The notes beneath the pieces were generated by a model. It was not told the origin of the DNA, searched no databases, and worked only from the letters and a program-made list of their open reading frames with translations. DNA of 63,986 nt, filler included, from Stramenopiles sp. TOSAG23-6 (lineage: Eukaryota), in NCBI GenBank assembly GCA_900128565.1. It is 7 parts of 7 records of this genome, joined end to end, with 100 filler letters (N's around TTAATTAATTAA, not from the genome) between each part and the next. Parts side by side here need not be neighbours in the genome. Positions count along the whole stretch, not along the records: positions 1 to 9,164 come from LT636390.1; positions 9,265 to 18,422 come from LT636391.1; positions 18,523 to 27,675 come from LT636392.1; positions 27,776 to 36,862 come from LT636393.1; positions 36,963 to 46,047 come from LT636394.1; positions 46,148 to 55,211 come from LT636395.1; positions 55,312 to 63,986 come from LT636425.1. The stretch is one strand, 5' to 3'. The position numbers were made by a program, and so were the translations under genes. Shown in pieces: positions 1-63,986 of this stretch (the stretch's first letter is position 1; every line of letters begins with the position of its first letter).

Positions 1-70
1 TTTTTTTTTTAAGAAATTTTTTTCCTAAAAAAAAAAATCAAAAAAAAAAAAAATATTTTTCACAATATAG
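1..70 (+). mobile_element. 3' part of a family-like intron, ending in canonical AG (CACAATATAG|GT)
   Basis: Same 3' motif as the repeat family (AATATTTTTTCACAATAT..); the exon resumes in frame with transportin (x|GT GTG GCC AAT AAT). Confidence 0.7.
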
Positions 71-613
71 GTGTGGCCAATAATGCAATTTGGGCCATTG
101 GAGAAATTACTGTAAGTTCTGCTCAAAATTCTCAAAATGATGGTGTTGCTTCATTTGTACCAACTGTTCTTCAACATCTGGTACCAATGGTTAACAATAA
201 AGCATACGAAAAAAATGAAGATTTTCGAATGCTTTTATTGAATGCATCGACAACTATATGTCGCTTTGGATTGATTTATCCTAAAGAAGTAAGCGTACAT
301 TTAGAACATTTTATTATTAAAGTGTGTACAATTATTGGTCATATGGAGGAAGATAGGGAAAAATACGATTCATATAGAGGATTATGTGCAATGCTTCAAA
401 TGAATCCCAATGTTGCATTAAATAATCTTGAAATATTGTATCATATTATGGATGCGTTTGCGAGGTATGGAACTCCAAATGCAGAATTGAAACAAATATT
501 TCATGTTATACTCAATAAATACAAGGAAATTCTTGCGGAAAATTGGAATGGATTTTATTCGAAATTGCCACCTAATTTGAGACATGAATTGGCGACTAGA
601 TTTGCATTAGTTG
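71..613 (+). CDS. TNPO1: Transportin-1 / karyopherin beta-2, last exon (runs into N gap)
   Basis: VANNAIWAIGEI, NASTTICRFGL and EKYDSYRGLCAMLQMNP match the C-terminal HEAT repeats of transportin. Confidence 0.8.
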
Positions 614-1128
614 NNNNNNNNNNNNNNNNNNNNNNNNNNNNNNNNNNNNNNNNNNNNNNNNNNNNNNNNNNNNNNNNNNNNNNNNNNNNNNNNNNNNNNN
701 NNNNNNNNNNNNNNNNNNNNNNNNNNNNNNNNNNNNNNNNNNNNNNNNNNNNNNNNNNNNTGCATAGAATTAGTGTACTATAAATAAATAAAAGATTGTC
801 GTTTGACGTTGAAAACCCCATTTTTGTTTTTTAATTGTAAGAAACGCCCAATTTGGGAAATTAATTAAGAAATGGCATTGGCATGAAATCCATGCCAATA
901 TTTTGAAAAAAATTAAGCAAAATTATTAATTATTATAAGTTTATTATATTTCGTGTTTTACATCGATCGCGATCTCTCGGCATTTCAAAGTTGAGAAAAA
1001 GAGAACGCCCGTCGTCATTTTCCCATCCCGCGTGACAAAATAGTTGAAAGTTAGATTGATTTTTCGATTTTTAATATTTATTAGTGCATAGTTCTAGTTG
1101 CACTGTGAATCAATTTATTTGAAGAAGA

Positions 1129-2639
1129 ATGCATCTTTCAGCCATATTTGTCGTGAACGTACAAGGAGATGTAGTCATCCAGAGATATTACCGTGATGAC
1201 GTCTCGAAAACTGCAACGAATAATTTCAAGCTGCAAGTTATTGCTGCAAAGGAAGCTGGTGCGCAACCTCCAATCAAGGTAATTGATAATAGTACGTTTA
1301 TGTATTTGCGGCATGAGGATATTTATTTCGTGGCTGTAACCAGATTAAACTCAAATCCAGCTCTGGTATTTCAATTTATGTGGAATTTAATCAAAATTTT
1401 TGACTCCTATTTTAGTGACGGTAGAAAAAAATTTGGAGAGAAACAGCTAAGAAATAACTTTACCCTTGTGTATGAACTTTTGGATGAAGTCATGGACTTT
1501 GGATATCCTCAAACTACGTCTGTCGATCTACTACAGCTTCACATCAATACTGGGGAAATGCGAAAGAAATTGGCAGAGAAAAATGTTAAATTAGATCCCA
1601 AAGACCTAACTGGAGCTGTTGATTGGCGAACAGAGGGTGTAAAACACAAAAAAAATGAAATTTTCATTGATGTTATTGAGCAAGTTGAATTATTGATGTC
1701 CACTAATGGTGCTGTATTACGAAGTACAGTACAAGGCCGTGTCATGTTTGTTAACCCTAACCCTAATATACATTTCTTTTTTTTTTGTATAAAATTTTTG
1801 TACCTAACAAGTTGTACTACTATATATATATTCACCATTATATGATGAAAGCATTTCTCTCTGGAATGCCAGAGTGTCGATTTGGGTTAAATGATAAAGT
1901 TTCTATGGATAAAGATGAAAAACGCGGCGGCTTACGCGCAAAGAGGTCCGTGGTGTTAGATGACTGCAGCTTCCATCGATGTGTACGTTTTCATTATGAA
2001 TTTTTTACCTAAATTTTTTTTTTTTGGTTTTTTATAAAAATGTTGTACCTAACCAAAAAACAAATTTCGAATTTAATTTTTTTTACAATACATGTTCGAC
2101 TTGGAAAGTTTGAAGATGATCGTAGTATTACTTTTATCCCTCCAGATGGTGTTTTTGAGCTAATGAGTTATCGTATTACTAATAATGTAAAGCTACCTAT
2201 TCGAATTCTTCCTGTAATCGAAGAACAAGGATCGACAAAAGTCATTATTAACTTGAAAATCCAGGCCAATTTTTCAGCAAATTTATTTGCTAATAAAGTT
2301 GTAATTAAAATTCCAGTCCCTAAAAATACTGCTAGAGCTAAAGTGCGTGTGGGTTGTGGTAAAGCAGCATATGAAGTTTCTGATAGTGCCATTGTTTGGA
2401 AGATTCGTCGCTTGCCAGGTGCTTCAGAGTATACATTGAATGGTAAAGTAGAATTAATAGCATCTTCAAGTGGAAAGTCTTGGTCTCGAGAACCTGTGAA
2501 GTTAGACTTCCAGGTTCCGATGTTTACTTCTTCAGGTATGCGTGTTCGTTTTCTAAAAATTTATGAGAAATCAAACTATAATACAACAAAATGGGTGAGA
2601 TATTTGACGAAAGCGGGTCACTATAATCACCGAATTTGA
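1129..2639 (+). CDS. AP2M1: AP-2 adaptor complex mu subunit; exons 1129-1745, 1844-1982, 2094-2639
   Basis: Motifs NNFTLVYELLDEVMDFGYPQ, VDWR.EG.KHKKNEIFIDV, MKAFLSGMPECRFGLND, FHRCVRLGKF..DRSITFIPPDG and KWVRYLTKAG.Y..R. The three ORF pieces join after removing two non-AG introns. Confidence 0.95.
1746..1843 (+). mobile_element. Non-canonical intron, GT...AT (98 nt), diverged family member
   Basis: GTC AT|GTTTGT...TACCTAAC...CCATTATAT|G ATG AAA restores GRVMMKAFLSG. Confidence 0.85.
1983..2093 (+). mobile_element. Non-canonical intron, GT...AT (111 nt)
   Basis: TGT|GTACGT...TACCTAAC...ACAATACAT|GTT CGA restores conserved FHRCVRL; it has an in-frame stop and no AG after the branch motif. 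Confidence 0.92.
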
Positions 2640-2734
2640 TACTTTTTTTATTATCATAAAAAATAAATAATGTATATTTCTTCTTTTCCTTGAGTTTGTA
2701 GTAATAAATGTCTTTATTAATTCTAATATATCAT

Positions 2735-3979
2735 TTAACTACTAAACTCTTTTTTCATCAATGCCAAAGTAACATTTAAGTCCTGAAGAAGTTTAAACCC
2801 TTTTTCATTGATTTCACGTGAACTATTGGCCTTGTTCGATAACGCATCCTCTAAGAGAGTTGCTATTATTGTATGACCTTCTTCCTTTGCCAGTGTAATG
2901 GCTTTTCGGCAGACTTCATGGAATACCTGTAAGTTAGGGTTAGGGCTACGAGAAAAAAATAAATCACCTTCTGAAATTGAGGAATGTTTCATTTTTAGTA
3001 TACTTGTGACGACATCTTCATGACCTTCTTTTGCCGCCATAGTTAATGCTGTGCTATCTAACACGTCACTGTATAAAAGAGGGTCAGCTCCATTCTTCAG
3101 CAAAACTTCCACAATTTCATTTTGACCTTTTGTTGCAGCGAGCATAAGAGCTGTCCTACCAAATTTTGATTCTTTTATATCCAAAAACGCCCCATATTCA
3201 ATGAGAATGTTCAAGATCGCAACGCTTCCGTTTTCAGCAGCAATCATCAAAGGAGAGTATGACGAACAATGCCTACCACATAAAAGATATGATTGAGTCT
3301 TATTCACATCAGCACCTCCTTTAATCAAAGCAATTACCAAACCAAGATCACCATTTTTTACAGCTACATTCAATGGTGTGGTGTCATATACATTATCTTC
3401 ATTTAGTCTCATAGATAACGAAGTGATACTGGAGTCAACTGAATCTAAATTTTGAGGTACCATAGGGGAGATGGGTAAAGTAATAAACAACGCAGTTTCT
3501 TTAATATTCGATTCTTGAGTAACCCTATCTTCAGTAGTAGATTTAGATTCCTCCACTATTTCAGGGACAGAATCTAACTTTAGGGTGTTTGGTGACATAT
3601 CACGGTCAACCATGACAACATTGTCCTTATTGGAAGTATCAAAATTTCTACGAATATTTTGTAAAGCGTCGGTCACATAAAAATCTAGCTGTTCACTGAT
3701 GACATTAAAGGGAGAAACCTTTCTAAGATTACTGCCTTCAAGAAAAGTTACTTTAGTATCATCAATAGATGATGCCTCGATGTCTTTTATTGGCATAGAT
3801 GAATTGACATTTACTCCTTTTCTTATCAAACCGGCAACAGCCTCGCTATCGCCATTCTCTACAGCTTTATACAACTTTTCTTTGGCATCAGTAGGAAGCG
3901 CAAAGTGTACTTTATACAAAACACCGAAGCCAGCAATAGCAGTAATAAAAAGAGCAATTTTAACTGCATGGCGTTTCAT
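2735..3979 (-). CDS. Ankyrin-repeat protein with N-terminal signal/TM segment
   Basis: Ankyrin motifs TPLNVAVKNGD, SPLMIAAENG, TALMLAATKG and TALTMAAKEG; hydrophobic N-terminus. Confidence 0.85.
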   Translation of the reverse strand: MKRHAVKIALFITAIAGFGVLYKVHFALPTDAKEKLYKAVENGDSEAVAGLIRKGVNVNSSMPIKDIEASSIDDTKVTFLEGSNLRKVSPFNVISEQLDFYVTDALQNIRRNFDTSNKDNVVMVDRDMSPNTLKLDSVPEIVEESKSTTEDRVTQESNIKETALFITLPISPMVPQNLDSVDSSITSLSMRLNEDNVYDTTPLNVAVKNGDLGLVIALIKGGADVNKTQSYLLCGRHCSSYSPLMIAAENGSVAILNILIEYGAFLDIKESKFGRTALMLAATKGQNEIVEVLLKNGADPLLYSDVLDSTALTMAAKEGHEDVVTSILKMKHSSISEGDLFFSRSPNPNLQVFHEVCRKAITLAKEEGHTIIATLLEDALSNKANSSREINEKGFKLLQDLNVTLALMKKEFSS

Positions 3980-4160
3980 TTTATCTGTATATTGGTATTT
4001 TAACGTACCAGTAAAGAAAACCAGATGATGTTACCAATGTATGGTATGACTACAGGTGTGTAAAAACACGTTGGTGGAGTGGCCCGAGGTAGCAAAATCA
4101 AAAAGCGCGCCGATTGACCATTTTTCGATTTGACAGCGAAAGCTATATTTCGACTCCAGT

Positions 4161-4173
4161 TCAGTCAGTCAGT
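4161..4173 (+). promoter_or_regulatory. Candidate core-promoter/initiator motif TCAGTCAG(TCAGT)
   Basis: The same motif recurs in sense orientation upstream of other start codons (44711, 48604 minus, 56355 minus). Confidence 0.4.
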
Positions 4174-4230
4174 TTTGGTGGCCCGACCAACAAAGAAAGT
4201 GTCTTTCATAATTAGTACAACAAAGGGCAA

Positions 4231-5012
4231 ATGATTTCATTCAAACGAACGAAACGTGAAGAGGAAGTATTCCACAAAGTTTTTAGTGGCTTAGGGCCAG
4301 CTCTTATTACTAACAGCTTTTTAACTCTGGAAGATAGACTTTCTGGGAGACTTGCGTCAAATGACGAAAATCGACCTTGGATGGTCGGTGTTGATTGGGG
4401 TAAAGTGACTTGTACTAAAACAGCTAAGCATGGTGACTTGAGTTTTTTACAATGGTTAAGAAGTCGAAATCCACCGTGTCCTTGGGATGAAGACACATGT
4501 AGTGCTGCAGCCAAAAATGGTCACTTGGAAGTATTGAAATGGGCAAGAAGTCAAAATCCACCTTGTCCATAGAAACTTGTTGTGAAGCAGCTATATATGG
4601 TCAATTGGAAGTATTGAAATGGTTAAGAAGTCAAAATCCACCTTGTCCGTGGGGTGAAATGACGTATTCTTATGCAGCTAAAAATGGTCACTTGGAAGTA
4701 TTGAAATGGTTAAGAAGTCAAAAACCGCCTTGTCCTTGGAATGAAGGTTTATGTGACAATGCAGCTTATGGTGGTCACTTAGAAGTATTACAATGGGCAA
4801 GAAGTCAAAATCCACCTTGTCCATGGGATATAAATATGTGTCTTCATTTGGCAATAGAATATGATCACTTAGACGTAAAACAGTGGTTGATAGAGATGGG
4901 TGCTGAGTCCTATTTCTTGGATGATGAATCAGACTATGAATCAGACTATGAATCAGACTATGAATTAGACTATGAATTAGAATTAGACTTGTTTTTACCC
5001 AGTGTACAATAA
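4231..5012 (+). pseudogene. Ankyrin-like CPW-repeat protein (AAxxGHLEVLKWARSQNPPCPW), frameshifted at ~4570
   Basis: Five repeats split over two frames. At 4561-4580 the expected CCATGGGATGAAGAA is shortened to CCATAGAA, giving a stop. The acidic tail has 12-bp DYES repeats. Confidence 0.65.
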
Positions 5013-5432
5013 TGTGCAATAGGACATTTTATTGGTGTTTTTGTGTTAATAATGAAACAAAAGATCGATTTTGTTTATAAAAGCCAAAATAAATCATAAT
5101 GATAAATACATCCCTTGCGCTTCACCACAACTAATTGTATTATATTTTTCAAAATAATAAAACAAAATTGACAATGTTTATGTTCACACTTGTCCCATTG
5201 TATATACTACTCAAAATTTAATAATTAAGCTAAACTATAAACTTTAAGTAAAACTTGTTAAGATTTTTTTAAGTACACGGTAGCTACAATATTTAAAAAC
5301 ATATTTTACAACTTCTAATAGTTACTATACTATACTATACTATAATATATATGTACATACTGTATATATATTATATAATGTATAATCTATAATATTATAA
5401 TATTATAACTAGGAATAACGATAATTCTAAAT

Positions 5433-5807
5433 TTATTTTCGAAGTTTTGAGTCATCCAAACAATTAATACGATTCGTCACAAATTTAGCAACTTCATTAG
5501 CAAGTTTATAGTATGTATCATTAGGGTCGCTATTAAATAGTTTACAATTATCACACATGCGCTTAATATCTGCCAAATACATGTTTTTTGAAGTATAATA
5601 TTCTTCGCCTTCAACATCAACACGTCTTTGAATAATTGACATATCAATCGGCTCTTTTACAATTTTAAGATACTCAGGATAAGTCACAGTATGAATTATG
5701 AAAAAATATTTCAAAAAAAAAAAACTAAAATTTGTTAGGTACAAATTTTCGTACGAAAAATAAATTCGAAATTGAAAAACAAATAAAACATGCGTTCTTC
5801 GGCTCGA
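5433..5807 (-). CDS. Bromodomain, C-terminal exons (GCN5/PCAF-like); 5' end lost at single-N join
   Basis: EPKN|TVTYPEYLKIVKEPIDMSIIQRRV...YLADIKRMCDNCKLFN...YYKLA. Confidence 0.75.
   Translation of the reverse strand, partial: SSRRTHVLFVFQFRIYFSYENLYLTNFSFFFLKYFFIIHTVTYPEYLKIVKEPIDMSIIQRRVDVEGEEYYTSKNMYLADIKRMCDNCKLFNSDPNDTYYKLANEVAKFVTNRINCLDDSKLRK
5691..5793 (-). mobile_element. Non-canonical intron, GC...AT (103 nt)
   Basis: AAC|GCATGTTTTA...TTTCGTACGAAA...TACCTAAC...ATAATTCAT|ACT; near-consensus family copy. Confidence 0.8.
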
Positions 5808-6716
5808 NTACAAAGTTTCATAATTGCAAGTCCCCACATACAAGCATGAGGATTCTGTTTATAATCAAATTTATCAATTTTCTGAAGATCTGGAAATTCA
5901 TGATTTGATTCGCAATCGAGTACAAAGTTCACAAATGTATCCAGACTATGACTACCTGTGAGTCCGTGCATTGGATAAAGGATTGAGACTGCCCATCGAG
6001 CTGTGGAAGTAGCTTTTTTAATGTCCGTGCGTTCAGCTTTCAGTCTATAGCAATGACAAAAGAATACAAACAATAGAACTTGTCTCATTCTATTGTATAA
6101 TCTCTACTATACGACAAGTATTATATTCCCCACCGTATTTTGTACACGTATAAAGTTCTCAAATCTTTATTGTTCACTCGGGGTCCGGATTCAAATTAGG
6201 AACACAAAAAAAAATCGGGTAAATTTTGAAACGGAAAACATTTGAGGGCCGGATGATGTGGCACGCACAATTTTTTATAACGGACAATTTTAAATTTTTT
6301 AAAAATAAATTAAACGGACAATTTTTTAATTTTTTCTATACTAGTACCTATACTAAAAATACCTCACATATCGATATATCGCACGGATAAGTGAATTTTC
6401 TTATATGTTGTTTTGTTCATTTTTCTTACATCAAATTCTGATTTCACCGAAACCTTTGAATGACTTCACACTTTTCATCATTTACATCTTACTTGTCTCA
6501 TTATGTAGATTGTTTGGATTCCATACCATTTTTTTGTACTTAATTTTCAAAATTTTTTTTAAGTACAAAAAAATTGTCATACAATGCATATTCAATTGGT
6601 CAGAACAAAAAACTATTAAAAGCTTCGGTCGACCGCCCACGATATCCAGTATTTACGTCATACCTATCTTTATAATATGCATCTTCTTTTTTTTTCTTTT
6701 TTTGATATCGCGACTC

Positions 6717-6816
6717 ATTTATTGTAGGGAAAATATTTTTTACAATTTGAAATTCGTTAGGTATGAAATTTTCTATAAAAAAAGAAATTGAATTGAATTG
6801 AATGATGAAAACATAC
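6717..6816 (-). mobile_element. Family intron, GT...AT (~100 nt), host gene unidentified
   Basis: GTATGTTTTC...TACCTAAC...TACAATAAAT|GAG. Confidence 0.65.
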
Positions 6817-6912
6817 ATACANCACACGGTTGTGATTGATCCGAGATACAATTTCCTGCACAGATAGAGTCGATTTTGACTTGATTAACTTAAATTTTCC
6901 ATCTCGGATGGC

Positions 6913-7002
6913 ATTTATTTTGGAAAAATATTTCAAAAAAAAATTGTTAGGTACAAAATTCCGTACGAAAAAAAAAATGAAATTTGAAAAAAAAAAACAT
7001 AC
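6913..7002 (-). mobile_element. Family intron, GT...AT (90 nt)
   Basis: TT|GTATGTTTT...TTCGTACGGAATTTTGTACCTAAC...CCAAAATAAAT|G. Confidence 0.75.
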
Positions 7003-7481
7003 AAAGATTCGTCCAACGCAGCAACTAACGTATCAATCCCTCCTTCTACCCGTGCTATGAATATTACGTTCTTTTCTGTCTTTGAGAGAATTAAGAGAAT
7101 CTCTAAGACTAATTCAAGACTCTCTACTGCCAAAGGTATGAGACCTACGGTACGTGAAGATAAGGCGGAAACAAGAGCTTGCAAGATGGGTATAAAAAAT
7201 TTACAACCGTATATACGTCCTGATATAATAGGTGCTCGAGTATCTTTTAGTAAAAGCAAAAGAATGACACGTAGACATTTTTGTAGAATTCTTAATTTTG
7301 CTAGGCTTCTGCATGCACCAATCTTCATATCGAAAGCAAGTTTTGTAACAACGTCTAAACCATCAGCTGCCATTATTGCATTAGGTGGAGATGATAAAAT
7401 AGTTGTTAATCCTGAAAGTAATTGTTCGAGGTCTCCATTAGATGCAACCAGTGAATTCACAACTTGTGCAAGTTTAGCCAT
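7003..7481 (-). CDS. Hypothetical helical (ARM-like) protein, first exon
   Basis: ATG-initiated, Leu-rich ORF ending at a family donor; no recognisable family. Confidence 0.45.
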
Positions 7482-7759
7482 TTATTCTGTTTTAGGTGAT
7501 TGAATCATAATTTAAATGATGCTTTTATAAAAGAGTTAACTGGAAAGAAAGACGAAAGTGGATCTATAAGACTACTCGTCGGGAGATAGATCGGTCATCT
7601 TTTTTTGATATCCGATTTTACATTTTTATTTACGGTTACATTCCGATTTCTTAGGAGAATCATAATTAGTGTCTTTTTGGTCAGAAAATTTGAAATTTCT
7701 ACTTGTATTATTTTCATTTCAAGTCAAATGCAATAGCGATGACCGATAAACTTTTAGTA

Positions 7760-7865
7760 TTCATTATGAATTTAGCTGAATTAAATCAACATCAACAAAT
7801 TGATAGGCACTTTTCATTATGAATTTAGCTGAATTAAATCAACATCAACAAATTGATAGGCACTT
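7760..7865. repeat. 53-bp tandem duplication in intergenic/3' UTR
   Basis: TTCATTATGAATTTAGCTGAATTAAATCAACATCAACAAATTGATAGGCACTT x2. Confidence 0.9.
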
Positions 7866-7933
7866 CTTGCACATTTGTAGCTCTACTTTTTAAAGTAAAA
7901 TTTATTAAAGAGTTAATTTTCAAGTTATCATGG

Positions 7934-9108
7934 TTAGTTACTATCACTCCCATTGCCTTGATCATTTCCTTCAGCTTTTGTTGCTATTGTCACATCCTTC
8001 ATCTGAACTTCAGTCATGCCTTGCTTCAACGCTGCTGTTTTCGATTTATTCATGTTGAAAGCAAATGCACCACCAATACCTGCTACAGCACCAATAACAC
8101 TTATACAAATAAGAGCAATCGCCCATGACTCCATACCATCATCTCCAATTTTCCGTTGGTTTGATTGAAGATTTTCTTGGTTTGGACGAAGATTTGGGTC
8201 GCATTCATTGCCCTTTGCTACACATTTGTTGCACTTGTCGACAACAGCAGATCCACCAAACTTTCCATTACAGTCAGCAACGCAGTGACTTGCTGTCAAT
8301 TTGCAATCGCCACATTTATCAACCGAGGCAAGACCAGCACAAGTCCCAGCACAATCATTTACTTTTGTGCCACCACAAGTCCCAGCGCAATCATTTACTT
8401 TTGTGCCACCACAAGTCCCAGCGCAATCATTTACTGCTTTGCCGCCAAACTTTCCTTTACAGTCAGCAACGCAATGCTTCGCTGGCAATTCGCAATCGCC
8501 ACATTTATCAACTGTAGATTTACCATTGCACACACCTGCGCAATCGTTAGATGCCGTTCCTCCCCAAACACCTGCACAATCTTGTTTACAGTTGTTTGCT
8601 GGATCTTTGTCACATACCCCGCATTTATCAATATCAGTTGTAGCAGAACACCATTCCTTCCCACCGATTTTTGGAAACACACCTGCTGCCAGAGTAACCC
8701 CAACATTTCGAAAGATGACATTAGACGATTTCAAACTTGTATTGGTTGTAAACTCTTTATTAGTTATTGCAGTTATACCAGATCCAATCACAAGACCTTT
8801 CAATTTTGTATTACCATAGAAAAAGTCTTGACCAATTGCTGTTACTGAATCAGGAATCACGAAATATCCTTTCGCATGATCCGTTCCAGATCCGAGAAGT
8901 TCATAAAATGTGAAAAATATGTAAAAAAAATATTTGTTTTTGTTAGGTACAAAATTACGTATAAAAAAAAACTAAAAAAAAAAAAATTTAAATTCACAAT
9001 GAAAACGTACAGTGTCATTCTGGAATTGTTGCATGTCAATCTTTGTCAATGCAGCCTTATCCGAATAATCCTCAAATTGAAATGTTGTAAGACTCTTACA
9101 ATTCTGAA
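7934..9108 (-). CDS. Surface protein: BspA-type LRR (LRR_5), Cys-rich DCxGxCGG repeats and C-terminal TM; exons 9108-9011 and 8902-7934; 5' truncated
   Basis: FQNCKSLTTFQF and IPDSVTAIG..FF.GN..LK.LVIG.GITAI; repeated DCAGTCGG (39-bp units); TM WAIALICISVIGAVAGIGGAF. Confidence 0.75.
8903..9010 (-). mobile_element. Family intron, GT...AT (108 nt)
   Basis: ACT|GTACGT...TACCTAAC...CACATTTTAT|GAA joins the two LRR exons in frame. Confidence 0.82.
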
Positions 9109-9164
9109 ATGTATTTTGGAAAAATATTTCAAAAAAAAAATCGTTAGGTACAAAATTTCGTACG
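9109..9164 (-). mobile_element. 3' half of family intron (...CCAAAATACAT|TT), contig end
   Basis: Consensus sequence up to the gap. Confidence 0.8.
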
Positions 9165-9264
9165 NNNNNNNNNNNNNNNNNNNNNNNNNNNNNNNNNNNN
9201 NNNNNNNNTTAATTAATTAANNNNNNNNNNNNNNNNNNNNNNNNNNNNNNNNNNNNNNNNNNNN
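9165..9264. other. Artificial contig linker (N-TTAATTAATTAA-N); further copies at 18467, 27720, 36907, 46092 and 55256
   Basis: Six-frame stop linker flanked by N runs; contig lengths decrease along the window. Confidence 0.97.
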
Positions 9265-9343
9265 AAAATATTTCAAAAAAAAATCGTTAGGTACAAAATT
9301 TCGTACGAAAAAAAAATCGATTTTGAAAATAAATAAAATATAC
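9265..9343 (-). mobile_element. Family intron, 3' end cut by gap (CAT|GTATAT donor)
   Basis: Consensus core TTTCGTACGAAATTTTGTACCTAAC. Confidence 0.8.
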
Positions 9344-10043
9344 ATGTGTAAGAGTCTGGTATTTCAAAAGATAACGTTGGTTTTGGATTTTTTTGTGATG
9401 ATATATTTTCTGTTTTACCTTGAGAAGATTCGCAACTTTGTTTTGTTTTTATTGGATGATACACATGTATTTAAAAAAATATTTTAAATTCGAAATTCGT
9501 TATGTACGTAATGTATATGAAAAAATAAATAATTTGAAATTAATTATGAAAACATACAATTTCAGAGTTATCAGTGGTAATTCCTATTTGGTGTATACTC
9601 TCTTGGGGAAAAATTTCATCTTGAAAAGATTCGTATGTAAAGAAAAACAACATTGAAGTTTTCAGTGAAATACCACAAAGAAACCAAATAAAGCACGTAA
9701 AAATCAGTCGAACTTGTTGTGTTAAATGAGCATGTTCCACATTGGTCAAATTATCTACAGTGTAGCTAACAAAAATTCCCCAGAATGCAAATACTCCCCA
9801 ATAAAAAGTATTGCGCAATTTTGTAAAATGTGAAGAAGAATCCACGTTTCTTTTTGGTCGCCAAGTCATATATAGATGGAAAAAAAGGAAAAACTCCCAG
9901 AAGAAAAAATACAAGAAGTTTTTTAACTTTTTCAAATCCTGATCAACCGGTGTGTATGCGAACGCTGAAAGAACCGATGTGTGTGTGTGTGCGAACGCTG
10001 AATGCACTACTGATAACATACTAATTGTGAAGCTTAAAAGCAA
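9344..10043 (-). CDS. Hypothetical membrane protein, 5' exons; start uncertain
   Basis: Hydrophobic ORF joined in frame to exon 9464-9344 across a family intron. Confidence 0.4.
9465..9557 (-). mobile_element. Family intron, GT...AT (93 nt)
   Basis: ATT|GTATGT...TACATAAC...TAAATACAT|GTG, in frame. Confidence 0.78.
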
Positions 10044-10384
10044 ATCCTATATTAACTAATCAAATAGTATTTTGTTAATGGCCTGAATATGTGAGGACAA
10101 CTTCACGGCGTAAGGGTCGCTCTAAGGTCCTATTAAGAGCTGATAGCGCTAACGGCTAAAAAGTGCTAAAAAAAAAGTTCAAAAACAAACTGACGTTAAA
10201 AAATTAACGGTCATATGATACTATTCACTTTTTAATATCAGACACAATTCCATACACATTCTCACTTGTTTGGCGGTGTACTATTGCAGTGTACTGAGTA
10301 TACTACTAGCAATACTACAATAATGGAGCACGAATGAGTATTTTGACAAAAGAACTGTAATTAATGAACCACGCTAGCTAGAGA

Positions 10385-12724
10385 ATGGGGCGACGCAAAG
10401 GTCGAAAGGTGGGCATAAGTCATGAAAGTCAAACCACAACTCGATATAGGTACTCTCCGTCAGTATCACCTAGGGTTAGACGTGCAGCTGCACATGCAGC
10501 CACTGCATTTCGAAGACGAAAAGATATAGACACGAGATTCAAGAGGCTTGACGGTTTCAAAAAAAGACAAAAGAAGAATGATAGTGAGTGGCTCAATATT
10601 TCTCCTACTCGAAAAGCTCAAAAATCAACCTCTTCTGCACATGCGCGAACGTCTCAACAATATGTTTTACCGATATGGAAAACAATTACTCAAACTGTTA
10701 CGAGGATTGCTGGAGCAAAACGTCGTGTTGACAGCAAAAAAAGACGTATACCAGTTACAAAGACATTCGAATTTAGGGTAAATATGGCAACTGAAGTAGC
10801 TAAGTTGACTACCTCTACAGGTGTGAAGAACCTCGGTTTTGCAAAGCAATATTCTCAAGATTATTTCGTGTATATTCCAGTATCATCTAAAGAACTAAGG
10901 AGTTCCAAGTGTACATACAAAGACTTATTTACAGGTTGCTGCTTGTCTTTACCGATGTCTTTTCGTAATGGGCGTACGTTGTCAACTTATATTACATTTA
11001 TGTTTTTGTACCAAATTTCATAATTAACGAATTTCAAATTTGACATATTTTTTCACAATGCTTGTACCAAGAAAGAAACAGTGACAACAAGTAGAATTAC
11101 ATCACGCACAAGATTACAAAAGAAGGCAAGAGTGAAAGCAACACGAAATTCTCGTAAAATCATACAAAATGAGATTGAAGAAGTATTGTTTAGAGGTGGA
11201 AATATCTCCGTAGCCAACATAGGTGAAGACTCTTCAAATTGCACATTCAAAAAATATAACTTTTCTGAGTCATTTGTGATTGCACTGTGTCCACATCCAA
11301 CGGGAAAGTATTTAGTAAACACTGAAAAGATTAGTCTCTTTGATAGAATGAAGAATGCAAAAGATTTTAATAGACAATGCGAATTAAGAGCAAATGGTAT
11401 TTTTTACAATACAACAGAATCTTCGCAAACAAATAAATTGAAACCTCCGTTTGCAATATCTGCAGCTATTATAGTGTCGCATTGGATTCCAATTCCCGAA
11501 CCAAATATGGTTGGTGATTTTGGGATTCCTCCTCCAATTATAAGCAATAAAAGTAAACAACGTTTCTTATCCTATCGGAAAAGATATAATATATTAACAA
11601 AAGTAAATGAACAACATATGATGGAAGTTTGGGAAATATGCTGGTTGGGCCGAAAATGGCCAACTGTACCAAAACCAGCGACATCTAAGAGAAGAAGAGA
11701 TATCATAAGAAAGCTTACATTAGGATTTTGGCATTCAAGTTTGATTAATCCAATAGAAATACCCCAAACAAATATATCCTCAAAAAGAGACGAGTATAGA
11801 AAATTTCGTAGTTCCAGAATTCCTCCTCGCTTTGACATCCACGAATCTATATTAATACATTATATAGAAGCAATTGGTAAACATCTTGGGGTTGCTGCGA
11901 TTCTAGTACAATCGGCAGAACACGATGTACCAACATTTATGCAGAGAATTCCATATAGTGGGTGTAATACTATCAAATTTTGTAGATACGAACAACCAGT
12001 TCTACGCAATAAACAAAGGAAAAAGAATTGGATTCATCAATTTTGTATTGCAAAAGATGAAAAACATGTCTTAAATCAGTATAAAATTAAAAAAGGTTCA
12101 CTTGGACCCTTGCAAGTATTTTATAATGGTACTAAAAATAGTACTAAAAAACAGAAACAAACAGTTATTTTGAAGAAAGGAAATACAAATACCAGAAAAA
12201 CGATTTTCAAAAACTTTAGATTCTCGCCTACATATATGATACATATATGGACATGTTTATACAAGCTACCACCATGTTTGACTGTACGTACTTCCAAAGA
12301 AAAAGAAAAAAAACGTATTTCACGAGTCATGTCACAAGAAGATATGGATCAAAGAGGAAATGATGCACAATTCAAAAGTCGTATGCAATATAAATACCAA
12401 ATTGGAACATTAAATCCCTGGGCTAATTTTGGAAATGGGGAAGAAGAAAGTAAAATTTCAAGTGATGTACTCGCGGAACTTGCGGATCTTGCCCGAAAAC
12501 GTGGTTATTCAAGTCCTACTGGTTCCATTTCAACAACCTCAAGTAATAGTAACTTTAAAAAACGTGTCAAAAAACTTACACGTAGCAGGAGTAGTGCGAA
12601 TATAAAACAACATCTCAACACACGATCCAGGCTGAAAAGGACAACATCATGGAGTGCTGGAAGTCGAGATAATGAATATGACCTGAAGCAGAAAGTGCTA
12701 GTATTTCCTAGAAAAGTTGAATAA
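10385..12724 (+). CDS. Hypothetical basic protein; exons 10385-10973 and 11064-12724
   Basis: Two long ORFs in the same frame separated by a 90-nt stop-containing intron; no family recognised. Confidence 0.6.
10974..11063 (+). mobile_element. Non-canonical intron, GT...TT (90 nt), diverged
   Basis: GGG C|GTACGT...AATTAAC...TTTTCACAATGCTT|GT ACC; no AG within the intron. Confidence 0.7.
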
Positions 12725-12888
12725 ATTTTTGAAAATAATAGAATGTTGTTTGCAGGTGCGAGTTCTTTTGGGATGTTCAGCAATGTTAATATATATTGAA
12801 ACGAAATTATAAAAATTAATTATTTTTTTTGTTTTGTTTATTCTGATTGATCTTGTCATATGAATAATAAAAACTATTTTTCTGGAAG

Positions 12889-14895
12889 TCATACCGTGGA
12901 AACAAATAGTAAACCAAATACACCCAATAATAATATTGGTGTAGCTGTTGATGACATTGAAGGCGTTTTTTGGTGACCACCCCAGCCCATAAAAGCATTA
13001 CAATTATTTGTCTCACACGCAGCACAATAATGTTCTGCTGGTTTTACTAAAGTCAAATTCCTTTCCTTGAGATACATTTTCCATTGTTCTTCTTTTTGAT
13101 GTGTGAGTGTTACTTTCTCAAAATTGTCCATTGAACCATTACAATCTGAAACACCATAATCATCAGGTTCACAACGCCCAAGCAAAATTTTATGTTGTTT
13201 TTCTTTAAAGTCGACCAAAGAGAACTCGGTGATACATTTCTTGCCATGGTCACATTCTTTTTCATCATGGGGAGACACGCGAAACTCAGCACTTAAAGTT
13301 GAGAGCCATTCTCTGTTAGTGGCTTCATCATTTATATGTAGAAAATGATTACACTTCAAGGCAGGAACAATTGCAACACCTTTATCTGAGCTGGTGACAG
13401 CAGCAACAACAGCAATTTTACGAAGTTTGTTTTTGTCATCCAATTTTAATTGGAAATCATCGAGCTTTGATAAATCAAGAATTTCAGAACATATTGCACC
13501 AGATAGTTGATTCTCGCCCAAGTTCAACAATTTGAGATTAGTAAGTTGACAAATTGTATCGGGTATTAAGCCCGAGAGTTCATTGTTTAACAAATTCAAA
13601 AATTTAAGATTTGTTAGTTGACCAATTTCATTTGGAATTGAACCAGATAGTTGGTTGTCTCGCAATTTCAAATGCGTGAGATTTGTTAGTTGACCAATTT
13701 TGGTTGGAATTGTACCAGATAGTTTGTTGTTGTTCAACGACAAATGCCTGAGATTTGTTAGTTGACCAATTTCATTTGGAATTGAACCAGATAGTTGGTT
13801 GTCTTGCAATTTCAAATGCGTGAGATTTGTTAGTTGACCAATTTTGGTTGGAATTGAACCAGATAGTTGGTTGTTCTCCAAGTGCAATGTTTTAAGTTTC
13901 GTTACTTGACCAATTTTGGTTGGAATTGTACCAGATAGTTGGTTACGATTCAACCACAATTCTTGAAGATTTGTTAGTTGACCAATTTTGGTTGGAATTG
14001 AGCCAGATAGTTTGTTGTTCCACAATTGCAATTTTTCGAGCTTTGTTATTTGACCAATTTCCGTTGGAATTGGACCAGTTAGTGTGTTATGATTCAACCA
14101 TAATTCTTTAAGATTTGTTAGTCGACCAATTTCAGTTGGAATTGAACCAGTTAGGTTGTTTCGAATTAAGGTCAATTGTTGGAGATTTCTTAGTTGACCA
14201 ATTTCTTCTGGTATTGAAAGAGATAGTTGATTATTGAATAAGTACAATCCTTTGAGATTTTGTAATCGCCCAATTTCTTTTGGTATTGAATCAGATAGGT
14301 TGTTGAGTGACAAATACACTGTTTCAAGATTTGTTAGTTGACCAATTTCCGGAGGTATTGGACCAGATAGTTCGTTGTCTGACAACCACAATCTTTCAAG
14401 ATTTGTTAGTTGACCAATTGCCGCAGGAATTGGACCGGATATATTGTTCCTTGACAAGCTCAATTTTTCGAGGTTTGTTAGTTGACCAATTTCCGGAGGT
14501 ATTGGACCAGATAGTTTGTTGTTGTTCAAAACCAATTCTTTAAGCCTTTTTAATTGACCAATTTGCGGAGGTATTTCACGAGATAGTTCGTTGAACGACA
14601 AATTCAACAATTCGAGATCTGTCAATTGACAAATTTCTTTTGGAATTTTACCATTGAGTTTGTTCTGTTCCAAGTGCAACTTAACAACAGTGTCTTCCTC
14701 AGCATTACAAGTTACACCATACCAATGGCAAACATTTACATCTGTCTTCCAATTTGTACTAATAATCCAATTATGTCCATCAGTTGCGTCATAGATTTGT
14801 TTTAAAGCCTCCACTTGTTCTTCAGGTACTACTGCTTTACATTCAGTGTAATAAGCATTAAATATCATCAGTGAAATAAGTAATTTCGTGTTCAT
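12889..14895 (-). CDS. Secreted, probably GPI- or TM-anchored plant-type LRR protein
   Basis: Signal peptide, LRRNT cap (W..NW....CHWYGVTC), about 17 24-aa LxLxxNxLSGxIPxEIGxLxxL repeats, Cys-rich domain and hydrophobic C-terminus; intronless. Confidence 0.92.
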   Translation of the reverse strand: MNTKLLISLMIFNAYYTECKAVVPEEQVEALKQIYDATDGHNWIISTNWKTDVNVCHWYGVTCNAEEDTVVKLHLEQNKLNGKIPKEICQLTDLELLNLSFNELSREIPPQIGQLKRLKELVLNNNKLSGPIPPEIGQLTNLEKLSLSRNNISGPIPAAIGQLTNLERLWLSDNELSGPIPPEIGQLTNLETVYLSLNNLSDSIPKEIGRLQNLKGLYLFNNQLSLSIPEEIGQLRNLQQLTLIRNNLTGSIPTEIGRLTNLKELWLNHNTLTGPIPTEIGQITKLEKLQLWNNKLSGSIPTKIGQLTNLQELWLNRNQLSGTIPTKIGQVTKLKTLHLENNQLSGSIPTKIGQLTNLTHLKLQDNQLSGSIPNEIGQLTNLRHLSLNNNKLSGTIPTKIGQLTNLTHLKLRDNQLSGSIPNEIGQLTNLKFLNLLNNELSGLIPDTICQLTNLKLLNLGENQLSGAICSEILDLSKLDDFQLKLDDKNKLRKIAVVAAVTSSDKGVAIVPALKCNHFLHINDEATNREWLSTLSAEFRVSPHDEKECDHGKKCITEFSLVDFKEKQHKILLGRCEPDDYGVSDCNGSMDNFEKVTLTHQKEEQWKMYLKERNLTLVKPAEHYCAACETNNCNAFMGWGGHQKTPSMSSTATPILLLGVFGLLFVSTV

Positions 14896-15334
14896 TTTTG
14901 TATATAATATAAAAGAAGCGTGTTGGTGATCTCTTCTATGAGCTATACAATAAACAGCAGAAGTTTCTGAGGAGAGGAATACTAGCTACTGCAGTAGGTA
15001 CTGTAAAAAAATAGAATTTATTGAAAAGAAAACTTAAGAGTAGTTCTGAGTTCTCAGTTCTAAGTTCTAAGTTCTAACCAGAAATGAATGACTGGTCAGC
15101 TGCAATTGCTATTGATATTGATACCCTATTCGAGATTCTGCATTCCTAATTTTTTTTATTTTTAATTTTATTTCCGGCAGTTTTGTTCCAATTTTTGGAT
15201 TTTTTCAGATTCGAAAAACTCTCCGAACTCTTCGACGAATACTTCGAGCTCTACTCTACACTTCTTCTTCATCTCAGACCTTTGGCCCGCCCCTGGGTTA
15301 CTAAATTTTGTCTGTGCTCTAGACGTGTTTTCCC

Positions 15335-17767
15335 TTGACAATGCGTGAGCGTAGATGGGGCAAACGCACCCGGGGTGGTAGCACTGATAGCGTGAGTGAA
15401 ATGGAGTTAGACCGAAATGTAAAGCGCTCAAGGTTTCAAACGGGGAAACACGTGAAATCAATAGGAAGTAGTAGCGGATTACCCCTTTCACCGTCAAAGC
15501 TAGGTAACCTTCAACCTGAAGAGTGTGAAGATGCAGAGCACAAAGCAAAACTTGATGCATTGCTTCCTTCAAAAGAAAGACTTTTGGCAACTATAGATAT
15601 AATGGACGAAGAAGTGCGACACGTAAAGGTTGAACTTGAAGCAGAAAAAAAACGTTTGGCAGATTTAAAGTCAAAATATGAAACAGAGCTCCAGCAGTCT
15701 GGTGAATTAAGCGTCAATGAAATTGAAAAATTTACAACGGAAACCCCAATAGTAATCCCTAAAGAGCTATTATCTGAATTATCTCAAAGCATGAAAACTT
15801 ATTTTATTGAAGAAAGCAAAAAACAGCACGAAATATGGAAAAATATTTTAAATGAAAATCGTAGTTTAGCCTTGAAGTCAAGGAGTTCCGTACAGTTTCC
15901 CGAGTGTGTGAAGAAAAATATGAACTCAAGTGGTGCGAATAAGAATATGTTAGATCATGAAACCGGTTCATTAAGGTTGGATAAATCTACATTTCCTGGA
16001 AGTGAAAACAAAAATTTGACACAACCGGATGTATACACTCTTGAGGTCGATGCACCTCTCTATAGGCGCCCCCACGAAATTCCTCAGTGGCAGTCTAATG
16101 AGCAAAGTCATCTTAGAAATAAAGACGCACTTATTCAACTGATGAAAAAAAAATATGCGAGTATTGCTGAAAAAGAGAGAATACTCGCGAAAGAATATTT
16201 AGATCGGAGGCAGAAGTGGTTACTTGAAATTAGACATTGGGAAGTCAGTCGAGAAGAGTCGCTGCGTTTACCTACAGGTGATGTATACACCCCTGTAAAA
16301 ACACAGAATAATGATACAAACTGTTCTCCGGAAAAAGCTGGTTATTCTATTTTTGGTTCTAATCAATTATCTCCAAAGTTGGCTATAGGAGCTGGAAATG
16401 TAGATTTTTCAAGCAACTCTCAAGGAAATGCTCAAGAAAGTTACAATACAAAAAATAGAAGAGAATCACAATGGAGTGTATCTAGATCAGATTTAATTAA
16501 GTCCGAGTACGAACAGCAGAAGCTGTTAGACGAGTTGATTGCGGAAGAAGCTCGCAAAAATAGATATCAGTTGACTGTTGTTGATGTTCCAGATATGAAT
16601 ATAGACGCACGAAGTCGTTTCAGTGAATCCTTTAGAGTAAACAATAATTCACTGAACCACTGTGGTCCGTCTACGGCTCCAGCAGATTGTGCAAATGTTC
16701 CACTGGCTGATCCTTGTCCAAAGGGCAAACATTGTAATTGTTCTTTTCAACGAGAAGCATCAGAAAAGTTATGCAATCCATGGGCAGATATAGAAAAGGC
16801 TATTTTTATAGACAAATTTCTTCAGCATCCTAAAAATTTTGGTATGATTTCAAAATATTTGATTAATAAGAGTACTAAGGATTGTGTTGCGTTTTATTAT
16901 TTGTCGAAAACACGAATTCCTTACAAAGAACTTTTACGAGAGCAACAACAAAGACGTAAAGCACATGGGCTTTCACAGGTGGAACAGCTTGGTTATTGGA
17001 AACTTATAGCTCAAACTTTACAAAGCATAGGCTTAGATGTCGACCCATCTGATTTTGATCAGAACGGCTACTTGATGATAAAAGATAAAATGCTAGAGCG
17101 TGATGAAAAAATTTTAAATCGTAAACGTAGAAAACATGAAAGGAAACGTAAAAAGAAGAAAGAAATACAAAAATTGAAAAAAAAACAGAATAATTATTTA
17201 CGACAAAAACTCAAGCAAAAGAAAAAACAACTTGAAAAGCTTGAAGAACTTGGATTAGAAAACAATGAGAGTAGTCATGGAGAAGATATTTCTGCTGTAA
17301 AGTTAGAAATTCATGATATTAATGAATTAACCAACATAGAGCTTGAAAAGAATGAATCTAAGAGTGTAAAGAAAACTAAGAAGAAGAAGAAAAAAACAAA
17401 AAAACAAAGTTGTCTTAAATATAATGCGTCTTCTGTTGTTGGTTTAGATGAACAGTATGGAGGTCCTTTCAAAAAGTCGAAATTTTTCTTTGATATGACG
17501 TCAGGTGTATGTTATGACATTGATCGATTTGAAAATAGTTGTCTTAGTGAAGAATCATCAAGTTCTGACTCGGATTCTTTTAGTGAATCTTCTGACTCAG
17601 ACTCTGATGGTACTAGTTATTACGCTAAGGCATATCACTGTGATGTTCCAACTGCTCTTGCCATTGAAGAGGCTAAACAAAATGATGTAGACTCTAGATC
17701 AAGGAAAACTCGAACTCTCTTGCAGATGGGATCTACAGTGAATACATTTACTCGCAATCAATTTTAG
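15335..17767 (+). CDS. SANT-domain corepressor-like protein (N-CoR/Snt1-type); exact start uncertain
   Basis: NPWADIEKAIFIDKFLQHPKNFGMISKYLINKSTKDCVAFYYLSK matches the N-CoR SANT1/DAD consensus; upstream coiled coil. Confidence 0.75.
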   Translation: MTMRERRWGKRTRGGSTDSVSEMELDRNVKRSRFQTGKHVKSIGSSSGLPLSPSKLGNLQPEECEDAEHKAKLDALLPSKERLLATIDIMDEEVRHVKVELEAEKKRLADLKSKYETELQQSGELSVNEIEKFTTETPIVIPKELLSELSQSMKTYFIEESKKQHEIWKNILNENRSLALKSRSSVQFPECVKKNMNSSGANKNMLDHETGSLRLDKSTFPGSENKNLTQPDVYTLEVDAPLYRRPHEIPQWQSNEQSHLRNKDALIQLMKKKYASIAEKERILAKEYLDRRQKWLLEIRHWEVSREESLRLPTGDVYTPVKTQNNDTNCSPEKAGYSIFGSNQLSPKLAIGAGNVDFSSNSQGNAQESYNTKNRRESQWSVSRSDLIKSEYEQQKLLDELIAEEARKNRYQLTVVDVPDMNIDARSRFSESFRVNNNSLNHCGPSTAPADCANVPLADPCPKGKHCNCSFQREASEKLCNPWADIEKAIFIDKFLQHPKNFGMISKYLINKSTKDCVAFYYLSKTRIPYKELLREQQQRRKAHGLSQVEQLGYWKLIAQTLQSIGLDVDPSDFDQNGYLMIKDKMLERDEKILNRKRRKHERKRKKKKEIQKLKKKQNNYLRQKLKQKKKQLEKLEELGLENNESSHGEDISAVKLEIHDINELTNIELEKNESKSVKKTKKKKKKTKKQSCLKYNASSVVGLDEQYGGPFKKSKFFFDMTSGVCYDIDRFENSCLSEESSSSDSDSFSESSDSDSDGTSYYAKAYHCDVPTALAIEEAKQNDVDSRSRKTRTLLQMGSTVNTFTRNQF

Positions 17768-18522
17768 TTTAATTCAAACTTTTATATTTAATAAATATAT
17801 AGTAGTAGGATAGTAAGAAAAAAATTAAAATTTCGACTTGACCAACCAATTTTTTTAATTGATATTTCGTCGATCTTTTTTAAGAGGTAAGTAAAGACAA
17901 ATCGATGTTTTTCGTGTTTTGTGTTTTCGCGTAACCGTTTTTCAAGTTTGCTGTCTAAACGCATACAAAATTAGAAATACTTTCTCAATATATTGCTGTT
18001 GCTATTTTTCACCAGCAATGTCACTTAATACAGATAATAAAACACAATGATAGTTTAGTATCCACTTTGATATTATGGAAAAACAATGAATAACTTTTGG
18101 AGCCATTTATGATATAATTCAATATGTTTGTTGGCATTTTCAAATGTGTGTACTATAAACCCAGCAGATTATAGTGATACTGCTTCCTACTGTATGGAAA
18201 ATTGTAGACAATTGTTGATATTCTTGTCCTTCTATGATTACTACGTGCCAAGTAATAGTTTCTTGTAATGGATTTACTTGTTTTCTGTATTATTTTATGT
18301 GTTTAAAGTATATTTTTACCGTGATTGTCTATCACTTTTAGACTGGAGGAATGAAACACCGCATGTCACTGTAACCATATCACTCCAACTTTTTCATTTG
18401 TCCATGAATCGCTCTGAAACTTNNNNNNNNNNNNNNNNNNNNNNNNNNNNNNNNNNNNNNNNNNNNTTAATTAATTAANNNNNNNNNNNNNNNNNNNNNN
18501 NNNNNNNNNNNNNNNNNNNNNN

Positions 18523-18576
18523 GTACGAAATTTTGTATGAAAAAAAAATTAAATTAGAAATTCATATAAAACATAC
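18523..18576 (-). mobile_element. 5' half of family intron (GCT|GTATGT), contig start
   Basis: Shares an identical 5' sequence with copies at 27776 and 36963. Confidence 0.8.
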
Positions 18577-19200
18577 AGCGTCAAGGCCAGATGTTGGTTC
18601 ATCCAAAAAACAAATCATTGGTCGTTTTAAAAGATCAACTCCAATGGTTAAGCGTCGTTTTTGTCCTCCACTTAAACCTCTCAGAAAATGGTTCCCAACG
18701 AGAGTATCCTTGCAAGATTGAAGGCCCATTTGCCTCACGATTTCTGTGACACGTTCATCGCGAGTTTCACCCACTTTTAGAGCTTCGTCTGAGACATACA
18801 ATTCAGCAGCAAAAGCGCAAGTTTCATGGACGGTAAGATAACTCCAAAGTCGAAATTCTTGCCCAACATATACTGCGTTTTGCCGAAAAATGTTTTCAGT
18901 AAATTTTGTGGAATTAATGTAAACTTCCCCGGTAGGTGAACCACCGCTATTAGTGAATGTTAATGTATTTAAAAGTGTCGTCTTACCTGCACCTGATGGT
19001 CCCAAAACTGCCGTAAGCTCGCCCGACTTTGCACAACCTTGAACGTCTTTCAAAATTAGGCGTTTTATCTTTTTATTGAAGCATTTCCTTGTTTTTTCAG
19101 ATACTTTAACAGAATAGCAAACGTTTCTGAAGGACAAGGTATTACACCTCTTTGAATTTTCAAAATCAACCTTTTGGTCTGGATCTATCTTTGATGGCAT
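18577..19200 (-). CDS. ABC transporter G family, N-terminal NBD exon
   Basis: Walker A GPSGAGKTT, signature LSGGQKRR and Walker B CFLDEPTSGLD. Confidence 0.92.
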
Positions 19201-19653
19201 TATTCGCTCAAAAAAGTTTTATCTGATCATCATTTGTTATATTTATTGCAGTGCAAAGCATCCAACAGACAAAAGGTAAGAATAAGAGCAACAATTTGAA
19301 ATTGTCGCGACAATTGGCAATTGACCAAAATCTTTCCTTGCCTTTTCGAAAAAAAAAACGAAAAACGTTAAAAATCCCCGAAAGCACCATGGATTTCGTG
19401 TGTAGTTTCTGACTTTTCTAAAAGAGATTTAAAAGCTATTCTAGCAGCATTGCTGCTACGGTACCAGTACTAGTACTAGAGAACATCAAATATGTATTCT
19501 AAATCTTTGGAATTCAGTTGCAACTGGTGCAGTTTTCAATGCAGTTCGATTCTGTGCCGTCTTTTTCAATAAAATAGCTTGAAATTATTGATTTGTTGTA
19601 TTTTTTCTGATTNTTTTTTTAAATTTAACTTTTTATTATTCAAATAAATTCCA

Positions 19654-20829
19654 TCAAAGCCATCTCTTATTCACATTCAAGTGAAACGATTTCTGTCTTT
19701 TCGGCATTTCAGGTTTATAGTAACAAGGACCAGGTGGCCGTCTACCTCTCATCACGGCGCCATCCCTTAGGGTTGAACTGGCAGCCCAGCTACTAGTAGC
19801 TCTTTGTTTTTCCACAGAGTTTATCAAAGCTGGACTATATGCACCAGGGCCTGGAGTACCTTCACTGATATTTTTGGATTTTCTGACATAAAGAACTCCC
19901 CAGCGATCAGTCAGTGTATTTGCAAAAGCTGATGTTCCTTTTGTTGAAAAATTCATATCTGTTTTCTTATTTACTATATTGTCATATGAACATGGTCCCG
20001 GGTTATTTGGTGCAACTGTTTTATTTCGCTTTGTTTTTGATTTAAAGGCGTAGCCGCCTGATCCAGAAAGCCAAGGTTGTTTGTCTATGTTGTATGTACC
20101 AGGTGCAGGGCCACTCTGTCTTAGTAGTGCTCTATACACACTATCTCGTTTACTTGCAGATGTAAAGCTAGATGAACCCTTTCTCCCTCCAAATGGAATT
20201 GTTTTTTTTAATGCTCTATTTAAATCATAATACCCTGGACCTGGAGAATCATTGATATTATTTGAAGTAGAATTAAAGCGCAAGCCTTTCCCCCAATTAC
20301 TACCACGATCATATCGACCACTAGGAAGAACTCTTCCAGTCCACGCAGTTAAGTCATCTACTGAGTAGTGTCCTGGACCAGGAGAATCTCTCTCGGTAGC
20401 TTTTGAAGATTTGAAACGCTCCATTTTTGAAACAAAGCCAACTCCAAATCCCAGTTTTGAATGCCCGTTTTTAGATGTTCCTACAGTATATTTTGACCGA
20501 TAATAGTACCCTGGCCCTGGTAAAGCATTTTCTGTGACACTAAATCTATTGACGGCTGAACCAAATGCTTTTGAGGGTAAAGCCTTTGATCTCTTTTCTC
20601 GGACTACATATTTTGAAGGAATTGACGGCGCAACCCTTGGGCAACCAGGGATGCTTTTCTTAATACTATGTGTATTTTGGAGATTTTGTGGACTATCCTG
20701 GCCAACCTGTCTGAAATTTGGATTCCTCCGAGAATCCATTATATTTATGGTCTTACCTGTTTTGATTGGGAAAGCTTGAAGGATCTTTTCATTTTTTACA
20801 GTTACAATTTCAAATTCTTCCAATTTCAA
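19654..20829 (-). CDS. Sperm-tail PG-rich (SHIPPO/STPG-like) repeat protein
   Basis: Seven PGPGxY-type repeats, each preceded by an F..R motif; intronless; start uncertain. Confidence 0.8.
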   Translation of the reverse strand: MKLEEFEIVTVKNEKILQAFPIKTGKTINIMDSRRNPNFRQVGQDSPQNLQNTHSIKKSIPGCPRVAPSIPSKYVVREKRSKALPSKAFGSAVNRFSVTENALPGPGYYYRSKYTVGTSKNGHSKLGFGVGFVSKMERFKSSKATERDSPGPGHYSVDDLTAWTGRVLPSGRYDRGSNWGKGLRFNSTSNNINDSPGPGYYDLNRALKKTIPFGGRKGSSSFTSASKRDSVYRALLRQSGPAPGTYNIDKQPWLSGSGGYAFKSKTKRNKTVAPNNPGPCSYDNIVNKKTDMNFSTKGTSAFANTLTDRWGVLYVRKSKNISEGTPGPGAYSPALINSVEKQRATSSWAASSTLRDGAVMRGRRPPGPCYYKPEMPKRQKSFHLNVNKRWL

Positions 20830-21046
20830 ATTTGGGTTGGATATTATTATTATAATTTATTTTATCAGTATTATTAGTATTATTATAGATTTCGATTTCA
20901 ACGACAAATATCAAATTCTTTGAATGCTAACTTATAGATACAATAAAGTAGAAATCTATATACTCTAAATTTATTGAGATTAATTATCACTTTTTCATTT
21001 CTCTACAATTACAAAGATTGATTCTAAATTGCTCAAACTCATAAAC

Positions 21047-22564
21047 TCATTTTGATTTCAATTCAGGATTGAGTTTATCAAACTTTCCCCAATCTCTTGG
21101 AGCAATTACTTTATCTTTCATTGATTTTGATGTTGATCCAAAATTGGCTTTATGAAACTCCCAATCCCTTGCCATGTATTTTAGAAAAATATTTCAAAAA
21201 AAAAACTAAAATTTGTTAGGTAAAAAATTTACTATAAAAAAAAATCATACAAAAAAAAAAATAAAACATACATAATGGCTTCATCTGTTATTGAGTTTCT
21301 TCCTTCCATATAGATATCGTTTAAGCCTTCGTTCTTACCAGGAAATTTCTTTCCTGTCACCACAGCTTTTGGAGTACCATTTACTATGACTCTATCACGA
21401 GGTGTATTGATATACGGAATGCCTACAATTCCATTTCCGGGAAGTATCGGTGGTATGATAGTGCAAACATCATGTATTTTGGAAAAATATTTCAAAAGAT
21501 TTTTTTGTAAAAAAAATAAAACATACATCATCTAAACAAGAAACGCAATCCTTAATGTGTAAATAAATGTTACCTAATGGACGACTTAATTTATCAGTTG
21601 GTTTTTCTCCTGAAATATATTGAGCTTTCCACATACCACCTGCACCACTTTTAAATTGTTCATCATCCGGTCTTTGTTGTATACTTTCAATATCTCTACC
21701 CATGTATTTTGGAAAAATATTTCAAAAAAAAAAAAACTAAAATTTGTTAGGTACAAAATTTCGTATGAAAAAAAATTCGATTTTTTTTTTACCGGAAAAA
21801 AAAAATAAAACATATATATCTTGCATCCAATCAGTGTGTGAAAAATCCTGAAAATCAAAAATTGAAGCAACTTTTATACATTGATGATTACACAAAGGTC
21901 CAAAAATTTCGATGCACTTCATTCGGAGTTCTTCTTCACCAGTAAATGTTGCACCTTTAAATTTTTGTGACGACGTGCGTTGTACCAATTGAGTACAAAA
22001 TGACTGAGTGTTGAAAATAGATGTATATGAACTCTTATTTTTCTCTAGCCATTTTGATTTATCACCATCGAATGACTTCCATAATAATTTCTCCATAGCA
22101 CGAAGTAGATTGTTATTGTTATAACAAGTCTGTCCTGAACCATGGTACCGGATGACAGATTTAGTTTCATCCTTAGCGTCTTTCTTTTCCGTTGAAATTA
22201 ACCATGACTTGTTCTGTTTATTTGAAGATGTTGTGATAGTACCTATTTGACCAAATATTCGCCCCTCATCACCATAAGATGGCCCATATAACTTCTTACT
22301 CTTTTCTTCTTTACCGTAAATGTCAAAACCTATACCCGTGGTTGATGCAGGTATGGTATCACTCACCCAACCTCTTTTGGCTGCATATTTGGGGTCCGTG
22401 TTTGACGAGTGAGGGAAGATTCCAGAGTCAAGTCCAGGAATTCTTATAGGATGCTGTGGGTCTCTCATATTTGGATTTTCTGCATGAACTATTTGAATTT
22501 GAAAATCCATTATATAAAGAACTAACACGAGAAAGTTGTGAATGATGATTGATTTAAATTTCAT
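21047..22564 (-). CDS. Hypothetical secreted protein; exons 22564-21816, 21701-21527, 21471-21272 and 21173-21047
   Basis: Signal-like N-terminus; four ORF pieces join in frame after removing three family introns. Confidence 0.65.
21174..21271 (-). mobile_element. Family intron, GT...AT (98 nt)
   Basis: ATT AT|GTATGT...TACCTAAC...AAAATACAT|G GCA. Confidence 0.82.
21472..21526 (-). mobile_element. Internally deleted family intron, GT...AT (55 nt), no branch motif
   Basis: GAT|GTATGTTTTATTTT...CCAAAATACAT|GAT; frame is restored only if it is removed. Confidence 0.7.
21702..21815 (-). mobile_element. Family intron with ATATGT donor, AT...AT (114 nt)
   Basis: GAT AT|ATATGTTTTA...consensus...AAAATACAT|G GGT. 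Confidence 0.7.
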
Positions 22565-22819
22565 AATGATGCATCAATTACACATAGATCTTCTTCAGTT
22601 TTCTGATGTACTACTGTACGTAAATGATTGTCTCTGATCTCAGATCTTGAAATTTCAAATTTTTGTGTGAACACCAAAACCTCCGACGTCCAAGATTTCG
22701 TGTTTCTTACACAAAACAGTACAAATTACAATGTATTCTGAATTTATTGAGAGTAAGTACTATTTCTTACTATATAGAATATAGAATACTCTCTTTTTAT
22801 TGTAATTATTTACCAGTAA

Positions 22820-22975
22820 ATTTTGATTATTTTTTATTTAATCAAAGCTGCAAGGTCGAATATTGTTCAATAAACTAAAGACAGATTCCACAAATAATAA
22901 ATTTTGATTATTTTTTATTTAATCAAAGCTACAAGGTCGAATATTGTTCAATAAACTAAAGACAGATTCCACAAA
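22820..22975. repeat. ~81-bp tandem duplication covering the stop region of the CASC1-like gene
   Basis: ATTTTGATTATTTTTTATTTAATCAAAGCT.CAAGGTCGAATATTG...CACAAA twice. Confidence 0.85.
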
Positions 22976-24107
22976 CAATGGATCTTCATTTTCAGCAACT
23001 GCTCCCAAAGCTTCTTTGCCACATTTTTCTTTGGATACTACATTTGATAGATACGAATGCGTTTTCTCTCCATGCATTGCTTTCCCACTAGACCAACTCT
23101 TATCTGTTTCACTTGCAGCACTCCATAAACATTTTACCCCACGTTTGGCATCGTCATCATGTATTTTGAAAAAATATTTCAAAATTTTTTTTAAAAAATT
23201 CGTTAGGTACAAAATTTTGTATGAAAAAAGAAATACATTTGAAATTCATGATAAAAACAAACATTTTCATAGTAAATAGTCCACCAACCATCATCTGGAT
23301 CTGTCGTAGGAATTATACCTAATTTTTTTTCTCCAATTTTGTTAGGCAGTAAAGATTCTTCTGGGGCTTCTCGCATCAGAAAGACAGCAGCGCTTTCCAC
23401 GCAACTTTTATTCCAATTTGAATTTCTAATTTCGAAGCCTGCTGAGATATTAGCAATATCGCGATACATTTTATTTTCCAATGTAGACGATTTGGTCTGT
23501 TTATTCAATGTTTTAGCATCATTTTCGACAAAGCAAAGTGAAATCCCTACATCAGCCAGTGTATTAATCAGCTGTCGTGCATGTATTTTGTAGAAATATT
23601 TCAAAAAAAAAACTAAAATTTGTTAGGTACAAAATTTCGTACGAAAAATAAATTCGAAAATTGAAAAAAAAATAAAACATACATTCATCCTTTTCCCAAT
23701 TATATTTGCAAGTTCTGGAACATTTGGTCCAATTGCGGCACAACCATTCGATGTAATTGAAATATCTACCACAGAAGTTTGAGTCACGACAGTAAGCTGT
23801 GCCTCTGATGGCGAAGTGCGCAAAGGTCTCAGGTAAAAATTTTTTATTGGCAAACCTGCATGGTGGGGTGTTATAAGTGATAGAATTCCAACTTTCACTG
23901 TACTAAATGTAGCGATTCTAGAATCAGCATCCAAGGATACATCAGTTATGCCTTTTTTCTCCCATTGTCCTGACTCTTTGTTCCACCACCCGACTGTTAT
24001 CTCTTTCCCGCCACTATCATGTCGCGGCAGAACAATTGTAGATGGTATCTGAAAACTAACTCGTATCGGTTGCACAACAGTTTTCCCTGGCGTGCCTTCA
24101 GGAGGGT
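22919..24107 (-). CDS. CASC1/IC97-like axonemal dynein intermediate chain, C-terminal exons 24107-23683, 23580-23263 and 23158-22919
   Basis: Recognised from motifs GWW.....WEKKGITDV, F.T..VG.L.L and P...F.LRP; needs HMM confirmation. Confidence 0.55.
23159..23262 (-). mobile_element. Family intron, GT...AT (104 nt)
   Basis: AAT|GTTTGT...TACCTAAC...AAAATACAT|GAT, in frame. Confidence 0.85.
23581..23682 (-). mobile_element. Family intron, GT...AT (102 nt)
   Basis: AAT|GTATGT...TTTCGTACGAAA...AAAATACAT|GCA, in frame. Confidence 0.87.
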
Positions 24108-24199
24108 ATGTATTTTGGAAAAATATTTCAAAAAAAAATTGTTAGGTACAAAATTTCGTACTAAAAAACAATTTGAATTTGAAAAAAAATAAAACATAC
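24108..24199 (-). mobile_element. Family intron, GT...AT (92 nt), joining exons of two apparently different genes
   Basis: Consensus sequence; donor is phase 0 but the downstream exon needs phase 1. Confidence 0.8.
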
Positions 24200-25105
24200 A
24201 TAAGTCCCAGGTCCAGGAGTTTGTTTACCATTATGAATGATCCAATCCAAATAGTTTTTTGGATTAGCTGTGCTCCATGTTCCACCTCTAGCATTAGACG
24301 ATGTATCATCTATGTAATATTCTCCTGGTCCTGGTGTCAATTTAGCTCGTTCAATTGTTTTGTCAATCTCAGACTTTGTAATTTGACGCCCCCAACGTCC
24401 TCCTGTGGTATTTAGCGTGCTCGGCGTTGAATATTCACCTGGTCCAGGAATTTTACCAGCTCTATATATAGTCCAATCTAATTCTGACTTTGATACCCCA
24501 ATCGAAAATGTACCACCAGTTTGATTAAGTGCTGGTGGAAGCGTATATTGCCCGGGACCAGGTTGGGACTTTGCTTCTATAATTTGAAAATCTAGGTCAC
24601 TCTTTGGCACTGCAGTTGAAAATTTCCCTCCAAGAGATTCTTCTTGTAGATTTGGGAGTTTATAGGCACCTGGTCCTGGAATACGCTTTGCTCTAAGAAT
24701 GGCCCAATCTACATCTGATTTTGGGTTTCCTCCAACGATGCAACCGCCAATGATAGAGTGCCCGATTTCTCCATATTTTGGTACGTATTTCTTTTTACCT
24801 GCTTCAAGAATGTGTTGCTCCTGAGCACGAGCACTTTGTTCCTGCATTCGTCTAATTTCTTTCTTTGCATCTTCCTCTTCGGTTTCATCATCTTTACCTG
24901 AAATCATTAACATTGATTTTTCATATAACGTTTTAGACTCAGAAGGTGATGTATGCCATAAGTCAAAATCTATTTCAGCTTCATTCTGTGTTCTATTCTT
25001 TTGTTGTTCTTTTCTATTAATATCCAGTCCCGCAGCACGTTCAGTTGCAGTCGTATCACTATCAAATACAGTTTGGTAGAGTGTTTTATTGGACTGTAGA
25101 CTCAT
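24200..25105 (-). CDS. ODF3/SHIPPO-type PGPGxY repeat protein, first exon
   Basis: Five KSxxDWxIxRAxxxPGPGxY repeats. Confidence 0.8.
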
Positions 25106-25498
25106 AATTGATGACTGTACAACAAGAAAAACAATCTAGGAATAGATTCTTACACTTTGTAAAGGTTATCTTTTCATTTTCTTTTTTTTTACAGTTACAT
25201 TTCGATTTTTGTTTAAACGTTTGTTACTGATATTAATATCAATATTTTAATAATATGAAGGATGCGCAAAATCATTAAATCATTTTAAATCATTCACTAA
25301 AAATAAATTTCGCATCTATACTTTGTACTATACATAAACAAAAAAAACAAAAACAACAAATTAATTTAATAATAGTATTTACTTTTTTATTTTTCAACTC
25401 ACTTCATATTATATATGGATATTTCTACCAACTTGTAATACGCCCGCAAATTATTTTTGTTCAATAAAAAAAAAGTATGTAAATTTCATAGTATTCAC

Positions 25499-27619
25499 TT
25501 AGGATGATTGCTTTGATAGTTGGCCAAGTTTCAAAAGTTCTTGAATATGTTGTTGCTGAGTAAGATCCAACGCATTTTGTATATTCTGAAAACCTGTAGG
25601 GTCTCGTTTTGAAAATGATAATAAAGTATCATGAAACAATTCCAAATGTTTTATCTTATCAATTGGGGATTTATGTCGTTCATCGACTTGAGCTTCAAGA
25701 TCCGATTCATCATCAGAATCATCAAATCCACACATATAACCTTCCCCTTTTGCTTCCATCTCTAAGAATTTTGCATACGCTTTATCTTCCTCATTAACTG
25801 CATCATCATCACTACCAAAAGCTTCGTCTTCGTCACTTGTAGAATTTTCTTGATCGACTTCAAATCCACTCGCACTTGTCGATGCTTCTGAAGACGCATT
25901 TTTTTCCGCATTTTTTTCCTGACGTCGTTCTTCTCGTTCACGACGACATTCACAGTCATTAACGAGAAATTCAACGCATTTCCCTAAAATTTGAGGGAAA
26001 CCAGATTGAACGGATGTAGGAAAAGAGTTTGCTGGGAATTGTAAAATTGAAAGAAATCCTATCGCAGAAACCTTTTTCTCATCTCGCGTGCACATTCTTG
26101 GCAACATACTGAAAGCAGCACCAAAAATTTGATTTGTAACACCAAGATTTTCTAAGCACTGTAAAGTTAATGTTGCATTATAGAAGAAAGCAGAGTGAAT
26201 GACACATATAAGATTGTACTTTAACATCTCCTGTTCACTATTTACCTGACTTAGCATCTTCATTGTCATTTCTAAAATTGAAGGTAATGCATGATCTATC
26301 TTTCCACGCGAATGAATAAGTATACTAGAAAGTAAACTTGCAGCATCACCACATTCTTTCTCTCCACTATTATGTTCAAAAGTGCGTTGAATCATTTCAC
26401 AAGCCATTACTAAGTAGTTCTGTCCAGTCGCTGGATTACCACGTACAAAGATATCATTACTGAGATGTATAAAGTTTTCAAATGGCATAACAATTTCGGA
26501 CATATAATCAAACGCATATTCCATAAACGCAGCATGAATTCTAGGATATAACGTCCATAATCCTGGGGAAATTTGAGGAGTGTAATACGTGAAAAAGGAT
26601 ATAATCGTCAGAACTTGTTCGAAATATTCCATGCCACGACCACTCGTCAGCAGAGAATCTAGCATTGGTAACAATACAACTTCCATCTTTGGAAATATCA
26701 TCATATCTTCACTTTCCATAGCGTGTTGAAGAAAAGTACTCATACATTCTAACGTTGTCATCGCTGCCATTGCAGATTCATCATTATCCTCACCATCCTC
26801 ATGAAGTTGTTGGAACGTTTTTGCTAGTTGAGTCATTAATTCTTGTGCAAATGGCAAAATTTGTCCCCCAAATTCCTGAATAATTGTTTCAAGAGCAGCA
26901 ATAATTTCGTCAACTCCAAGTTCATTCATCAATCGAAAATATTCTGTTAAAATTTGTGGTATGACCGGTTCCATTACCTCAGCAGTAGTTTTTGATTCTA
27001 TAAGAAAACGAAGAGCAATGGCTGCAGACATTTGTGTGGGTAATTCGGGATCTTGAAGGAGTTTTATAATTTGATTTACCGCAACTTGCAGATTATGTTC
27101 CGATTTAAATTGATATTCTGCAAATTGTTGAAACATCCAACATGCTCGAGCACGTAAAAATCCAACAGGACTTTGAAAGTCTGGAATGACAAAAGAAACT
27201 AGCATACCTTCAATTGCTTTCTTATACATTTTTTTCTTCATCAATTGATCAGCAATGGCACCTAATGCATGCAATGCTCCATCCTTTTGAAAGCACAATG
27301 CCATGTCACTTGCTTGTTGATTTGGTGAACTTTGAATAAACCTATTTAAACGTATAGATAATTCAGGCATGAGAATTTCAAGAATACCTTTACGAGAATG
27401 AACCAAATCACGGAGAAGATTTATACAAGATGTTCTAGGGTCTAAATAATCACACATTGGATCATATGCCTTTCTTACATATTCATGAGGATCTTCCGCC
27501 CAGAGTTCAGCATCGTTTTTGTTAAACTCTAAAATTGGAAGCATTACTTGGAACATTAAAAAACTTAAGTGAGGTTTGATCAATTTGTACGTAACTTTTG
27601 GTTCAACTGCTGAACTAAC
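25499..27619 (-). CDS. Importin-7/8 family (SAD2/Nmd5-like), last exon
   Basis: LWAEDPHEYVRK, KDGAL, SPVGFLRARACW and acidic C-terminal loop. Confidence 0.9.
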   Translation of the reverse strand, partial: VSSAVEPKVTYKLIKPHLSFLMFQVMLPILEFNKNDAELWAEDPHEYVRKAYDPMCDYLDPRTSCINLLRDLVHSRKGILEILMPELSIRLNRFIQSSPNQQASDMALCFQKDGALHALGAIADQLMKKKMYKKAIEGMLVSFVIPDFQSPVGFLRARACWMFQQFAEYQFKSEHNLQVAVNQIIKLLQDPELPTQMSAAIALRFLIESKTTAEVMEPVIPQILTEYFRLMNELGVDEIIAALETIIQEFGGQILPFAQELMTQLAKTFQQLHEDGEDNDESAMAAMTTLECMSTFLQHAMESEDMMIFPKMEVVLLPMLDSLLTSGRGMEYFEQVLTIISFFTYYTPQISPGLWTLYPRIHAAFMEYAFDYMSEIVMPFENFIHLSNDIFVRGNPATGQNYLVMACEMIQRTFEHNSGEKECGDAASLLSSILIHSRGKIDHALPSILEMTMKMLSQVNSEQEMLKYNLICVIHSAFFYNATLTLQCLENLGVTNQIFGAAFSMLPRMCTRDEKKVSAIGFLSILQFPANSFPTSVQSGFPQILGKCVEFLVNDCECRREREERRQEKNAEKNASSEASTSASGFEVDQENSTSDEDEAFGSDDDAVNEEDKAYAKFLEMEAKGEGYMCGFDDSDDESDLEAQVDERHKSPIDKIKHLELFHDTLLSFSKRDPTGFQNIQNALDLTQQQHIQELLKLGQLSKQSS

Positions 27620-27675
27620 ATGTATTTTGGAAAAATATTTCAAAAAAAAATTGTTAGGTACAAAATTTCGTACGA
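27620..27675 (-). mobile_element. 3' half of family intron (...AAAATACAT|GTT), contig end
   Basis: Consensus sequence. Confidence 0.8.
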
Positions 27676-27775
27676 NNNNNNNNNNNNNNNNNNNNNNNNN
27701 NNNNNNNNNNNNNNNNNNNTTAATTAATTAANNNNNNNNNNNNNNNNNNNNNNNNNNNNNNNNNNNNNNNNNNNN

Positions 27776-27802
27776 TAAATTAGAAATTCATATAAAACAT
27801 AC
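27776..27802 (-). mobile_element. 5' end of family intron (AT|GTATGT), contig start
   Basis: Identical to 18550-18576. Confidence 0.7.
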
Positions 27803-28198
27803 ATTGGTGGAGTAAATGTTGATCTTGATTCACACATTTTACTAGTATTTCTTGTCTCTACAACTGTGTGTACATCATCAGCACTTGAAGTTTTATCAAC
27901 TAGTGTATAAGTCTGTGTTTCACTACACTTTTTTTTATGCATAGGAGGTGGGAAATTATGCGTTTTTTTATGCATAGGAGGTGGGAAATTATGCGTCTTT
28001 TTATGCATAGGAGGTGGGAAATTATGCGTTTTAGATATCACACGATGTGTTTTTTCAACATGTACAGCCACATATGGCACATGTTCATTTGTTTTCGTTG
28101 TTGGAACATTCAAAAAACGTTTTGTGTGTAGTTCGTTGGAAAGACCGACTCTTTCTTTTGGAAGAGAGTGAACAGTTTTTGATCTGGAAGAGTTATTT
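27803..28198 (-). CDS. Hypothetical protein fragment with three 11-aa repeats (KTHNFPPPMHK)
   Basis: Open frame with 33-bp tandem repeats at ~27930-28030, ending at a family donor. Confidence 0.45.
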
Positions 28199-28289
28199 GT
28201 AGGTTTTCAAAATTGAATTTCAAATTTTTTTTTTGTACCAAATGTTGTACCTAACAGCTTTTTTTTTTTAATATTTTTTCACAATACTT
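28199..28289 (+). mobile_element. Family intron, GT...TT (91 nt)
   Basis: GTAGGT...TACCTAAC...TCACAATACTT|GG TCT GAA; the exon resumes at the conserved kinase Trp. Confidence 0.72.
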
Positions 28290-29060
28290 GGTCTGAAGGA
28301 ATGCAACTAGCTGCAAAAATGAACTTTCGTTTCCCTCAATTTGTAGCAACTGATTTATCAACAATAATTCCTAATGCCTCACCTGAAGCAATTCAATTAA
28401 TTGAAGATTTACTTCAGTTGAATCCAAGTAAAAGACCTTCAGCAAGTGATGCCTTGCAATACCCTTTTTTTATGATGTCAGTAAAAATATCTCGTCCGTT
28501 GTTACAAAGTGGAGAGAAGAATCTAGAAGCAATAAACTCACAATTACTTGATGAAAATAACGATACAATGGAAACCGTAGTAGGACAATGTGAAATAGAT
28601 AGTAGTATCCGAAATAAAAATGTTAGTGATAAAAAAAAGATCAATGATAAAAAAATGGAAAAAACAGATAAAAATCTACAAAATAGTTTTGGAAATGATG
28701 AAAAAATGNAAAAAAAAAGANAAAAATCTACAAAATAGTTTTGGAAATGATGATGATTCTTTTAGTCATATTTTTGATGATTGTGATGAGGATGTAAATG
28801 CAAGCAGTAATTTTGGAGTTAAATCAAATGATTCTTATAGTTTTGGTGAATTAAAAGGATCTGCTTTAACAACTACATCAAGTATTAAATCTAGTTCTAA
28901 AGACTCATTTAGTTTTGAGAGAAGAAAAAGTAGTTTCGCCTCAGTTGGATTAAATTCATTTCATAACACTAAGCAAACAAGTGTTGGAACTAGTAAAAAT
29001 ACTTTTGGTTCACTTCAAACAAAATCACTAGATAAACAAGGGTTTGGACGACACAGATAG
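28290..29060 (+). CDS. MAK/ICK-family (RCK) protein kinase, C-terminal exon; frame uncertain around Ns
   Basis: WSEGMQLAAKMNFRFPQF...IPNASPEAIQLIEDLLQLNPSKRPSASDALQYPFF. Confidence 0.85.
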
Positions 29061-29241
29061 TATTAATAATAAAATGAATGCCGAAAAAAATATAGTCAAT
29101 AAAGTAATTTATCAAGTTTTTCAATTTTGTAGACTTTTGTTATGATATCCACCATGAATTACAAAAGATTCGCTTCATACTGGTCAAATAACTGAATTAC
29201 CAAAAAGCATCATCTAAATTCCTTCGGAGACTGATTCAACT

Positions 29242-30179
29242 CTATGCAGACATATCCATTCCACTTTCAACTTGTGGTGCAATGTTTCTAACCGTCTTTG
29301 AAATCACTGTTGTCACGCCGCTTTGAATACTGAACTTACTTGGTCTATGAACATTAGCGCGTAGCTTGGAGACATCATTTGGCTTTTCGACTCCTCTGAA
29401 GTACTCTTTAGTACCATTATTCCTTAAAACCATCACGTCAACATTACTTCCGGAACCAAGGTCATTCCATATACCGGATAAAATTGCACGCTTTACAAGT
29501 TGCTTTGCCTCTTCTTCCGATAAGCCTTCTTTGAAACCCGTTTCAAAAACTGACATTGCACAGAGACTTCCACTTCCCATTGTTACATATGCTGTGGTGT
29601 GTGAGATTGAAAAATTACATTGAAATGTTAGGAATATGATGGTGGTTGTGAAATATTTCTTTGGTTTCATTTATATCGTATATTTAACCTACGCAATTTA
29701 TCGGTTGACCCATGAGGATAAACTGTGTAAAGGTGGGCACCAGTGTGATCGGTGCCTCCGAGGACTAATGCGGCGCTCACGTGACCTTGGTATCTGAACA
29801 AATATTTCTTGAGGCGGGTCATTGCAGTGACTACTCTTGATTGAGTTCCAGTTTCCATTCTCAATAACTTTAACTGATTGCTAACCATCTCAGTCACATT
29901 CTCGGTGTCTGCTGACGTTCCAGCTCCACAACAATAGATATTTGGAGCTATGTAGTGAATTTTTTCACAATTTTTATCACAAACTGTTGATCCTTCTGTA
30001 GCACGAGTATCAGCACCGAGTACCACACCATCTTTAAAAACTACGCCGCAAATTGTCGTACCCGTTTTATGAGCGCCTGGGGGTTTCAATCCGGCATCTT
30101 TTTGGATCAACTTGTTGCGCTCAACATTGTCAAAATCAAAGCCTGCTCTGGCTACACCATGGTAATCAATTAATGTCAT
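29242..30179 (-). CDS. PSMB7: 20S proteasome subunit beta-2; exons 30179-29693 and 29591-29242
   Basis: [43 protein letters not shown] and [13 protein letters not shown]. Confidence 0.95.
29592..29692 (-). other. Canonical GT-AG intron (101 nt), not a repeat-family member
   Basis: TTG C|GTAGGT...TTCCTAAC...CACCACAG|CA TAT restores KLPYVTMG. Confidence 0.92.
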
Positions 30180-30543
30180 TATATAATATACGAATAGTGT
30201 TGAGGTGCTACGATCTGTATCCCTTTCAATGTATTGGCAGATCAAGTCTCTACCTTATATTCTATACACTTGGTTGTTGTTTTTGAGTCCGAGAGAGAGA
30301 GAGAGATTCCGGGACGCGAATCAGTCGCGTCGAACGCCACGAAATTGGAATTTTTCAGAATAAATAGCCCTAACCCTAGCTAATATGGCTAATCACAATG
30401 AATTTTTTGGAATTTTTTGGCAATAATTATATTTTGATGACTCAAGACTCGAGTCCGATAGGTCTCTATTATTATTCACACACCAAATATTGCTTAGAAA
30501 CCATTTTGAAAGTGTCCTCTTCAACCTATTAGGCAAAGTGGGA

Positions 30544-33500
30544 ATGTACTTTCAAGAAGTCCCACTGAGTAGTTTTTCTAGGTGCTCAAGAGAAGAGCGT
30601 GTTCCCTTCCCTTCAGGATTTGTTCCTCTGAAAAACTACGCGAGTCACACTCGGCTTGAAACAGCATTTGGCAGCGGTAAGTTCTGTAGCCCTTCAGTAG
30701 ACGGCAAGGCAAGGGTTTTTACTTGGCAGGTTGAAAAAGATGTAATAGAGCTATTAGAGGTATCATTTGAATCAGATATTGTGAATAATTCAATCATACT
30801 ACGCTTCCCTGCACCCGTATTAGCCAAGAGTGTGTCATTATTCTCGGATGAAAATGGAAGTATAATTATTTGCGCTGCAACTCGTGCTGGCACTGCCCAT
30901 CGAGCAACATTCCAACAACCACAAACTCACTCGTGTCAGTCTGTGCTTGCTCAACATGTTATATTCGAAGGTGTTGTTGTTGTATCACCTGAAATATTGC
31001 AAGCTTCATCAGATGCAATTGCTGATTGCTGTGCGTGTTGGTCTAGCTTCTCGACTGTGGCGTTCTGCTGGAAGTCTTCAATGCTTTACTGTGCGTCTTG
31101 GCCCCGTAGCAGAAGTTCATCGTATACACAACAATCATTAGAGCCACAGATTTATCAATTGCCAGCAATGTCTACAATTGGTCGTATTTGGTCTTCTGTC
31201 GTTGGTGAAAATCAGTCAACTCGTATTTTATCCCTTGCTAGTCATGGACCAGCTGTTATTGGTATATCTACAGATGGAAATTTACATGTATGGAACATTG
31301 CAAGTCGTTGTTATAGTGGGATGTTACCTCCAATTTTAGCTTTGTCTGATGCTATGAAAAATTCGGATATTATATCTGCAACTTTATGTGTTCGTTCAGC
31401 ATCCATTAAAAGGATTCCTCACCGTGGCTTATCGGCTAACACAGGTCTATTTAAACTTTTATTGTGTACAACTTTATCATGCAAACGACAATTATGTGCT
31501 ATCCTATCTGGTGATTCGAGACATTTAGATGATGGTATAGAGATACTTAAATTTAGTCATATGCTTCATACTCCAAATATAGGAAATGATGGTAATAGTG
31601 ATTGGCAACTTCGTGATACAGCTCTTGGTTCGGGTGGTCGTACTTGGATGCTTTGGTCAGCTGCTGATCATTCAGATTTTTCAAGTTCACCAAATAGTGC
31701 AATTGTTTTATCGAGTGGAAGGGCTAGACAAAAGAGTAGTCACTTACGGGTACGACTTCTTGAAGCTGATCATTTAAATTTTAGTAAAGGCGATTGTTGT
31801 CTTCCACCTGAGCTCGCTGATCTTGATGATGACCAAAATGATTTTGAAAATGAAAATACACTTTTTGGTGACGAAGATTCAATGCTTTCTGGTGGCACCA
31901 GTTACCTAGCAGGAAATATGAGTACGACGCACTCTGTATTATCTACTTCAAGAATGTCTCGTAATAATATATCAATGCGAAGTGGTGTACAAGAAGTTGA
32001 TCCGGCCTCTGTTGATGGTTTTTGGTGTCGTAGATTGTTCATAGGAGGTAGGTTCTCTCGTAGTATATTAGGAGCAGAATTGCGATTACAACAACGAGAT
32101 GCACATGGCACACCAGGTCGTCGTGGTAGAAATAGTGATACATCATTGACATGGGCACAATTACAGGAAGCAATCTGTGATGCAATGCATGAAGCAGCTG
32201 CAGGTAATGCTTCAAATTGTGGAAATTATATTTTATCAGCACATGATCTTCACGCACAATGGAAACATTTTGCAGCAGCATGTCAACGAAGACATGCGCG
32301 TGAGTTCATACCACTTGGTGTAGTAGTATCTGATCATAGTATAAGCTGTGGTCCACTAATTATTCGCAGTTCCGGTGTCAATGTTCTTTGGCCTATGGCC
32401 CGTATTTCTCCACCACTTGTATTGAAAGATGAACGATGTATTATCAGTACAAATGCATGGATTGCTGCAGGTACTGGTAATGGTGATGCACTATTTAGTT
32501 CCAAATATTCTTCAGTTTGGTCGTGTCTAGCTGCGATTGCCGTTCCAGAACATGCGCATGTACTCCGCCATCTTGGTCGAGCTGATGGCTGCGATGGTAC
32601 ATTTGAATGTGAGATGGCCTTTATGGAACACCTTGGAGTAGCTACTGAAAATTTAGCTCTTGCTGCAATGCCTACCTTTCACAGTCTAGTAAACATGGAA
32701 ATTCGAGGAATATCGGCTTCGGGTATGAGTCCAACACAATTATTTCAGGATTTCTTGCATGAGCTTACTCCAAACACTTCAAGTGTGTATTCTGGTACGT
32801 CGAAAAATGATGATGAAAGTATGTGGAATGGTGCTGGTAATGACAACATGGCATGTGCTGTGACTGGTGCATTGTGTTCTCTTCTTGGTGCGCGTTTCGA
32901 TATTATTCGCTGGGTGTCATTATTACTATCGTATATTCAAAGTTTTGCGGTGAAGATGCCTTGTATTAGTAATCGTACAAAAACTTTTGGTCCTAATTTA
33001 AACGATCTTCTTACACACTCTTTATCACTAACACTTCGTTATCGTGCTTTAGTCTGGCTTGCAAAACAAAGAACTAATGAACCACCACAGCAAGAGTTCG
33101 CATGTCCTATTGTTTCGATTCCTTCAATTGCTTCATTTAGTAACTTTGACAGTGTAACTTCCTCTGGTTACTCTCAAAATATCAGAGATAGTTATAGTAA
33201 AAAGGGTCAAGAAAACGGCAGTACTAGAAAACGGAACCATAGTGATATGATCGCTGACCGTGTAATGTCAAGAGATATGTCAAGAGAACGTATATCATTG
33301 CGTGAAGGTTCAGTTCTTTTAACTGAGTTCTTCGCCGTTAATGTTGATGAAATTCGTTGTATGGTGTGTAATACTGGAAAAAGTGGCTCTCGTTTAATTG
33401 CATGGTTTGAAGCTAATGATTGGACTGGTCCTGGCGCTTCATCTAATCGAGCTTTACTCCAACAATCTTTGGTATCTTCTTTCCTCGAACTTTTATGGAT

Positions 33501-36500
33501 GGATTTTCCCTCTAAGATAGAAAGATCTTCAAGTGAAAAAAGTCGGTGTCAGGTGGGACGTATGCTTCGATTTTTAAATGTACATCAACAGCATGGTATA
33601 TTAAGTGGGTACACAAAGTTATGCCTTCCAATGGCTGTTGTTGGAGTGAAGGGTAATCCTGTAGATGCGCTTGGATTGTGGTTACCTCAACTGATTGTTC
33701 TACAAGCAAACGGACAATTAGGAGAAGCTCAACGACTTGCATATGCGGCCGAGTTAAGTGGTGCGGCAAATTCTGAACAAAATAATGATCCAATGAACGT
33801 GGGCAATGATGCTATGTCACAAATCGCCGCGGTGAAAATGGCAGAAGCGATGGATGCGTATAGGACATCGTCACAACATCTAAAACGAGTATCATATATG
33901 CTTCAACATTTACAAAAAGTTATGGAGGTTGATAATGGTACTTCGGGAAATACTTTGGAGAAATCAGAGAAAACTCATGCCTCTCGTCCACCTTTACAAG
34001 TATCCTTTTGTTTTGATGTAGTATCGACATTTATTCAGCACAAGCAACCATCATTTGCTTCTGCTTTTACATATATTGCTTTAGAGGCGTTATTGTCTTC
34101 GCCAAGTAAGGATTATGCAGAAGAGCTATCTAACTTATGGGCCACTGCATTTAAGCTAGCATTAGACATTGGTGAGTATCCAGAAGCATGTTTAGCAGCT
34201 GGATCTTTAGAAGGCAATGCAAAAGAAGAAAGCATGCGTTGTTTAGTACATGCATTAACAGAGCGTCGCCATCTTCGTTGGGCATTAGATGCTGCTCCTC
34301 CTGGACTTTGGGAACCTTTGACGCGTATATTAGATTGGAAAGCGGAACACAGTTCTCCAGAAAATATGTATTTTGATATGCTTTATGCTGTACATGTTGT
34401 ACGTAGACGATATCGCAGTGCAGCCAAAGCATTAACAGAATTATCTCGTCGATTAGAACTTGTTCCAACTGCACGTGCAGTCCAAAGGCGTGCCAATTGT
34501 TTGCGTGCTGCTGTCTCTACTTTACAGCTAGTACCATCTCGCCATGCATGGCTTTTATTGAAACGTGGTTCGATGGATGACCATGACAGTTTCCGTAATG
34601 ATGAAACTATTACAAAGGATATGAAAAATAGTGTTGACGGTCGTGTAATTGCGGTGTCTCTTAAAGAACTTCGTCGACAGTATGTCTTGGCTAATGTGCG
34701 TGCAAAACTTTTAGATCGTGAAGCGTGCACTGCACGTGATGCTGCAACTATGAATGTGAATGAAGCATTAGCACTTCTTTCTGGGCAAGGTCTCTTCGAA
34801 CAAGCTTTTGAACTTGCTGCCGATGAAGGACTACCGCCGATGCAACTACATGAAATCGCTGCAGCTTTAGCTCATAAATGTGTACGTAGTCAACTAATAT
34901 CTAATCCTCTTGCTGAAAAGGATACTAGTACTCAATGGGCAACGTTAAAGAGTATGCTTAATCGCAGCGATGTTCGTTATAGTGAAGTACAAAACAACTA
35001 TGGTTGTCGCGCTGCTGCAGTATCTGGTGCATTTTCTGCAGATCCGCGTGTTGCTCTTCCCCCTTGGTTGGAAAACCTATTTGGAGGTGATGATCGTACT
35101 AGGGTTACAATTCGATCATGCGGTGGTGATGAAGAAATTGGTCAGCCTATGATACAACGTATTCTTAGTGTAATTGGTCAATTTGGACAAGTAGATGCCT
35201 TAGATCGAGCAAATGGAAAAGATGGTGTTCTTGTTGCTGATTTTGCGTCACCTGTTGGTGCCAAAGCAGCTGTTTCAGCAGACCGAATAACTGTTAATAG
35301 TATACAATTGACCCTTCGGTTCGATGTTGACCAATACTCTGGTAGTGCTGATGGTGGAGGTGGAAACGGATTTGCTGGTGTTGGATCGGATCCGTCAAGA
35401 CTTATTCGTTTATTTATAGAAAAAGGTTTACTTGCAAAAGCATGTGAGATCACATGTTCTCTATTGCATGTTGCTGATGTTGTGGATAGTGATTCTCAGA
35501 CTCCACTGCCACCTCCAGTTCAACCTGCTTGGTTACCTCGACGTTTATTAAGTGAATTATTATGGAGATGCAAAGTCGCGTGCTCTGTAAAAGCTGGTAT
35601 GCTATTGAAACGCAGTGAAAGCGCCGAAGTTGTTCGGGATGAAAATGAGGAGTGTTATTGGCGACAATGTCTTTGTGTGCTTGGTGTAGGTATCGAAAAG
35701 GGTAAATCATTATTTGAATATGGCCCAGCGTTAGATGGTGCTGGTGTAGTCGACATGTCTGAGTTGCACGAAGTCGTTATTGGCAGTGACAATCCATGTT
35801 TATTGACTTTACGAACAAAATTAGGCGCGTATCACTTATTTAAAGCGAGTAGTAATCAAGTTGCTTTAGAATGGCGAGATGTAATATTAAAAAATATGCA
35901 TAATAATGTAAAACACACAACTCTCCCAAGTTGTGAATATAGTCCAATACCTTCTCTTCGAAAAGCCATGATATCATTAGAAAGAAAACTTAACGATCAT
36001 ATTATTACTGAGTGTGGAGAAGAACTACAAAGATGCCATCTCAGAGGATTTGCTCCATTGAAACCGTTTGAAGTAAATCCAGAACGTGAAGCAAGAATGG
36101 CGGCACAATCGATTCAAAAAAAGCAAAGTTCATTAGATACCAACCAAGTCGATAGTATGGTGATGTCAGAAGAAACATCCATAGAGAAAACACGAAAAGG
36201 TATTTCTGTCGGTGGTGGGAGAAATGCTCCATTGTCAGTATCACTCGTAGATGTGTTGCATGAACGGCGTAAAATGTCGGATATAAGTGATAATGCCAAA
36301 ACAAGTACAAATTTTGGTGGTGATGCATCCTTTTCTTTCGGAGCACCAGACGCAGCACCAGCCGGAATGGGAAAAAATGCAGCGGCGGAAAAAAGTAAAC
36401 CTGCTGTGAGTTTTGGTGGAGATGTATCGAAAAATAGTGTAGTAGAAACCGATAAAACACCCGCTTTTGGTTTTGGTGGCGATGCATCATTTTCTTTCGG

Positions 36501-36862
36501 AGCACCAGACGCAGCACCAGCCGGAATGGGAAAAAATGCAGCGGCGGAAAAAAGTAAACCTGCTGTGAGTTTTGGTGGAGATGTATCGAAAAATAGTGTA
36601 GTAGAAACCGATAAAACACCCGCTTTTGGTTTTGGTGGCGATGCATCATTTTCTTTCGGAGCACCAGACGCAGCACCAGCCGGAATGGGAAAAAATGCAG
36701 CGGCGGAAAAAAGTAAACCTGCTGTGAGTTTTGGTGGAGATGTATCGAAAAATAGTGTAGTAGAAACCGATAAAACACCCGCTTTTGGTTTTGGTGGCGA
36801 TGCATCATTTTCTTTCGGAGCACCAGACGCAGCACCAGCCGGAATGGGAAAAAATGCAGCGG
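30544..36862 (+). CDS. Nup160-like nucleoporin with RRM-like and PH-like inserts and an FG-repeat C-terminus (3' truncated)
   Basis: N-terminal EVP beta-propeller region; LW..AFKLALDIGEY.EA...MRCLV..L.E and YFDMLYA.HV.RRRYRSAA match Nup160 helical motifs; intronless. Confidence 0.7.
36312..36862 (+). repeat. 159-bp coding tandem repeat (53 aa, four FG motifs per unit), at least 3.4 near-identical units
   Basis: FGGDASFSFGAPDAAPAGMGKNAAAEKSKPAVSFGGDVSKNSVVETDKTPAFG; the contig ends inside it. Confidence 0.95.
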
Positions 36863-36962
36863 NNNNNNNNNNNNNNNNNNNNNNNNNNNNNNNNNNNNNN
36901 NNNNNNTTAATTAATTAANNNNNNNNNNNNNNNNNNNNNNNNNNNNNNNNNNNNNNNNNNNN

Positions 36963-37026
36963 AAATCGTTAGGTACGAAATTTCGTATGAAAAAAAAATT
37001 AAATTAGAAATTCATATAAAACATAC
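36963..37026 (-). mobile_element. 5' part of family intron (GG|GTATGT), contig start
   Basis: Consensus core and branch motif. Confidence 0.8.
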
Positions 37027-39323
37027 CCTTCATCACATTCAATAGAAACCCCCATGACGGGACATATTGTACCCGGCGAACATTCAAATGTCAGACCAAA
37101 GTTATCATTTATATTTTTTATATTTTGTTCTTTTTTATCACGTATGGTATTTGTAGAAACATCACATGCCTGAGGTGGTAATAAATGTTCTTCCAAACAA
37201 CTTTCTTGATTACGAGAAATAGTTGTATTAAATGCTGCAATATTTCCCATTTTGTTAAATTCACCACTAATATAAATAATTTCATTTTTTACAAGAGTTG
37301 ACATAACTCTAGTTCTTTTGTCTTCTGAATATTTATTTGGAGAAAGAAAAGGAATGATTTTATACGTCGAACCTGTAGGAGTTTTCGATACAGATGTTTT
37401 ATACAAATCTACACGAAATATTGCCATTGGTGTTACTATTTTGCCTTTTTCTGTATTCATATATTGAAATGAACCCCCAATAAATGCAGAGATACAACTT
37501 CCATTTACATATTCACGACACACACATGTATTTTGGAAAAATATTTAAAAAAAAAAAAATTAAAATTTGTTAGGTACAAAATTGCATACGAAAAAATTTA
37601 GACAAAAAATTGAAAAAAAAAAACCATACATGAATACACAGCACTAGCATCATCAAAAGAAATAATCGAAGGATAAAACGTTGGTATTTGATTTTGTTGA
37701 GTTGTATCCTGAAATAAAACTAGTTCCACAATATTAGGAGAATTATTAGACACAAACGACATGTATTGTGAAAAAATACGAATTGTCGNAAAAAAAAAAA
37801 NCGTTNGGNACGAAANTTNCGTATGAAAAAAACAATACATTTGAAATTGAAAAAAAATAAAAGGTACATTTTAAATTGACCACCGACTAATAGTCTATCG
37901 TTGTCAAGTCGAAGTAAATCGTTAACAGGTCCTGGGGTTCCATGACAACACAATGTAGGCATACATTGTAGGAAAATATGTCAAATTTGAAATTGTTTAG
38001 GTCTGTTATAAAATGTAAAATCGTACGAAAAAAAAAAAATAAAAAAAAAATGAAATGAATGATGAAAAATATACATCTCAAAAAAAAAAAAAAAATCTTT
38101 TTTGTTTATAGGTATAAAATTTCATACTAAAAAAAAATTAAATTTCAAATTGAAATGAATGATGAAAAACATACACACTACACAAATAAGGAAATACTTT
38201 AAATCCTAAAGTAGGAAAACAAGTGAATTCATTATTGGGATTATTTGGGTAAGTTGAATTTGTATCCCACATAGCTAGATTCGATGCCATTGATGATCCA
38301 GCATAAGTAAATATACCACCAACAACGACTCGGTTTGGACTGAGTAAGTATTGTGAAAAAATATGTCACTATTGTTTTTGGTTAGGTATAGAATTTGTAT
38401 AAAATAAATAATTTTGAAATTTATAATGAAATCAAACACCGCAATCGCTCGAACAACACCATTAACTCCAGGTATACCACCACTATGTGTCATTGGTATA
38501 ATATTGATTGGTATACCTCTATGATTAGTTTTGTTGTAATATATCTTAATTTTAGCTATGTATTTTGGAAAAATATTTCAAAATGTTTTTGTTAGGTACA
38601 AAATTTCGTACGAAAAAAAAATTGGAATTTGAAAAAAAATAAAACATACATATTATTGACAGTTTGAGCACCCAAGTTTTCAAATTTTCCTCCAATATAA
38701 ATTTCTTCACAGTTAGAAGTGTCCATCAAAGGAGGAATAGCATCAGCACATACCATATCAAATACTCCCACAGAATTTGAAGTTGTGTTCAATCCTACAA
38801 TGTTTGTGTTATTTACATATAACGGTAAAAAAACTTCCTTTTTCGTGTCAAAAGCAGCTATGTGGTTTACAGTCTTGTTTTCAGACTTCTGAAAGTATCC
38901 ACCAACAATTAAATAGTCTTGATTTTTTGGGCATAACATACTAAAAACATTACCCATGAGGATATTTGGATCCTCTTTTTGCATCACGGAAGCATTCTCA
39001 ATATTTATTTGGCCAGGACCAATTGCGGAAAGGGCACGCCATTGATAATCACTGTCACAACTGTGTGTCGCATTGCGAATGCACTTTTCATATACAGCAA
39101 AGTTAAATGCAGTATTATTCCCCTGTATTCGATTGAAAATACCACCTACATACAACTTACCATTATGAATACACTGAGTATTACCATACTTTGGAAGTTC
39201 TATACTACTTTCTATGTCTAAATATCCATTTTTAGAAATTTGAAAAGACAGATGCTCAGCTACTAATTGTCTCATCAATAATAGACATGATAATATTACT
39301 AAACTCTTCAAGGAAGCATTCAT
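37027..39323 (-). CDS. Secreted/membrane beta-propeller protein (Rax2-like lyvGGxF repeats) followed by a Cys-rich segment; six exons, 3' truncated
   Basis: Signal peptide; LYVGGIF, LIVGGYF, IYIGGKF, VVVGGIF, LLVGGQF and FIGGSF repeats; exons join in frame across family introns. Confidence 0.65.
37526..37629 (-). mobile_element. Family intron, GT...AT (104 nt)
   Basis: TCA T|GTATGG...AAAATACAT|GT GTG, in frame. Confidence 0.82.
37761..37867 (-). mobile_element. Family intron, GT...AT (~107 nt, contains Ns)
   Basis: AAA AT|GTACCT...CACAATACAT|G TCG, in frame. Confidence 0.75.
37961..38174 (-). mobile_element. Tandem twin intron (214 nt): units 38174-38075 and 38074-37961, both GT...AT
   Basis: Two donors (GTATGT and GTATAT), each followed by TTTTCATCATTCATTTCA; junction TTTGAGAT|GTATAT; removal gives CSV|PTL in frame. 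Confidence 0.7.
38346..38437 (-). mobile_element. Non-canonical intron, GT...TT (92 nt)
   Basis: GCG GT|GTTTGA...TACCTAAC...TCACAATACTT|A CTC restores RAIAVLSPNRVVVGG. Confidence 0.78.
38558..38649 (-). mobile_element. Family intron, GT...AT (92 nt)
   Basis: AAT AT|GTATGT...AAAATACAT|A GCT gives VNNIAKI; using the adjacent AG would give an immediate stop. Confidence 0.88.
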
Positions 39324-39756
39324 ACTAGAAAATGATATTGGGACTTACTAGATTTCCCTAGGTATTTTACGTTGGATGAATCAAATCAATCTTAATGCTG
39401 TAATAATTAGTTTTAATGAAAATAATTCTTTGCGTTTNCTNGTTTTTTTTTTGACATCGCCGACTTTGACTTTTTTGAGTCAAGTCTTTTTTCATCGATA
39501 GAGCAGGTTTGTGTTGAAGAAGTTTTTGAAAATTCTTTCAAAAAAAAACTACAAACTGTTCGTTCATGTGAACATGACTGTGCACTACCACTGGATATAC
39601 ATCCAAGAATTCCTAATTTAGAACGAGACGTAAACTAGACACAACCAAATATCTTACAACGTTCAATTACTCACAACATTCATCAGATTATTTATCATAG
39701 CATAAAAAAACGCGTGATTTGGTTATTGTCATAAACAATAGAACTACGTAAGAATA

Positions 39757-40239
39757 ATGACAGGTCGTTTTTTTCACCTCTTCTTTATTTTTTTTGGAGT
39801 ACTTCAATTTGCTTCGGCGTCTGGTGGTGTGCGAGGGACGAAAGAAAAACACTTAGATAAGTGCAGGACTTGTGTGTATGTACTTGAAACCATAAAAAAA
39901 ACGCAAAGAATGCATGAAGCACCCCAATTTTTATTACCGTCAATATGTGTTGAAATATTCTCAAAAACTGGAGACGACAAAAAGGACAAAAAAGATTACG
40001 CATATTGTCACCAAACCTTGGCATCACTTTCTACATTTGGTAATGAAGTTAGAAATTGGCTGTCGAACGGTTGCTATAAAGTTGAAGAATATGGTGCATT
40101 GGAGAAGATCATACCTTGTCCTTCTCATGTCATTTGTTCTCAAATGCAAGATTTGGAAAAAAAAGCATTTTGTAGAGAACCTGCATCAGATTTTCCAACA
40201 AAAGAGGTAGAAGAAGCCACAGCTGTAGGAACGCGGTAG
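39757..40239 (+). CDS. Small secreted Cys-rich protein, saposin-like pattern
   Basis: Signal peptide; CxxC...C...C...C spacing. Confidence 0.6.
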   Translation: MTGRFFHLFFIFFGVLQFASASGGVRGTKEKHLDKCRTCVYVLETIKKTQRMHEAPQFLLPSICVEIFSKTGDDKKDKKDYAYCHQTLASLSTFGNEVRNWLSNGCYKVEEYGALEKIIPCPSHVICSQMQDLEKKAFCREPASDFPTKEVEEATAVGTR

Positions 40240-40420
40240 AAACCGTGTTTTTTATGCCAAAAGTGGAAAATCGTAAAAATGCTCTAACGACGTACAAATT
40301 ATTCAAGTATACTTTAAAAAAAAATTAAATAATAAATTGGAATACAAAAATATTTTGAAATAGTTTTTACAGAAATTTCTTTTTTTCACTTTTATGCAAA
40401 ATTTCAATAAATTTAGAATG

Positions 40421-43400
40421 TTACATAAAGGAAGCCAATAGTTTTGGAAAGCTTCCGACTGCTTGACTAAATTCATTAATTTGAAGTTGTCCATCACCAG
40501 ATGCATCATATTTCTTCATAATAGACTGTGCTGCCGCCGCGGCCTTTTGTGTTGAACATCCAACTAAGACAGAGTACATGTATTGTGAAAAATATTTTTT
40601 TTGTACAATTTGTTAGGTACGAAATTTCGTACGAAAAAAAAATTAATTCGAAATTGAAAAAAAATAAAACATACATGGAAGAAAGCTCTTGTAAGTCTAT
40701 TGAATTCGAACTATCCTCATCAAATGCGGAGAAAGCAATCTTAATCTTTTCATCTCTACTTCCACGCATCACTGTACACAAACCTGTCACTAATTCTGCA
40801 ATAGAAACTGTTCCGGATCGATCGACATCAAAAGCGGAGAATAAACTTTCTATCGTCGGTGCCGGAATTCCCGCTTCTATGGAAGTAATTACCTGTGAAA
40901 ATTGAGCGCGATCCATTTGACCTCCTGGTATCATCCTGCGAAAATCTTGGATATATTTCATCAAACGAGGGAACGTAATTGTGACATTTCGAGCTTTCAA
41001 TGCTAGCTTAATTTGACCAAGGCCTGGCATTCGTGCATTTTGGATTCCCATGGCCCCAGCACCTCCATATCCACCACTAAACATACCTCCACCAATGCCA
41101 GGACCAAGACCAAGAGATCCACTTCCTCCAATCATTTGCATTCCTCCCATACCAGATCCGACTCCACCCATTGCTTCCATCGTATTCATAATACCAGCGC
41201 CCGCAGCATCACCACCTAAACCACCTCCTACAGCAGCAACGCCACCTAAACCACCCATAGCACCAACAGCAGCCACACCCCCTAAACCACCAGTAAGGGC
41301 AGCACCACCCATAGCACCCATTGCGGCTCTCGCTCCCATGGCAGCACCCATACCCATACCAATGCCACCCATGCCCATGTATTTTGAAAAAATATTTGAA
41401 ATTCGAAATCTGTTAGGTTCAAAATTTGGTGCAAAAAACATTAAAAAAATTCAATGTTGAAAACGTACATACCCATGGTACCAATACCTCCTCCAAGAGC
41501 GGCAGCTCCAATTCCAGCCATAGCTCTGTGACGATTTATTGCCATTCCCATATGCGCAACACGAGAACCCGCTTGCATCCCCATAGCCAATGCACCATCA
41601 CGACCAAGTCCCGGATCGTTCATGCCCATCGCCCTCATGACTTTGACATCTACCATGTTATTACCAATGGTTTGCGCACGTGCAACAGCTTTCTGGAGTC
41701 GCTCTTGGCTGTCCATAGTAACAAAGCCGCCAGAAGATGGATCTTTAATCTGTACTATGACTTGTGTACCGAACACTTGTGTGATATGGCGACGTAGAAC
41801 ATGCCATTCTAACTCAGGTGGAAATGGACCAATCACACGTTGAATAGCTGCATTCCAAGCAGCAACTGCTTGTATACGATATCCATTTGGACATGGTCCG
41901 TAGGGCATTGACCCACCCATACCACCACCCATCAATCCTTCAACACCCATATATTTACCACCAACGAGAACTAAATCAGGATTTTCCTCCTTAAGCATAG
42001 TCATATTTAGTGATGCTTTCTTCAGTCTATGCCGCTGTGCTCCTGCCTCAGTTGCAGATTTAAGAGCAGTATTCCACATTTGAAGCATTTGTGTGCAACC
42101 AAGAATCACTTCTCGGGAACGTCCTGTAGGATCCGAAGATGCTAAACTTTTGTGCATATCATGCATTTTTTGAAGTAACTCGTACGATAGCTGCTCAATT
42201 GAATGACTACTACCATCAGTAAGCCCTCTCCATGCTTGGAGTGAGTTCTTTGCAACCTCAGCTAATATAACCTTCATAAAAGCTCTTAATTTTTCCATCT
42301 GTTCCAATCCAAACATTTTCAAACCTTTTACATTTTTACTAGCGTCACTAATTAACATGTGCAATGTTTCTAGTACCGGAACGACGAGATCAAAGTTGTA
42401 CACGAAACCTTCAAACTTATACAATTTACTCATAATTTCATCTTTCTGTTGGAAATGTGAGAGAGATGTGAAAAGCCAACGTACCACATTTTCTTTGATT
42501 AGTTCTTCACGAACTTTTTTGTCGCCATCTGAAACCAACTCTTTAATTATATTAGCTGCACGGTGTGCTAATGACGCAGTGTTTAGCAAAACAAATATTG
42601 AACGCAACATACCATCATTATCACAACAGATAGCATGCTCCAAATCTAATTGAAGAAGCATTTCAATATTTTTGAGTGAAAGACTTTTGATAGAAGAGAC
42701 GATACCGTCAGAAATACCTTGATCTGGTCTTTCACTAAGATTTGTCATCATAAACATCAGAGATTTCAAATATGCAGAATTCATCTTATTACTTAACCAT
42801 GCACCAAATGCTTGGGTTTTTGGATAACCAGGATCCTCGGGTTTAACACTGAGCATAAACTGAAGACATCGTAAGCACGAGTGAGAAGTAAGCATCGCTT
42901 GTCGCCCAGTCTGCCATGATCCATTAATGTTATTCACTAAACAACGAGCGACATTTCCATCTAATCCTTCAGTTGCTCCAGGATAAAAACAAGCAAGTGT
43001 GTTGGCAAGACAAGTAACAACATAAGGATCTCGAGCAAGAAAACTTTGTAACCAATATGAAACTTTACGTGGTATAAAAAGTCTACCCATTCGATTGAAA
43101 TGTTCACCTTTCATAGGAGGATGTCCGTGACCGCATAATATACTCAGAACCCATAGAGCTGCACGCATACGTATTAATTCAACTGCAGGTGGTTGAATAG
43201 CAATTACTCTCGGATCTTCACAAATATATTGCAATATTGGAGCAATACTACATTCTACACGATCTTCTGGAATATCACATGCAATTGTTTGCCATTTGAA
43301 TAGATGCTCAATAACGAGATCTCTTGACGACGTGTTATTTGCTGCTATTGCACCAATCAAACGTAGAGCCCATAATTTAACTTCATTACAAGGTGAAAAT

Positions 43401-44404
43401 TGCATATGTTTGAAAACACGAAATAGAAATATTTGTGGTGGCTGACTTCCGTTTAACAAAATAAGTTGTTTTTTGCATTCCATTCGATCTGAATGCCAAA
43501 ATGCATTAGGTGGTGTGTGTGAATACTCGGGACCGTTTACATATGCAGTGAGTACTTCAAGTGTATACCATTGAACTTTGTATTTGAACGCAGCAATTTC
43601 ATTAGATGAAACAGACGCTAACCAATTTGGGTCAAGAAATTCAAATAGTCTCATTGCAACACCAGTTTGATATATTATTTCATATATTTTAATCAACAGA
43701 TCTTTGATTTCATATCTTTGATCTGCTGTGTTGAAGAAACGTTTGACAAGCATTAGACGTTGAAGAGTTTCCATACCTGCTAATACTACTGCAGAGTCGT
43801 TACTTTTTAAACCTTTAATTGACTCGGCAAGTTCACCAGATTTAAACAACTTGGCACACTCCATAGAAAAGTCAACCTTTTGTTGTGGTGTCGGCCGATT
43901 TTCATCCTGCTGAAGATCAAACCAGTCAAAGCAAGATATACTAGTAGCTGAACCATCTTCTTCCATATCCTCTAGTCTTTCTCGGATCATATCAAAATTT
44001 TTATTTTCACGCATTGATAAGTCCACAATGAATTTCTTTATTGCTGTCTGTATTTTTTGACGAGTACTCATACCATTTTTCTTGTCTAGGATTTCCTGTC
44101 CCCCCATCCATTGTATTAAACAATCCTCAAATTCATTTGCTGTGACTTTCCCGTCACCATCTTTATCAACTTGGTCCATGAAAGTTCGTACTTCTATCAT
44201 TGTGGGTTCCCGATCCATCAGTTTACCTATTAAGATCTTGAGTTCTTGATGACTCAGATGCTGATCACCATCTTTGTCGATTAAAGCAAATGCACGTCGA
44301 ACCTCTACTTGAACATCTGATAGTCGGCGCTGAACCTTTGGTTCTTTCGGTTTACCGTCTGGGCCCGAAGGGACCTGTGGTTCTGCAGCACCTTGAGCAT
44401 ACAT
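40421..44404 (-). CDS. Multidomain EF-hand / ARM-like / PB1-like / Gly-Met-rich / EF-hand protein; exons 44404-41469, 41376-40675 and 40577-40421
   Basis: EF loops DKDGDQHLSHQE, DKDGDGKVTANE, DVDRSGTVSIAE, DEDSSNSIDLQE and DASGDGQLQINE. The last is recovered only after GT-AT splicing. Confidence 0.8.
40578..40674 (-). mobile_element. Family intron, GT...AT (97 nt)
   Basis: TCC AT|GTATGT...CACAATACAT|G TAC; contains the perfect 16-bp palindrome GTACGAAATTTCGTAC. Confidence 0.88.
41377..41468 (-). mobile_element. Family intron, GT...AT (92 nt)
   Basis: GGT AT|GTACGT...AACCTAAC...AAAATACAT|G GGC continues the GM-rich tract. Confidence 0.85.
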
Positions 44405-44518
44405 TGAAACAAAATTAAACAAAAAGCTTCACTTGAATGCTTCTTTCTAAATTTAAACTTTGATCTTTTACAATGCTTATTTTAATTGAAATTGTATTCA
44501 CTCTTCTTCTGGTCAATA

Positions 44519-44523
<5 letters not shown>

Positions 44524-44549
<26 letters not shown>
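44524..44549. repeat. (GA)n microsatellite in a bidirectional promoter region
   Basis: Direct observation; a shorter (GA)n lies at 30291-30306. Confidence 0.9.
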
Positions 44550-44848
44550 AAAAAAAAGTCTCTTTGAGGTTTGAACAAGAGAGCGAGCATTTTGATTTTT
44601 TGACTTTGAAAGGCGAAGGAGAGGAGCATCATCCAAAAATTTTATAAATANGAAAAAATTTTCAATTTTTTTTTTGATTTTTTTGTGGTCAGACTCAGAC
44701 GGCAGCAGACTCAGTCAGTGGTGGTCACATCGACATGAATATATATCTCGATCTGGTCTGTCAACACAACGACAACAACGAATTGTGCGAGCAGCATTCG
44801 TACTGATAGTCAGAATATATTACAAATTTTAGCCAATCAGCGAGATTA

Positions 44849-45951
44849 ATGAACAGCATGGAGAATGCTGCAACTCCGATGGATGTTGTTCAAACTTCTG
44901 GCACCAACCCAGCGGTAAAAACACCAATAGTAGCTGGTGCATTGGCAGACAATGTTTCTTCTACTACAACTTCAGAGATGTCAATATCAGACTCTTCTAC
45001 TCAACCACCTGTATTAAAGGATAATACAACATCGGATGCTACTCCAAGCATTTTACCACCATCAGTGATGGAACAATCAGAGTCTCCTGCTGTTGCAGCA
45101 GTGACTATATCGATCAGTGAGCGTTACCCAACTCTTAATGCGGAGTCTGCAAAACACCCTCGACCAAGTGATACGAAGCTTGACTATGGAACTGCAGGTT
45201 TCCGTCTACCTTCTGAAAAGTTGGATTCAACAGCTTTCCGTATGGGTCTTATAGCTGTTCTTCGTGCCAAACATCAAGGTGCTATTACTGGTATTTGTAT
45301 GACTGCATCTCACAATCCTATTGCTGACAATGGCATCAAATTGGCTGACCCTGACGGAGGTGTGATTGATCCGAGTTGGGAAGGATACTGCAATTTACTT
45401 GCAAATGCACAGGAAGGTAAGGTTGCTGAATGTATTCAACAAATTGTAGACGAAGAAAAAATTGATCTGGAAAAAGAAGCTAGTATTTTCATAGCTAGGG
45501 ACACTCGACCAAGTACGTTTTCAAAATTTCAAAAGTTTATTTTTTTTTTCGTACTAAAATGTGTACCTAACAAAAAAAAATCAAATTTTTGATTTTTTTT
45601 CACAATACATGTGGTGAACATCTCATAACTCTAGCGCGAGAAGCTGCTCTGATTCTTCGAGCGAATGTCCTCGACTTTGGTATTCTCACTACTCCTCAGT
45701 TACATTCTTCTGTTCGTATGTTTAATCTTGGTGACAAGATACATTTCACTGAATCTGGTTACTACAAAATGGTAAGTGATGCATTCATAAGCTTGCTTTC
45801 CACCACTGAAGATCAAAATCAGTTGGAAACAAGAGACTGGAATATTATTGTAGATGGGGCGAATGGAGTTGGTGCTCACAAATTAGCTAAATTACAAGTA
45901 GTTCTTGGTGATGCTGGGCGTCTAAAACTAGAAATTCGCAATGGTGGAAAT
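44849..45951 (+). CDS. PGM3: Phosphoacetylglucosamine mutase; exons 44849-45512 and 45611-45951; 3' truncated
   Basis: YGTAGFR, MTASHNP..DNGIKL.DP.G, RDTRPSG, TTPQLH and VDGANGVG. Confidence 0.93.
45513..45610 (+). mobile_element. Non-canonical intron, GT...AT (98 nt)
   Basis: CCA A|GTACGT...TACCTAAC...CACAATACAT|GT GGT restores conserved DTRPSG. Confidence 0.92.
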
Positions 45952-46047
45952 GTACGTTTTATTTTTTTTCAATTTCTAATTTTGTTTTTTATAAAAATTT
46001 TGTACCTAACAAATTTTAGTTTTTTTTTTTTTGAAATATTTTTCCAA
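45952..46047 (+). mobile_element. Family intron cut by contig end (AAT|GTACGT)
   Basis: Consensus sequence. Confidence 0.82.
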
Positions 46048-46147
46048 NNNNNNNNNNNNNNNNNNNNNNNNNNNNNNNNNNNNNNNNNNNNTTAATTAAT
46101 TAANNNNNNNNNNNNNNNNNNNNNNNNNNNNNNNNNNNNNNNNNNNN

Positions 46148-46235
46148 TGTATTTTGGAAAAATATTTGAAAAAAAACGTTAGGTACAAAATTTCGTACGA
46201 AAAAACATTGGAATTCGAAAAAAAATAAAACATAC
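46148..46235 (-). mobile_element. Family intron at contig start (TAT|GTATGT...AAAATACA)
   Basis: Consensus sequence. Confidence 0.82.
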
Positions 46236-48506
46236 ATACCCTCCATCTACACCTTTAGAGATTTGTGACTGAATGAGCCAAGAAAACCAACGGTCCAGCC
46301 GGGGCCATATACTTTCAAGAAAAAGTATCATTTCTGTATTGTCTTCATTTTCGTCATTATTAGGCGCAAACCGAAGGAAGTGTTCCAATACCAATAAAAT
46401 TGTAGGCGGATTTGCATGTGTTTTGTGTTGAGGAATAAATTGATCTGGGACGCGACTCTTTGCTTCTTCTCCTAAAATTTGTTCTCTAGGCAACCAAGTA
46501 TTGTGAAAAATATTTTGTTTTGGATAAAATAATCGTTACGTGCAAAATTTCGTATAAAAAAAAACAATTGAAATTATAGCGGACAAGGTACATCCCGAGG
46601 GTTGGACTTGATTCATCCAATGTGCCATAATATCCATTGCCATGGTAGCATCCCAAGTAGCAATGACCAATAAATGAAAGCCTTCATCCCAAAGAAATCC
46701 CCTTGGAAAAAATATATTGTAAAAAATTATTTTTTAATTTTGATTTTGTGTTAGTTGAAGAATTAATTTTCTATGAAAATAAATAATTAATTTGAAATTC
46801 AAATACTAACGTCGTACATGGTCTGGAAGGAGATCCTGAAAAAAGTGGAGCCAATGGAGTAAATTCTTCTTTCTTTGATGAATTGTCATTCTTAATCATA
46901 GATTGGCCATAATAATATCCTATACCACCCAAAAGTTCACTGAGCGCAGATTCAGCAAATTGCAAATAAGTCGTATCATGTATGTTGGAAAAATATTTCA
47001 AAAAAAAAACTAGAATTTGTTAGGTACAAAATTTCGTACGAAAACAAAATCGAATTTGAAAAAAAATAAAACATACATGAGGCTTCTTTTTTTTTCTCTC
47101 TTTTTTGTTCTCTTTTTTGTTTTTACTACTATTTGTATCCTTTAGACCCTGAGGTTTCTTCTTTTTCGATAAAGCGAAAACTTTATTAAATCGGGTATGA
47201 AATCTCTTCACTCTTTTCGAAATTATTTCATCTATTTTCTTTGATACCTCCGAATAATTCGAATTTGTAATTTCTTTTGAATCCCAGTGCATCCAATGAT
47301 CTGCACCATCAACTTTTAGTGTTTTCGGAGTAAATATTGTAACAATCTCAAAATTAGTCGGGACAGTAAATTGAATAATAACAACATTTGCATTTATCCC
47401 ACCTTTTTTGGGGAATTTATTGGGAAGGTTTCCTCCATTTTTTTCCATGATATTTTTAAGTGTGTCATGGAGACGATGATTAGGGTTTTGTCGACGAGCT
47501 CCCCAATAATGTATTTTGGAAAAATATTTCAAAAAAATTTCGTTAGGTACAAAATTTCGTACGAAAACAAAATTCGAAATTGAAAAAAAAATTCAACATA
47601 CATGAACTGAAACTACTGAATCTTCTTCTTCTTCATTGTTCACAACAGACACGGTCTTGCCTGCAGCACTTACAACACGCACTGTAACATTGAATTCACC
47701 AATTTCAACAGCTGACGAGTCTCCAGTAATCATGTATTGTTGAAAAAATATATATTGTTGTTTAAAAATGATTTGTGAAAATGGTAAAAAAAAATATTCT
47801 ACATTCAATTTTGAGCACGGTAAAAAAAAAATATTCTACATTCAATTTTGAGCACGTACATTACACCTGTTTCATCGCGATTCACAAGTTTCAAATATGA
47901 ATGTTCTGAACAATCAAAATCGCAGTCGAGAACAATCGCATAAAATATATCAACTAGATTCATTTGTCGATCAACTTTAGCAGAAGCATCTTTTGAAGAG
48001 GACAGAGTAGAAAACGATGTACCACGAATTCGAGCGGCCCAATTATTAGGCACATCTAGCGACTTTAAAAACGATGTCTCGAGTGAAAGATTGGATTTAC
48101 TATCTACAATGTCTTGGACACCGAAAGTTCGCCCATCATGATATTTCCAACGATATTTATCAATATTATCACTCATTGAACACTCATGACGCAGTTCCTG
48201 CCCAGGAGCACGGGAACGCCACATGACACCAGTTGCAACAGATTCTGGAAAAGTACGCGATTTAGTTCCAAAATAAATCCCAGGTCTATAAGTACCCCAA
48301 AGGAGAGCATTATTGTGTGCTTTGTCGAAGACTGATAAAGGTGAATTTTCACCAAACGAGACCTCAGGGGAAGACAAAATCGTTGGAAGTATTTTAAACA
48401 AAATCGCTACAATGACGGCAATTCCTGACATAAAACATAAAGAATATAAACTTACATTACTCTTGGAATTACTTTTATCATTTTTATTCTTTGAAGGGAT
48501 TGCCAT
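46236..48506 (-). CDS. MOGS: Mannosyl-oligosaccharide glucosidase I (GH63); six exons, 3' truncated
   Basis: LLWGTYRPGIYFG, LRHEC, HDGRTFG.Q.I.D, ALSELLGGIGYYYG, PSRPFFPRGFLWDEGFH, GWLPREQILG.EA.SRVP and ANPPT. Confidence 0.95.
46496..46591 (-). mobile_element. Non-canonical intron, GT...TT (96 nt)
   Basis: GGA T|GTACCT...TCACAATACTT|GG TTG CCT restores GWLPREQ. Confidence 0.9.
46712..46817 (-). mobile_element. Non-canonical intron, GT...AT (106 nt), strongly diverged
   Basis: CCA T|GTACGA...AACTAAC...TTACAATATAT|TT TTT CCA restores SRPFFPRG. Confidence 0.9.
46978..47076 (-). mobile_element. Family intron, GT...AT (99 nt)
   Basis: CAT|GTATGT...AACATACAT|GAT. Confidence 0.87.
47509..47601 (-). 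mobile_element. Family intron, GT...AT (93 nt)
   Basis: CAT|GTATGT...AAAATACAT|TAT. Confidence 0.87.
47732..47859 (-). mobile_element. Diverged intron, GT...AT (128 nt), with an internal ~37-bp tandem duplication
   Basis: GTA AT|GTACGT...AACAATACAT|G ATT, in frame. Confidence 0.8.
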
Positions 48507-48792
48507 GATTCATTAAACTATACAAGGGTTGGTGAAATTAATGATTAAACCTTCTGGCCATCCAAAAAAAATGATGAGTCAAATACGTAAAAATAGCAAA
48601 TTGCTGACTGATAGCTGACGACCTACAAATTTTGAATACGAACGTGGTACCATGTAATTATTTATTAGGTATAATATAACCTGTGTCATCCTGTGCCAGG
48701 AAAGATTGACGAACCCAGGATAGTAACTCTGCATTCTCTCGATAGTATCGCAATCCCAGAAAGAATCTTCTGATTTAGAGGATCTGAAAACA

Positions 48793-49772
48793 ATGTCGTT
48801 AGATTTTGACTCGTCCGGCTCATTGCCTCCAACGAAAAGCAATCAGCCAGACTTTGAGAAGTTAGGGACTGGTGTGAAAAGTTGGAATTCAATATTCTCC
48901 GCTCCAATATTTGTACTTTTTTCTTTCGGTGCAGTATGTGCTGTGTTGTTGACGACAGAGATTAAGCAAATGCCATCATATTATTCTGACAACGTGCCCA
49001 TGAGAGAAATGCACAAGCAAGAGTCCCCTGTAGTACCCCAAATTACTATATCAACTCACAATCAGTCAACTGCAAAAGTTGTGCGTTCTCAAAGTGGATC
49101 AATTCTAAAAGAGGTGAAGGAACCTTTATTTGTTGAACCAAATTCTCATACAACATCAACACCGAAAAACATTGAGGATTCAGATAACATTATGCATAAT
49201 CCTAAAAATGTATCAAGTCTAAAGAAAGTTCAGAAACCTGAAAAATTTGAACCAAATCCTGAGACCATTCAACGGGCTATGGCCCAGAAAAAAACTAAAA
49301 ATGTCGCAAACTCAGTAAGTGACAGAAAAACAAATGCTAACAACTCAGACACAGAAACATCAACGAAAACTACTGAATATGATCATTTTACTTTACCAAG
49401 TTCTAAACCACAAAGTAAAAAAACGGCACACGAAAAGTTGTACGTTTTCATTTCAATTTCGAATTTATTTTTTGGTACGAAATTTTGTACCTAATGATTT
49501 TTTTTTACGTATACGTTTTCATTTTAATTTCGATTTTTTTTTGGTACCAAATTTTGTCCCAACACATTTTTTTTTTCAAATATTTTTCACAAGACTTGAC
49601 TTTACCAAAACCTGAATTTAGTATTACAAATTTGTTGATTCATCCAATTATGCCCGAATTGGCACGAATGATTGAGAAAGGATCTAAATTTGAGGGAAAA
49701 AAACACGTTGATATTTTGCCCCCTGAGAATATTGTCTATCATCAGCATAAAATTCAAGAAGATGGAATTTAA
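48793..49772 (+). CDS. Hypothetical type II membrane protein; exons 48793-49439 and 49598-49772
   Basis: N-terminal TM and a low-complexity stalk; in-frame join across the intron. Confidence 0.55.
49440..49597 (+). mobile_element. Intron, GT...TT (158 nt), with an internally duplicated 5' module
   Basis: (G/A)TACGTTTTCATTT.AATTTCGA...GGTAC.AAATTTTGT occurs twice; ends CACAAGACTT|G. Confidence 0.75.
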
Positions 49773-49810
49773 TATTTAATATTAAAACTTGAATAAAAGT
49801 AACAATTAAA

Positions 49811-52800
49811 TTATTTTTGTTTTCTACTCTTTGCACTATACCGTAGCCATTGTATTAATACTTTTCGAAGTCTGCGTGATTTTATATGTTGATACAAATG
49901 AAGTAATTTACTAATTTCGCGTTTGACAATTTTGTGATGACGACTCCACCTCTTCCACAAGCTCCATGATTGCCATAATTTCGTATGATACATTCTCCGA
50001 AATATTGGATTTATTACGGATTTCATATTTTGAACATTTCGATAAAGACGAGTTTGATCAGCATGTATTGTGAAAAAATATTTAAAAAAAACTTGTTAGG
50101 TACAAACTTTCGTACTAAAAAAAAACTACAAATAAATTCAAAATTGAAAACGTACATAATGTTGCTCAATGATCGATAACCATTTATTAAACTTTTTAGC
50201 CTTCAGATTACGTCTATAATTATTTACTGCGAGTTGTAATCGATTTAGTATAGAATATGCATAGTGATAATGCTGAACTTTAGTAGTCCAACTTTGCCAA
50301 CTTTTACGAAGATTTTTCTCACTCCAGTGTTCATGTATTTTGGAAAAATATTTAAAAAAAAAACTAAAATTTGTTAGGTACAAAATTTCGTACGAAAAAA
50401 AACATTTGAAATTAAAAAAAATAAAACATACATAATCCCGAGAAATTATTGCGGAAATTCTCATTAACATTCTTTTTCGTGTGTTTTTAGAGTTTTGTAA
50501 TTCTTCCTCTTTTTTTATGATATTATTCTTGAAAATAAACTGTTTTTTTTTGGAATGTCGGATTTTCAAATCCCAATGCGCTTTGTCCATAACATGTAAT
50601 TTGGAAAAATATTTCAAAAAAAAATCGTTAGGTACAAACTTTCCTACGAAAAAAAAACGAATTTGAAAAAAAATAAAACATACATGTAATTTGTGTTTTA
50701 ATTCATCTTGAATTCCTGTAGCTGTATCCAACTTTGATTGCAATTCGCGTATTGCTGTTTTATGTTTCGCTGTAATATCCAATTGTTTATTTTTTGCAGA
50801 AGCATCACTACAAATTTTATACTGATTTTCCATATCAAGATAAGATGATGTAACTGCTTCTATCTTTGCTTCTAAAACATCTTTTTCTTTATTTTGTTGA
50901 ATCTCTAATTCGCAATTAGTATTTTCAATGGATGACAAATGCTTTTCGAATGCTAATTTGGTTGTATTTTGCTCATCTACAAGAATACTGTATGCAAGTT
51001 CCTTCGATTGTACTTCAGATTGGAGATAATTATAAGTCTCGTTGTGTTTCCTGTTCAATTCAATCTCAGAGTTTTCGGCAACTTCTAAATTTGCTTCAAA
51101 TTGAGACATACTCTTTTCATGTTGTTCTTTTAATGTTTTGTGAAAGTTTGCTGCAGTTTGTAGTTTCTCTTCAAACTTATGTATTTCTGTATTATGTTTT
51201 GTCTTTAATTTTAAATGTTTACTTTCTGCAGACTTAAGTTCGTTCAAAGATACAATGTGAAGAGTCTGTAAATCAATCGAAGCTTGTTTAGCATCTTCCA
51301 ATTTTTTCTCTAGTAGTACATTTTTTTCAATTTGATTTGCTTCTGATTCCATATGAGTAACTTCAGAAACTTTTAATGCATCTTCAAGTTTTGCTTTATC
51401 AAGTTTGATATGCAAGTTTTCCATTTCATGATCTTTTTCTAATTGAGAATACTCATTTTTTAAATCATTTAATTTTTGAATCTTTGCGATATAATGTTCT
51501 TCTAATCTATTGTGAGCTGTTTTGGCAGCTTTTATTTTTAAATTGAAGTCTTTGACTTCAGCATCATGTTTGATAAAGAGAGATGCTCGATCTATTCTAA
51601 GCTTGGACACCTTTGACAAATATTCTGTTTTTATTCCTTTATTATGCGCTTCTGATTTCAGTTTTCTTTTCTCCATTGAATCTAACTTTGTTTGAAATTG
51701 GTGTATTATTGTGTCATGTTTGGATTTCATTTCCACGTGTTCCATTGTCAAAGTGGCTTTCATATCCATAAGTGCAATTTGTGTAGAATCTATTTTTTTG
51801 TGTAATTCATTCACTTCTATGATGTGGTCATTGTGGTCTTTTAATTGTTTGGCTTTAGATAATTTGTGTATAACACGCAACCACTTATTAAAATTCAATT
51901 GCAATGAATGTGCAGTATATATTTTAAGACAATATTCCATGATCTCAGTCATGCGTTTAAGAACACGATGGCGTTTCATAGAATGCCTATGTGCAGTTTT
52001 TGTATTGATCACCCATTTTTGTAGAGCTTTACTTACATTAGCTAATCTCCAAATATCAAAAGTATTGTATAAAATTGTGACAGAAAGGATCTTATTCCGT
52101 GTACTAATCAAGTTGTTACGCCAGAGACGTATACCATTGTTCAATTTGTTATGCTTCCACAATGATGCAATGTTTTTAAGCACAATGCTTTGATATCTTT
52201 TAGTAAGTTTTTCCCTTTTTTGAGACATTTTAAACCAAGATATCCACGTTCTGAATGCAATTGACGTTTTACGATAGACCATGTGTTGTACTCTTTGTTT
52301 CACAATAATATTCAAGTGTTTCAATGATTTATGAATTTTTTCTTTCTCTCGTAAATATTGCTGCCAGGAATTCCATGCAACAAACAGATTCCGATGATAC
52401 ATACGGGCAAGTATTCTCTTTGCAGCTTCTATATTAGATGATACACTCAATGCATTATGATGTTTTTTTAAATATGAATTCCATTTTGTCGACATTTCTG
52501 TGACTTGTTGATGATAAATTTTCATCCTTGCATTATACAATGTATCATACGATGTTAGGTTATAACGGTTCTTCCGTTGTAAACATGTTTTCCACTTATT
52601 CCATGAGCGGTATATTAAGTAATTATGGATGCGACGGAGGACACCATTTATTATACTGATTGCCGATGAAAATCTCAAGTATGATGCATTATTGTACTGC
52701 AAATACGCATGCCAGTTGTTCCACGAACTGTATAATTGACGTAAGCGGTGGTGCCCCATCTTTCTATTAATAATATTATTCAATTTGTTTAATTTTCGAA

Positions 52801-55170
52801 ACGTACTATATTCTATTTCAAGAAAGGCCCGCCAAGTATTCCAAACTTGACACATTTGATTATTCTCAAATCGAATAATTATTTTTCGTAGTATATTTTC
52901 AGCAGAAATAAAGTTAACAAGCCTTCGTTTTTGATCATGTACAAATACTTGCCACTTTTTCCATGTACGAGAGATTCTTTTCTCATGTATACGACTGAAT
53001 GTTTGTTTTATTAATTTACTTTTGTATTTTAGCTGTATTTCTAGCTTGTTGACTTGATGCACTAATTGGTACCAAGTATTCCAAGCCCGAAATAATTGAT
53101 CATGTTGTAAAAGAACTAATGCTCGCTCAATAGTACGATTCACTGAGGTTATCACACAAATAGTATAATACTTAATATCTAGATATTCACGCCAATAATA
53201 CCACGCATAGTACAACTTACGATGTAACATTCGATTTACAAAAATTACCATCCGAAGTCTTAAGTAATCCGACCTTTTTTCATTGTGTCTTTCAAAATCA
53301 ACGATGTTAAACCAAGTTGTCCATGTGCGAACAATTTGTTTATGTTCGATATACTTCATTGCTCTGTCTAATATTATATCGGAAGAAATCAACTTCTGAA
53401 GAATATGATCTTTATCTTTCAGATAATCACGCCATTTTTTCCATGAGTGATACATACACCGATACTTGAAACGATTTATCACTAGTTTAATGATCATTCG
53501 ACTATAGACACTTAATTTACGCTGATCTTTTTGAACCCATGATAAATATTGCCAAGATTTCCATGCTCTACACAATTGGCAATGACGAAAACGAGTTACG
53601 ACACAATCCAATGTAAAATTGGCTTTGCCTAATATATTACACATGTTATTTCTACATTGAACAATTTGACACCAATCGGTCCATACTTTACGAATTGTAC
53701 GATTCTTTATACGATGCAGTTGTGCTGTAAATATCGCATTCACTGTTTTTAGATTTTGATACACAGTTTCTAAATGTAATAACTTTCTACGCCACGTATT
53801 CCATCCACGAAAAATCTGCAAATGACGATAGTAACCTATCGCTCTTTCAATGATTCCATTTACTAAATCTAATTTTTGAATGACTTTATTTTTCATTTTC
53901 GTATAGGTACACCAAGTAGTCCAAGCATTACACATTTTCCTATGTATCATACGATTTACCGAGACACGAACACGTACACAAACTTTTATATAACTTAATC
54001 TCCTATTTCGATGATATTGCACCATTTCCATCCATTTGCTCCATGATTTCCATACTTGCATCCGATTAAACCGAGATATTGCATTATCAACGAGACGGGA
54101 TAGATGGTTCATTGCTTTACTCATATGCTTTCTGTCTTTTGAAGTAAAATACCAAAAGTTCCAAAATTTAAGCATTTGATGACGTTGAAAACTATCCATT
54201 GATTTTTCTATGATACTACAAAATTTGTTTATCTTTTGATTGATATTCTTTCTATAATCTATAAATATACACCAATTATTCCATGCTATCGATACATAAT
54301 GATGTAAGAGTTTCCCTATAATTCTATTGACGTTCTCGAGAGTTTGTAAAGCAGAATGTTTTACGCTCACATGTTTGTGCCATATTTGCCACGTGCAAAG
54401 TAATTTTTTATGACTAAATCTTCTCTTCATAATTTTCATACATGAACTTACTATTCGACTATTACTTTTGTGTAGATGCATAACATAACACCACCTGTTC
54501 CAAGCGCGATGAATTTGTTGATAATACTGAAAATCAGCGTTTTTTTTGAATCCATGGTAAATACATGCTACTGCTCTATAAAGTAATATTTCTGGGTTCT
54601 GCCATGCCCGTAAAACTTTTATCTGACTAGTACTACTGCGTGAACTAATTAATTTTTTCAGTTGTTTTGATTTTTGATACAAAATACTACCTTCATATTT
54701 TGATACCTTTACGGTTTCATACGCTACTGTAAGAGCTGTTATACTATACCAAGTATTCCATGTTCTTCTAAGTAGAAATTTGTTATGAAAACTAAATATC
54801 TTTCCAAATAGAAGGGCAGATTGGAGTTGTTTCACTTTATTCTCTGCTAAAAGATTTCTATTTCTTTCCCTTTCTTGCCTTATTTTCAATGTAGTTCTAG
54901 TATCTGCTAATATCCATTGCATTTCTTGTTTCAATAGCTTTACTTTATCATATGATTCACGTGCAACTTGATGATGTAATACATTCCTCCATTTCAGCCA
55001 CGCAGAAAGAAGCATTCTAGATTTCCACTTCATTAACGTGTGAAAAACTACGACAGTTTTGGCGGCTGGGATTCTACCGTGTGTTTTGGTACGCGAGATC
55101 TCTATTTGTCCCTTCAATTTCTTCTCTTCATCATCTTTATGTAGAGAAGCTATGATGTTACTTTTATCAC
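49811..55170 (-). CDS. Sfi1-like centrin-binding repeat protein with a coiled-coil segment; three introns; 5' truncated
   Basis: More than 20 xxWxxW repeats at regular spacing, followed by a long coiled coil. Confidence 0.65.
50063..50155 (-). mobile_element. Family intron, GT...AT (93 nt)
   Basis: TAT|GTACGT...CACAATACAT|GCT, in frame. Confidence 0.85.
50333..50431 (-). mobile_element. Family intron, GT...AT (99 nt), in frame and stop-free
   Basis: Consensus copy read through in the ORF track as VCFIFF...KYFSKIH. Confidence 0.87.
50594..50683 (-). mobile_element. Family intron, GT...AT (90 nt), in frame and stop-free
   Basis: Consensus copy read through as VCFIFF...KYFSKLH. Confidence 0.87.
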
Positions 55171-55311
55171 TGGAATAATTGGTGTATATTTATAGATTAT
55201 AGAAAGAATATNNNNNNNNNNNNNNNNNNNNNNNNNNNNNNNNNNNNNNNNNNNNTTAATTAATTAANNNNNNNNNNNNNNNNNNNNNNNNNNNNNNNNN
55301 NNNNNNNNNNN

Positions 55312-55394
55312 TATTTCAAAAAAAAAACTTAAATTTGTTAGGTACGAAATTTCGTACGAAAAAAAATTCATAGTAAAAAAAAAATAAAACATAC
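55312..55394 (-). mobile_element. Family intron cut by contig start (mirror of 63904-63986)
   Basis: TTA T|GTATGT plus consensus core. Confidence 0.8.
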
Positions 55395-56151
55395 ATAATA
55401 CTCGTCTTCCATTTTCATCTTCAAGTATTGGATTCCATTCATATTCACTTTCTATCTCGTGGATATTCTCAATCAGTAAAGGAAGAAGGACAGACATATT
55501 TCGGTGATCACCTTGCCATATAATAGATGTGATTTTTGGGCAATAGTGGCACAAAATTCTATTTCTTCTTTTCTGTTGTTTTGCATCAAAGTAAGCAATA
55601 CGCAACTCGATATCACCTAAAGCATCGCCAATTTTCAGCTGCTCGTTGATAAATGTTGGTTGCAAGTCAGGCCAAACAAAAACCAGCCTCTTCACATTTT
55701 CTATAGTCAGTGAACGCGATACATGTGGACTAAGAAGCTTCATCAAGAACTGAACAACACTTCCGCGAGCCACAAGGGTGGCGTCTCGAAGGCATAACCG
55801 CTCTAAGATGCGAACGATTGGTTTCTCCATGCGTTTTCCAAACTGCGGCTGGATTGCTTCATCATGAATAACATCATATCCAGGTTCATCGCTAGGACGA
55901 GGTTCGAGCAACTTGGTGAAGTCAATCACAACCACGGTCTTTTCTTCGTAGTCATCTGTAAACAAAAGTTCTTGCAATACACCTGACAGAATTCGCATAG
56001 GATTTTTGCACTCGAATCCATGATCAAGAATGACAATAGCATCGTCGAGGTATTCTTTTGGCTTGTATGCACAGTAACCTTTTTTTGCAGTCCAAATACG
56101 AGCAGATGACCACTCACTTCGTTCTTCGGAAGAATATTGTTTTCGGCTCAT
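55395..56151 (-). CDS. Hypothetical protein, first exon (inverted-repeat copy)
   Basis: ~250-codon ORF ending at a family donor. Confidence 0.55.
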
Positions 56152-56551
56152 ATCCAATCAAATTGACTTTTAAACTATGCTGGATATATAAACAATTTTG
56201 ATGCTTCTATATTGTCTTCTGAATTGTTCTAATGGTTTAACCTTCCTATGACTGAAAAAATATAGATTATTGAAAAGAAAAACGTACTCAATAATAAGAT
56301 AGGTACTAGAGGTAGTTGTAGTTCCTACTGTATAAGCTAGCAGCAGGCAAAAGTTGACTGACTGACTGGCCAACTTCCGACTTTGTTTGACTGAAGTCGC
56401 CGCGATTTCGCCGATTCAGTGTGACTGACTGTTCAACTGTTGAGTTCTGTGTTTGTAGATAGACTGCCAGTTCTGAACCAGTATAGACGCAGAGTTGTAA
56501 TGGTATAATATTTCATCATCAAAGAAATCACCAAACTATACATCCTGTAAA

Positions 56552-58471
56552 ATGTTTGGTTCTAGCGTAGTTCTGGGTGACTTGAATGATTTTATTGCAC
56601 CCTCTCAAGCGTGTGTCAATCCAATGTTTGTATCAAGTCAAGCTCAGTCAAAGAATGTGCTTGAGTCAAATAAGCCCCGAATTGGTGCTTCTCGACTTAG
56701 AAAAATTCTACGTAGTACTGAAAATTCAAAGGGTGCTTTAGGTTCATCAAAAGGTGCTTCAAAGATATCGTTAACTAGTGGTGCATTTTCTGGGATAACG
56801 GCGCCAGTGTTGTCCTATGAAGCCGGTAGCTATGACAAAGTCCGCCCTGATTTGATCAAGGGTGGTGGTAAAAAGAAAGCAACAGTATCTTTGAATGATT
56901 GCCTTGCATGTTCTGGTTGTGTCACATCTGCTGAAACTGTATTAATCAAGCAGCAAAGCGTAGAAGCACTTTATAAAGTACTAGATTTGAAACAAACGAA
57001 TAGAGCTGCTACAGATGTTCTTCAGACTGTAAATACGTCTAGTGAATCCACACCTAGATTCGTTGTTGTTTCTGTATCAGCTGAAGCTCGTGCTTCATTG
57101 GCTGTTCACTTTGGTGTAACCCAAGAAGACATTCATTGGCGTTTACGGAATTACTTTCTGTCCTTAGGTGTTGATTTTGTATTCGACGCCTCAAGCGCTA
57201 CTGATATTTCGCTACTAGAATCCCGAGCTGAGTTTGTGTCACGTTTTCAAAATCGGAAAAATTACCCATGGAATCGCCCTACTCCAACAATTGCAAAGTC
57301 ATCCACACGTACAATTAATCCTGTAACACAGAATATTGTTAAAAACGACAAAGAATGTTTTAAGGCTTTACCAATGTTAGCATCATCATGCCCGGGTTGG
57401 ATTTGTTACGCGGAAAAACGTCATCCAGAATCAATACCGTTTATATCTACTGCAAAATCACCTCATCAGATATCTGGAATTTTAGCCAAGGGATATGTAA
57501 TTGATGAATTATTTAAAAATAATAAGGAAAATGATAAGGAAAATGATAGTACTTCAACTCTGAATAAACGGATTGCTCCATGGGAAGTTTTTCACATAAC
57601 TATTATGGCTTGCTATGACCGAAAGTTGGAAGCTTCAAGACTTGACTTTGTTCATGATATACACGATAAATATAGTGGCAATACAACTCTGTTGAATGCA
57701 ACAGATTCCATGGATGCTGAAATGATTATTCATGACGCAGAAAGTGCCTCTAACACTAGTATAAAACAAGTACGGGAAACTGATCTTGTTCTCACATCGA
57801 CTGAAGTCATTGATATGTTACAATCTAGCTGGAAATCAACGGCTGAAAAATCAATGAATCGTGCAAAAATGTCTTTTAATGAATATTTTTTGCAACTGGA
57901 TTCAAAACCAGCACCTATGGATAGTCTAGAAAGAAATATGACGTCATTCGTCACACCTGTGTCACGTTGTAGTGATTATACTAGTGGTATATACGCTGTA
58001 AAGAAGTGGATCGCTGAAAACCACAAAAAAGGTGTGAAGGATGTTTACATTCGCAAAGCATTGAAAACCGGACTTTCAAAAGGTCATTTCGCAATGCACC
58101 ACCAACATAAGGGATCTTACAAGATGGGAGCTCCAGCAAAGAAGGCACCAAAGAAGAAGGCAACCAAGAAACGCGCAGCTCCAAAGAAACGTAAGGCTAA
58201 GAAGAAGGCAACCAAGAAACGTGCAGCACCAAAGAAACGAAAGGCAGCGAAGAAAAAAACAACCAAGAAGAAAAAGCCCGCCAAAAAGAAGAAGGCAACC
58301 AAAAAACGCAAGCCTGCTAAGAAGAAATCAACCAAGAAGAAGAAATCAACCAAGAAGAAAAAGCCAGCTAAAAAACGCAAGGCAGCTAAAAAGAAGTCGA
58401 CCAAGAAGAAAAAGCCAGCTAAAAAACGCAAAGCCGCTAAGAAGAAATCGACCAAGAAGAAGAAGAAGTAA
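56552..58471 (+). CDS. In-frame fusion: NAR1 residues 1-482 plus the C-terminal part of linker histone H1 (57999-58471); likely chimeric
   Basis: Identical to 62746-61300 up to SGIYA, then VKKWI...IRKALKTGLSKG...KGSYK and a K/A/P-rich tail. Confidence 0.6.
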   Translation: MFGSSVVLGDLNDFIAPSQACVNPMFVSSQAQSKNVLESNKPRIGASRLRKILRSTENSKGALGSSKGASKISLTSGAFSGITAPVLSYEAGSYDKVRPDLIKGGGKKKATVSLNDCLACSGCVTSAETVLIKQQSVEALYKVLDLKQTNRAATDVLQTVNTSSESTPRFVVVSVSAEARASLAVHFGVTQEDIHWRLRNYFLSLGVDFVFDASSATDISLLESRAEFVSRFQNRKNYPWNRPTPTIAKSSTRTINPVTQNIVKNDKECFKALPMLASSCPGWICYAEKRHPESIPFISTAKSPHQISGILAKGYVIDELFKNNKENDKENDSTSTLNKRIAPWEVFHITIMACYDRKLEASRLDFVHDIHDKYSGNTTLLNATDSMDAEMIIHDAESASNTSIKQVRETDLVLTSTEVIDMLQSSWKSTAEKSMNRAKMSFNEYFLQLDSKPAPMDSLERNMTSFVTPVSRCSDYTSGIYAVKKWIAENHKKGVKDVYIRKALKTGLSKGHFAMHHQHKGSYKMGAPAKKAPKKKATKKRAAPKKRKAKKKATKKRAAPKKRKAAKKKTTKKKKPAKKKKATKKRKPAKKKSTKKKKSTKKKKPAKKRKAAKKKSTKKKKPAKKRKAAKKKSTKKKKK

Positions 58472-59509
58472 TCGTCCAAGAAATGAGCGAACTTTTTAAG
58501 GAGATAAAAAAAAAAGAGTTCATTCTTTGAATTCTTCCATGGACGTCTTATTCATAAGTCCAAAAATAAACTAGAATCAATATATTGGATTTTGTTTTTA
58601 ATTTTTTTTATTTTAACAATATATAAATAGACACATTGACGATTCGCATTCCCGCGCGCATGCAGCATGAGGGGAAAGTTCGTCGAAACGTTGAAAAAGT
58701 TCTTAATTTTTCATGAATATAAAACTAAAAAACTCAAGATGATTTGAACAACTTCTGCATCTGATAGTTCATTTATACTTTATTGCTCAAGGAGATAATC
58801 ACTTTTATTGTAGTAGAGTATTTATCTACTCGACTTCTTTTGAAGATAATCGTTCGCGGGGGAACTTTGTCATTTCCATCCCACAGAATCTAGGAATTCT
58901 TTTACAAAAAGAAAAAGATACATCTAACAAAAGTATAATATATCACACAGGTTTCACATATCGTTGAATCATTTTCTTTTATTTAACTTTAAAAATCAAT
59001 ATTAGAATTCGAAGTCATTTCAGCGGTAAGCATCGCATGTTAGGGTAATAATAGATCGAGAAGGGAAAGTTCTTCAGAAAGAGAGAGAAGAGAGTTCCTC
59101 AAAGACTTGAGTTGACTGACCACTTTCAAAAAAGTGTGACAAACCTGTTCGGGAGAGAGAGGTTAAACTTTTAATTACTACACTGTTTTCCTCTATACTT
59201 TCGACATTAATATATAGAGAGAACAATTCCAATTCAACATGTCTTTCAGAAAGACTTTAGAACAAGATTCAACATATACAGCATATATATATATAAGTAA
59301 CATATGTCTAGTCAAAGAACATGCCAATACATAAATAGTACAAAAAGGAAACGAAAAAGATAAAACGATAACACAAGAATTTTTCAACGATTCGCCAACA
59401 AACTTTATTATTCATATATACAAGTAGAAAGAAAATGTTTTCTTTATGTGGATGGTATTAATAAATACCTTTTTAGTTTCTTTGTCAACAAGTTGTTGAT
59501 GTAAAGGGC

Positions 59510-59929
<420 letters not shown>

Positions 59930-60235
59930 TTAAAGTTAGTTGAATAGTATGAACTGTAGTAATGAGTTAAACTGTCGAAAAATCGAATTTACAGGTTTGC
60001 GCGTGTGCTGGGAGCACCAATCGAGGCGAACTTTTCCAATTTCTCGATATTTCAAAATTGTTAATATTTCGTGCAAATACACGAAATACATCAGTATTCC
60101 AAAGATCGAGTTAAAGAATGACTTTGCTGGGAGTACCAATTTTTCACAAAAGAATTTGTACAAACATGCCCAATCACTTTCATCGATCAACCCACAAGGA
60201 GCACCATAATTAATATTTATCTAATCTATTATTAA

Positions 60236-60556
<321 letters not shown>

Positions 60557-60718
60557 ATGTAATTGCCCAACCCCCATTTTGCGCAAAGCAAATGGAAAAC
60601 AAACAAGGTATTTTGAATACCATCCTTGAAAGAAAACTATTTTCACGTTATATTAGTTATATTAGAAGTAATTTTATTGTAATAAATACTTTCAACATTA
60701 TAGAATATTTATATTAAT

Positions 60719-62746
60719 TTACCAGCTTATTCCCATAGGTGCTTTGTCTTCCATCTTCTGAACTGCATGATACTGTGTATGAAACCAACGTCTTGAAATG
60801 CTTGATAGTGGAGCACTTTCAATCCAGTTGTACACAGCTTTAGATACATTACTATCTTCTGGGTTTCTCTGAATAATATTTTCATGAAACTTCGTGTTGA
60901 CGTCTTTAATTAATTTCATGCGGCTATCAATAGAAGGTTTATGGTCTGAGGTGTTTGGATCGTCTGGGGCTTTAATTTGTCCACCTCCGTTGATACAACC
61001 ACTAGGACAAGCCATTATTTCAACGTAGTCATAAGGACACTTCCCTCGTTTCATAAGTCTAATTATCTTCTGGATGTTTCGAAATCCAAATGCGCGGGCA
61101 AAACGAAGTACTGTTCTAGAACTTTGCTCATTTTTGTTTTTAATTTTCAGAGACACTTCAGAAAAATCTTTGTTTCTTCCTTGAGACCATTCCAGTGGTT
61201 CATTTGGGTCTAAATACACACCAAAAAGTTCATGCGCTGCAAAACGAAAGATATGTTCCAAGAAACCCCCAGAACCTCCAGTTTCGATTTGTGTTACAGC
61301 AGCGTATATACCACTAGTATAATCACTACAACGTGACACAGGTGTGACGAATGACGTCATATTTCTTTCTAGACTATCCATAGGTGCTGGTTTTGAATCC
61401 AGTTGCAAAAAATATTCATTAAAAGACATTTTTGCACGATTCATTGATTTTTCAGCCGTTGATTTCCAGCTAGATTGTAACATATCAATGACTTCAGTCG
61501 ATGTGAGAACAAGATCAGTTTCCCGTACTTGTTTTATACTAGTGTTAGAGGCACTTTCTGCGTCATGAATAATCATTTCAGCATCCATGGAATCTGTTGC
61601 ATTCAACAGAGTTGTATTGCCACTATATTTATCGTGTATATCATGAACAAAGTCAAGTCTTGAAGCTTCCAACTTTCGGTCATAGCAAGCCATAATAGTT
61701 ATGTGAAAAACTTCCCATGGAGCAATCCGTTTATTCAGAGTTGAAGTACTATCATTTTCCTTATCATTTTCCTTATTATTTTTAAATAATTCATCAATTA
61801 CATATCCCTTGGCTAAAATTCCAGATATCTGATGAGGTGATTTTGCAGTAGATATAAACGGTATTGATTCTGGATGACGTTTTTCCGCGTAACAAATCCA
61901 ACCCGGGCATGATGATGCTAACATTGGTAAAGCCTTAAAACATTCTTTGTCGTTTTTAACAATATTCTGTGTTACAGGATTAATTGTACGTGTGGATGAC
62001 TTTGCAATTGTTGGAGTAGGGCGATTCCATGGGTAATTTTTCCGATTTTGAAAACGTGACACAAACTCAGCTCGGGATTCTAGTAGCGAAATATCAGTAG
62101 CGCTTGAGGCGTCGAATACAAAATCAACACCTAAGGACAGAAAGTAATTCCGTAAACGCCAATGAATGTCTTCTTGGGTTACACCAAAGTGAACAGCCAA
62201 TGAAGCACGAGCTTCAGCTGATACAGAAACAACAACGAATCTAGGTGTGGATTCACTAGACGTATTTACAGTCTGAAGAACATCTGTAGCAGCTCTATTC
62301 GTTTGTTTCAAATCTAGTACTTTATAAAGTGCTTCTACGCTTTGCTGCTTGATTAATACAGTTTCAGCAGATGTGACACAACCAGAACATGCAAGGCAAT
62401 CATTCAAAGATACTGTTGCTTTCTTTTTACCACCACCCTTGATCAAATCAGGGCGGACTTTGTCATAGCTACCGGCTTCATAGGACAACACTGGCGCCGT
62501 TATCCCAGAAAATGCACCACTAGTTAACGATATCTTTGAAGCACCTTTTGATGAACCTAAAGCACCCTTTGAATTTTCAGTACTACGTAGAATTTTTCTA
62601 AGTCGAGAAGCACCAATTCGGGGCTTATTTGACTCAAGCACATTCTTTGACTGAGCTTGACTTGATACAAACATTGGATTGACACACGCTTGAGAGGGTG
62701 CAATAAAATCATTCAAGTCACCCAGAACTACGCTAGAACCAAACAT
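60719..62746 (-). CDS. CIAO3: Cytosolic Fe-S assembly factor NAR1/NARFL (hydrogenase-like), complete and intronless
   Basis: DFIAPSQAC, SLNDCLACSGCVTSAETVL, LASSCPGWICYAEK, CYDRKLEASR, GFRNIQ, EIMACPSGCINGGGQ and HTQYHAV. Confidence 0.95.
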   Translation of the reverse strand: MFGSSVVLGDLNDFIAPSQACVNPMFVSSQAQSKNVLESNKPRIGASRLRKILRSTENSKGALGSSKGASKISLTSGAFSGITAPVLSYEAGSYDKVRPDLIKGGGKKKATVSLNDCLACSGCVTSAETVLIKQQSVEALYKVLDLKQTNRAATDVLQTVNTSSESTPRFVVVSVSAEARASLAVHFGVTQEDIHWRLRNYFLSLGVDFVFDASSATDISLLESRAEFVSRFQNRKNYPWNRPTPTIAKSSTRTINPVTQNIVKNDKECFKALPMLASSCPGWICYAEKRHPESIPFISTAKSPHQISGILAKGYVIDELFKNNKENDKENDSTSTLNKRIAPWEVFHITIMACYDRKLEASRLDFVHDIHDKYSGNTTLLNATDSMDAEMIIHDAESASNTSIKQVRETDLVLTSTEVIDMLQSSWKSTAEKSMNRAKMSFNEYFLQLDSKPAPMDSLERNMTSFVTPVSRCSDYTSGIYAAVTQIETGGSGGFLEHIFRFAAHELFGVYLDPNEPLEWSQGRNKDFSEVSLKIKNKNEQSSRTVLRFARAFGFRNIQKIIRLMKRGKCPYDYVEIMACPSGCINGGGQIKAPDDPNTSDHKPSIDSRMKLIKDVNTKFHENIIQRNPEDSNVSKAVYNWIESAPLSSISRRWFHTQYHAVQKMEDKAPMGISW

Positions 62747-63146
62747 TTTACAGGATGTATAGTTTGGTGATTTCTTTGATGATGAAATATTATACCATTA
62801 CAACTCTGCGTCTATACTGGTTCAGAACTGGCAGTCTATCTACAAACACAGAACTCAACAGTTGAACAGTCAGTCACACTGAATCGGCGAAATCGCGGCG
62901 ACTTCAGTCAAACAAAGTCGGAAGTTGGCCAGTCAGTCAGTCAACTTTTGCCTGCTGCTAGCTTATACAGTAGGAACTACAACTACCTCTAGTACCTATC
63001 TTATTATTGAGTACGTTTTTCTTTTCAATAATCTATATTTTTTCAGTCATAGGAAGGTTAAACCATTAGAACAATTCAGAAGACAATATAGAAGCATCAA
63101 AATTGTTTATATATCCAGCATAGTTTAAAAGTCAATTTGATTGGAT

Positions 63147-63903
63147 ATGAGCCGAAAACAATATTCTTCCGAAGAACGAAGTGAGTGGTCATCTGCTCGT
63201 ATTTGGACTGCAAAAAAAGGTTACTGTGCATACAAGCCAAAAGAATACCTCGACGATGCTATTGTCATTCTTGATCATGGATTCGAGTGCAAAAATCCTA
63301 TGCGAATTCTGTCAGGTGTATTGCAAGAACTTTTGTTTACAGATGACTACGAAGAAAAGACCGTGGTTGTGATTGACTTCACCAAGTTGCTCGAACCTCG
63401 TCCTAGCGATGAACCTGGATATGATGTTATTCATGATGAAGCAATCCAGCCGCAGTTTGGAAAACGCATGGAGAAACCAATCGTTCGCATCTTAGAGCGG
63501 TTATGCCTTCGAGACGCCACCCTTGTGGCTCGCGGAAGTGTTGTTCAGTTCTTGATGAAGCTTCTTAGTCCACATGTATCGCGTTCACTGACTATAGAAA
63601 ATGTGAAGAGGCTGGTTTTTGTTTGGCCTGACTTGCAACCAACATTTATCAACGAGCAGCTGAAAATTGGCGATGCTTTAGGTGATATCGAGTTGCGTAT
63701 TGCTTACTTTGATGCAAAACAACAGAAAAGAAGAAATAGAATTTTGTGCCACTATTGCCCAAAAATCACATCTATTATATGGCAAGGTGATCACCGAAAT
63801 ATGTCTGTCCTTCTTCCTTTACTGATTGAGAATATCCACGAGATAGAAAGTGAATATGAATGGAATCCAATACTTGAAGATGAAAATGGAAGACGAGTAT
63901 TAT
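63147..63903 (+). CDS. Hypothetical protein, first exon, divergent from NAR1
   Basis: Mirror copy of 55395-56151. Confidence 0.55.
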
Positions 63904-63986
63904 GTATGTTTTATTTTTTTTTTACTATGAATTTTTTTTCGTACGAAATTTCGTACCTAACAAATTTAAGTTTTTTTTTTGAAATA
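63904..63986 (+). mobile_element. Family intron cut by window end
   Basis: T|GTATGTTTTA...GTACGAAATTTCGTACCTAAC...TTGAAATA. Confidence 0.82.

What the first reader, a model, noticed from the sequence alone, without database searches (positions are those of the whole stretch)
5691..55394. High-copy ~95-nt introner-like element supplies nearly all introns
Seen: about 40 copies of the consensus GTATGTTTTATTTTTTTTCAA..TTT..TTTTTCGTACGAAATTTTGTACCTAAC(AAATTTTAG)TTTTTTTTTGAAATATTTTTCCAAAATACAT in unrelated genes. In every case where the host is interpretable, it lies inside coding sequence in sense orientation, and none is clearly intergenic. Copies range from near-identical to highly diverged. 11 of the 14 contig ends fall inside a copy, so the repeat is what fragments the assembly. 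The stretch GTATGTTTTATATGAATTTCTAATTT is identical at 18576, 27802 and 37026 (assembler consensus at contig ends is a caveat). Established: introners are mobile elements that create introns in bulk. Inference: an ongoing or recent intron invasion by an element carrying a non-AG acceptor.
Basis: partly seen in the sequence, partly recalled or inferred. Interest (0 to 1): 0.88.

Follow-up and report, generated by a model that had tools for sequence, protein, structure and literature searches.

The report
Repeated introns that end in AT
A marine protist genome is peppered with copies of one ~95-base intron that is cut out of messenger RNA exactly, yet ends in AT or TT and not in the near-universal AG, so it spreads like an intron-making mobile element and breaks a basic splicing rule.

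Summary
The window is 7 contigs of an AT-rich eukaryote labelled MAST-3 (marine stramenopile) by an identical public protein. It holds 41 distinct copies of a 90-114-nt element: 31 complete and 10 cut by contig ends. All lie in the sense strand of genes and none between genes. 11 of 14 contig ends fall inside a copy.

The copies are introns with the boundaries GT...(A/T)T. Of the 31 complete copies, 29 start with GT; 26 end in AT, 5 in TT and 0 in AG.

Evidence for exact removal:
- One polyA metatranscriptome contig joins 47508 to 47602.
- Removal keeps the reading frame in 27 of 31 copies.
- Junctions in three conserved genes restore conserved residues. One restores FFPRGFLWDE only with the AT acceptor.

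AT-AC boundaries are excluded. One ordinary GT-AG intron also exists, in a proteasome gene. Public gene models of these loci are mis-spliced because they force GT-AG.

A DNA metagenome shows about a thousand-fold excess depth on the element, so copies number in the thousands. Mobility is inferred from the subfamilies, the AT direct repeat and the short inverted ends. It is not shown, and recency is untested. I found no publication describing this family.

The parts
1..70 (+). 3' part of a copy cut by the contig start; it ends ...ATATAG or ...ATAT, boundary not resolved
1746..1843 (+). complete diverged copy, 98 nt, GTTTGT...TATAT; intron 1 of the AP-2 mu gene
   Evidence: the spliced product aligns without a gap at this junction (RVMMKAF)
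1983..2093 (+). complete copy, 111 nt, GTACGT...ATACAT; intron 2 of the AP-2 mu gene
   Evidence: junction SFHRC|VRLGK is identical in the 76%-identical relative P0002; AT-AC boundaries would give Tyr in place of the conserved Cys
5691..5793 (-). complete copy, 103 nt, GCATGT...TTCAT, in a bromodomain gene
   Evidence: frame off by one, with an N 15 nt upstream
6717..6816 (-). complete copy, 100 nt, ends ATAAAT
6913..7002 (-). complete copy, 90 nt, ends ATAAAT; frame misfit (needs -1 or +2)
8903..9010 (-). complete diverged copy, 108 nt, GTACGT...TTTTAT
9109..9164 (-). 3' part of a copy cut by the contig end
9265..9343 (-). 5' part of a copy cut by the contig start
9465..9557 (-). complete diverged copy, 93 nt, GTATGT...ATACAT
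10974..11063 (+). complete diverged copy, 90 nt, GTACGT...ATGCTT
18523..18576 (-). 5' part of a copy cut by the contig start
21174..21271 (-). complete copy, 98 nt; the frame needs removal of the whole copy, not use of its internal TAG
21702..21815 (-). complete copy, 114 nt, begins ATATGT instead of GT
23159..23262 (-). complete copy, 104 nt, GTTTGT...ATACAT
23581..23682 (-). complete copy, 102 nt
24108..24199 (-). complete copy, 92 nt; frame misfit (needs -1 or +2)
27620..27675 (-). 3' part of a copy cut by the contig end
27776..27802 (-). first 27 nt of a copy cut by the contig start
28199..28289 (+). complete copy, 91 nt, GTAGGT...ATACTT; probably in a 5' UTR (first ATG of the downstream frame 9 nt after it)
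36963..37026 (-). 5' part of a copy cut by the contig start
37526..37629 (-). complete copy, 104 nt
37761..37867 (-). complete copy, 107 nt, GTACCT...ATACAT (holds several N)
37961..38174 (-). composite intron of two tandem partial copies, 214 nt, GTATGT...ATGTAT
38346..38437 (-). complete diverged copy, 92 nt, ends ATACTT
38558..38649 (-). complete copy, 92 nt
40578..40674 (-). complete copy, 97 nt, in an EF-hand protein gene
41377..41468 (-). complete copy, 92 nt, GTACGT...ATACAT, same gene
45513..45610 (+). complete copy, 98 nt, in the phosphoacetylglucosamine mutase gene
   Evidence: the junction codon is Ser, as in 11 of 13 homologs; moving the cut 1 or 2 nt upstream gives Cys (0 of 13)
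45952..46047 (+). copy cut near its 3' end by the contig end
46148..46235 (-). copy cut at its last base by the contig start; glucosidase I (GH63) gene
46496..46591 (-). complete copy, 96 nt, GTACCT...ATACTT, GH63 gene
   Evidence: the junction codon is Trp, as in 12 of 14 homologs (GWxPREQILG)
46712..46817 (-). complete diverged copy, 106 nt, GTACGA...ATATAT, GH63 gene
   Evidence: only this AT acceptor restores FFPRGFLWDE (FFPRGF in 13 of 14 homologs); the GT-AG reading needs a gap
46978..47076 (-). complete copy, 99 nt, GH63 gene
47509..47601 (-). complete copy, 93 nt, GH63 gene; seen spliced out in RNA
   Evidence: table 8: record 19 of polyA run X8 (176 nt) lies on 47432-47508 and 47602-47700
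47732..47859 (-). complete diverged copy, 128 nt, with a 38-nt internal tandem duplication, GH63 gene
49440..49597 (+). composite intron, 158 nt: a 5' half copy followed by a nearly whole copy, ends AGACTT
50063..50155 (-). complete copy, 93 nt, in the 3' part of a gene whose longest ORF is 1683 aa
50333..50431 (-). complete copy, 99 nt, same gene; no in-frame stop
50594..50683 (-). complete copy, 90 nt, same gene; no in-frame stop
55312..55394 (-). 5' part of a copy cut by the contig start
63904..63986 (+). the same copy again, in the inverted arm of palindromic contig 7; not an independent copy
29592..29692 (-). for contrast: an ordinary 101-nt GT-AG intron (GTAGGT...TTCCTAAC...CACAG) in the proteasome beta-2 gene, not hit by the family profile
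   Evidence: exactly one residue of the solved chain lies between the two exon alignments, as the AG junction predicts

Best explanation
The element is a high-copy family of short spliceosomal introns, an introner-like family, in the nuclear genome of an uncultured marine stramenopile. An identical public protein record labels the organism MAST-3.

What each copy carries:
- a yeast-like donor, GTATGT or GTACGT;
- a U-rich body with a 12-nt palindrome (TTTCGTACGAAA);
- a strong branch site, TACCTAAC;
- about 33-50 nt further on, a conserved 3' block ending ...ATAC(A/T)T.

How it is spliced. The copy is transcribed inside the host gene and removed exactly from the G of GT to the last T, so the acceptor dinucleotide is AT or TT, never AG. 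Several other AT dinucleotides lie between the branch site and the real acceptor. AT alone therefore cannot mark the site. I infer that the conserved 3' block, or its distance from the branch point, directs an AG-independent second step of the major spliceosome.

How it spreads. I infer that the family spread by inserting at (Y)AT|G sites in the sense strand of transcribed DNA. Either route below would leave AT on both sides, so that splicing restores the original message:
- a non-autonomous DNA transposon with ends GTAT...ATAC and a 2-bp AT target duplication;
- reverse splicing followed by reverse transcription.

Shown: the family, its sense and genic placement, the exact GT...(A/T)T junctions, one spliced RNA, and the very high copy number. 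Inferred: the spliceosomal mechanism, what selects the 3' site, and mobility.
For: Family and placement:
- 37 profile hits at E<1e-3 and 41 distinct copies after curation.
- All are in sense orientation next to long ORFs, and 0 lie in the 16-22% of the window that is neither ORF nor copy.

Boundaries of the 31 complete copies:
- 5' end GT 29, GC 1, AT 1; 3' end AT 26, TT 5, AG 0.
- Exact removal keeps the longest upstream and downstream frames joined in 26 of 31 (P about 1e-8 against 1/3), and in 27 of 31 after one 3' end was corrected.

RNA evidence:
- A 176-nt contig of a polyA metatranscriptome joins 47508 to 47602, skipping exactly 47509-47601.

Homology at junctions:
- AP-2 mu. Removing 1746-1843 and 1983-2093 gives 435 aa that align to a 437-aa relative with no gap at either junction.
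- PGM3. The junction Ser matches 11 of 13 homologs, and the shifted cuts give Cys, seen in 0 of 13.
- GH63. Five introns removed give a 582-aa ORF without a stop. The junction Trp is found in 12 of 14 homologs. FFPRGFLWDE is restored only by the AT acceptor at 46712.
- Taken together, the permitted shifts leave only GT...AT.

Copy number:
- In DNA metagenome X3, bins holding the element have summed depth 554-19223, against 0.24-14 in unique bins, and 8141 records were laid.
- In polyA RNA run X8 the same contrast is only about ten-fold.
- These are rough figures, summed over contigs and possibly over relatives.

Subfamilies and ends:
- Subfamilies share indels, such as AAATTTTAG after the branch site.
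- AT precedes the donor in 20 of 31 copies, and G follows the acceptor in 24-25 of 31.

Other DNA:
- A metagenome contig from elsewhere (L001) carries one more copy with the same AT|GTATGT...ATACAT|G ends between ORFs of the same strand.
Against: - Mobility is not demonstrated. I found no empty site, no polymorphism and no autonomous partner.
- Complete copies are at most 93% alike, with a median of 72%.
- Old copies keep mainly the donor, the branch site and the 3' block, which is also what pure splicing constraint would preserve.
- The inverted ends are only 4-7 bp and overlap the donor signal. The AT repeat could equally be a splice-site preference.
- Three complete copies do not keep the frame: 5793 (an N lies nearby), and 7002 and 24199 (both need the cut 1 nt earlier or 2 nt later). 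Either the assembly has indels there or the cut is not always at the same base.
- Only one junction is seen in RNA. Only one junction (PGM3) separates GT...AT from a cut one base upstream.
- RNAalifold finds no shared structure (0 pairs), so nothing yet explains how the 3' site is chosen.
- No snRNA or splicing-factor gene could be examined, because no whole genome is held.
Confidence: 0.8

Rival explanations
1. These are old, immobile introns. A splicing machinery that demands an extended donor, branch site and 3' block, perhaps helped by gene conversion, keeps them alike, so no element ever moved.
For: The best-kept parts in diverged copies are just the likely signals: GTAYGT, TTTTGTACCTAAC and ATATTTTTYCAMAATAC(A/T)T. 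Median identity is only 72% in a sequence that is very T-rich. Earlier notes of this scan on another genome found that strict splice signals had been mistaken for introners.
Against: - Young copies agree at 89-93% over the whole 90-100 nt, spacers included.
- Subfamilies share indels.
- Tandem partial copies exist inside single introns.
- The element reaches roughly a thousand-fold excess depth in a DNA metagenome.
- The 76%-identical AP-2 mu relative P0002 is a full-length product on a 4.5-kb metagenome contig. That is most simply an uninterrupted ORF, so both introns would be absent there. This is inference, because its DNA was not seen.
Confidence: 0.12
2. The copies are removed by a non-spliceosomal route guided by their terminal direct and inverted repeats. 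That has been proposed for the nonconventional introns of euglenids and the non-canonical introner elements of Amoebophrya.
For: The acceptor is not AG. AT|GTAT at the 5' end is complementary to ATAC|AT at the 3' end, and AT is repeated on both sides. In the passages I read, the Amoebophrya paper (PMC7789003) describes introners with 8-20-nt inverted and 3-5-nt direct repeats and variable borders.
Against: - The donor (GT in 29 of 31 copies, mostly GTATGT or GTACGT) and the TACCTAAC branch site are textbook spliceosomal signals and are the best-conserved parts.
- Borders are uniform, not variable.
- The end pairing is 4-7 bp in young copies and 3 bp in the GTACGT subfamily, with no compensating change.
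- RNAalifold predicts no pair.
Confidence: 0.06
3. The repeat or its odd ends are an artefact of single-cell amplification and assembly.
For: The assembly has flaws: single N's, a contig with 2687-nt perfect inverted arms, and 11 of 14 contig ends inside the repeat.
Against: The element is present in independent DNA metagenomes and metatranscriptomes and on an unrelated metagenome contig. Junctions are confirmed by conserved protein residues.
Confidence: 0.01

Closest known systems
Introner elements of marine protists and fungi (Micromonas, Aureococcus, Symbiodinium, Chrysochromulina and others). Sources: Gozashti et al. 2022, PMC9860276, passages read; Huff et al. 2016, recalled and cited in PMC7789003
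   Same: Many sequence-similar short introns in unrelated genes, lying in genes and in sense orientation. Each carries at least one splice site of its own. Short direct and inverted repeats at the ends suggest a non-autonomous DNA transposon. Splicing restores the message without changing its length. Aureococcus is also a stramenopile.
   Different: The passages I read describe GY-AG boundaries, with only rare GC or GA donors reported as variants. Here 0 of 31 complete copies end in AG, and the 3' end is a uniform (A/T)T. That survey used annotated introns. The public gene models seen here force GT-AG, so such a survey would not register this family.
Non-canonical introner elements of the dinoflagellate parasite Amoebophrya (Farhat et al. 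2021, PMC7789003, passages read)
   Same: Repeated introns with non-GT-AG borders, terminal inverted and direct repeats, and transposon-like spread, in a marine protist.
   Different: In Amoebophrya no terminal dinucleotide pattern dominates, inverted repeats are 8-20 nt and fold into hairpins, and U1 parts appear to be missing. Here the donor and branch site are canonical, the borders are uniform, and no shared fold is predicted.
Non-canonical introns of the tunicate Fritillaria and relatives (PMC13326754 and its preprint; only the search listing and the start of the abstract seen)
   Same: [quoted passage not shown]
   Different: An animal lineage. By the abstract, both ends depart from GT/AG, and changed U1, U6 and U2AF are involved. 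Here only the 3' end departs, and nothing is known about the machinery.
Intermediate and nonconventional introns of euglenids (PMC4770533 and PMC3935182; abstracts in the search listing only)
   Same: Introns that combine one canonical end with a non-canonical one, and whose ends can pair.
   Different: Euglenid borders vary and depend on a stable structure that brings the ends together. They are not one high-copy sequence family.
U12-type AT-AC introns (recalled knowledge)
   Same: The flanking AT makes an AT...AC reading possible at first sight in 20 of 31 copies.
   Different: AT-AC boundaries are excluded by the AP-2 mu junction and by copies without an upstream AT. The donor and branch motifs, and the 33-50 nt from branch site to 3' end, are of the U2 type.

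Membership tests
Introner / introner-like elements | Many introns in unrelated genes that are alike in sequence over their whole length | tested here: met
   41 distinct copies. Profile E-values reach 1e-20. Best pairs are 89-93% identical. Host genes include AP-2 mu, PGM3, GH63, bromodomain and EF-hand proteins.
Introner / introner-like elements | The copies are really spliced out of mRNA | tested here: met
   One RNA contig skips 47509-47601 exactly. Eight junctions fit homologs. The frame is kept in 27 of 31 copies.
Introner / introner-like elements | Evidence of movement: lineage-specific positions, presence/absence polymorphism, or a transposon source | tested here: inconclusive
   Relative P0002 aligns without a gap across both AP-2 mu junctions, but its gene structure was not seen. 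No empty site or autonomous copy was found. Collection scans found 1 metagenome locus and 0 viral loci.
Introner / introner-like elements | Canonical GT(GC)-AG splice sites, as in the described families | tested here: not met
   3' ends are AT 26, TT 5 and AG 0 of 31.
MITE-type non-autonomous DNA transposon | Terminal inverted repeats and a target-site duplication | tested here: inconclusive
   The ends GTAT(G)TTTT and AAAATAC are complementary over 4-7 bp, and AT is on both sides in 20 of 31 copies. Both features overlap splice signals and decay in the GTACGT subfamily.
MITE-type non-autonomous DNA transposon | Insertion in either orientation and also outside genes | tested here: not met
   All 41 copies are in sense orientation and in transcribed regions. 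There are 0 copies in the 16-22% of the window outside ORFs and copies.
U12-type (minor) AT-AC introns | AT...AC ends, an ATATCC-type donor, and a branch site close to the 3' end (motifs recalled) | tested here: not met
   AT-AC boundaries would change the conserved Cys of AP-2 mu to Tyr. The donor is GTATGT or GTACGT, and the branch motif lies 33-50 nt from the 3' end.
Nonconventional introns (euglenid or Amoebophrya type) | Variable borders and a stable structure that pairs the two intron ends | tested here: not met
   Borders are uniform. RNAalifold on 24 copies predicts 0 pairs.
Major (U2-type) spliceosomal introns | GT donor that matches U1, a branch site that matches U2, a lariat, and an AG acceptor | tested here: inconclusive
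   The donor and the TACCTAAC branch motif are present and conserved. The AG acceptor is absent. The lariat and the snRNAs are not testable here.

The most novel reading that the evidence does not exclude
In this stramenopile lineage the major spliceosome has acquired an AG-independent way of choosing the 3' splice site, and it reads a roughly 20-nt block that the mobile intron itself supplies. An element whose insertion duplicates AT rather than AG could then colonise thousands of genes. That would be the first uniform GT-AT class of spliceosomal introns, living beside ordinary GT-AG introns in one nucleus.
Probability: 0.5. Interest if true: 0.9.

Novelty: new variant of a known kind. Interest (0 to 1): 0.8.

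Why it matters
- **3' splice-site choice.** The terminal AG of introns is among the most constant signals in eukaryotic genes, and how the second splicing step finds it is still being studied. This would be a natural genome in which thousands of introns keep a canonical donor and branch site, all end in AT or TT, and sit beside normal GT-AG introns. It would make the rules of 3' site choice directly testable.
- **Intron gain.** It would extend intron-making mobile elements to the abundant, uncultured MAST-3 flagellates. It would also show that an introner need not bring or borrow an AG.
- **Assembly and annotation.** The repeat fragments the assembly. Gene finders restricted to GT-AG produce wrong proteins for this organism, as seen for two genes here. 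Gene counts and functional inferences for this lineage may therefore need revision.

Tried and rejected
- **AT-AC boundaries.** Suggested by the AT before the donor. Rejected by the AP-2 mu junction and by copies without an upstream AT.
- **Internal TAG as acceptor.** Some copies carry it 9-10 nt after the branch site. Rejected for 21174-21271 by frame. It is what the faulty public model P0241 uses.
- **A GT-AG reading of 46701-46809.** Rejected in favour of GT-AT at 46712-46817, which restores the invariant motif.
- **A frameshift error in the proteasome gene.** It turned out to be a normal GT-AG intron.
- **A shared RNA fold.** None predicted.
- **snRNA or tRNA genes in the window.** None.
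- **Whole genome.** Not held.
- **Earlier notes of this scan.** Nothing on this genome or this sequence.
- **Pattern scans of collections.** Metagenome contigs gave one locus. Viral contigs gave none.
- **Homologs of the protein interrupted at 10974-11063.** Sought for a second junction that separates GT...AT from a cut one base upstream. None found.
- **Reads on two contigs at once.** Turned down because of short pieces between N's, so only contig 6 was laid.
- **X8 record 17.** It stops exactly at the donor of 46978-47076 and may be a second spliced read, but its other side is not listed, so I do not count it.
- **Literature.** Searches for introner with MAST (0 papers), GT-AT introns in protists and non-canonical introns in stramenopiles gave no description of this family. 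Two papers on single-cell genomes of marine protists that include MAST-3 (PMC5778133 and the 2026 preprint 10.64898/2026.04.17.719054; find mode only) say nothing about intron type. Their supplements could not be seen and might bear on this.

Full report
**What the window is.** It consists of seven contigs of 8.7-9.2 kb joined by spacers of N's. GC content is about 29-41% in 2-kb steps. The genes are eukaryotic: Nup160, a Cse1-like importin, EF-hand and LRR proteins, AP-2 mu, a bromodomain protein, an ABC ATPase, phosphoacetylglucosamine mutase, glucosidase I (GH63) and a proteasome beta subunit. A public protein record whose source name begins 'eukprot:GSMAST32' (P0003) is identical to the window's AP-2 mu exons wherever the two align. 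By that label the organism is a MAST-3 marine stramenopile. No whole genome is held.

- A palindromic 11-mer from the element's core occurs 40 times with up to 1 mismatch, against 1.68 expected.
- A profile built from ten copies and iterated finds 37 hits at E<1e-3.
- Reading the gene structures added six more copies that the profile missed or that are very short.
- Two hits form one tandem composite. Two others are the same copy, because contig 7 has 2687-nt perfect inverted arms.
- That leaves 41 distinct copies: 31 complete and 10 cut by contig ends. Together with the duplicate arm they cover 4008 of 63297 non-N bases, 6.3%.
- 11 of 14 contig ends lie inside a copy.
- Every copy lies on the strand of the flanking long ORFs. 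The 16-22% of the window that is neither long ORF nor copy holds none.
- One copy (28199-28289) seems to sit in a 5' UTR.

**They are introns, and their ends are GT...(A/T)T.**
- Ends. Of 31 complete copies, 29 begin with GT (1 GC, 1 AT). 26 end in AT, 5 in TT and none in AG.
- Frame. Cutting exactly from the G to the last T joins the longest upstream and downstream reading frames in 26 of 31 (chance 1/3, P about 1e-8), and in 27 of 31 after I corrected one 3' end.
- Exceptions. One is the UTR copy. One (5691-5793) has an N 15 nt upstream. Two (6913-7002 and 24108-24199) would need the cut 1 nt earlier or 2 nt later and stay unexplained.
- RNA. A 176-nt contig of a polyA-selected metatranscriptome (run X8, record 19) lies on 47432-47508 and 47602-47700. 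It skips 47509-47601 exactly, with 77 and 99 nt on the two sides.

**Homology fixes the register.**
- AP-2 mu. Removing 1746-1843 and 1983-2093 gives a 435-aa protein that aligns to a 76%-identical 437-aa relative with no gap at either junction. The second junction falls inside the identical stretch SFHRC|VRLGK.
- PGM3. The junction codon is Ser, as in 11 of 13 homologs. A cut one or two bases upstream would give Cys, which none has.
- GH63. Removing five copies gives a 582-aa ORF without a stop. The junction of 46496-46591 (a TT-ending copy) makes the Trp found in 12 of 14 homologs. The AT acceptor at 46712 restores FFPRGFLWDE, whereas the GT-AG reading needs a gap and loses the motif.
- Register. 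The shifts that each case allows overlap only at zero. AT-AC and all other registers are therefore excluded, though only PGM3 separates zero from minus one.

**The genome has not given up AG.** The proteasome beta-2 gene has a 101-nt GT-AG intron (29592-29692) that the family profile does not hit. The two exon alignments to a solved chain leave exactly the one residue that the AG junction supplies. The family therefore supplies at least 41 of the 42 introns I could recognise.

**Anatomy**.
- Donor GTATGT or GTACGT, followed by TTTT.
- A T-rich spacer.
- The palindrome TTTCGTACGAAA.
- TTTTGTACCTAAC, a near-perfect branch-site motif.
- An optional AAATTTTAG.
- A T run.
- GAAATATTTTT(C/T)CA(A/C)AATAC(A/T)T.

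There are at least two subfamilies, GTATGTTTTATTTT...CCAAAATACAT and GTACGTTTTCA...TTCACAATAC(A/T)T, and further groups share indels. Complete copies are 90-114 nt long. Three longer ones carry internal or tandem duplications: 128, 158 and 214 nt. Best pairwise identity is 93% and the median 72%. RNAalifold on 24 copies predicts no shared pair. AT precedes the donor in 20 of 31 copies, and G follows the acceptor in 24-25 of 31. The insertion context is therefore (Y)AT|G, and AT|GTAT is the reverse complement of ATAC|AT.

**Copy number and spread.**
- In an independent seawater DNA metagenome (X3), the 300-nt bins that hold a copy have summed contig depth 554-19223, against 0.24-14 for unique bins, and 8141 records were laid.
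- In the polyA RNA run the same contrast is only about ten-fold.
- Such sums mix loci and perhaps relatives. I therefore take them only as evidence for thousands of copies, and as a weak hint that mature RNA is depleted of the element.
- A pattern scan of metagenome contigs found one further locus (L001). Its copy has the same ends and lies between ORFs of the same strand.
- Viral contigs gave nothing.

**How it most likely works.** The conserved donor and branch site point to the major spliceosome. Several AT dinucleotides lie between the branch site and the true 3' end, so AT alone cannot define the acceptor. The conserved 3' block or its distance from the branch point must do so. This is inference. 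I could examine neither snRNAs nor splicing factors.

Spread is also inferred. A 2-bp AT duplication with GTAT...ATAC ends fits a small DNA transposon. The total absence of antisense and intergenic copies fits an RNA-linked route (reverse splicing) or transcription-coupled insertion at least as well.

The main rival is that these are old introns held alike by an exacting splicing code. The whole-length identity of young copies, the subfamilies defined by shared indels, the tandem partial copies and the apparently intronless relative all weaken it, but it is not excluded.

**What is known.** Introners are established in many protists, including stramenopiles, with GY-AG ends (PMC9860276, passages read). 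Non-canonical introners are described in Amoebophrya, with variable borders and hairpins (PMC7789003, passages read). Largely non-GT/AG genomes are known in some tunicates (PMC13326754, abstract start only).

I found no paper that links introners to MAST and no description of a uniform GT-AT class. Two papers on single-cell genomes of marine protists that include MAST-3 do not mention intron type in their main text. Their supplements were not seen.

Two public gene models of these loci are visibly wrong:
- P0241 uses the internal TAG of 46978-47076, translates the tail of that copy, and reads through the copy at the contig end.
- P0003 carries ten residues translated from the tail of 1746-1843, plus five false internal deletions, one of which starts at the 1983-2093 junction.

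So the annotation behind these two models did not recognise these introns.

**Verdict.** This is a real, high-copy intron family with a non-AG acceptor: a new variant of the introner kind. Mobility and recency remain to be shown.

Noticed in passing
window 1129-2636 and 46148-48506: Public protein records for these two genes (P0003, whose source name begins eukprot:GSMAST32, and P0241) are mis-spliced models that force GT-AG. They translate tails of the element (for example a ten-residue insert from 1746-1843), delete real coding sequence, and read through the copy at the contig end.
   Followed up: yes
window 55312-63986: Contig 7 has perfect 2687-nt inverted arms (55312-57998 and 61300-63986) around a 3301-nt centre. 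This is probably a chimera from single-cell amplification or assembly. It duplicates one element copy and several ORFs.
   Followed up: partly
window 29592-29692 (-): An ordinary GT-AG intron with a TTCCTAAC branch motif lies in the proteasome beta-2 gene. It is the only non-family intron recognised in the window.
   Followed up: yes
window 21702-21815 (-): This copy begins ATATGT instead of GT, yet its exact removal keeps the frame. It may be an A-first donor paired with a T-last acceptor, a sequencing error, or a dead intron.
   Followed up: no
window 6913-7002 and 24108-24199 (-): Two otherwise typical copies need the cut 1 nt earlier or 2 nt later to keep the frame, and both need the same correction. 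Assembly indels and a variable 3' cut are both possible.
   Followed up: partly
window 47732-47859, 49440-49597, 37961-38174: Some introns hold internal duplications of the element: a 38-nt tandem repeat, and two composites made of a partial copy followed by another copy. Each still seems to be spliced as one intron from the first GT to the last AT or TT.
   Followed up: partly
centre of most copies, e.g. window 47556-47567: A 12-nt perfect palindrome (TTTCGTACGAAA) lies just upstream of the branch site and is kept as YRTACNAAA in old copies. It could bind a dimeric protein or be a second branch-like motif.
   Followed up: no
L001 2476-2578 (-): A 3.2-kb metagenome contig from elsewhere carries one more copy with AT|GTATGT...ATACAT|G ends, between ORFs of the same strand. 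Nothing else on it resembles the window.
   Followed up: partly
window 19657-20856 and 23626-25135 (-): Genes with sperm-tail PG-rich (SHIPPO) repeats and a weak Casc1-like domain match (below Pfam's cut-off) suggest that flagellar axoneme components are encoded.
   Followed up: no

What the first reader, a model, noticed from the sequence alone, without database searches (positions are those of the whole stretch)
21170..23690. Insertion context is AT|G, not the usual AG|G; ends can also be read as TGTAT...ATACA inverted repeats
Seen (whole window; this span is an example): the last exon base is T at 35 of 40 donors, the last two bases are AT at 26 of 40, and none is AG. The first downstream exon base is G at 28 of 36 acceptors. 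Typical junctions read AT|GTATGT...ATACAT|G, so ATG is repeated at both ends. Shifted 1 nt, the insert is TGTAT...ATACA, a short terminal inverted repeat with TG..CA ends inserted without net duplication; shifted 2 nt it reads AT...AC. PGM3 (Ser needs CCA A|GT) excludes both shifts and AP2M1 intron 2 (Cys needs TGT|GT) excludes the 2-nt shift, favouring the GT...AT register. Inference: this reflects either a DNA-transposon target preference with an ATG duplication, or reverse splicing into sites mimicking this organism's own acceptor.
Basis: partly seen in the sequence, partly recalled or inferred. Interest (0 to 1): 0.75.

Follow-up and report, generated by a model that had tools for sequence, protein, structure and literature searches.

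The report
Mobile GT–AT introns flanked by AT
A marine protist genome is peppered with copies of one ~100-base mobile intron that is cut out at an unusual GT...AT boundary and almost always sits between an exon ending in AT and one starting with G, which looks like the footprint of how the element inserts.

Summary
Observation confirmed. The window holds about 38 copies of one ~55-215 nt element, every copy in the sense orientation of its host gene. In 28 introns validated by reading frame, homology or RNA, the upstream exon ends in AT in 21, in T in 26 and in AG in none. The downstream exon starts with G in 23. Introns start GT in 27 and end AT in 24 (TT in 4). Exonic background is AT 9%, T 29%, G 20%.

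Poly-A metatranscriptome contigs skip two introns inside the span exactly. Homology fixes nine more junctions and singles out the GT...AT register.

The host is an uncultured marine stramenopile (MAST-labelled gene set), not a larvacean. Its published gene model mis-splices these introns.

The repeat is AT, not ATG. Base -3 does not covary, and +1 G looks like a splicing or survival preference. In the nine best copies the site reads Y-AT-R around GTAT...ATAC ends.

Best reading (about 0.5): a MITE-like introner with an AT target duplication that supplies a non-canonical 3' splice site. Reverse splicing is not excluded.

The parts
21174..21271 (-). Element-derived intron. Sense reads TAT|GTATGT...ATACAT|G.
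   Evidence: nhmmer 4e-21. Frame continuity, phase 2. Spliced gene gives a 416-aa ORF.
21472..21526 (-). Internally deleted 55-nt copy with no CTAAC box. Sense reads GAT|GTATGT...ATACAT|G.
21702..21815 (-). Copy whose first base is A, an AT...AT intron. Sense reads TAT|ATATGT...ATACAT|G.
   Evidence: The frame is restored only if it is removed. No RNA evidence.
23159..23262 (-). Intron AAT|GTTTGT...ATACAT|G. Removal seen in RNA.
   Evidence: RNA contigs X9 record 28 and X10 record 3 skip 23158-23261, the same product.
23581..23682 (-). Intron AAT|GTATGT...ATACAT|G. Removal seen in RNA. An internal TTTTAG lying 10 nt after the branch box is bypassed.
   Evidence: RNA contig X9 record 28 skips 23580-23681. 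AG position.
24108..24199 (-). Intron TAT|GTATGT...ATACAT|A. Exon +1 is A.
   Evidence: RNA fold z = -4.7.
1746..1843 (+). AP-mu intron 1, an old copy. CAT|GTTTGT...TTATAT|G.
   Evidence: Exon ends are collinear with AP-2 mu residues 201/202.
1983..2093 (+). AP-mu intron 2. TGT|GTACGT...ATACAT|G.
   Evidence: Cys251/Val252 junction in chain 2bp5_M.
10974..11063 (+). Old copy ending in TT. GGC|GTACGT...ATGCTT|G.
   Evidence: Frame continuity, 197 and 552 open codons.
45513..45610 (+). PGM3 intron. CAA|GTACGT...ATACAT|G.
   Evidence: Junction codon AGT aligns to Ser137 of 4bju_A. Exon 2 continues at residue 138.
49440..49597 (+). Two element units in tandem forming one intron. GTT|GTACGT...AGACTT|G.
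6717..6816 (-). Old copy. TAT|GTATGT...ATAAAT|G.
9465..9557 (-). Copy with ATT|GTATGT...ATACAT|G.
37526..37629 (-). Copy with CAT|GTATGG...ATACAT|G.
37761..37867 (-). Copy with AAT|GTACCT...ATACAT|G.
37961..38174 (-). Two units in tandem forming one 214-nt intron. TGT|GTATGT...ATGTAT|G.
38346..38437 (-). Old copy ending in TT. GGT|GTTTGA...ATACTT|A.
38558..38649 (-). Young copy. TAT|GTATGT...ATACAT|A.
40578..40674 (-). Copy with CAT|GTATGT...ATACAT|G.
41377..41468 (-). Copy with TAT|GTACGT...ATACAT|G.
46496..46591 (-). MOGS intron ending in TT. GAT|GTACCT...ATACTT|G.
   Evidence: Junction VQPSG|WLPREQILG is identical to homolog P0122.
46712..46817 (-). MOGS intron missed by nhmmer. CAT|GTACGA...ATATAT|T.
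   Evidence: Junction GSPSRP|FFPRGFLWDEGFH.
46978..47076 (-). MOGS intron, the best-scoring copy. CAT|GTATGT...ACATACAT|G.
   Evidence: RNA fold z = -4.1.
47509..47601 (-). MOGS intron. CAT|GTATGT...ATACAT|T.
   Evidence: Junction SVH|YWGAR.
47732..47859 (-). MOGS intron missed by nhmmer, with an internal 37-nt duplication. AAT|GTACGT...ATACAT|G.
50063..50155 (-). Copy with TAT|GTACGT...ATACAT|G.
50333..50431 (-). Young copy. TAT|GTATGT...ATACAT|G.
50594..50683 (-). Young copy. CAT|GTATGT...TTACAT|G.
9109..9343 (-). Copy or copies broken by a scaffold linker. 5' end reads AT|GTATAT, 3' end reads ATACAT|T.
18523..18576 (-). 5' part of a copy in the ABC-transporter gene, cut by a linker. CT|GTATGT.
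27620..27802 (-). Copy broken by a linker. AT|GTATGT...ATACAT|G.
36966..37026 (-). 5' part of a copy, cut by a linker. GG|GTATGT.
45952..46047 (+). 5' part of a copy, the second PGM3 intron. AT|GTACGT.
46148..46235 (-). MOGS copy whose last base is an N at a linker. AT|GTATGT.
55312..55394 (-). 5' part of a copy, AT|GTATGT. The same sequence recurs at 63904-63986 (+) inside a 100% identical inverted duplicate.
5691..5793 (-). Degenerate copy in the bromodomain gene, AC|GCATGT...ATTCAT|A. Its ends do not fit the flanking frames.
   Evidence: Unresolved.
6913..7002 (-). Copy with TT|GTATGT...ATAAAT|G. The frames fit only a donor 4 nt further in (GTAT|GT) or a downstream AG.
   Evidence: Unresolved.
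28203..28289 (+). Degenerate copy, TT|GTAGGT...ATACTT|G. The upstream exon is unclear.
   Evidence: Unresolved.
29592..29692 (-). Comparator: an ordinary GT...AG intron in a proteasome beta gene, TGC|GTAGGT...CCACAG|CA. It is not an element copy.

Best explanation
The span shows members of an abundant family of short mobile introns ('introners') in an uncultured marine stramenopile.

Each copy carries three things:
- a yeast-like 5' splice site, GTATGT
- a TACCTAAC branch box 33-45 nt before its end
- a U-rich tract, then a fixed 3' end ...AAAATAC followed by AT

The spliceosome cuts before the first G and after the final AT. The intron class is therefore GT...AT, with rare TT ends.

The AT before the intron and the AT at its end are most simply the two copies of a 2-bp target-site duplication. 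It would be made when a MITE-like cut-and-paste element with GTAT...ATAC termini inserted at Y-AT-R sites. Splicing removes the element plus one AT copy and so restores the original coding sequence exactly.

In this reading the 5' splice site is brought by the element. The non-canonical 3' splice site is supplied by the duplicated target.

The G after the intron is not part of the duplication. It reflects target symmetry (R) together with survival of copies whose 3' site is used well. Antisense copies would be A-rich, would lack a branch box, could not be spliced, and would be purged.

Shown:
- the repeat family
- the flank statistics
- the GT...AT register
- real splicing of two copies in RNA
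- correct junctions by homology for nine more

Inferred:
- that AT is a duplication rather than a preferred site
- the DNA-level mechanism
- the role of selection at +1
For: 1. Family and orientation. 44 nhmmer hits, about 38 copies, all in sense orientation and all inside genes.

2. Flank bias far above background.

3. Splicing.
- Poly-A RNA contigs skip 23158-23261 (runs X9 and X10) and 23580-23681 (X9).
- AP-mu, PGM3 and five MOGS junctions are collinear with homologs.
- The spliced MOGS CDS is 1749 nt with no stops.

4. Footprint behaviour.
- In the 9 copies scoring 45 bits or more, upstream AT is 9/9, Y at -3 is 8/9 and R at +1 is 8/9.
- In the 19 weaker copies, AT falls to 12/19 and Y to 10/19, while G at +1 is 17/19.
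- So the upstream AT decays like a relic, and +1 G behaves like a retained signal.

5. Two-fold symmetry. Each young insertion reads Y-AT-GTAT...ATAC-AT-R. The best-scoring copy has a 7-nt perfect terminal complement.

6. Precedent.
- ISL2EU transposons make specific 5'-AT-3' duplications at a palindromic A|AT|T target (PMC4482050 section 5).
- Introners that carry the 5' site and take the 3' site from the duplication are known (PMC9860276 section 7).
- Most non-fungal introner families show DNA-transposon signatures (same paper, section 8).
Against: - No locus-specific duplication can be shown. Position -3 does not covary (7/26 against 7.1 expected). Position -2 covaries only weakly (P=0.034) and this is confounded with copy age. 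Of the 4 TT-ended introns only 1 has TT upstream.
- Gozashti et al. state that an invariant flank of this kind cannot separate a duplication from a preferred site.
- The inverted repeat is only 4 nt, or 6 counting AT. Beyond that, similarity is marginal: summed P=0.03 on non-independent copies.
- No copy was found in the roughly 9-11% of the window that is intergenic, and none is antisense. This fits RNA-level insertion at least as well.
- Target symmetry is imperfect over all copies: G at +1 is 23/28 but C at -3 is only 7/26.
- The Y-AT-R pattern rests on 9 copies.
- No transposase partner and no empty site could be examined, because no genome is held.
Confidence: 0.5

Rival explanations
1. 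RNA-level intron transposition. Excised GT...AT introns reverse-splice into transcripts at sites that look like a ligated junction (YAT|R). They are then copied back into DNA. The upstream AT is a site preference of the spliceosome, the terminal AT belongs to the intron, and nothing is duplicated.
For: - About 38 of about 38 copies are genic and in sense orientation, with none in intergenic DNA.
- Element ends coincide exactly with the splice sites.
- No locus-specific duplication is seen, and the intron's -3 C stays fixed whatever the exon carries.
- The flanks are asymmetric: G 23/28 at +1 against C 7/26 at -3.
- Fungal introner-like elements with the same profile have been read this way (PMC9860276 section 8).
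Against: - The upstream AT erodes in older copies (12/19 against 9/9). It is therefore not needed for splicing, which is odd if the spliceosome selects it.
- T at exon -1 does not match the usual U1-pairing consensus. This is recalled knowledge; the U1 gene was not available.
- The ends are reverse complements of each other (GTAT/ATAC plus AT). An RNA mechanism gives no reason for this.
- The window is about 89% ORF or intron, so selection alone can explain much of the genic, sense-only pattern.
- Most non-fungal introners look DNA-based.
Confidence: 0.25
2. A DNA element that inserts without any duplication. For example, TGTAT...ATACA (TG...CA ends) dropped between A and TG, or an element carrying its own AT dropped after AT, in the way Spy transposons insert precisely into AAA|TTT. 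The splice register GT...AT then differs from the DNA element's boundaries.
For: - With ATG at both ends (15/28 introns) every one of these parsings gives the same DNA and the same mRNA.
- TGTAT/ATACA is a 5-nt inverted repeat.
- A eukaryotic cut-and-paste group without duplications exists (Spy; PMC4482050 background passage).
Against: - It needs a 3-nt target (ATG), yet +1 is not G in 3 of the 9 best-preserved copies.
- Nothing in the window favours it over a 2-bp duplication.
- The PGM3 and AP-mu copies lack the T or A that it requires at the 5' boundary, although these copies are old.
Confidence: 0.1
3. The flank bias is only a splicing requirement of this organism. Exons must end in (A)T and start with G for this intron class to be recognised, so the pattern says nothing about insertion.
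For: - T at -1 persists in old copies (17/19), as does G at +1 (17/19).
- The 3' site has to be picked out among other AT dinucleotides in the U-rich tract, so context must matter.
Against: - A at -2 is lost in a third of old copies that still keep open frames. Homology-verified introns have GT|, AA| and GC| upstream.
- The one canonical intron has GC| upstream and C downstream.
- A requirement of this kind does not explain why the exon's AT mirrors the intron's own last two bases.
Confidence: 0.1
4. Wrong register. The introns are really AT...AC (shift -2) or TG...CA (shift -1) and only look like GT...AT.
For: For copies with a perfect ATG repeat, the RNA contigs and frames cannot tell the registers apart. 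The aligner itself placed the cut one base over.
Against: - PGM3: shifts of -1 or -2 turn the Ser that is conserved in both solved homologs into Cys.
- AP-mu: a shift of -2 turns the conserved Cys into Tyr.
- MOGS: +1 breaks H|YWG and P|FFPRG.
- GTATGT is a standard U2-type donor. No ATATCC donor is present, and the branch box lies 33-45 nt from the 3' end, not the 10-20 nt of U12-type introns (the U12 features are recalled).
Confidence: 0.03

Closest known systems
Introners: transposon-derived spliceosomal introns of Micromonas, Aureococcus, Chrysochromulina and many other, mostly marine, eukaryotes. Sources: Huff et al. 2016 (recalled, and as summarised in PMC11282704, passages); Gozashti et al. 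2022, PMC9860276 (passages of sections 7, 8, 9 and 23).
   Same: - Many near-identical short introns in unrelated genes.
- Genic and sense-biased.
- One splice site is carried by the element and the other sits at a short flanking direct repeat.
- Splicing restores the mRNA.
- The host is a marine protist, and other stramenopiles are known hosts.
   Different: - The flanking repeat is AT, so the 3' splice site is the non-canonical AT (or TT) instead of AG.
- The repeat is invariant, so a duplication is unproven.
- The inverted repeat is only 4-6 nt.
- Annotation-based introner surveys would miss these copies, because gene models force AG.
Non-canonical introns of the larvaceans Fritillaria borealis and F. 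pellucida. Sources: Henriet et al. 2019 (not held; known only through PMC13326754 sections 4 and 21, its preprint, and PMC11282704).
   Same: - Introns derived from non-autonomous DNA transposons whose terminal repeats act as splice sites.
- 3' AT is a frequent intron end, preceded by a normal U-rich tract.
- A YAY triplet forms the last three intron bases (here CAT or TAT in 23/28).
- A YAY triplet often precedes the 5' site (here YAT in 15/28).
   Different: - The host is a stramenopile, not a tunicate, so this is convergence.
- The 5' end here is canonical GTATGT, not AG.
- One dominant family is present rather than many intron classes.
- Duplicated U2AF paralogs could not be looked for.
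ISL2EU group of the PHIS (PIF/Harbinger-ISL2EU-Spy) cut-and-paste transposons. Source: PMC4482050 (section 5 and passages).
   Same: - A specific 5'-AT-3' dinucleotide flanks each copy.
- The extended target is palindromic.
- Short inverted repeats are allowed (6-259 bp).
   Different: - The target here is Y|AT|R, not A|AT|T.
- The ends start GT, not GG.
- ISL2EU is reported only from animals.
- No transposase was seen here.
Fungal introner-like elements, proposed to spread by reverse splicing. Source: as summarised in PMC9860276 section 8.
   Same: - About 100-nt repeated introns.
- Strictly genic and in sense orientation.
- No demonstrable duplication or long inverted repeat.
- Copies decay into ordinary-looking introns.
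   Different: - The fungal elements are GT-AG.
- The family here has complementary ends and an invariant AT on both sides.
Non-canonical introner introns of the dinoflagellate parasite Amoebophrya. Source: summary in PMC11282704. The primary paper, PMC7789003, was seen only in search listings.
   Same: A protist in which mobile elements with inverted repeats and short duplications created many introns with non-GT/AG ends.
   Different: There the duplications are 3-5 nt and variable, and the splice sites are diverse. Here there is a single fixed GT...AT type.

Membership tests
Introner (mobile-element-derived spliceosomal intron family) | Many sequence-similar introns at unrelated positions or genes | tested here: met
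   44 nhmmer hits, about 38 copies, in more than 15 genes within 64 kb.
Introner (mobile-element-derived spliceosomal intron family) | Copies are removed from mRNA as introns | tested here: met
   2 introns by poly-A RNA contigs. 9 junctions by homology. The rest by frame continuity only.
Introner (mobile-element-derived spliceosomal intron family) | Target-site duplication with locus-specific match | tested here: inconclusive
   AT/AT in 18/26, but invariant. At -3, 7/26 against 7.1 expected. At -2, P=0.034.
Introner (mobile-element-derived spliceosomal intron family) | Terminal inverted repeats of 6 nt or more | tested here: inconclusive
   GTAT/ATAC is 4 nt, or 6 with the flanking AT. The extended arms are only marginally similar.
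Introner (mobile-element-derived spliceosomal intron family) | Recent gain: the position is empty in relatives or in other individuals | not testable with these tools
   No genome is held. DNA-run contigs stop at the elements. The metagenome scan found no copies.
ISL2EU (PHIS) DNA transposons | 5'-AT-3' duplication | tested here: inconclusive
   AT flanks both ends in 18/26, but duplication is not proven.
ISL2EU (PHIS) DNA transposons | Target A|AT|T | tested here: not met
   A at -3 in 4/26. T at +1 in 2/28.
ISL2EU (PHIS) DNA transposons | Inverted repeats starting GG | tested here: not met
   The ends start GT.
ISL2EU (PHIS) DNA transposons | DDE/THAP transposase and YqaJ partner ORFs | not testable with these tools
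   None in the window, and no genome is held.
Fritillaria-type non-canonical introns | YAY as the last three intron bases, and often before the 5' site | tested here: met
   CAT or TAT at the intron end in 23/28. YAT before the donor in 15/28.
Fritillaria-type non-canonical introns | Larvacean tunicate host | tested here: not met
   For the NARF-like ORF, the best hit is a MAST-labelled CDS (60%), followed by oomycetes at 37-39%. The MOGS exon is 99% identical to a CDS of the same MAST-labelled set.
Fritillaria-type non-canonical introns | Non-GT 5' ends (AG/AC and AG/AT classes dominate) | tested here: not met
   27/28 start with GT.
U12-type (minor) AT-AC introns | ATATCC-type donor, and a branch site 10-20 nt from the 3' end without a U tract (features recalled) | tested here: not met
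   The donor is GTATGT. The CTAAC box lies 33-45 nt from the end in 19/28, with a U-rich tract.
Euglenid non-conventional introns | Ends brought together by a stable helix, no U tract, non-GT/AG ends | tested here: inconclusive
   A GUAU/AUAC helix with two nested helices recurs in 5 of 8 folds, but z ranges from +1.2 to -4.7. A U tract and a GT donor are present.

The most novel reading that the evidence does not exclude
This uncultured marine stramenopile has a major spliceosome that routinely uses U, not G, as the last intron base. It bypasses an AG 10 nt after the branch point and picks ...ACAU|G about 30 nt further on. The 3' site would be marked by pairing of the intron's own ends (GUAU with AUAC, leaving a 2-nt AU overhang) rather than by AG recognition. 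An AT-duplicating transposon exploited this to seed thousands of GT...AT introns. That would be a protist parallel to Fritillaria, so far hidden because gene models force GT-AG.
Probability: 0.2. Interest if true: 0.85.

Novelty: new variant of a known kind. Interest (0 to 1): 0.68.

Why it matters
1. It adds a lineage, a heterotrophic marine stramenopile, in which a mobile element has created introns on a large scale. The window carries about one copy per 1.7 kb.

2. These introns use a non-canonical 3' splice site. It shows that an element whose flanking repeat is AT rather than AG can still become an intron if the spliceosome tolerates it. This is the same solution reached independently in Fritillaria, so it bears on why AG is otherwise near-universal.

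3. It has a practical consequence. The public gene model for the MOGS gene of this species contains translated intron pieces and a false C-terminus. Protein sets of such genomes are therefore likely to be systematically wrong wherever GT-AG was enforced.

4. The family offers a clean natural experiment for 3' splice-site choice, because it has fixed ends, a bypassed AG and natural variants ending in TT or starting with A.

Tried and rejected
- **Larvacean origin.** This was my first hypothesis, from the YAY rule and 3' AT introns. It was rejected by protein affinities.
- **More copies from metagenome contigs.** A 17-nt core motif gave 64 loci. None holds the element by nhmmer.
- **Genome-wide junction residues from read-through peptides.** A representative search with a 41-aa element translation gave 0 hits.
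- **Protein Atlas and a 'longer' homolog search** for the first gene of the span: nothing. Its three junctions therefore rest on frame continuity only.
- **Rfam on the window:** no snRNA or other family.
- **Paralogous empty site** from the inverted duplicate at 55312-57998 and 61300-63986: the arms are 100% identical, so they give no information.
- **DNA run X3.** Its contigs stop at the elements. No allele without an element was seen, and none can be excluded.
- **Summed contig depth.** Bins holding elements show up to 25,390, against 5-9 in unique bins. By the tool's own warning this is not a copy number. It shows only that the element is highly repeated in that sample.
- **Extended inverted-repeat tests:** marginal.
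- **Scan for further GT-AG introns:** noisy. Only the proteasome intron is convincing, so the host's general exon-junction consensus could not be set.
- **Unresolved copies.** Three copies (5691-5793, 6913-7002, 28203-28289) could not be fitted to the flanking frames. A fourth, near 8915-9010, was not resolved.
- **Earlier notes of this scan:** nothing relevant.
- **Papers.** Henriet et al. 2019 is not held.

Full report
**What is there.**
Region 21170-23690 lies in two minus-strand genes interrupted by copies of one short element. On the sense strand a typical copy reads as follows:
- exon ending ...AT
- then GTATGTTTTATTTTTTTT
- a variable T-rich stretch
- CGTACGAAATTTTGTACCTAAC
- sometimes AAATTTTAG
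- a T run
- GAAATATTTTTCCAAAATACAT
- then the next exon, usually starting with G

A profile built from nine copies finds 44 hits at E<0.1, about 38 distinct copies, in the 64-kb window. Nine hits are on the plus strand and the rest on the minus strand. Each is in the orientation of the gene that holds it, and none is in intergenic DNA.

Several copies are cut by scaffold linkers (N44-TTAATTAATTAA-N44), so contigs tend to end inside the repeat.

**Check of the observation.**
I fixed 28 introns in the GT...AT register. Twenty-six come from open-frame continuity on both sides of element hits. Two more are MOGS introns that nhmmer missed and homology revealed.

Counts:

| Feature | Count |
|---|---|
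| Upstream exon ends AT | 21/28 |
| T at exon -1 | 26/28 |
| A at exon -2 | 22/28 |
| Upstream exon ends AG | 0/28 |
| Downstream exon starts G | 23/28 (A 3, T 2) |
| Intron starts GT | 27/28 (AT in 1) |
| Intron ends AT | 24/28 (TT in 4) |
| ATG at both ends | 15/28 |

In 38 kb of long ORFs from the same window the background is AT 9.1% (9.45% before any exonic GT), T 28.8% and G 19.8% (24.6% after an exonic AT). For the 26 introns then in hand, the binomial p-values are 6e-15, 2e-11 and 2e-12.

Adding 7 gap-cut donors, 4 ambiguous copies and the one ordinary intron gives AT 26/40 and T 35/40.

**Are they introns, and in which register?**
Poly-A metatranscriptome contigs from seawater runs lie on the exons and skip the elements:
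- Record 28 of X9 (548 nt) skips 23158-23261 and 23580-23681.
- Record 3 of X10 (382 nt) skips 23158-23261.
- Each carries 0-1 mismatches.
- X9 and X10 belong to one study.

The products are ...GAAAATGATGACG... and ...GGATGAATGCACG.... These are exactly AT|G. The ATG repeat leaves the cut ambiguous by up to 3 nt.

The intron at 23581-23682 holds a TTTTAG about 10 nt after the branch box, and it is not used.

Homology fixes the register:
- **AP-mu exon ends** are collinear with solved AP-2 mu. GRVM+MKAF matches residues 201/202, and ...FHRC+VRLGKF matches 251/252. A -2 shift would replace the conserved Cys.
- **PGM3:** the junction codon A|GT aligns to the Ser of DTRxS in both solved homologs. 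Exon 2 continues without a gap. Shifts of -1 or -2 would give Cys.
- **MOGS:** removing five introns gives a 1749-nt CDS with no stop. It is collinear with six homologs at every junction, for example GSPSRP|FFPRGFLWDEGFH, VQPSG|WLPREQILG and SVH|YWGAR. The first and last of these disfavour a +1 shift.

Only GT...AT satisfies all of these constraints.

The two genes of the span give 416-aa and 326-aa open frames after removal of the introns.

**Whose genome?**
My first guess was a Fritillaria-like larvacean, because the literature describes 3' AT introns and a YAY rule there. That guess was wrong.
- For the NARF-like ORF, the best hit is a EukProt CDS labelled GSMAST32 (60% identity), followed by oomycetes at 37-39%.
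- The first MOGS exon is 99% identical to another CDS of the same set (P0121).

The host is therefore an uncultured marine stramenopile of the MAST kind.

Its public MOGS model contains translated pieces of the element (VFFFLKYFSNIH, CTLSAIISIVFFYTKFCT) and a tail ending ...FFFKYFSKI. It also skips real exon sequence. The GT...AT introns were evidently not recognised when that model was built.

One ordinary GT...AG intron exists, in the proteasome beta gene at 29592-29692, with GC upstream and C downstream.

**What is repeated?**
I applied the within-locus match test used for introners (PMC9860276 section 23). Results:

| Position compared | Match | Expected on shuffling |
|---|---|---|
| Exon -1 vs intron -1 | 24/26 | 24.0 (invariant T, no information) |
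| -2 | 20/26 | 17.2 (P=0.034) |
| -3 | 7/26 | 7.1 |
| Intron +1 vs exon +1 | 21/26 | 21.3 |

The C at intron -3 is therefore element-encoded. The G is not part of a duplication. At most AT is duplicated, and because AT is invariant the duplication cannot be proven. This is the ambiguity those authors describe for AGgy...xyag families.

Stratifying by profile score as a proxy for age:

| Feature | 45 bits or more (9 copies) | Below 45 bits (19 copies) |
|---|---|---|
| Upstream AT | 9/9 | 12/19 |
| Y at -3 | 8/9 | 10/19 |
| G at +1 | 6/9 (R 8/9) | 17/19 |

The upstream (Y)AT behaves like a relic of insertion that erodes under coding drift. The +1 G behaves like a retained or selected signal.

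In young copies the whole site reads Y-AT-GTAT...ATAC-AT-R, which is two-fold symmetric.

Beyond the four terminal bases, the arms are only marginally complementary.

RNA folds repeatedly give nested helices: GUAU/AUAC, UUCAAA/UUUGAA and GUACGA/UUGUAC. The z-scores range from -4.7 to +1.2.

**Mechanism.**
The reading I favour, at about 0.5, is a non-autonomous cut-and-paste element.
- Its termini are GTAT...ATAC, and it inserts at Y|AT|R with a 2-bp AT duplication.
- Its first bases double as a strong 5' splice site.
- It carries a branch box and a U tract.
- The second AT copy serves as the 3' splice site, so splicing removes the element plus one AT and restores the mRNA.
- Antisense insertions would be A-rich and unspliceable. 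With about 89% of the window being ORF or intron, selection can explain most of the sense and genic bias.

Precedents:
- ISL2EU transposons make 5'-AT-3' duplications at a palindromic target.
- Some introners carry the 5' site and take the 3' site from the duplication.

The main rival, at about 0.25, is reverse splicing into YAT|R sites. It fits the strict sense and genic distribution, the lack of covariation and the asymmetric flanks. It does not explain the complementary ends or the erosion of the upstream AT.

Three further readings are less likely: a duplication-free DNA insertion that is Spy-like or has TG...CA ends, a pure splicing requirement, and a wrong register.

**Comparison and novelty.**
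In kind this is an introner family. The variant features are the AT repeat and the resulting GT...AT (or TT) boundary.

The closest functional parallel is Fritillaria, where transposon repeats act as non-canonical splice sites and YAY ends the intron. That host, however, is an animal and its 5' ends are not GT.

The family fails two defining ISL2EU features tested here: the A|AT|T target and GG ends.

Full-text searches found no report of such introns in MAST lineages:
- 'MAST-4' with 'introner': 0 papers.
- 'MAST-3' with 'splice': 6 papers, none of whose listed titles or abstract openings concern splicing in these organisms.
- GT-AT, non-canonical, introns, stramenopile: the 10 papers listed of 94 holding three or more of the four terms show no such report in title or abstract opening.

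The MAST genome papers I looked at mention introns only in passing:
- PMC5778133 (passages): no mention of splicing.
- PMC5269757 (passages): 'few but long introns'.

Papers outside the held library, and supplements, could not be checked.

**Limits.**
- Everything rests on one 64-kb window.
- Only two introns have RNA support, both from one study.
- The Y-AT-R pattern rests on nine copies, which are also the copies closest to the profile seed.
- No genome, empty site, transposase or snRNA could be examined.

Noticed in passing
window 9165-9264, 18423-18522, 27676-27775, 36863-36962, 46048-46147, 55212-55311: Pairs of 44 N separated by TTAATTAATTAA. These look like scaffold or concatenation linkers carrying stops in all frames. 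Most sit inside element copies, so the assembly breaks at this repeat.
   Followed up: partly
window 55312-57998 and 61300-63986: A 2687-nt inverted duplicate, 100% identical, flanking the histone H3/H4 pair. It starts at a linker. It could be a very recent inverted duplication or an amplification or assembly chimera.
   Followed up: partly
window 46150-48506 (-), protein P0121: The public CDS of the same species for MOGS (99% identical in exon 1) includes translated intron pieces, skips real exon sequence and ends inside an element. It appears to force canonical AG acceptors inside the element.
   Followed up: yes
window 21702-21815 (-): One otherwise well-preserved copy starts ATATGT instead of GTATGT, giving an AT...AT intron. 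The host ORF is intact only if it is removed. No RNA evidence was obtained.
   Followed up: partly
window 50141-55189 (-): A 1683-codon open frame of unknown function runs straight through two complete element copies of 90 and 99 nt. Both lengths are multiples of three and neither copy has an in-frame stop. Stop-to-stop ORF calling therefore hides these introns.
   Followed up: no
window 37961-38174 (-), 49440-49597 (+), 47732-47859 (-): Introns built from two element units in tandem, or with a 37-nt internal duplication. Each has only one 3' end, which looks more like partial tandem duplication than nested insertion.
   Followed up: partly
window about 31140-36900 (+): A stretch richer in G+C (about 41% against 33%) with an open frame of about 1900 codons and no introns. 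It was not annotated here.
   Followed up: no
window 29592-29692 (-): The only convincing ordinary GT...AG intron in the window, in a proteasome beta subunit gene. Its exon flanks are GC| and |CA, unlike those of the element introns.
   Followed up: yes
window 12892-14985 (-): A 698-aa leucine-rich-repeat protein with a plant-type LRRNT_2 N-terminal domain, in a heterotrophic stramenopile.
   Followed up: no

Follow-up and report, generated by a model that had tools for sequence, protein, structure and literature searches.

Introns without a terminal AG in other lineages

No signal of spliceosomal introns is more conserved than the terminal AG. In yeast without Prp18, HAU 3' splice sites come into use that need a strong U tract, and a pair between U-1 and G+1 has been proposed in the accessible part of that report (PMC10711555). 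As far as the same text goes, the introns studied here resemble these in apparently being GU...HAU introns of the major spliceosome with a strong U tract and a preference for U at the last position, but what constitutes a low-level error of a mutant there is apparently the main intron class here (PMC10711555). A second parallel comes from the tunicates Fritillaria borealis and F. pellucida, in which more introns end in AT than in anything else (34% and 44%, respectively) according to the portion of the study that is openly available (PMC13326754). As in our organism, that portion describes a YAY triplet before the donor and at the acceptor, a proposed transposon origin, and old introns that are GT-AG (PMC13326754). 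Fritillaria is an animal and the present organism a protist, however, and the main Fritillaria classes start with AG (AG-AC and AG-AT), whereas 175 of 194 introns catalogued here start with GT (PMC13326754). Introns of our catalogue do combine YAY on both sides with an AT or AC acceptor, but AG donors number 0 of 194 behind a filter that demanded eight of nine matches to a GT consensus, so AG-type main donors are lacking within that filtered set. Furthermore, the Fritillaria adaptation consists of U2AF duplication and m6A, with a divergent U1 explicitly discounted as its route in the available text, while U1 is altered here (PMC13326754).

Such a change of U1 has precedent in Entamoeba and Mastigamoeba, where the available part of a preprint describes a modified U1 5' end, AACAAAC, that is fully complementary to an unusual donor, GUUUGUU (bioRxiv 10.1101/2022.06.08.495308). 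A U1 5' end altered to match the donor is common to both cases, though the changes described there face the intron, whereas the change of C9 to A found here faces the last exon base and mirrors the G-to-U change at the acceptor (bioRxiv 10.1101/2022.06.08.495308). For 69 yeasts with GUAUGU donors, Thecamonas, and Mamiellales, that part of the preprint reports no such U1 change (bioRxiv 10.1101/2022.06.08.495308). Finally, Micromonas and other introners, as portrayed in the accessible sections of PMC11282704, share with our introns the occurrence of similar copies in unrelated genes, a terminal inverted repeat, a donor carried by the element, and an acceptor derived from target duplication; the duplication supplies AG in their case (3 bp in Micromonas IE1) but AT, TT, or GT in ours, from 2 bp (PMC11282704).

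We found no report of GT-AT introns or of an altered U1 in a stramenopile in the literature searched, in which subscription journals are thinly covered and supplements lie outside. Thousands of AT-ending introns with chance-level AGs nearby and a U1 changed in step would mean that AT acceptors were reached a second time, independently of the tunicates and through a different adaptation. The reading that we favor, with a probability of roughly 80%, is that the major spliceosome removes these elements as GU-AU introns, whereby U1 would read YAU/GUAYGUUU (slashes mark splice junctions), U2 would engage the branch motif, a U-tract factor would place the 3' end, and the active site would take a U opposite G+1.

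An AT acceptor beside an AG in a beta-propeller gene

The gene in which this type of intron was noticed lies at positions 37027 to 39323 on the minus strand of the window, i.e., the whole stretch of 63,986 nt that was analyzed, composed of contigs strung together with N linkers. Its exon 1 (38650..39323, with the ATG at 39323) encodes a beta-propeller-repeat protein with DUF5122/Rax2-like blades, the DUF5122 match (E 6.7e-5) missing the curated cut-off, and terminates in GTC AAT AAT AT at 38650 in phase 2. The following intron (38558..38649, minus strand, 92 nt), a GT...AT member of a repeated family, reads GTATGTTTT...TACCTAAC...AAAATACAT with an AG directly 3' of it: the intron end is TTTTTCCAAAATACAT, and exon 2 opens with AGCT at 38557. 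The original prediction had recognized this AT end with its adjoining AG, and the DNA bears it out at each of the points that it raised about the coding consequences. Joining 38650 to 38557 (the AT cut) keeps the frame open and gives VNNIAKIKIYY, in which VNNIAKI had been likened to an earlier VNHIAAF repeat of the same protein and where IYIGGKFENLGAQTVNNIAKI indeed parallels LIVGGYFQKSENKTVNHIAAF. Joining 38650 to 38555 uses the skipped AG (38556..38557, the opening two bases of exon 2) and gives VNNI followed by TAA, i.e., the ATC TAA stop that had been foreseen.

Within the intron, the donor GTATGTTTT (38641..38649) together with the exonic TAT can pair at 11 of 11 positions with the 5' end of the genome's own U1, nine of them Watson-Crick and two G-U when paired by hand from both sequences. 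Further downstream follow an internal palindrome of the element, TCGTACGA (38606..38613); a branch-point-like motif, TACCTAAC (38591..38598), with a putative branch A at 38592 and an unchanged GUAGUA in U2; and a 3' box, TTTTTCCAAAATAC (38560..38573), made of a U-tract and an imperfect inverted repeat of the donor. The AT acceptor itself (38558..38559) is the same dinucleotide as the final two bases of exon 1.

Exon 2 (38438..38557, 120 nt) leads to intron 2 (38346..38437, 92 nt, GTTTGATTT...CAATACTT) with a TT acceptor, for which a GT-AC cut 2 nt upstream is likewise in frame. Intron 3 (37961..38174, 214 nt) is apparently composed of two tandem element copies and has a TGTAT end, introns 4 (37761..37867, 107 nt) and 5 (37526..37629, 104 nt) are both of the form GT...CAT, and exon 6 (37027..37525) runs up to a sixth family donor at 37026, where the contig stops. 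Once all five introns are cut out at the family ends (AT, TT, AT, AT, and AT), the gene reads through 563 codons with zero stops, and residues 52 to 561 of the product align to homologue P0007 (E 2e-47); the top named protein matches come from oomycetes and other stramenopiles, and the 18S sequence gave no placement. In three seawater RNA runs, compared with positions 37820 to 39437, no contig crosses the focal junction, and the same runs contain parts of exon 1 as well as many other element copies. Four joints in this comparison were rejected as splice evidence because they are element-to-element artefacts.

A canonical GT-AG intron at this site, ending either at the adjacent AG with a truncated product or at a CATAG that lies in frame 39 nt downstream (with the exon then starting at 38518), appears very improbable to us. 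The downstream site preserves the frame while removing 13 residues, the organism can use AG elsewhere (see the proteasome intron and the 99 AG-ending matches below), and in BLAST comparisons with distant homologues (53 among the matches listed) the outcome was mixed, with roughly equal scores that leave the AT cut and the +39 AG cut unseparated. The best homologue prefers the AT cut, however (171 bits versus 166), and the focal repeat reaches 18.3 bits in a blade profile derived from homologues with the AT cut versus 14.0 with the +39 AG cut, the latter of which drops the strand after "NI" that is retained in P0007, P0008, P0011, and P0030, the four closest aligned sequences. Use of the adjacent AG would stop the protein ahead of four more introns and around 330 codons aligned with P0007. 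Across the family, moreover, the nearest AG stays in frame in only 50 of 142 introns, which is chance level (P 0.66 versus one third). The GU-AU reading fits the focal site as an ordinary instance of a family rule, not a separate phenomenon.

A repeated intron family that ends in AT

We searched the 21-Mb assembly for a strict branch-to-acceptor pattern ending in AATACAT and obtained 2,814 matches, duplicated contigs included, versus 0 for a reversed control pattern and 99 for the same pattern ending in AATACAG. A detailed catalogue was built from 849 kb (the window and 80 further stretches) that yielded 298 candidates, of which we retained the 194 whose donor and 3' box were clear. It was anchored on the branch and U-tract/3' box motifs and filtered for eight of nine matches to the GT donor consensus, whereas the final two intron bases and the exon end played no part in the filter. 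Acceptors among these 194 copies are AT in 164, TT in 9, GT in 8, AG in 5, AC in 4, and others in 4, and donors are GT in 175, AT in 10, GC in 5, and others in 4. The introns measure 82 to 156 nt (median 98, n = 194) and share the donor GTAYGTTTT, the branch motif TACCTAAC, and the tract TTTTYC; CAT or TAT stands at the exon end in 101 of these 194 copies and at the acceptor in 162, and T is the final intron base in 94% of the 162-intron set. Copies sit in the genes for AP-2 mu, PGM3, and Prp4 in addition to the focal gene. With AG at 5 of 194 ends and at 99 versus 2,814 strict matches, the family appears to lack the terminal AG that defines the canonical class.

These ends are also the ones that the reading frames call for. 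For 157 of the 194 introns a codon model assigned confident frames to both flanks, and 139 of these are in frame at the family end (P 7e-47 versus one third). The remaining 18 misfit the frame at the called end; several of these look like misplaced ends, and the rest are unexplained.

The original prediction had pointed to a genome-wide count of AT acceptors with a nearby AG, and this count gives 76 directly adjoining AGs among the 2,814 strict matches (2.7%, where exon composition predicts about 2.9%; P = 0.50, duplicated contigs included), while 28 of the 194 catalogued copies have an AG in the first five exon bases. AGs at exon positions +1 to +6 of the 194 copies number 52 against 54.4 expected, so that neither count reveals any depletion of AG after the acceptor. 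Of 21 introns with a near out-of-frame AG, 18 fit the frame at the family end and 3 at the AG. For the CAT/AG configuration of the focal site, we sampled 20 of the 76 copies, and 13 were testable after setting aside six without a donor in the stretch and one without a confident frame: the AT cut is needed in 12, a shift of one in the other, and the AG in none. Since AG occurs at chance frequency and the AT cut is needed in 12 of 13 copies, the AG is regularly skipped, and no selection acts against it. Likewise, AGs upstream of the acceptor (ending at least 10 nt past the branch A) are skipped in 48 of 194 copies. AT thus reads as the working acceptor at the focal site and in the family at large, with AG scanning apparently not used.

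Gene finders restricted to GT-AG will splice these introns wrongly or run on through them. The family also makes two questions testable, namely what determines the 3' end when AG is not the signal, and whether the splicing machinery follows invading introns or the reverse.

An introner-like element with a 2-bp duplication

Acceptors other than AT tend to repeat the final two bases of the preceding exon, with matches for TT in 8 of 9 (P 2e-8), GT in 5 of 8 (P 5e-5), AG in 2 of 5 (P 0.003), and AC in 0 of 4, and no excess of matches is seen at -3 (70 versus 68.6). We rejected pairing between the ends as the source of this correspondence, given that exon end and non-AT acceptor are identical in 15 of 30 cases and complementary in 0 of 30. 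The duplication does not extend to every copy, since 37 of 194 have an AT acceptor but a different dinucleotide at the exon end; these 37 are somewhat more diverged. The element ends form an imperfect terminal inverted repeat (GTATGTTTT versus AAAATAC). Taken together, the pattern fits a GTA...TAC element whose imperfect inverted repeat is flanked by a duplicated target of 2 bp; the counts support such a duplication and fall short of proof of transposition. Many like copies in unrelated genes, the terminal inverted repeat, and the 2-bp target-site duplication are what one expects of introners. In metagenome contigs we found no locus of the focal gene, and the AP-2 mu loci found there are at most 65% identical.

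The focal intron would accordingly be one copy of a transposon-like (introner) family that probably gave rise to most introns observed in this stramenopile-like marine protist. The element would bring along all three signals, namely the donor GTAYGTTTT, the branch motif TACCTAAC, and a 3' box rich in U, and its final two bases would be a copy of the final two exon bases, mostly AT.

Hairpin recognition has been proposed for the nonconventional introns of euglenids. Elements with pairing ends might similarly be removed without the spliceosome via an end-pairing hairpin, or be excised from the DNA, but we hold this to be about as improbable as a canonical intron at the focal site. The focal intron does fold into a hairpin whose terminal stem joins both junctions (z -2.19, with 6 of 200 shuffles as good), and the ends pair in the minimum-energy folds of 110 of 194 copies in a count that has no shuffle control. 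The ends of the other 84 copies are unpaired, however, and the 15 identical against 0 complementary non-AT acceptors speak against a pairing rule. Removal outside the spliceosome is further disfavored by the constant branch motif, the U tract, the GT donor, and a U1 altered to match that donor.

GT-AT and not AT-AC

With AT on both sides of the element in 127 of 194 copies, GT-AT and AT-AC boundaries give identical mRNA there, the focal site included. Both cuts could thus lie two bases upstream (AT...AC), made by the minor spliceosome or in an AT-AC mode of the major one, which would leave the focal mRNA the same with the AG 2 nt into the exon's second codon position. The ambiguity at these flanks and a 3' box that frequently ends in AC speak for this possibility, which nonetheless strikes us as highly unlikely. 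Two other introns separate the registers. In AP-2 mu intron 2 (1983..2093, plus strand), where the exon ends in GT and the intron in AT, the GT-AT cut gives FHRCVRL with a Cys that is present in 120 of 120 homologues, whereas an AT-AC-type slide replaces it with Tyr. In the PGM3 intron (45513..45610, plus strand), where the exon ends in AA and the intron in AT, the GT-AT cut gives DTRPS with a Ser that is found in 3 of 3 PDB sequences, whereas the slide gives Cys. Pairing with the genome's own U1 averages 10.1 positions in the GT register versus 5.9 at -2. These invariant residues and the U1 pairing settle the predicted register as GT-AT, not AT-AC.

Introns of U12 type have the consensus donor RTATCCTT and a branch motif TCCTTAAC near the 3' end. 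The family donor GTAYGTTTT is unlike this consensus, as is the branch motif TACCTAAC at 28 to 56 nt upstream of the acceptor. A search for U6atac found none in this incomplete assembly. The family donors, of which 175 of 194 are GT, and their mean own-U1 pairing at 10.1 of 11 positions are as expected for U2-type introns, with the U6 ACAGAGA intact. The same holds for the branch, where TACCTAAC can pair with U2 GUAGUA and is followed by the TTTTYC tract, the catalogue being anchored on both. We class the family as apparently non-canonical U2-type introns of introner derivation, neither canonical GT-AG nor U12.

What places the 3' end

The original prediction had AT actively selected over AG, with the acceptor defined by an upstream motif or by the distance from the branch point. 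Its first part stands insofar as AT is needed here and family-wide and AG is not scanned for, but a general preference for AT is contradicted by a mirror case in the window. The GT-AG intron of the proteasome beta-2 gene (29592..29692, minus strand, 101 nt) has a CCTAAC branch motif 36 nt upstream of its AG and leaves a CAT 3 nt downstream unused; the AG cut gives KLPYVTM, with the Pro as in the PDB alignment. Because AG is used and CAT ignored in this old intron, it is the context that sets the end and not a fixed dinucleotide preference. A relaxed census of non-family GT-AG introns, which returned 49 rows that are mostly AT-ending family copies, yields no ratio between the classes because it was biased toward introns rich in A and T and toward donors that match U1, and the proteasome intron escaped it.

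As to the second part, the idea of an upstream motif fits the data, while a fixed branch distance fails. Spliceosomal GU-AU splicing with the 3' end set by a ruler from the branch point is the least probable reading of all and was rejected: the distances do cluster at 33 to 36 and 41 to 45 nt, and the canonical proteasome intron measures 36, but across the 194 copies they form a continuous, bimodal range of 28 to 56 nt, so that a ruler is too coarse to separate an AT from an AG 2 nt on. The upstream box TTTTYCAMAATAY does keep a constant spacing to the acceptor; this box is inherited with the element as the end of its repeat and served as anchor of our acceptor calls, and any function as a ruler is therefore putative.

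Under the GU-AU reading, a U2AF65-type factor on the U-tract would place the 3' end, possibly aided by pairing of the intron ends, and the active site would accept U for G at the last position, opposite G+1, by analogy with yeast without Prp18. We propose that the adjacent AG is ignored because it is out of register with the 3' box and not for any reason particular to the focal gene.

A U1 matched to the donor and to the end of the exon

The sole U1 snRNA that we found (E 3e-13, 54.1 bits, below the Rfam cut-off of 69.5) begins with AAACGUACAUG, the complement of CAU/GUACGUUU, so that the AT of the exon would be read as well, with U1 predicted to pair with the donor plus the exonic AU. Its 5' end, AAACGUACAUGG, differs from the Rfam consensus AUACUUACCUGG by three changes, which face intron positions +7 (T in 99%) and +4 (T or C in 98%) and exon position -1 (T in 88%) in the 162-intron set; the change that faces the final exon base is that of C9 to A. 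Of 11 positions, the 194 donors pair on average at 10.1 with the own U1 and at 7.3 with a canonical one, and shifting the register brings the mean to no more than 7.5. The donor filter itself contributes part of this agreement on the intron side, but not on the exon side. A second, canonical U1 was not found: the genome contains three exact canonical 12-mers, none of them in a U1 gene.

These observations suggest a broader interpretation toward which we lean by a small measure, namely that the lineage has rewritten the code of its major spliceosome from CAG/GU...CAG/G to CAU/GU...CAU/G. An AT-duplicating element would have flooded the genes, U1 would have been retuned at three positions, among them the one opposite the final base of the exon, and the second step would by default take U at the last intron position. 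If true, a perfect UAG two bases away would exert no measurable selective pressure, and the organism would be a case in which the G+1/G-1 rule is suppressed naturally and across the whole genome while U2, U5, U6, and Prp8 are ordinary.

The protein side offers no ready cause, as no protein change accounting for the relaxed acceptor was found in the genome. U2AF65 (one U2AF65-like gene), Slu7, Prp4, and Prp8 are present, while U2AF35, Prp18, and U1C were not found in the assembly. Of five control genes, however, PHF5, SF1, U1-70K, and Cactin are likewise missing and only Isy1 was found, and with four of five controls missing the absence of U2AF35, Prp18, and U1C means nothing; their loss as a cause was dropped. 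A change in Prp8 was rejected as well, because its 8 private substitutions lie within the range of 0 to 20 seen in 44 homologues over the part compared, i.e., residues 200 to 1620 of a partial frame with the N- and C-terminal parts left out. Among the snRNAs, the GUAGUA of U2, the loop of U5, and the ACAGAGA of U6 are ordinary, and U5, U2, U1, and U4 share a single cluster of 640 bases with U6 encoded elsewhere.

Intron boundaries and the spliceosome

An ordinary GT-AG intron interrupts the proteasome beta-2 gene (window 29592-29692, minus strand) and leaves unused a CAT that lies 3 nt downstream of its end, showing AG and AT acceptor types side by side in one organism. Among the 194 catalogued copies of the family, the position of the GT donor is occupied by AT in 10 and by GC in five, and judging from these sequences AT-AT and GC-AT introns may exist as well. 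Some family introns are free of stop codons and are read through in frame, as in the genes for Prp4 and a zinc-finger protein (stretches L207 and L208), and such introns would escape gene finders.

The genes for U5, U2, U1 and U4 snRNAs form a tight head-to-tail array of ca. 640 bases (L043:9-645, from contig C6122 of genome G000 and also found on C1146) in which U1 is changed at its 5' end and divergent in its loops. The Prp8 frame (L063:5086-9999, minus strand) carries two adjacent changes, V to C and D to N at residues 521-522, in columns that are invariant across 44 homologues.

Hundreds of contigs in the poly(A) RNA library X1, a seawater run, match the element at window 38576-38629 (545 records; summed depth of ~41,000 in this bin), and these may be retained introns, DNA or products of mispriming.

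Unusual introns and probable artefacts

Two introns (window 37961-38174, minus strand, and 49441-49575) have the appearance of tandem or nested pairs of element copies, and short telomere-like CCCTAA runs lie within diverged introns at about window 1752-1766 (plus strand), near L002:5890 and near position 700 on the minus strand of L007. Another family intron (window 28199-28289, plus strand), flanked by TT on both sides, lies upstream of a kinase-like exon; the sequence 5' of it gave no reading as the same kinase, and the intron failed the codon-model test for a preserved frame.

Inverted and exact duplications at window 55312-63986 and in contigs C2, C4 and C13/C14 are typical of amplification artefacts. 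The frame at 56501-58471, which fuses the start of the 60719-62797 protein to a lysine-rich histone-like tail, is probably a chimera. One short contig in a bacterial genome bin bears a U2AF35 gene of eukaryotic type (L204:729-1352, minus strand), probably through contamination of that bin.
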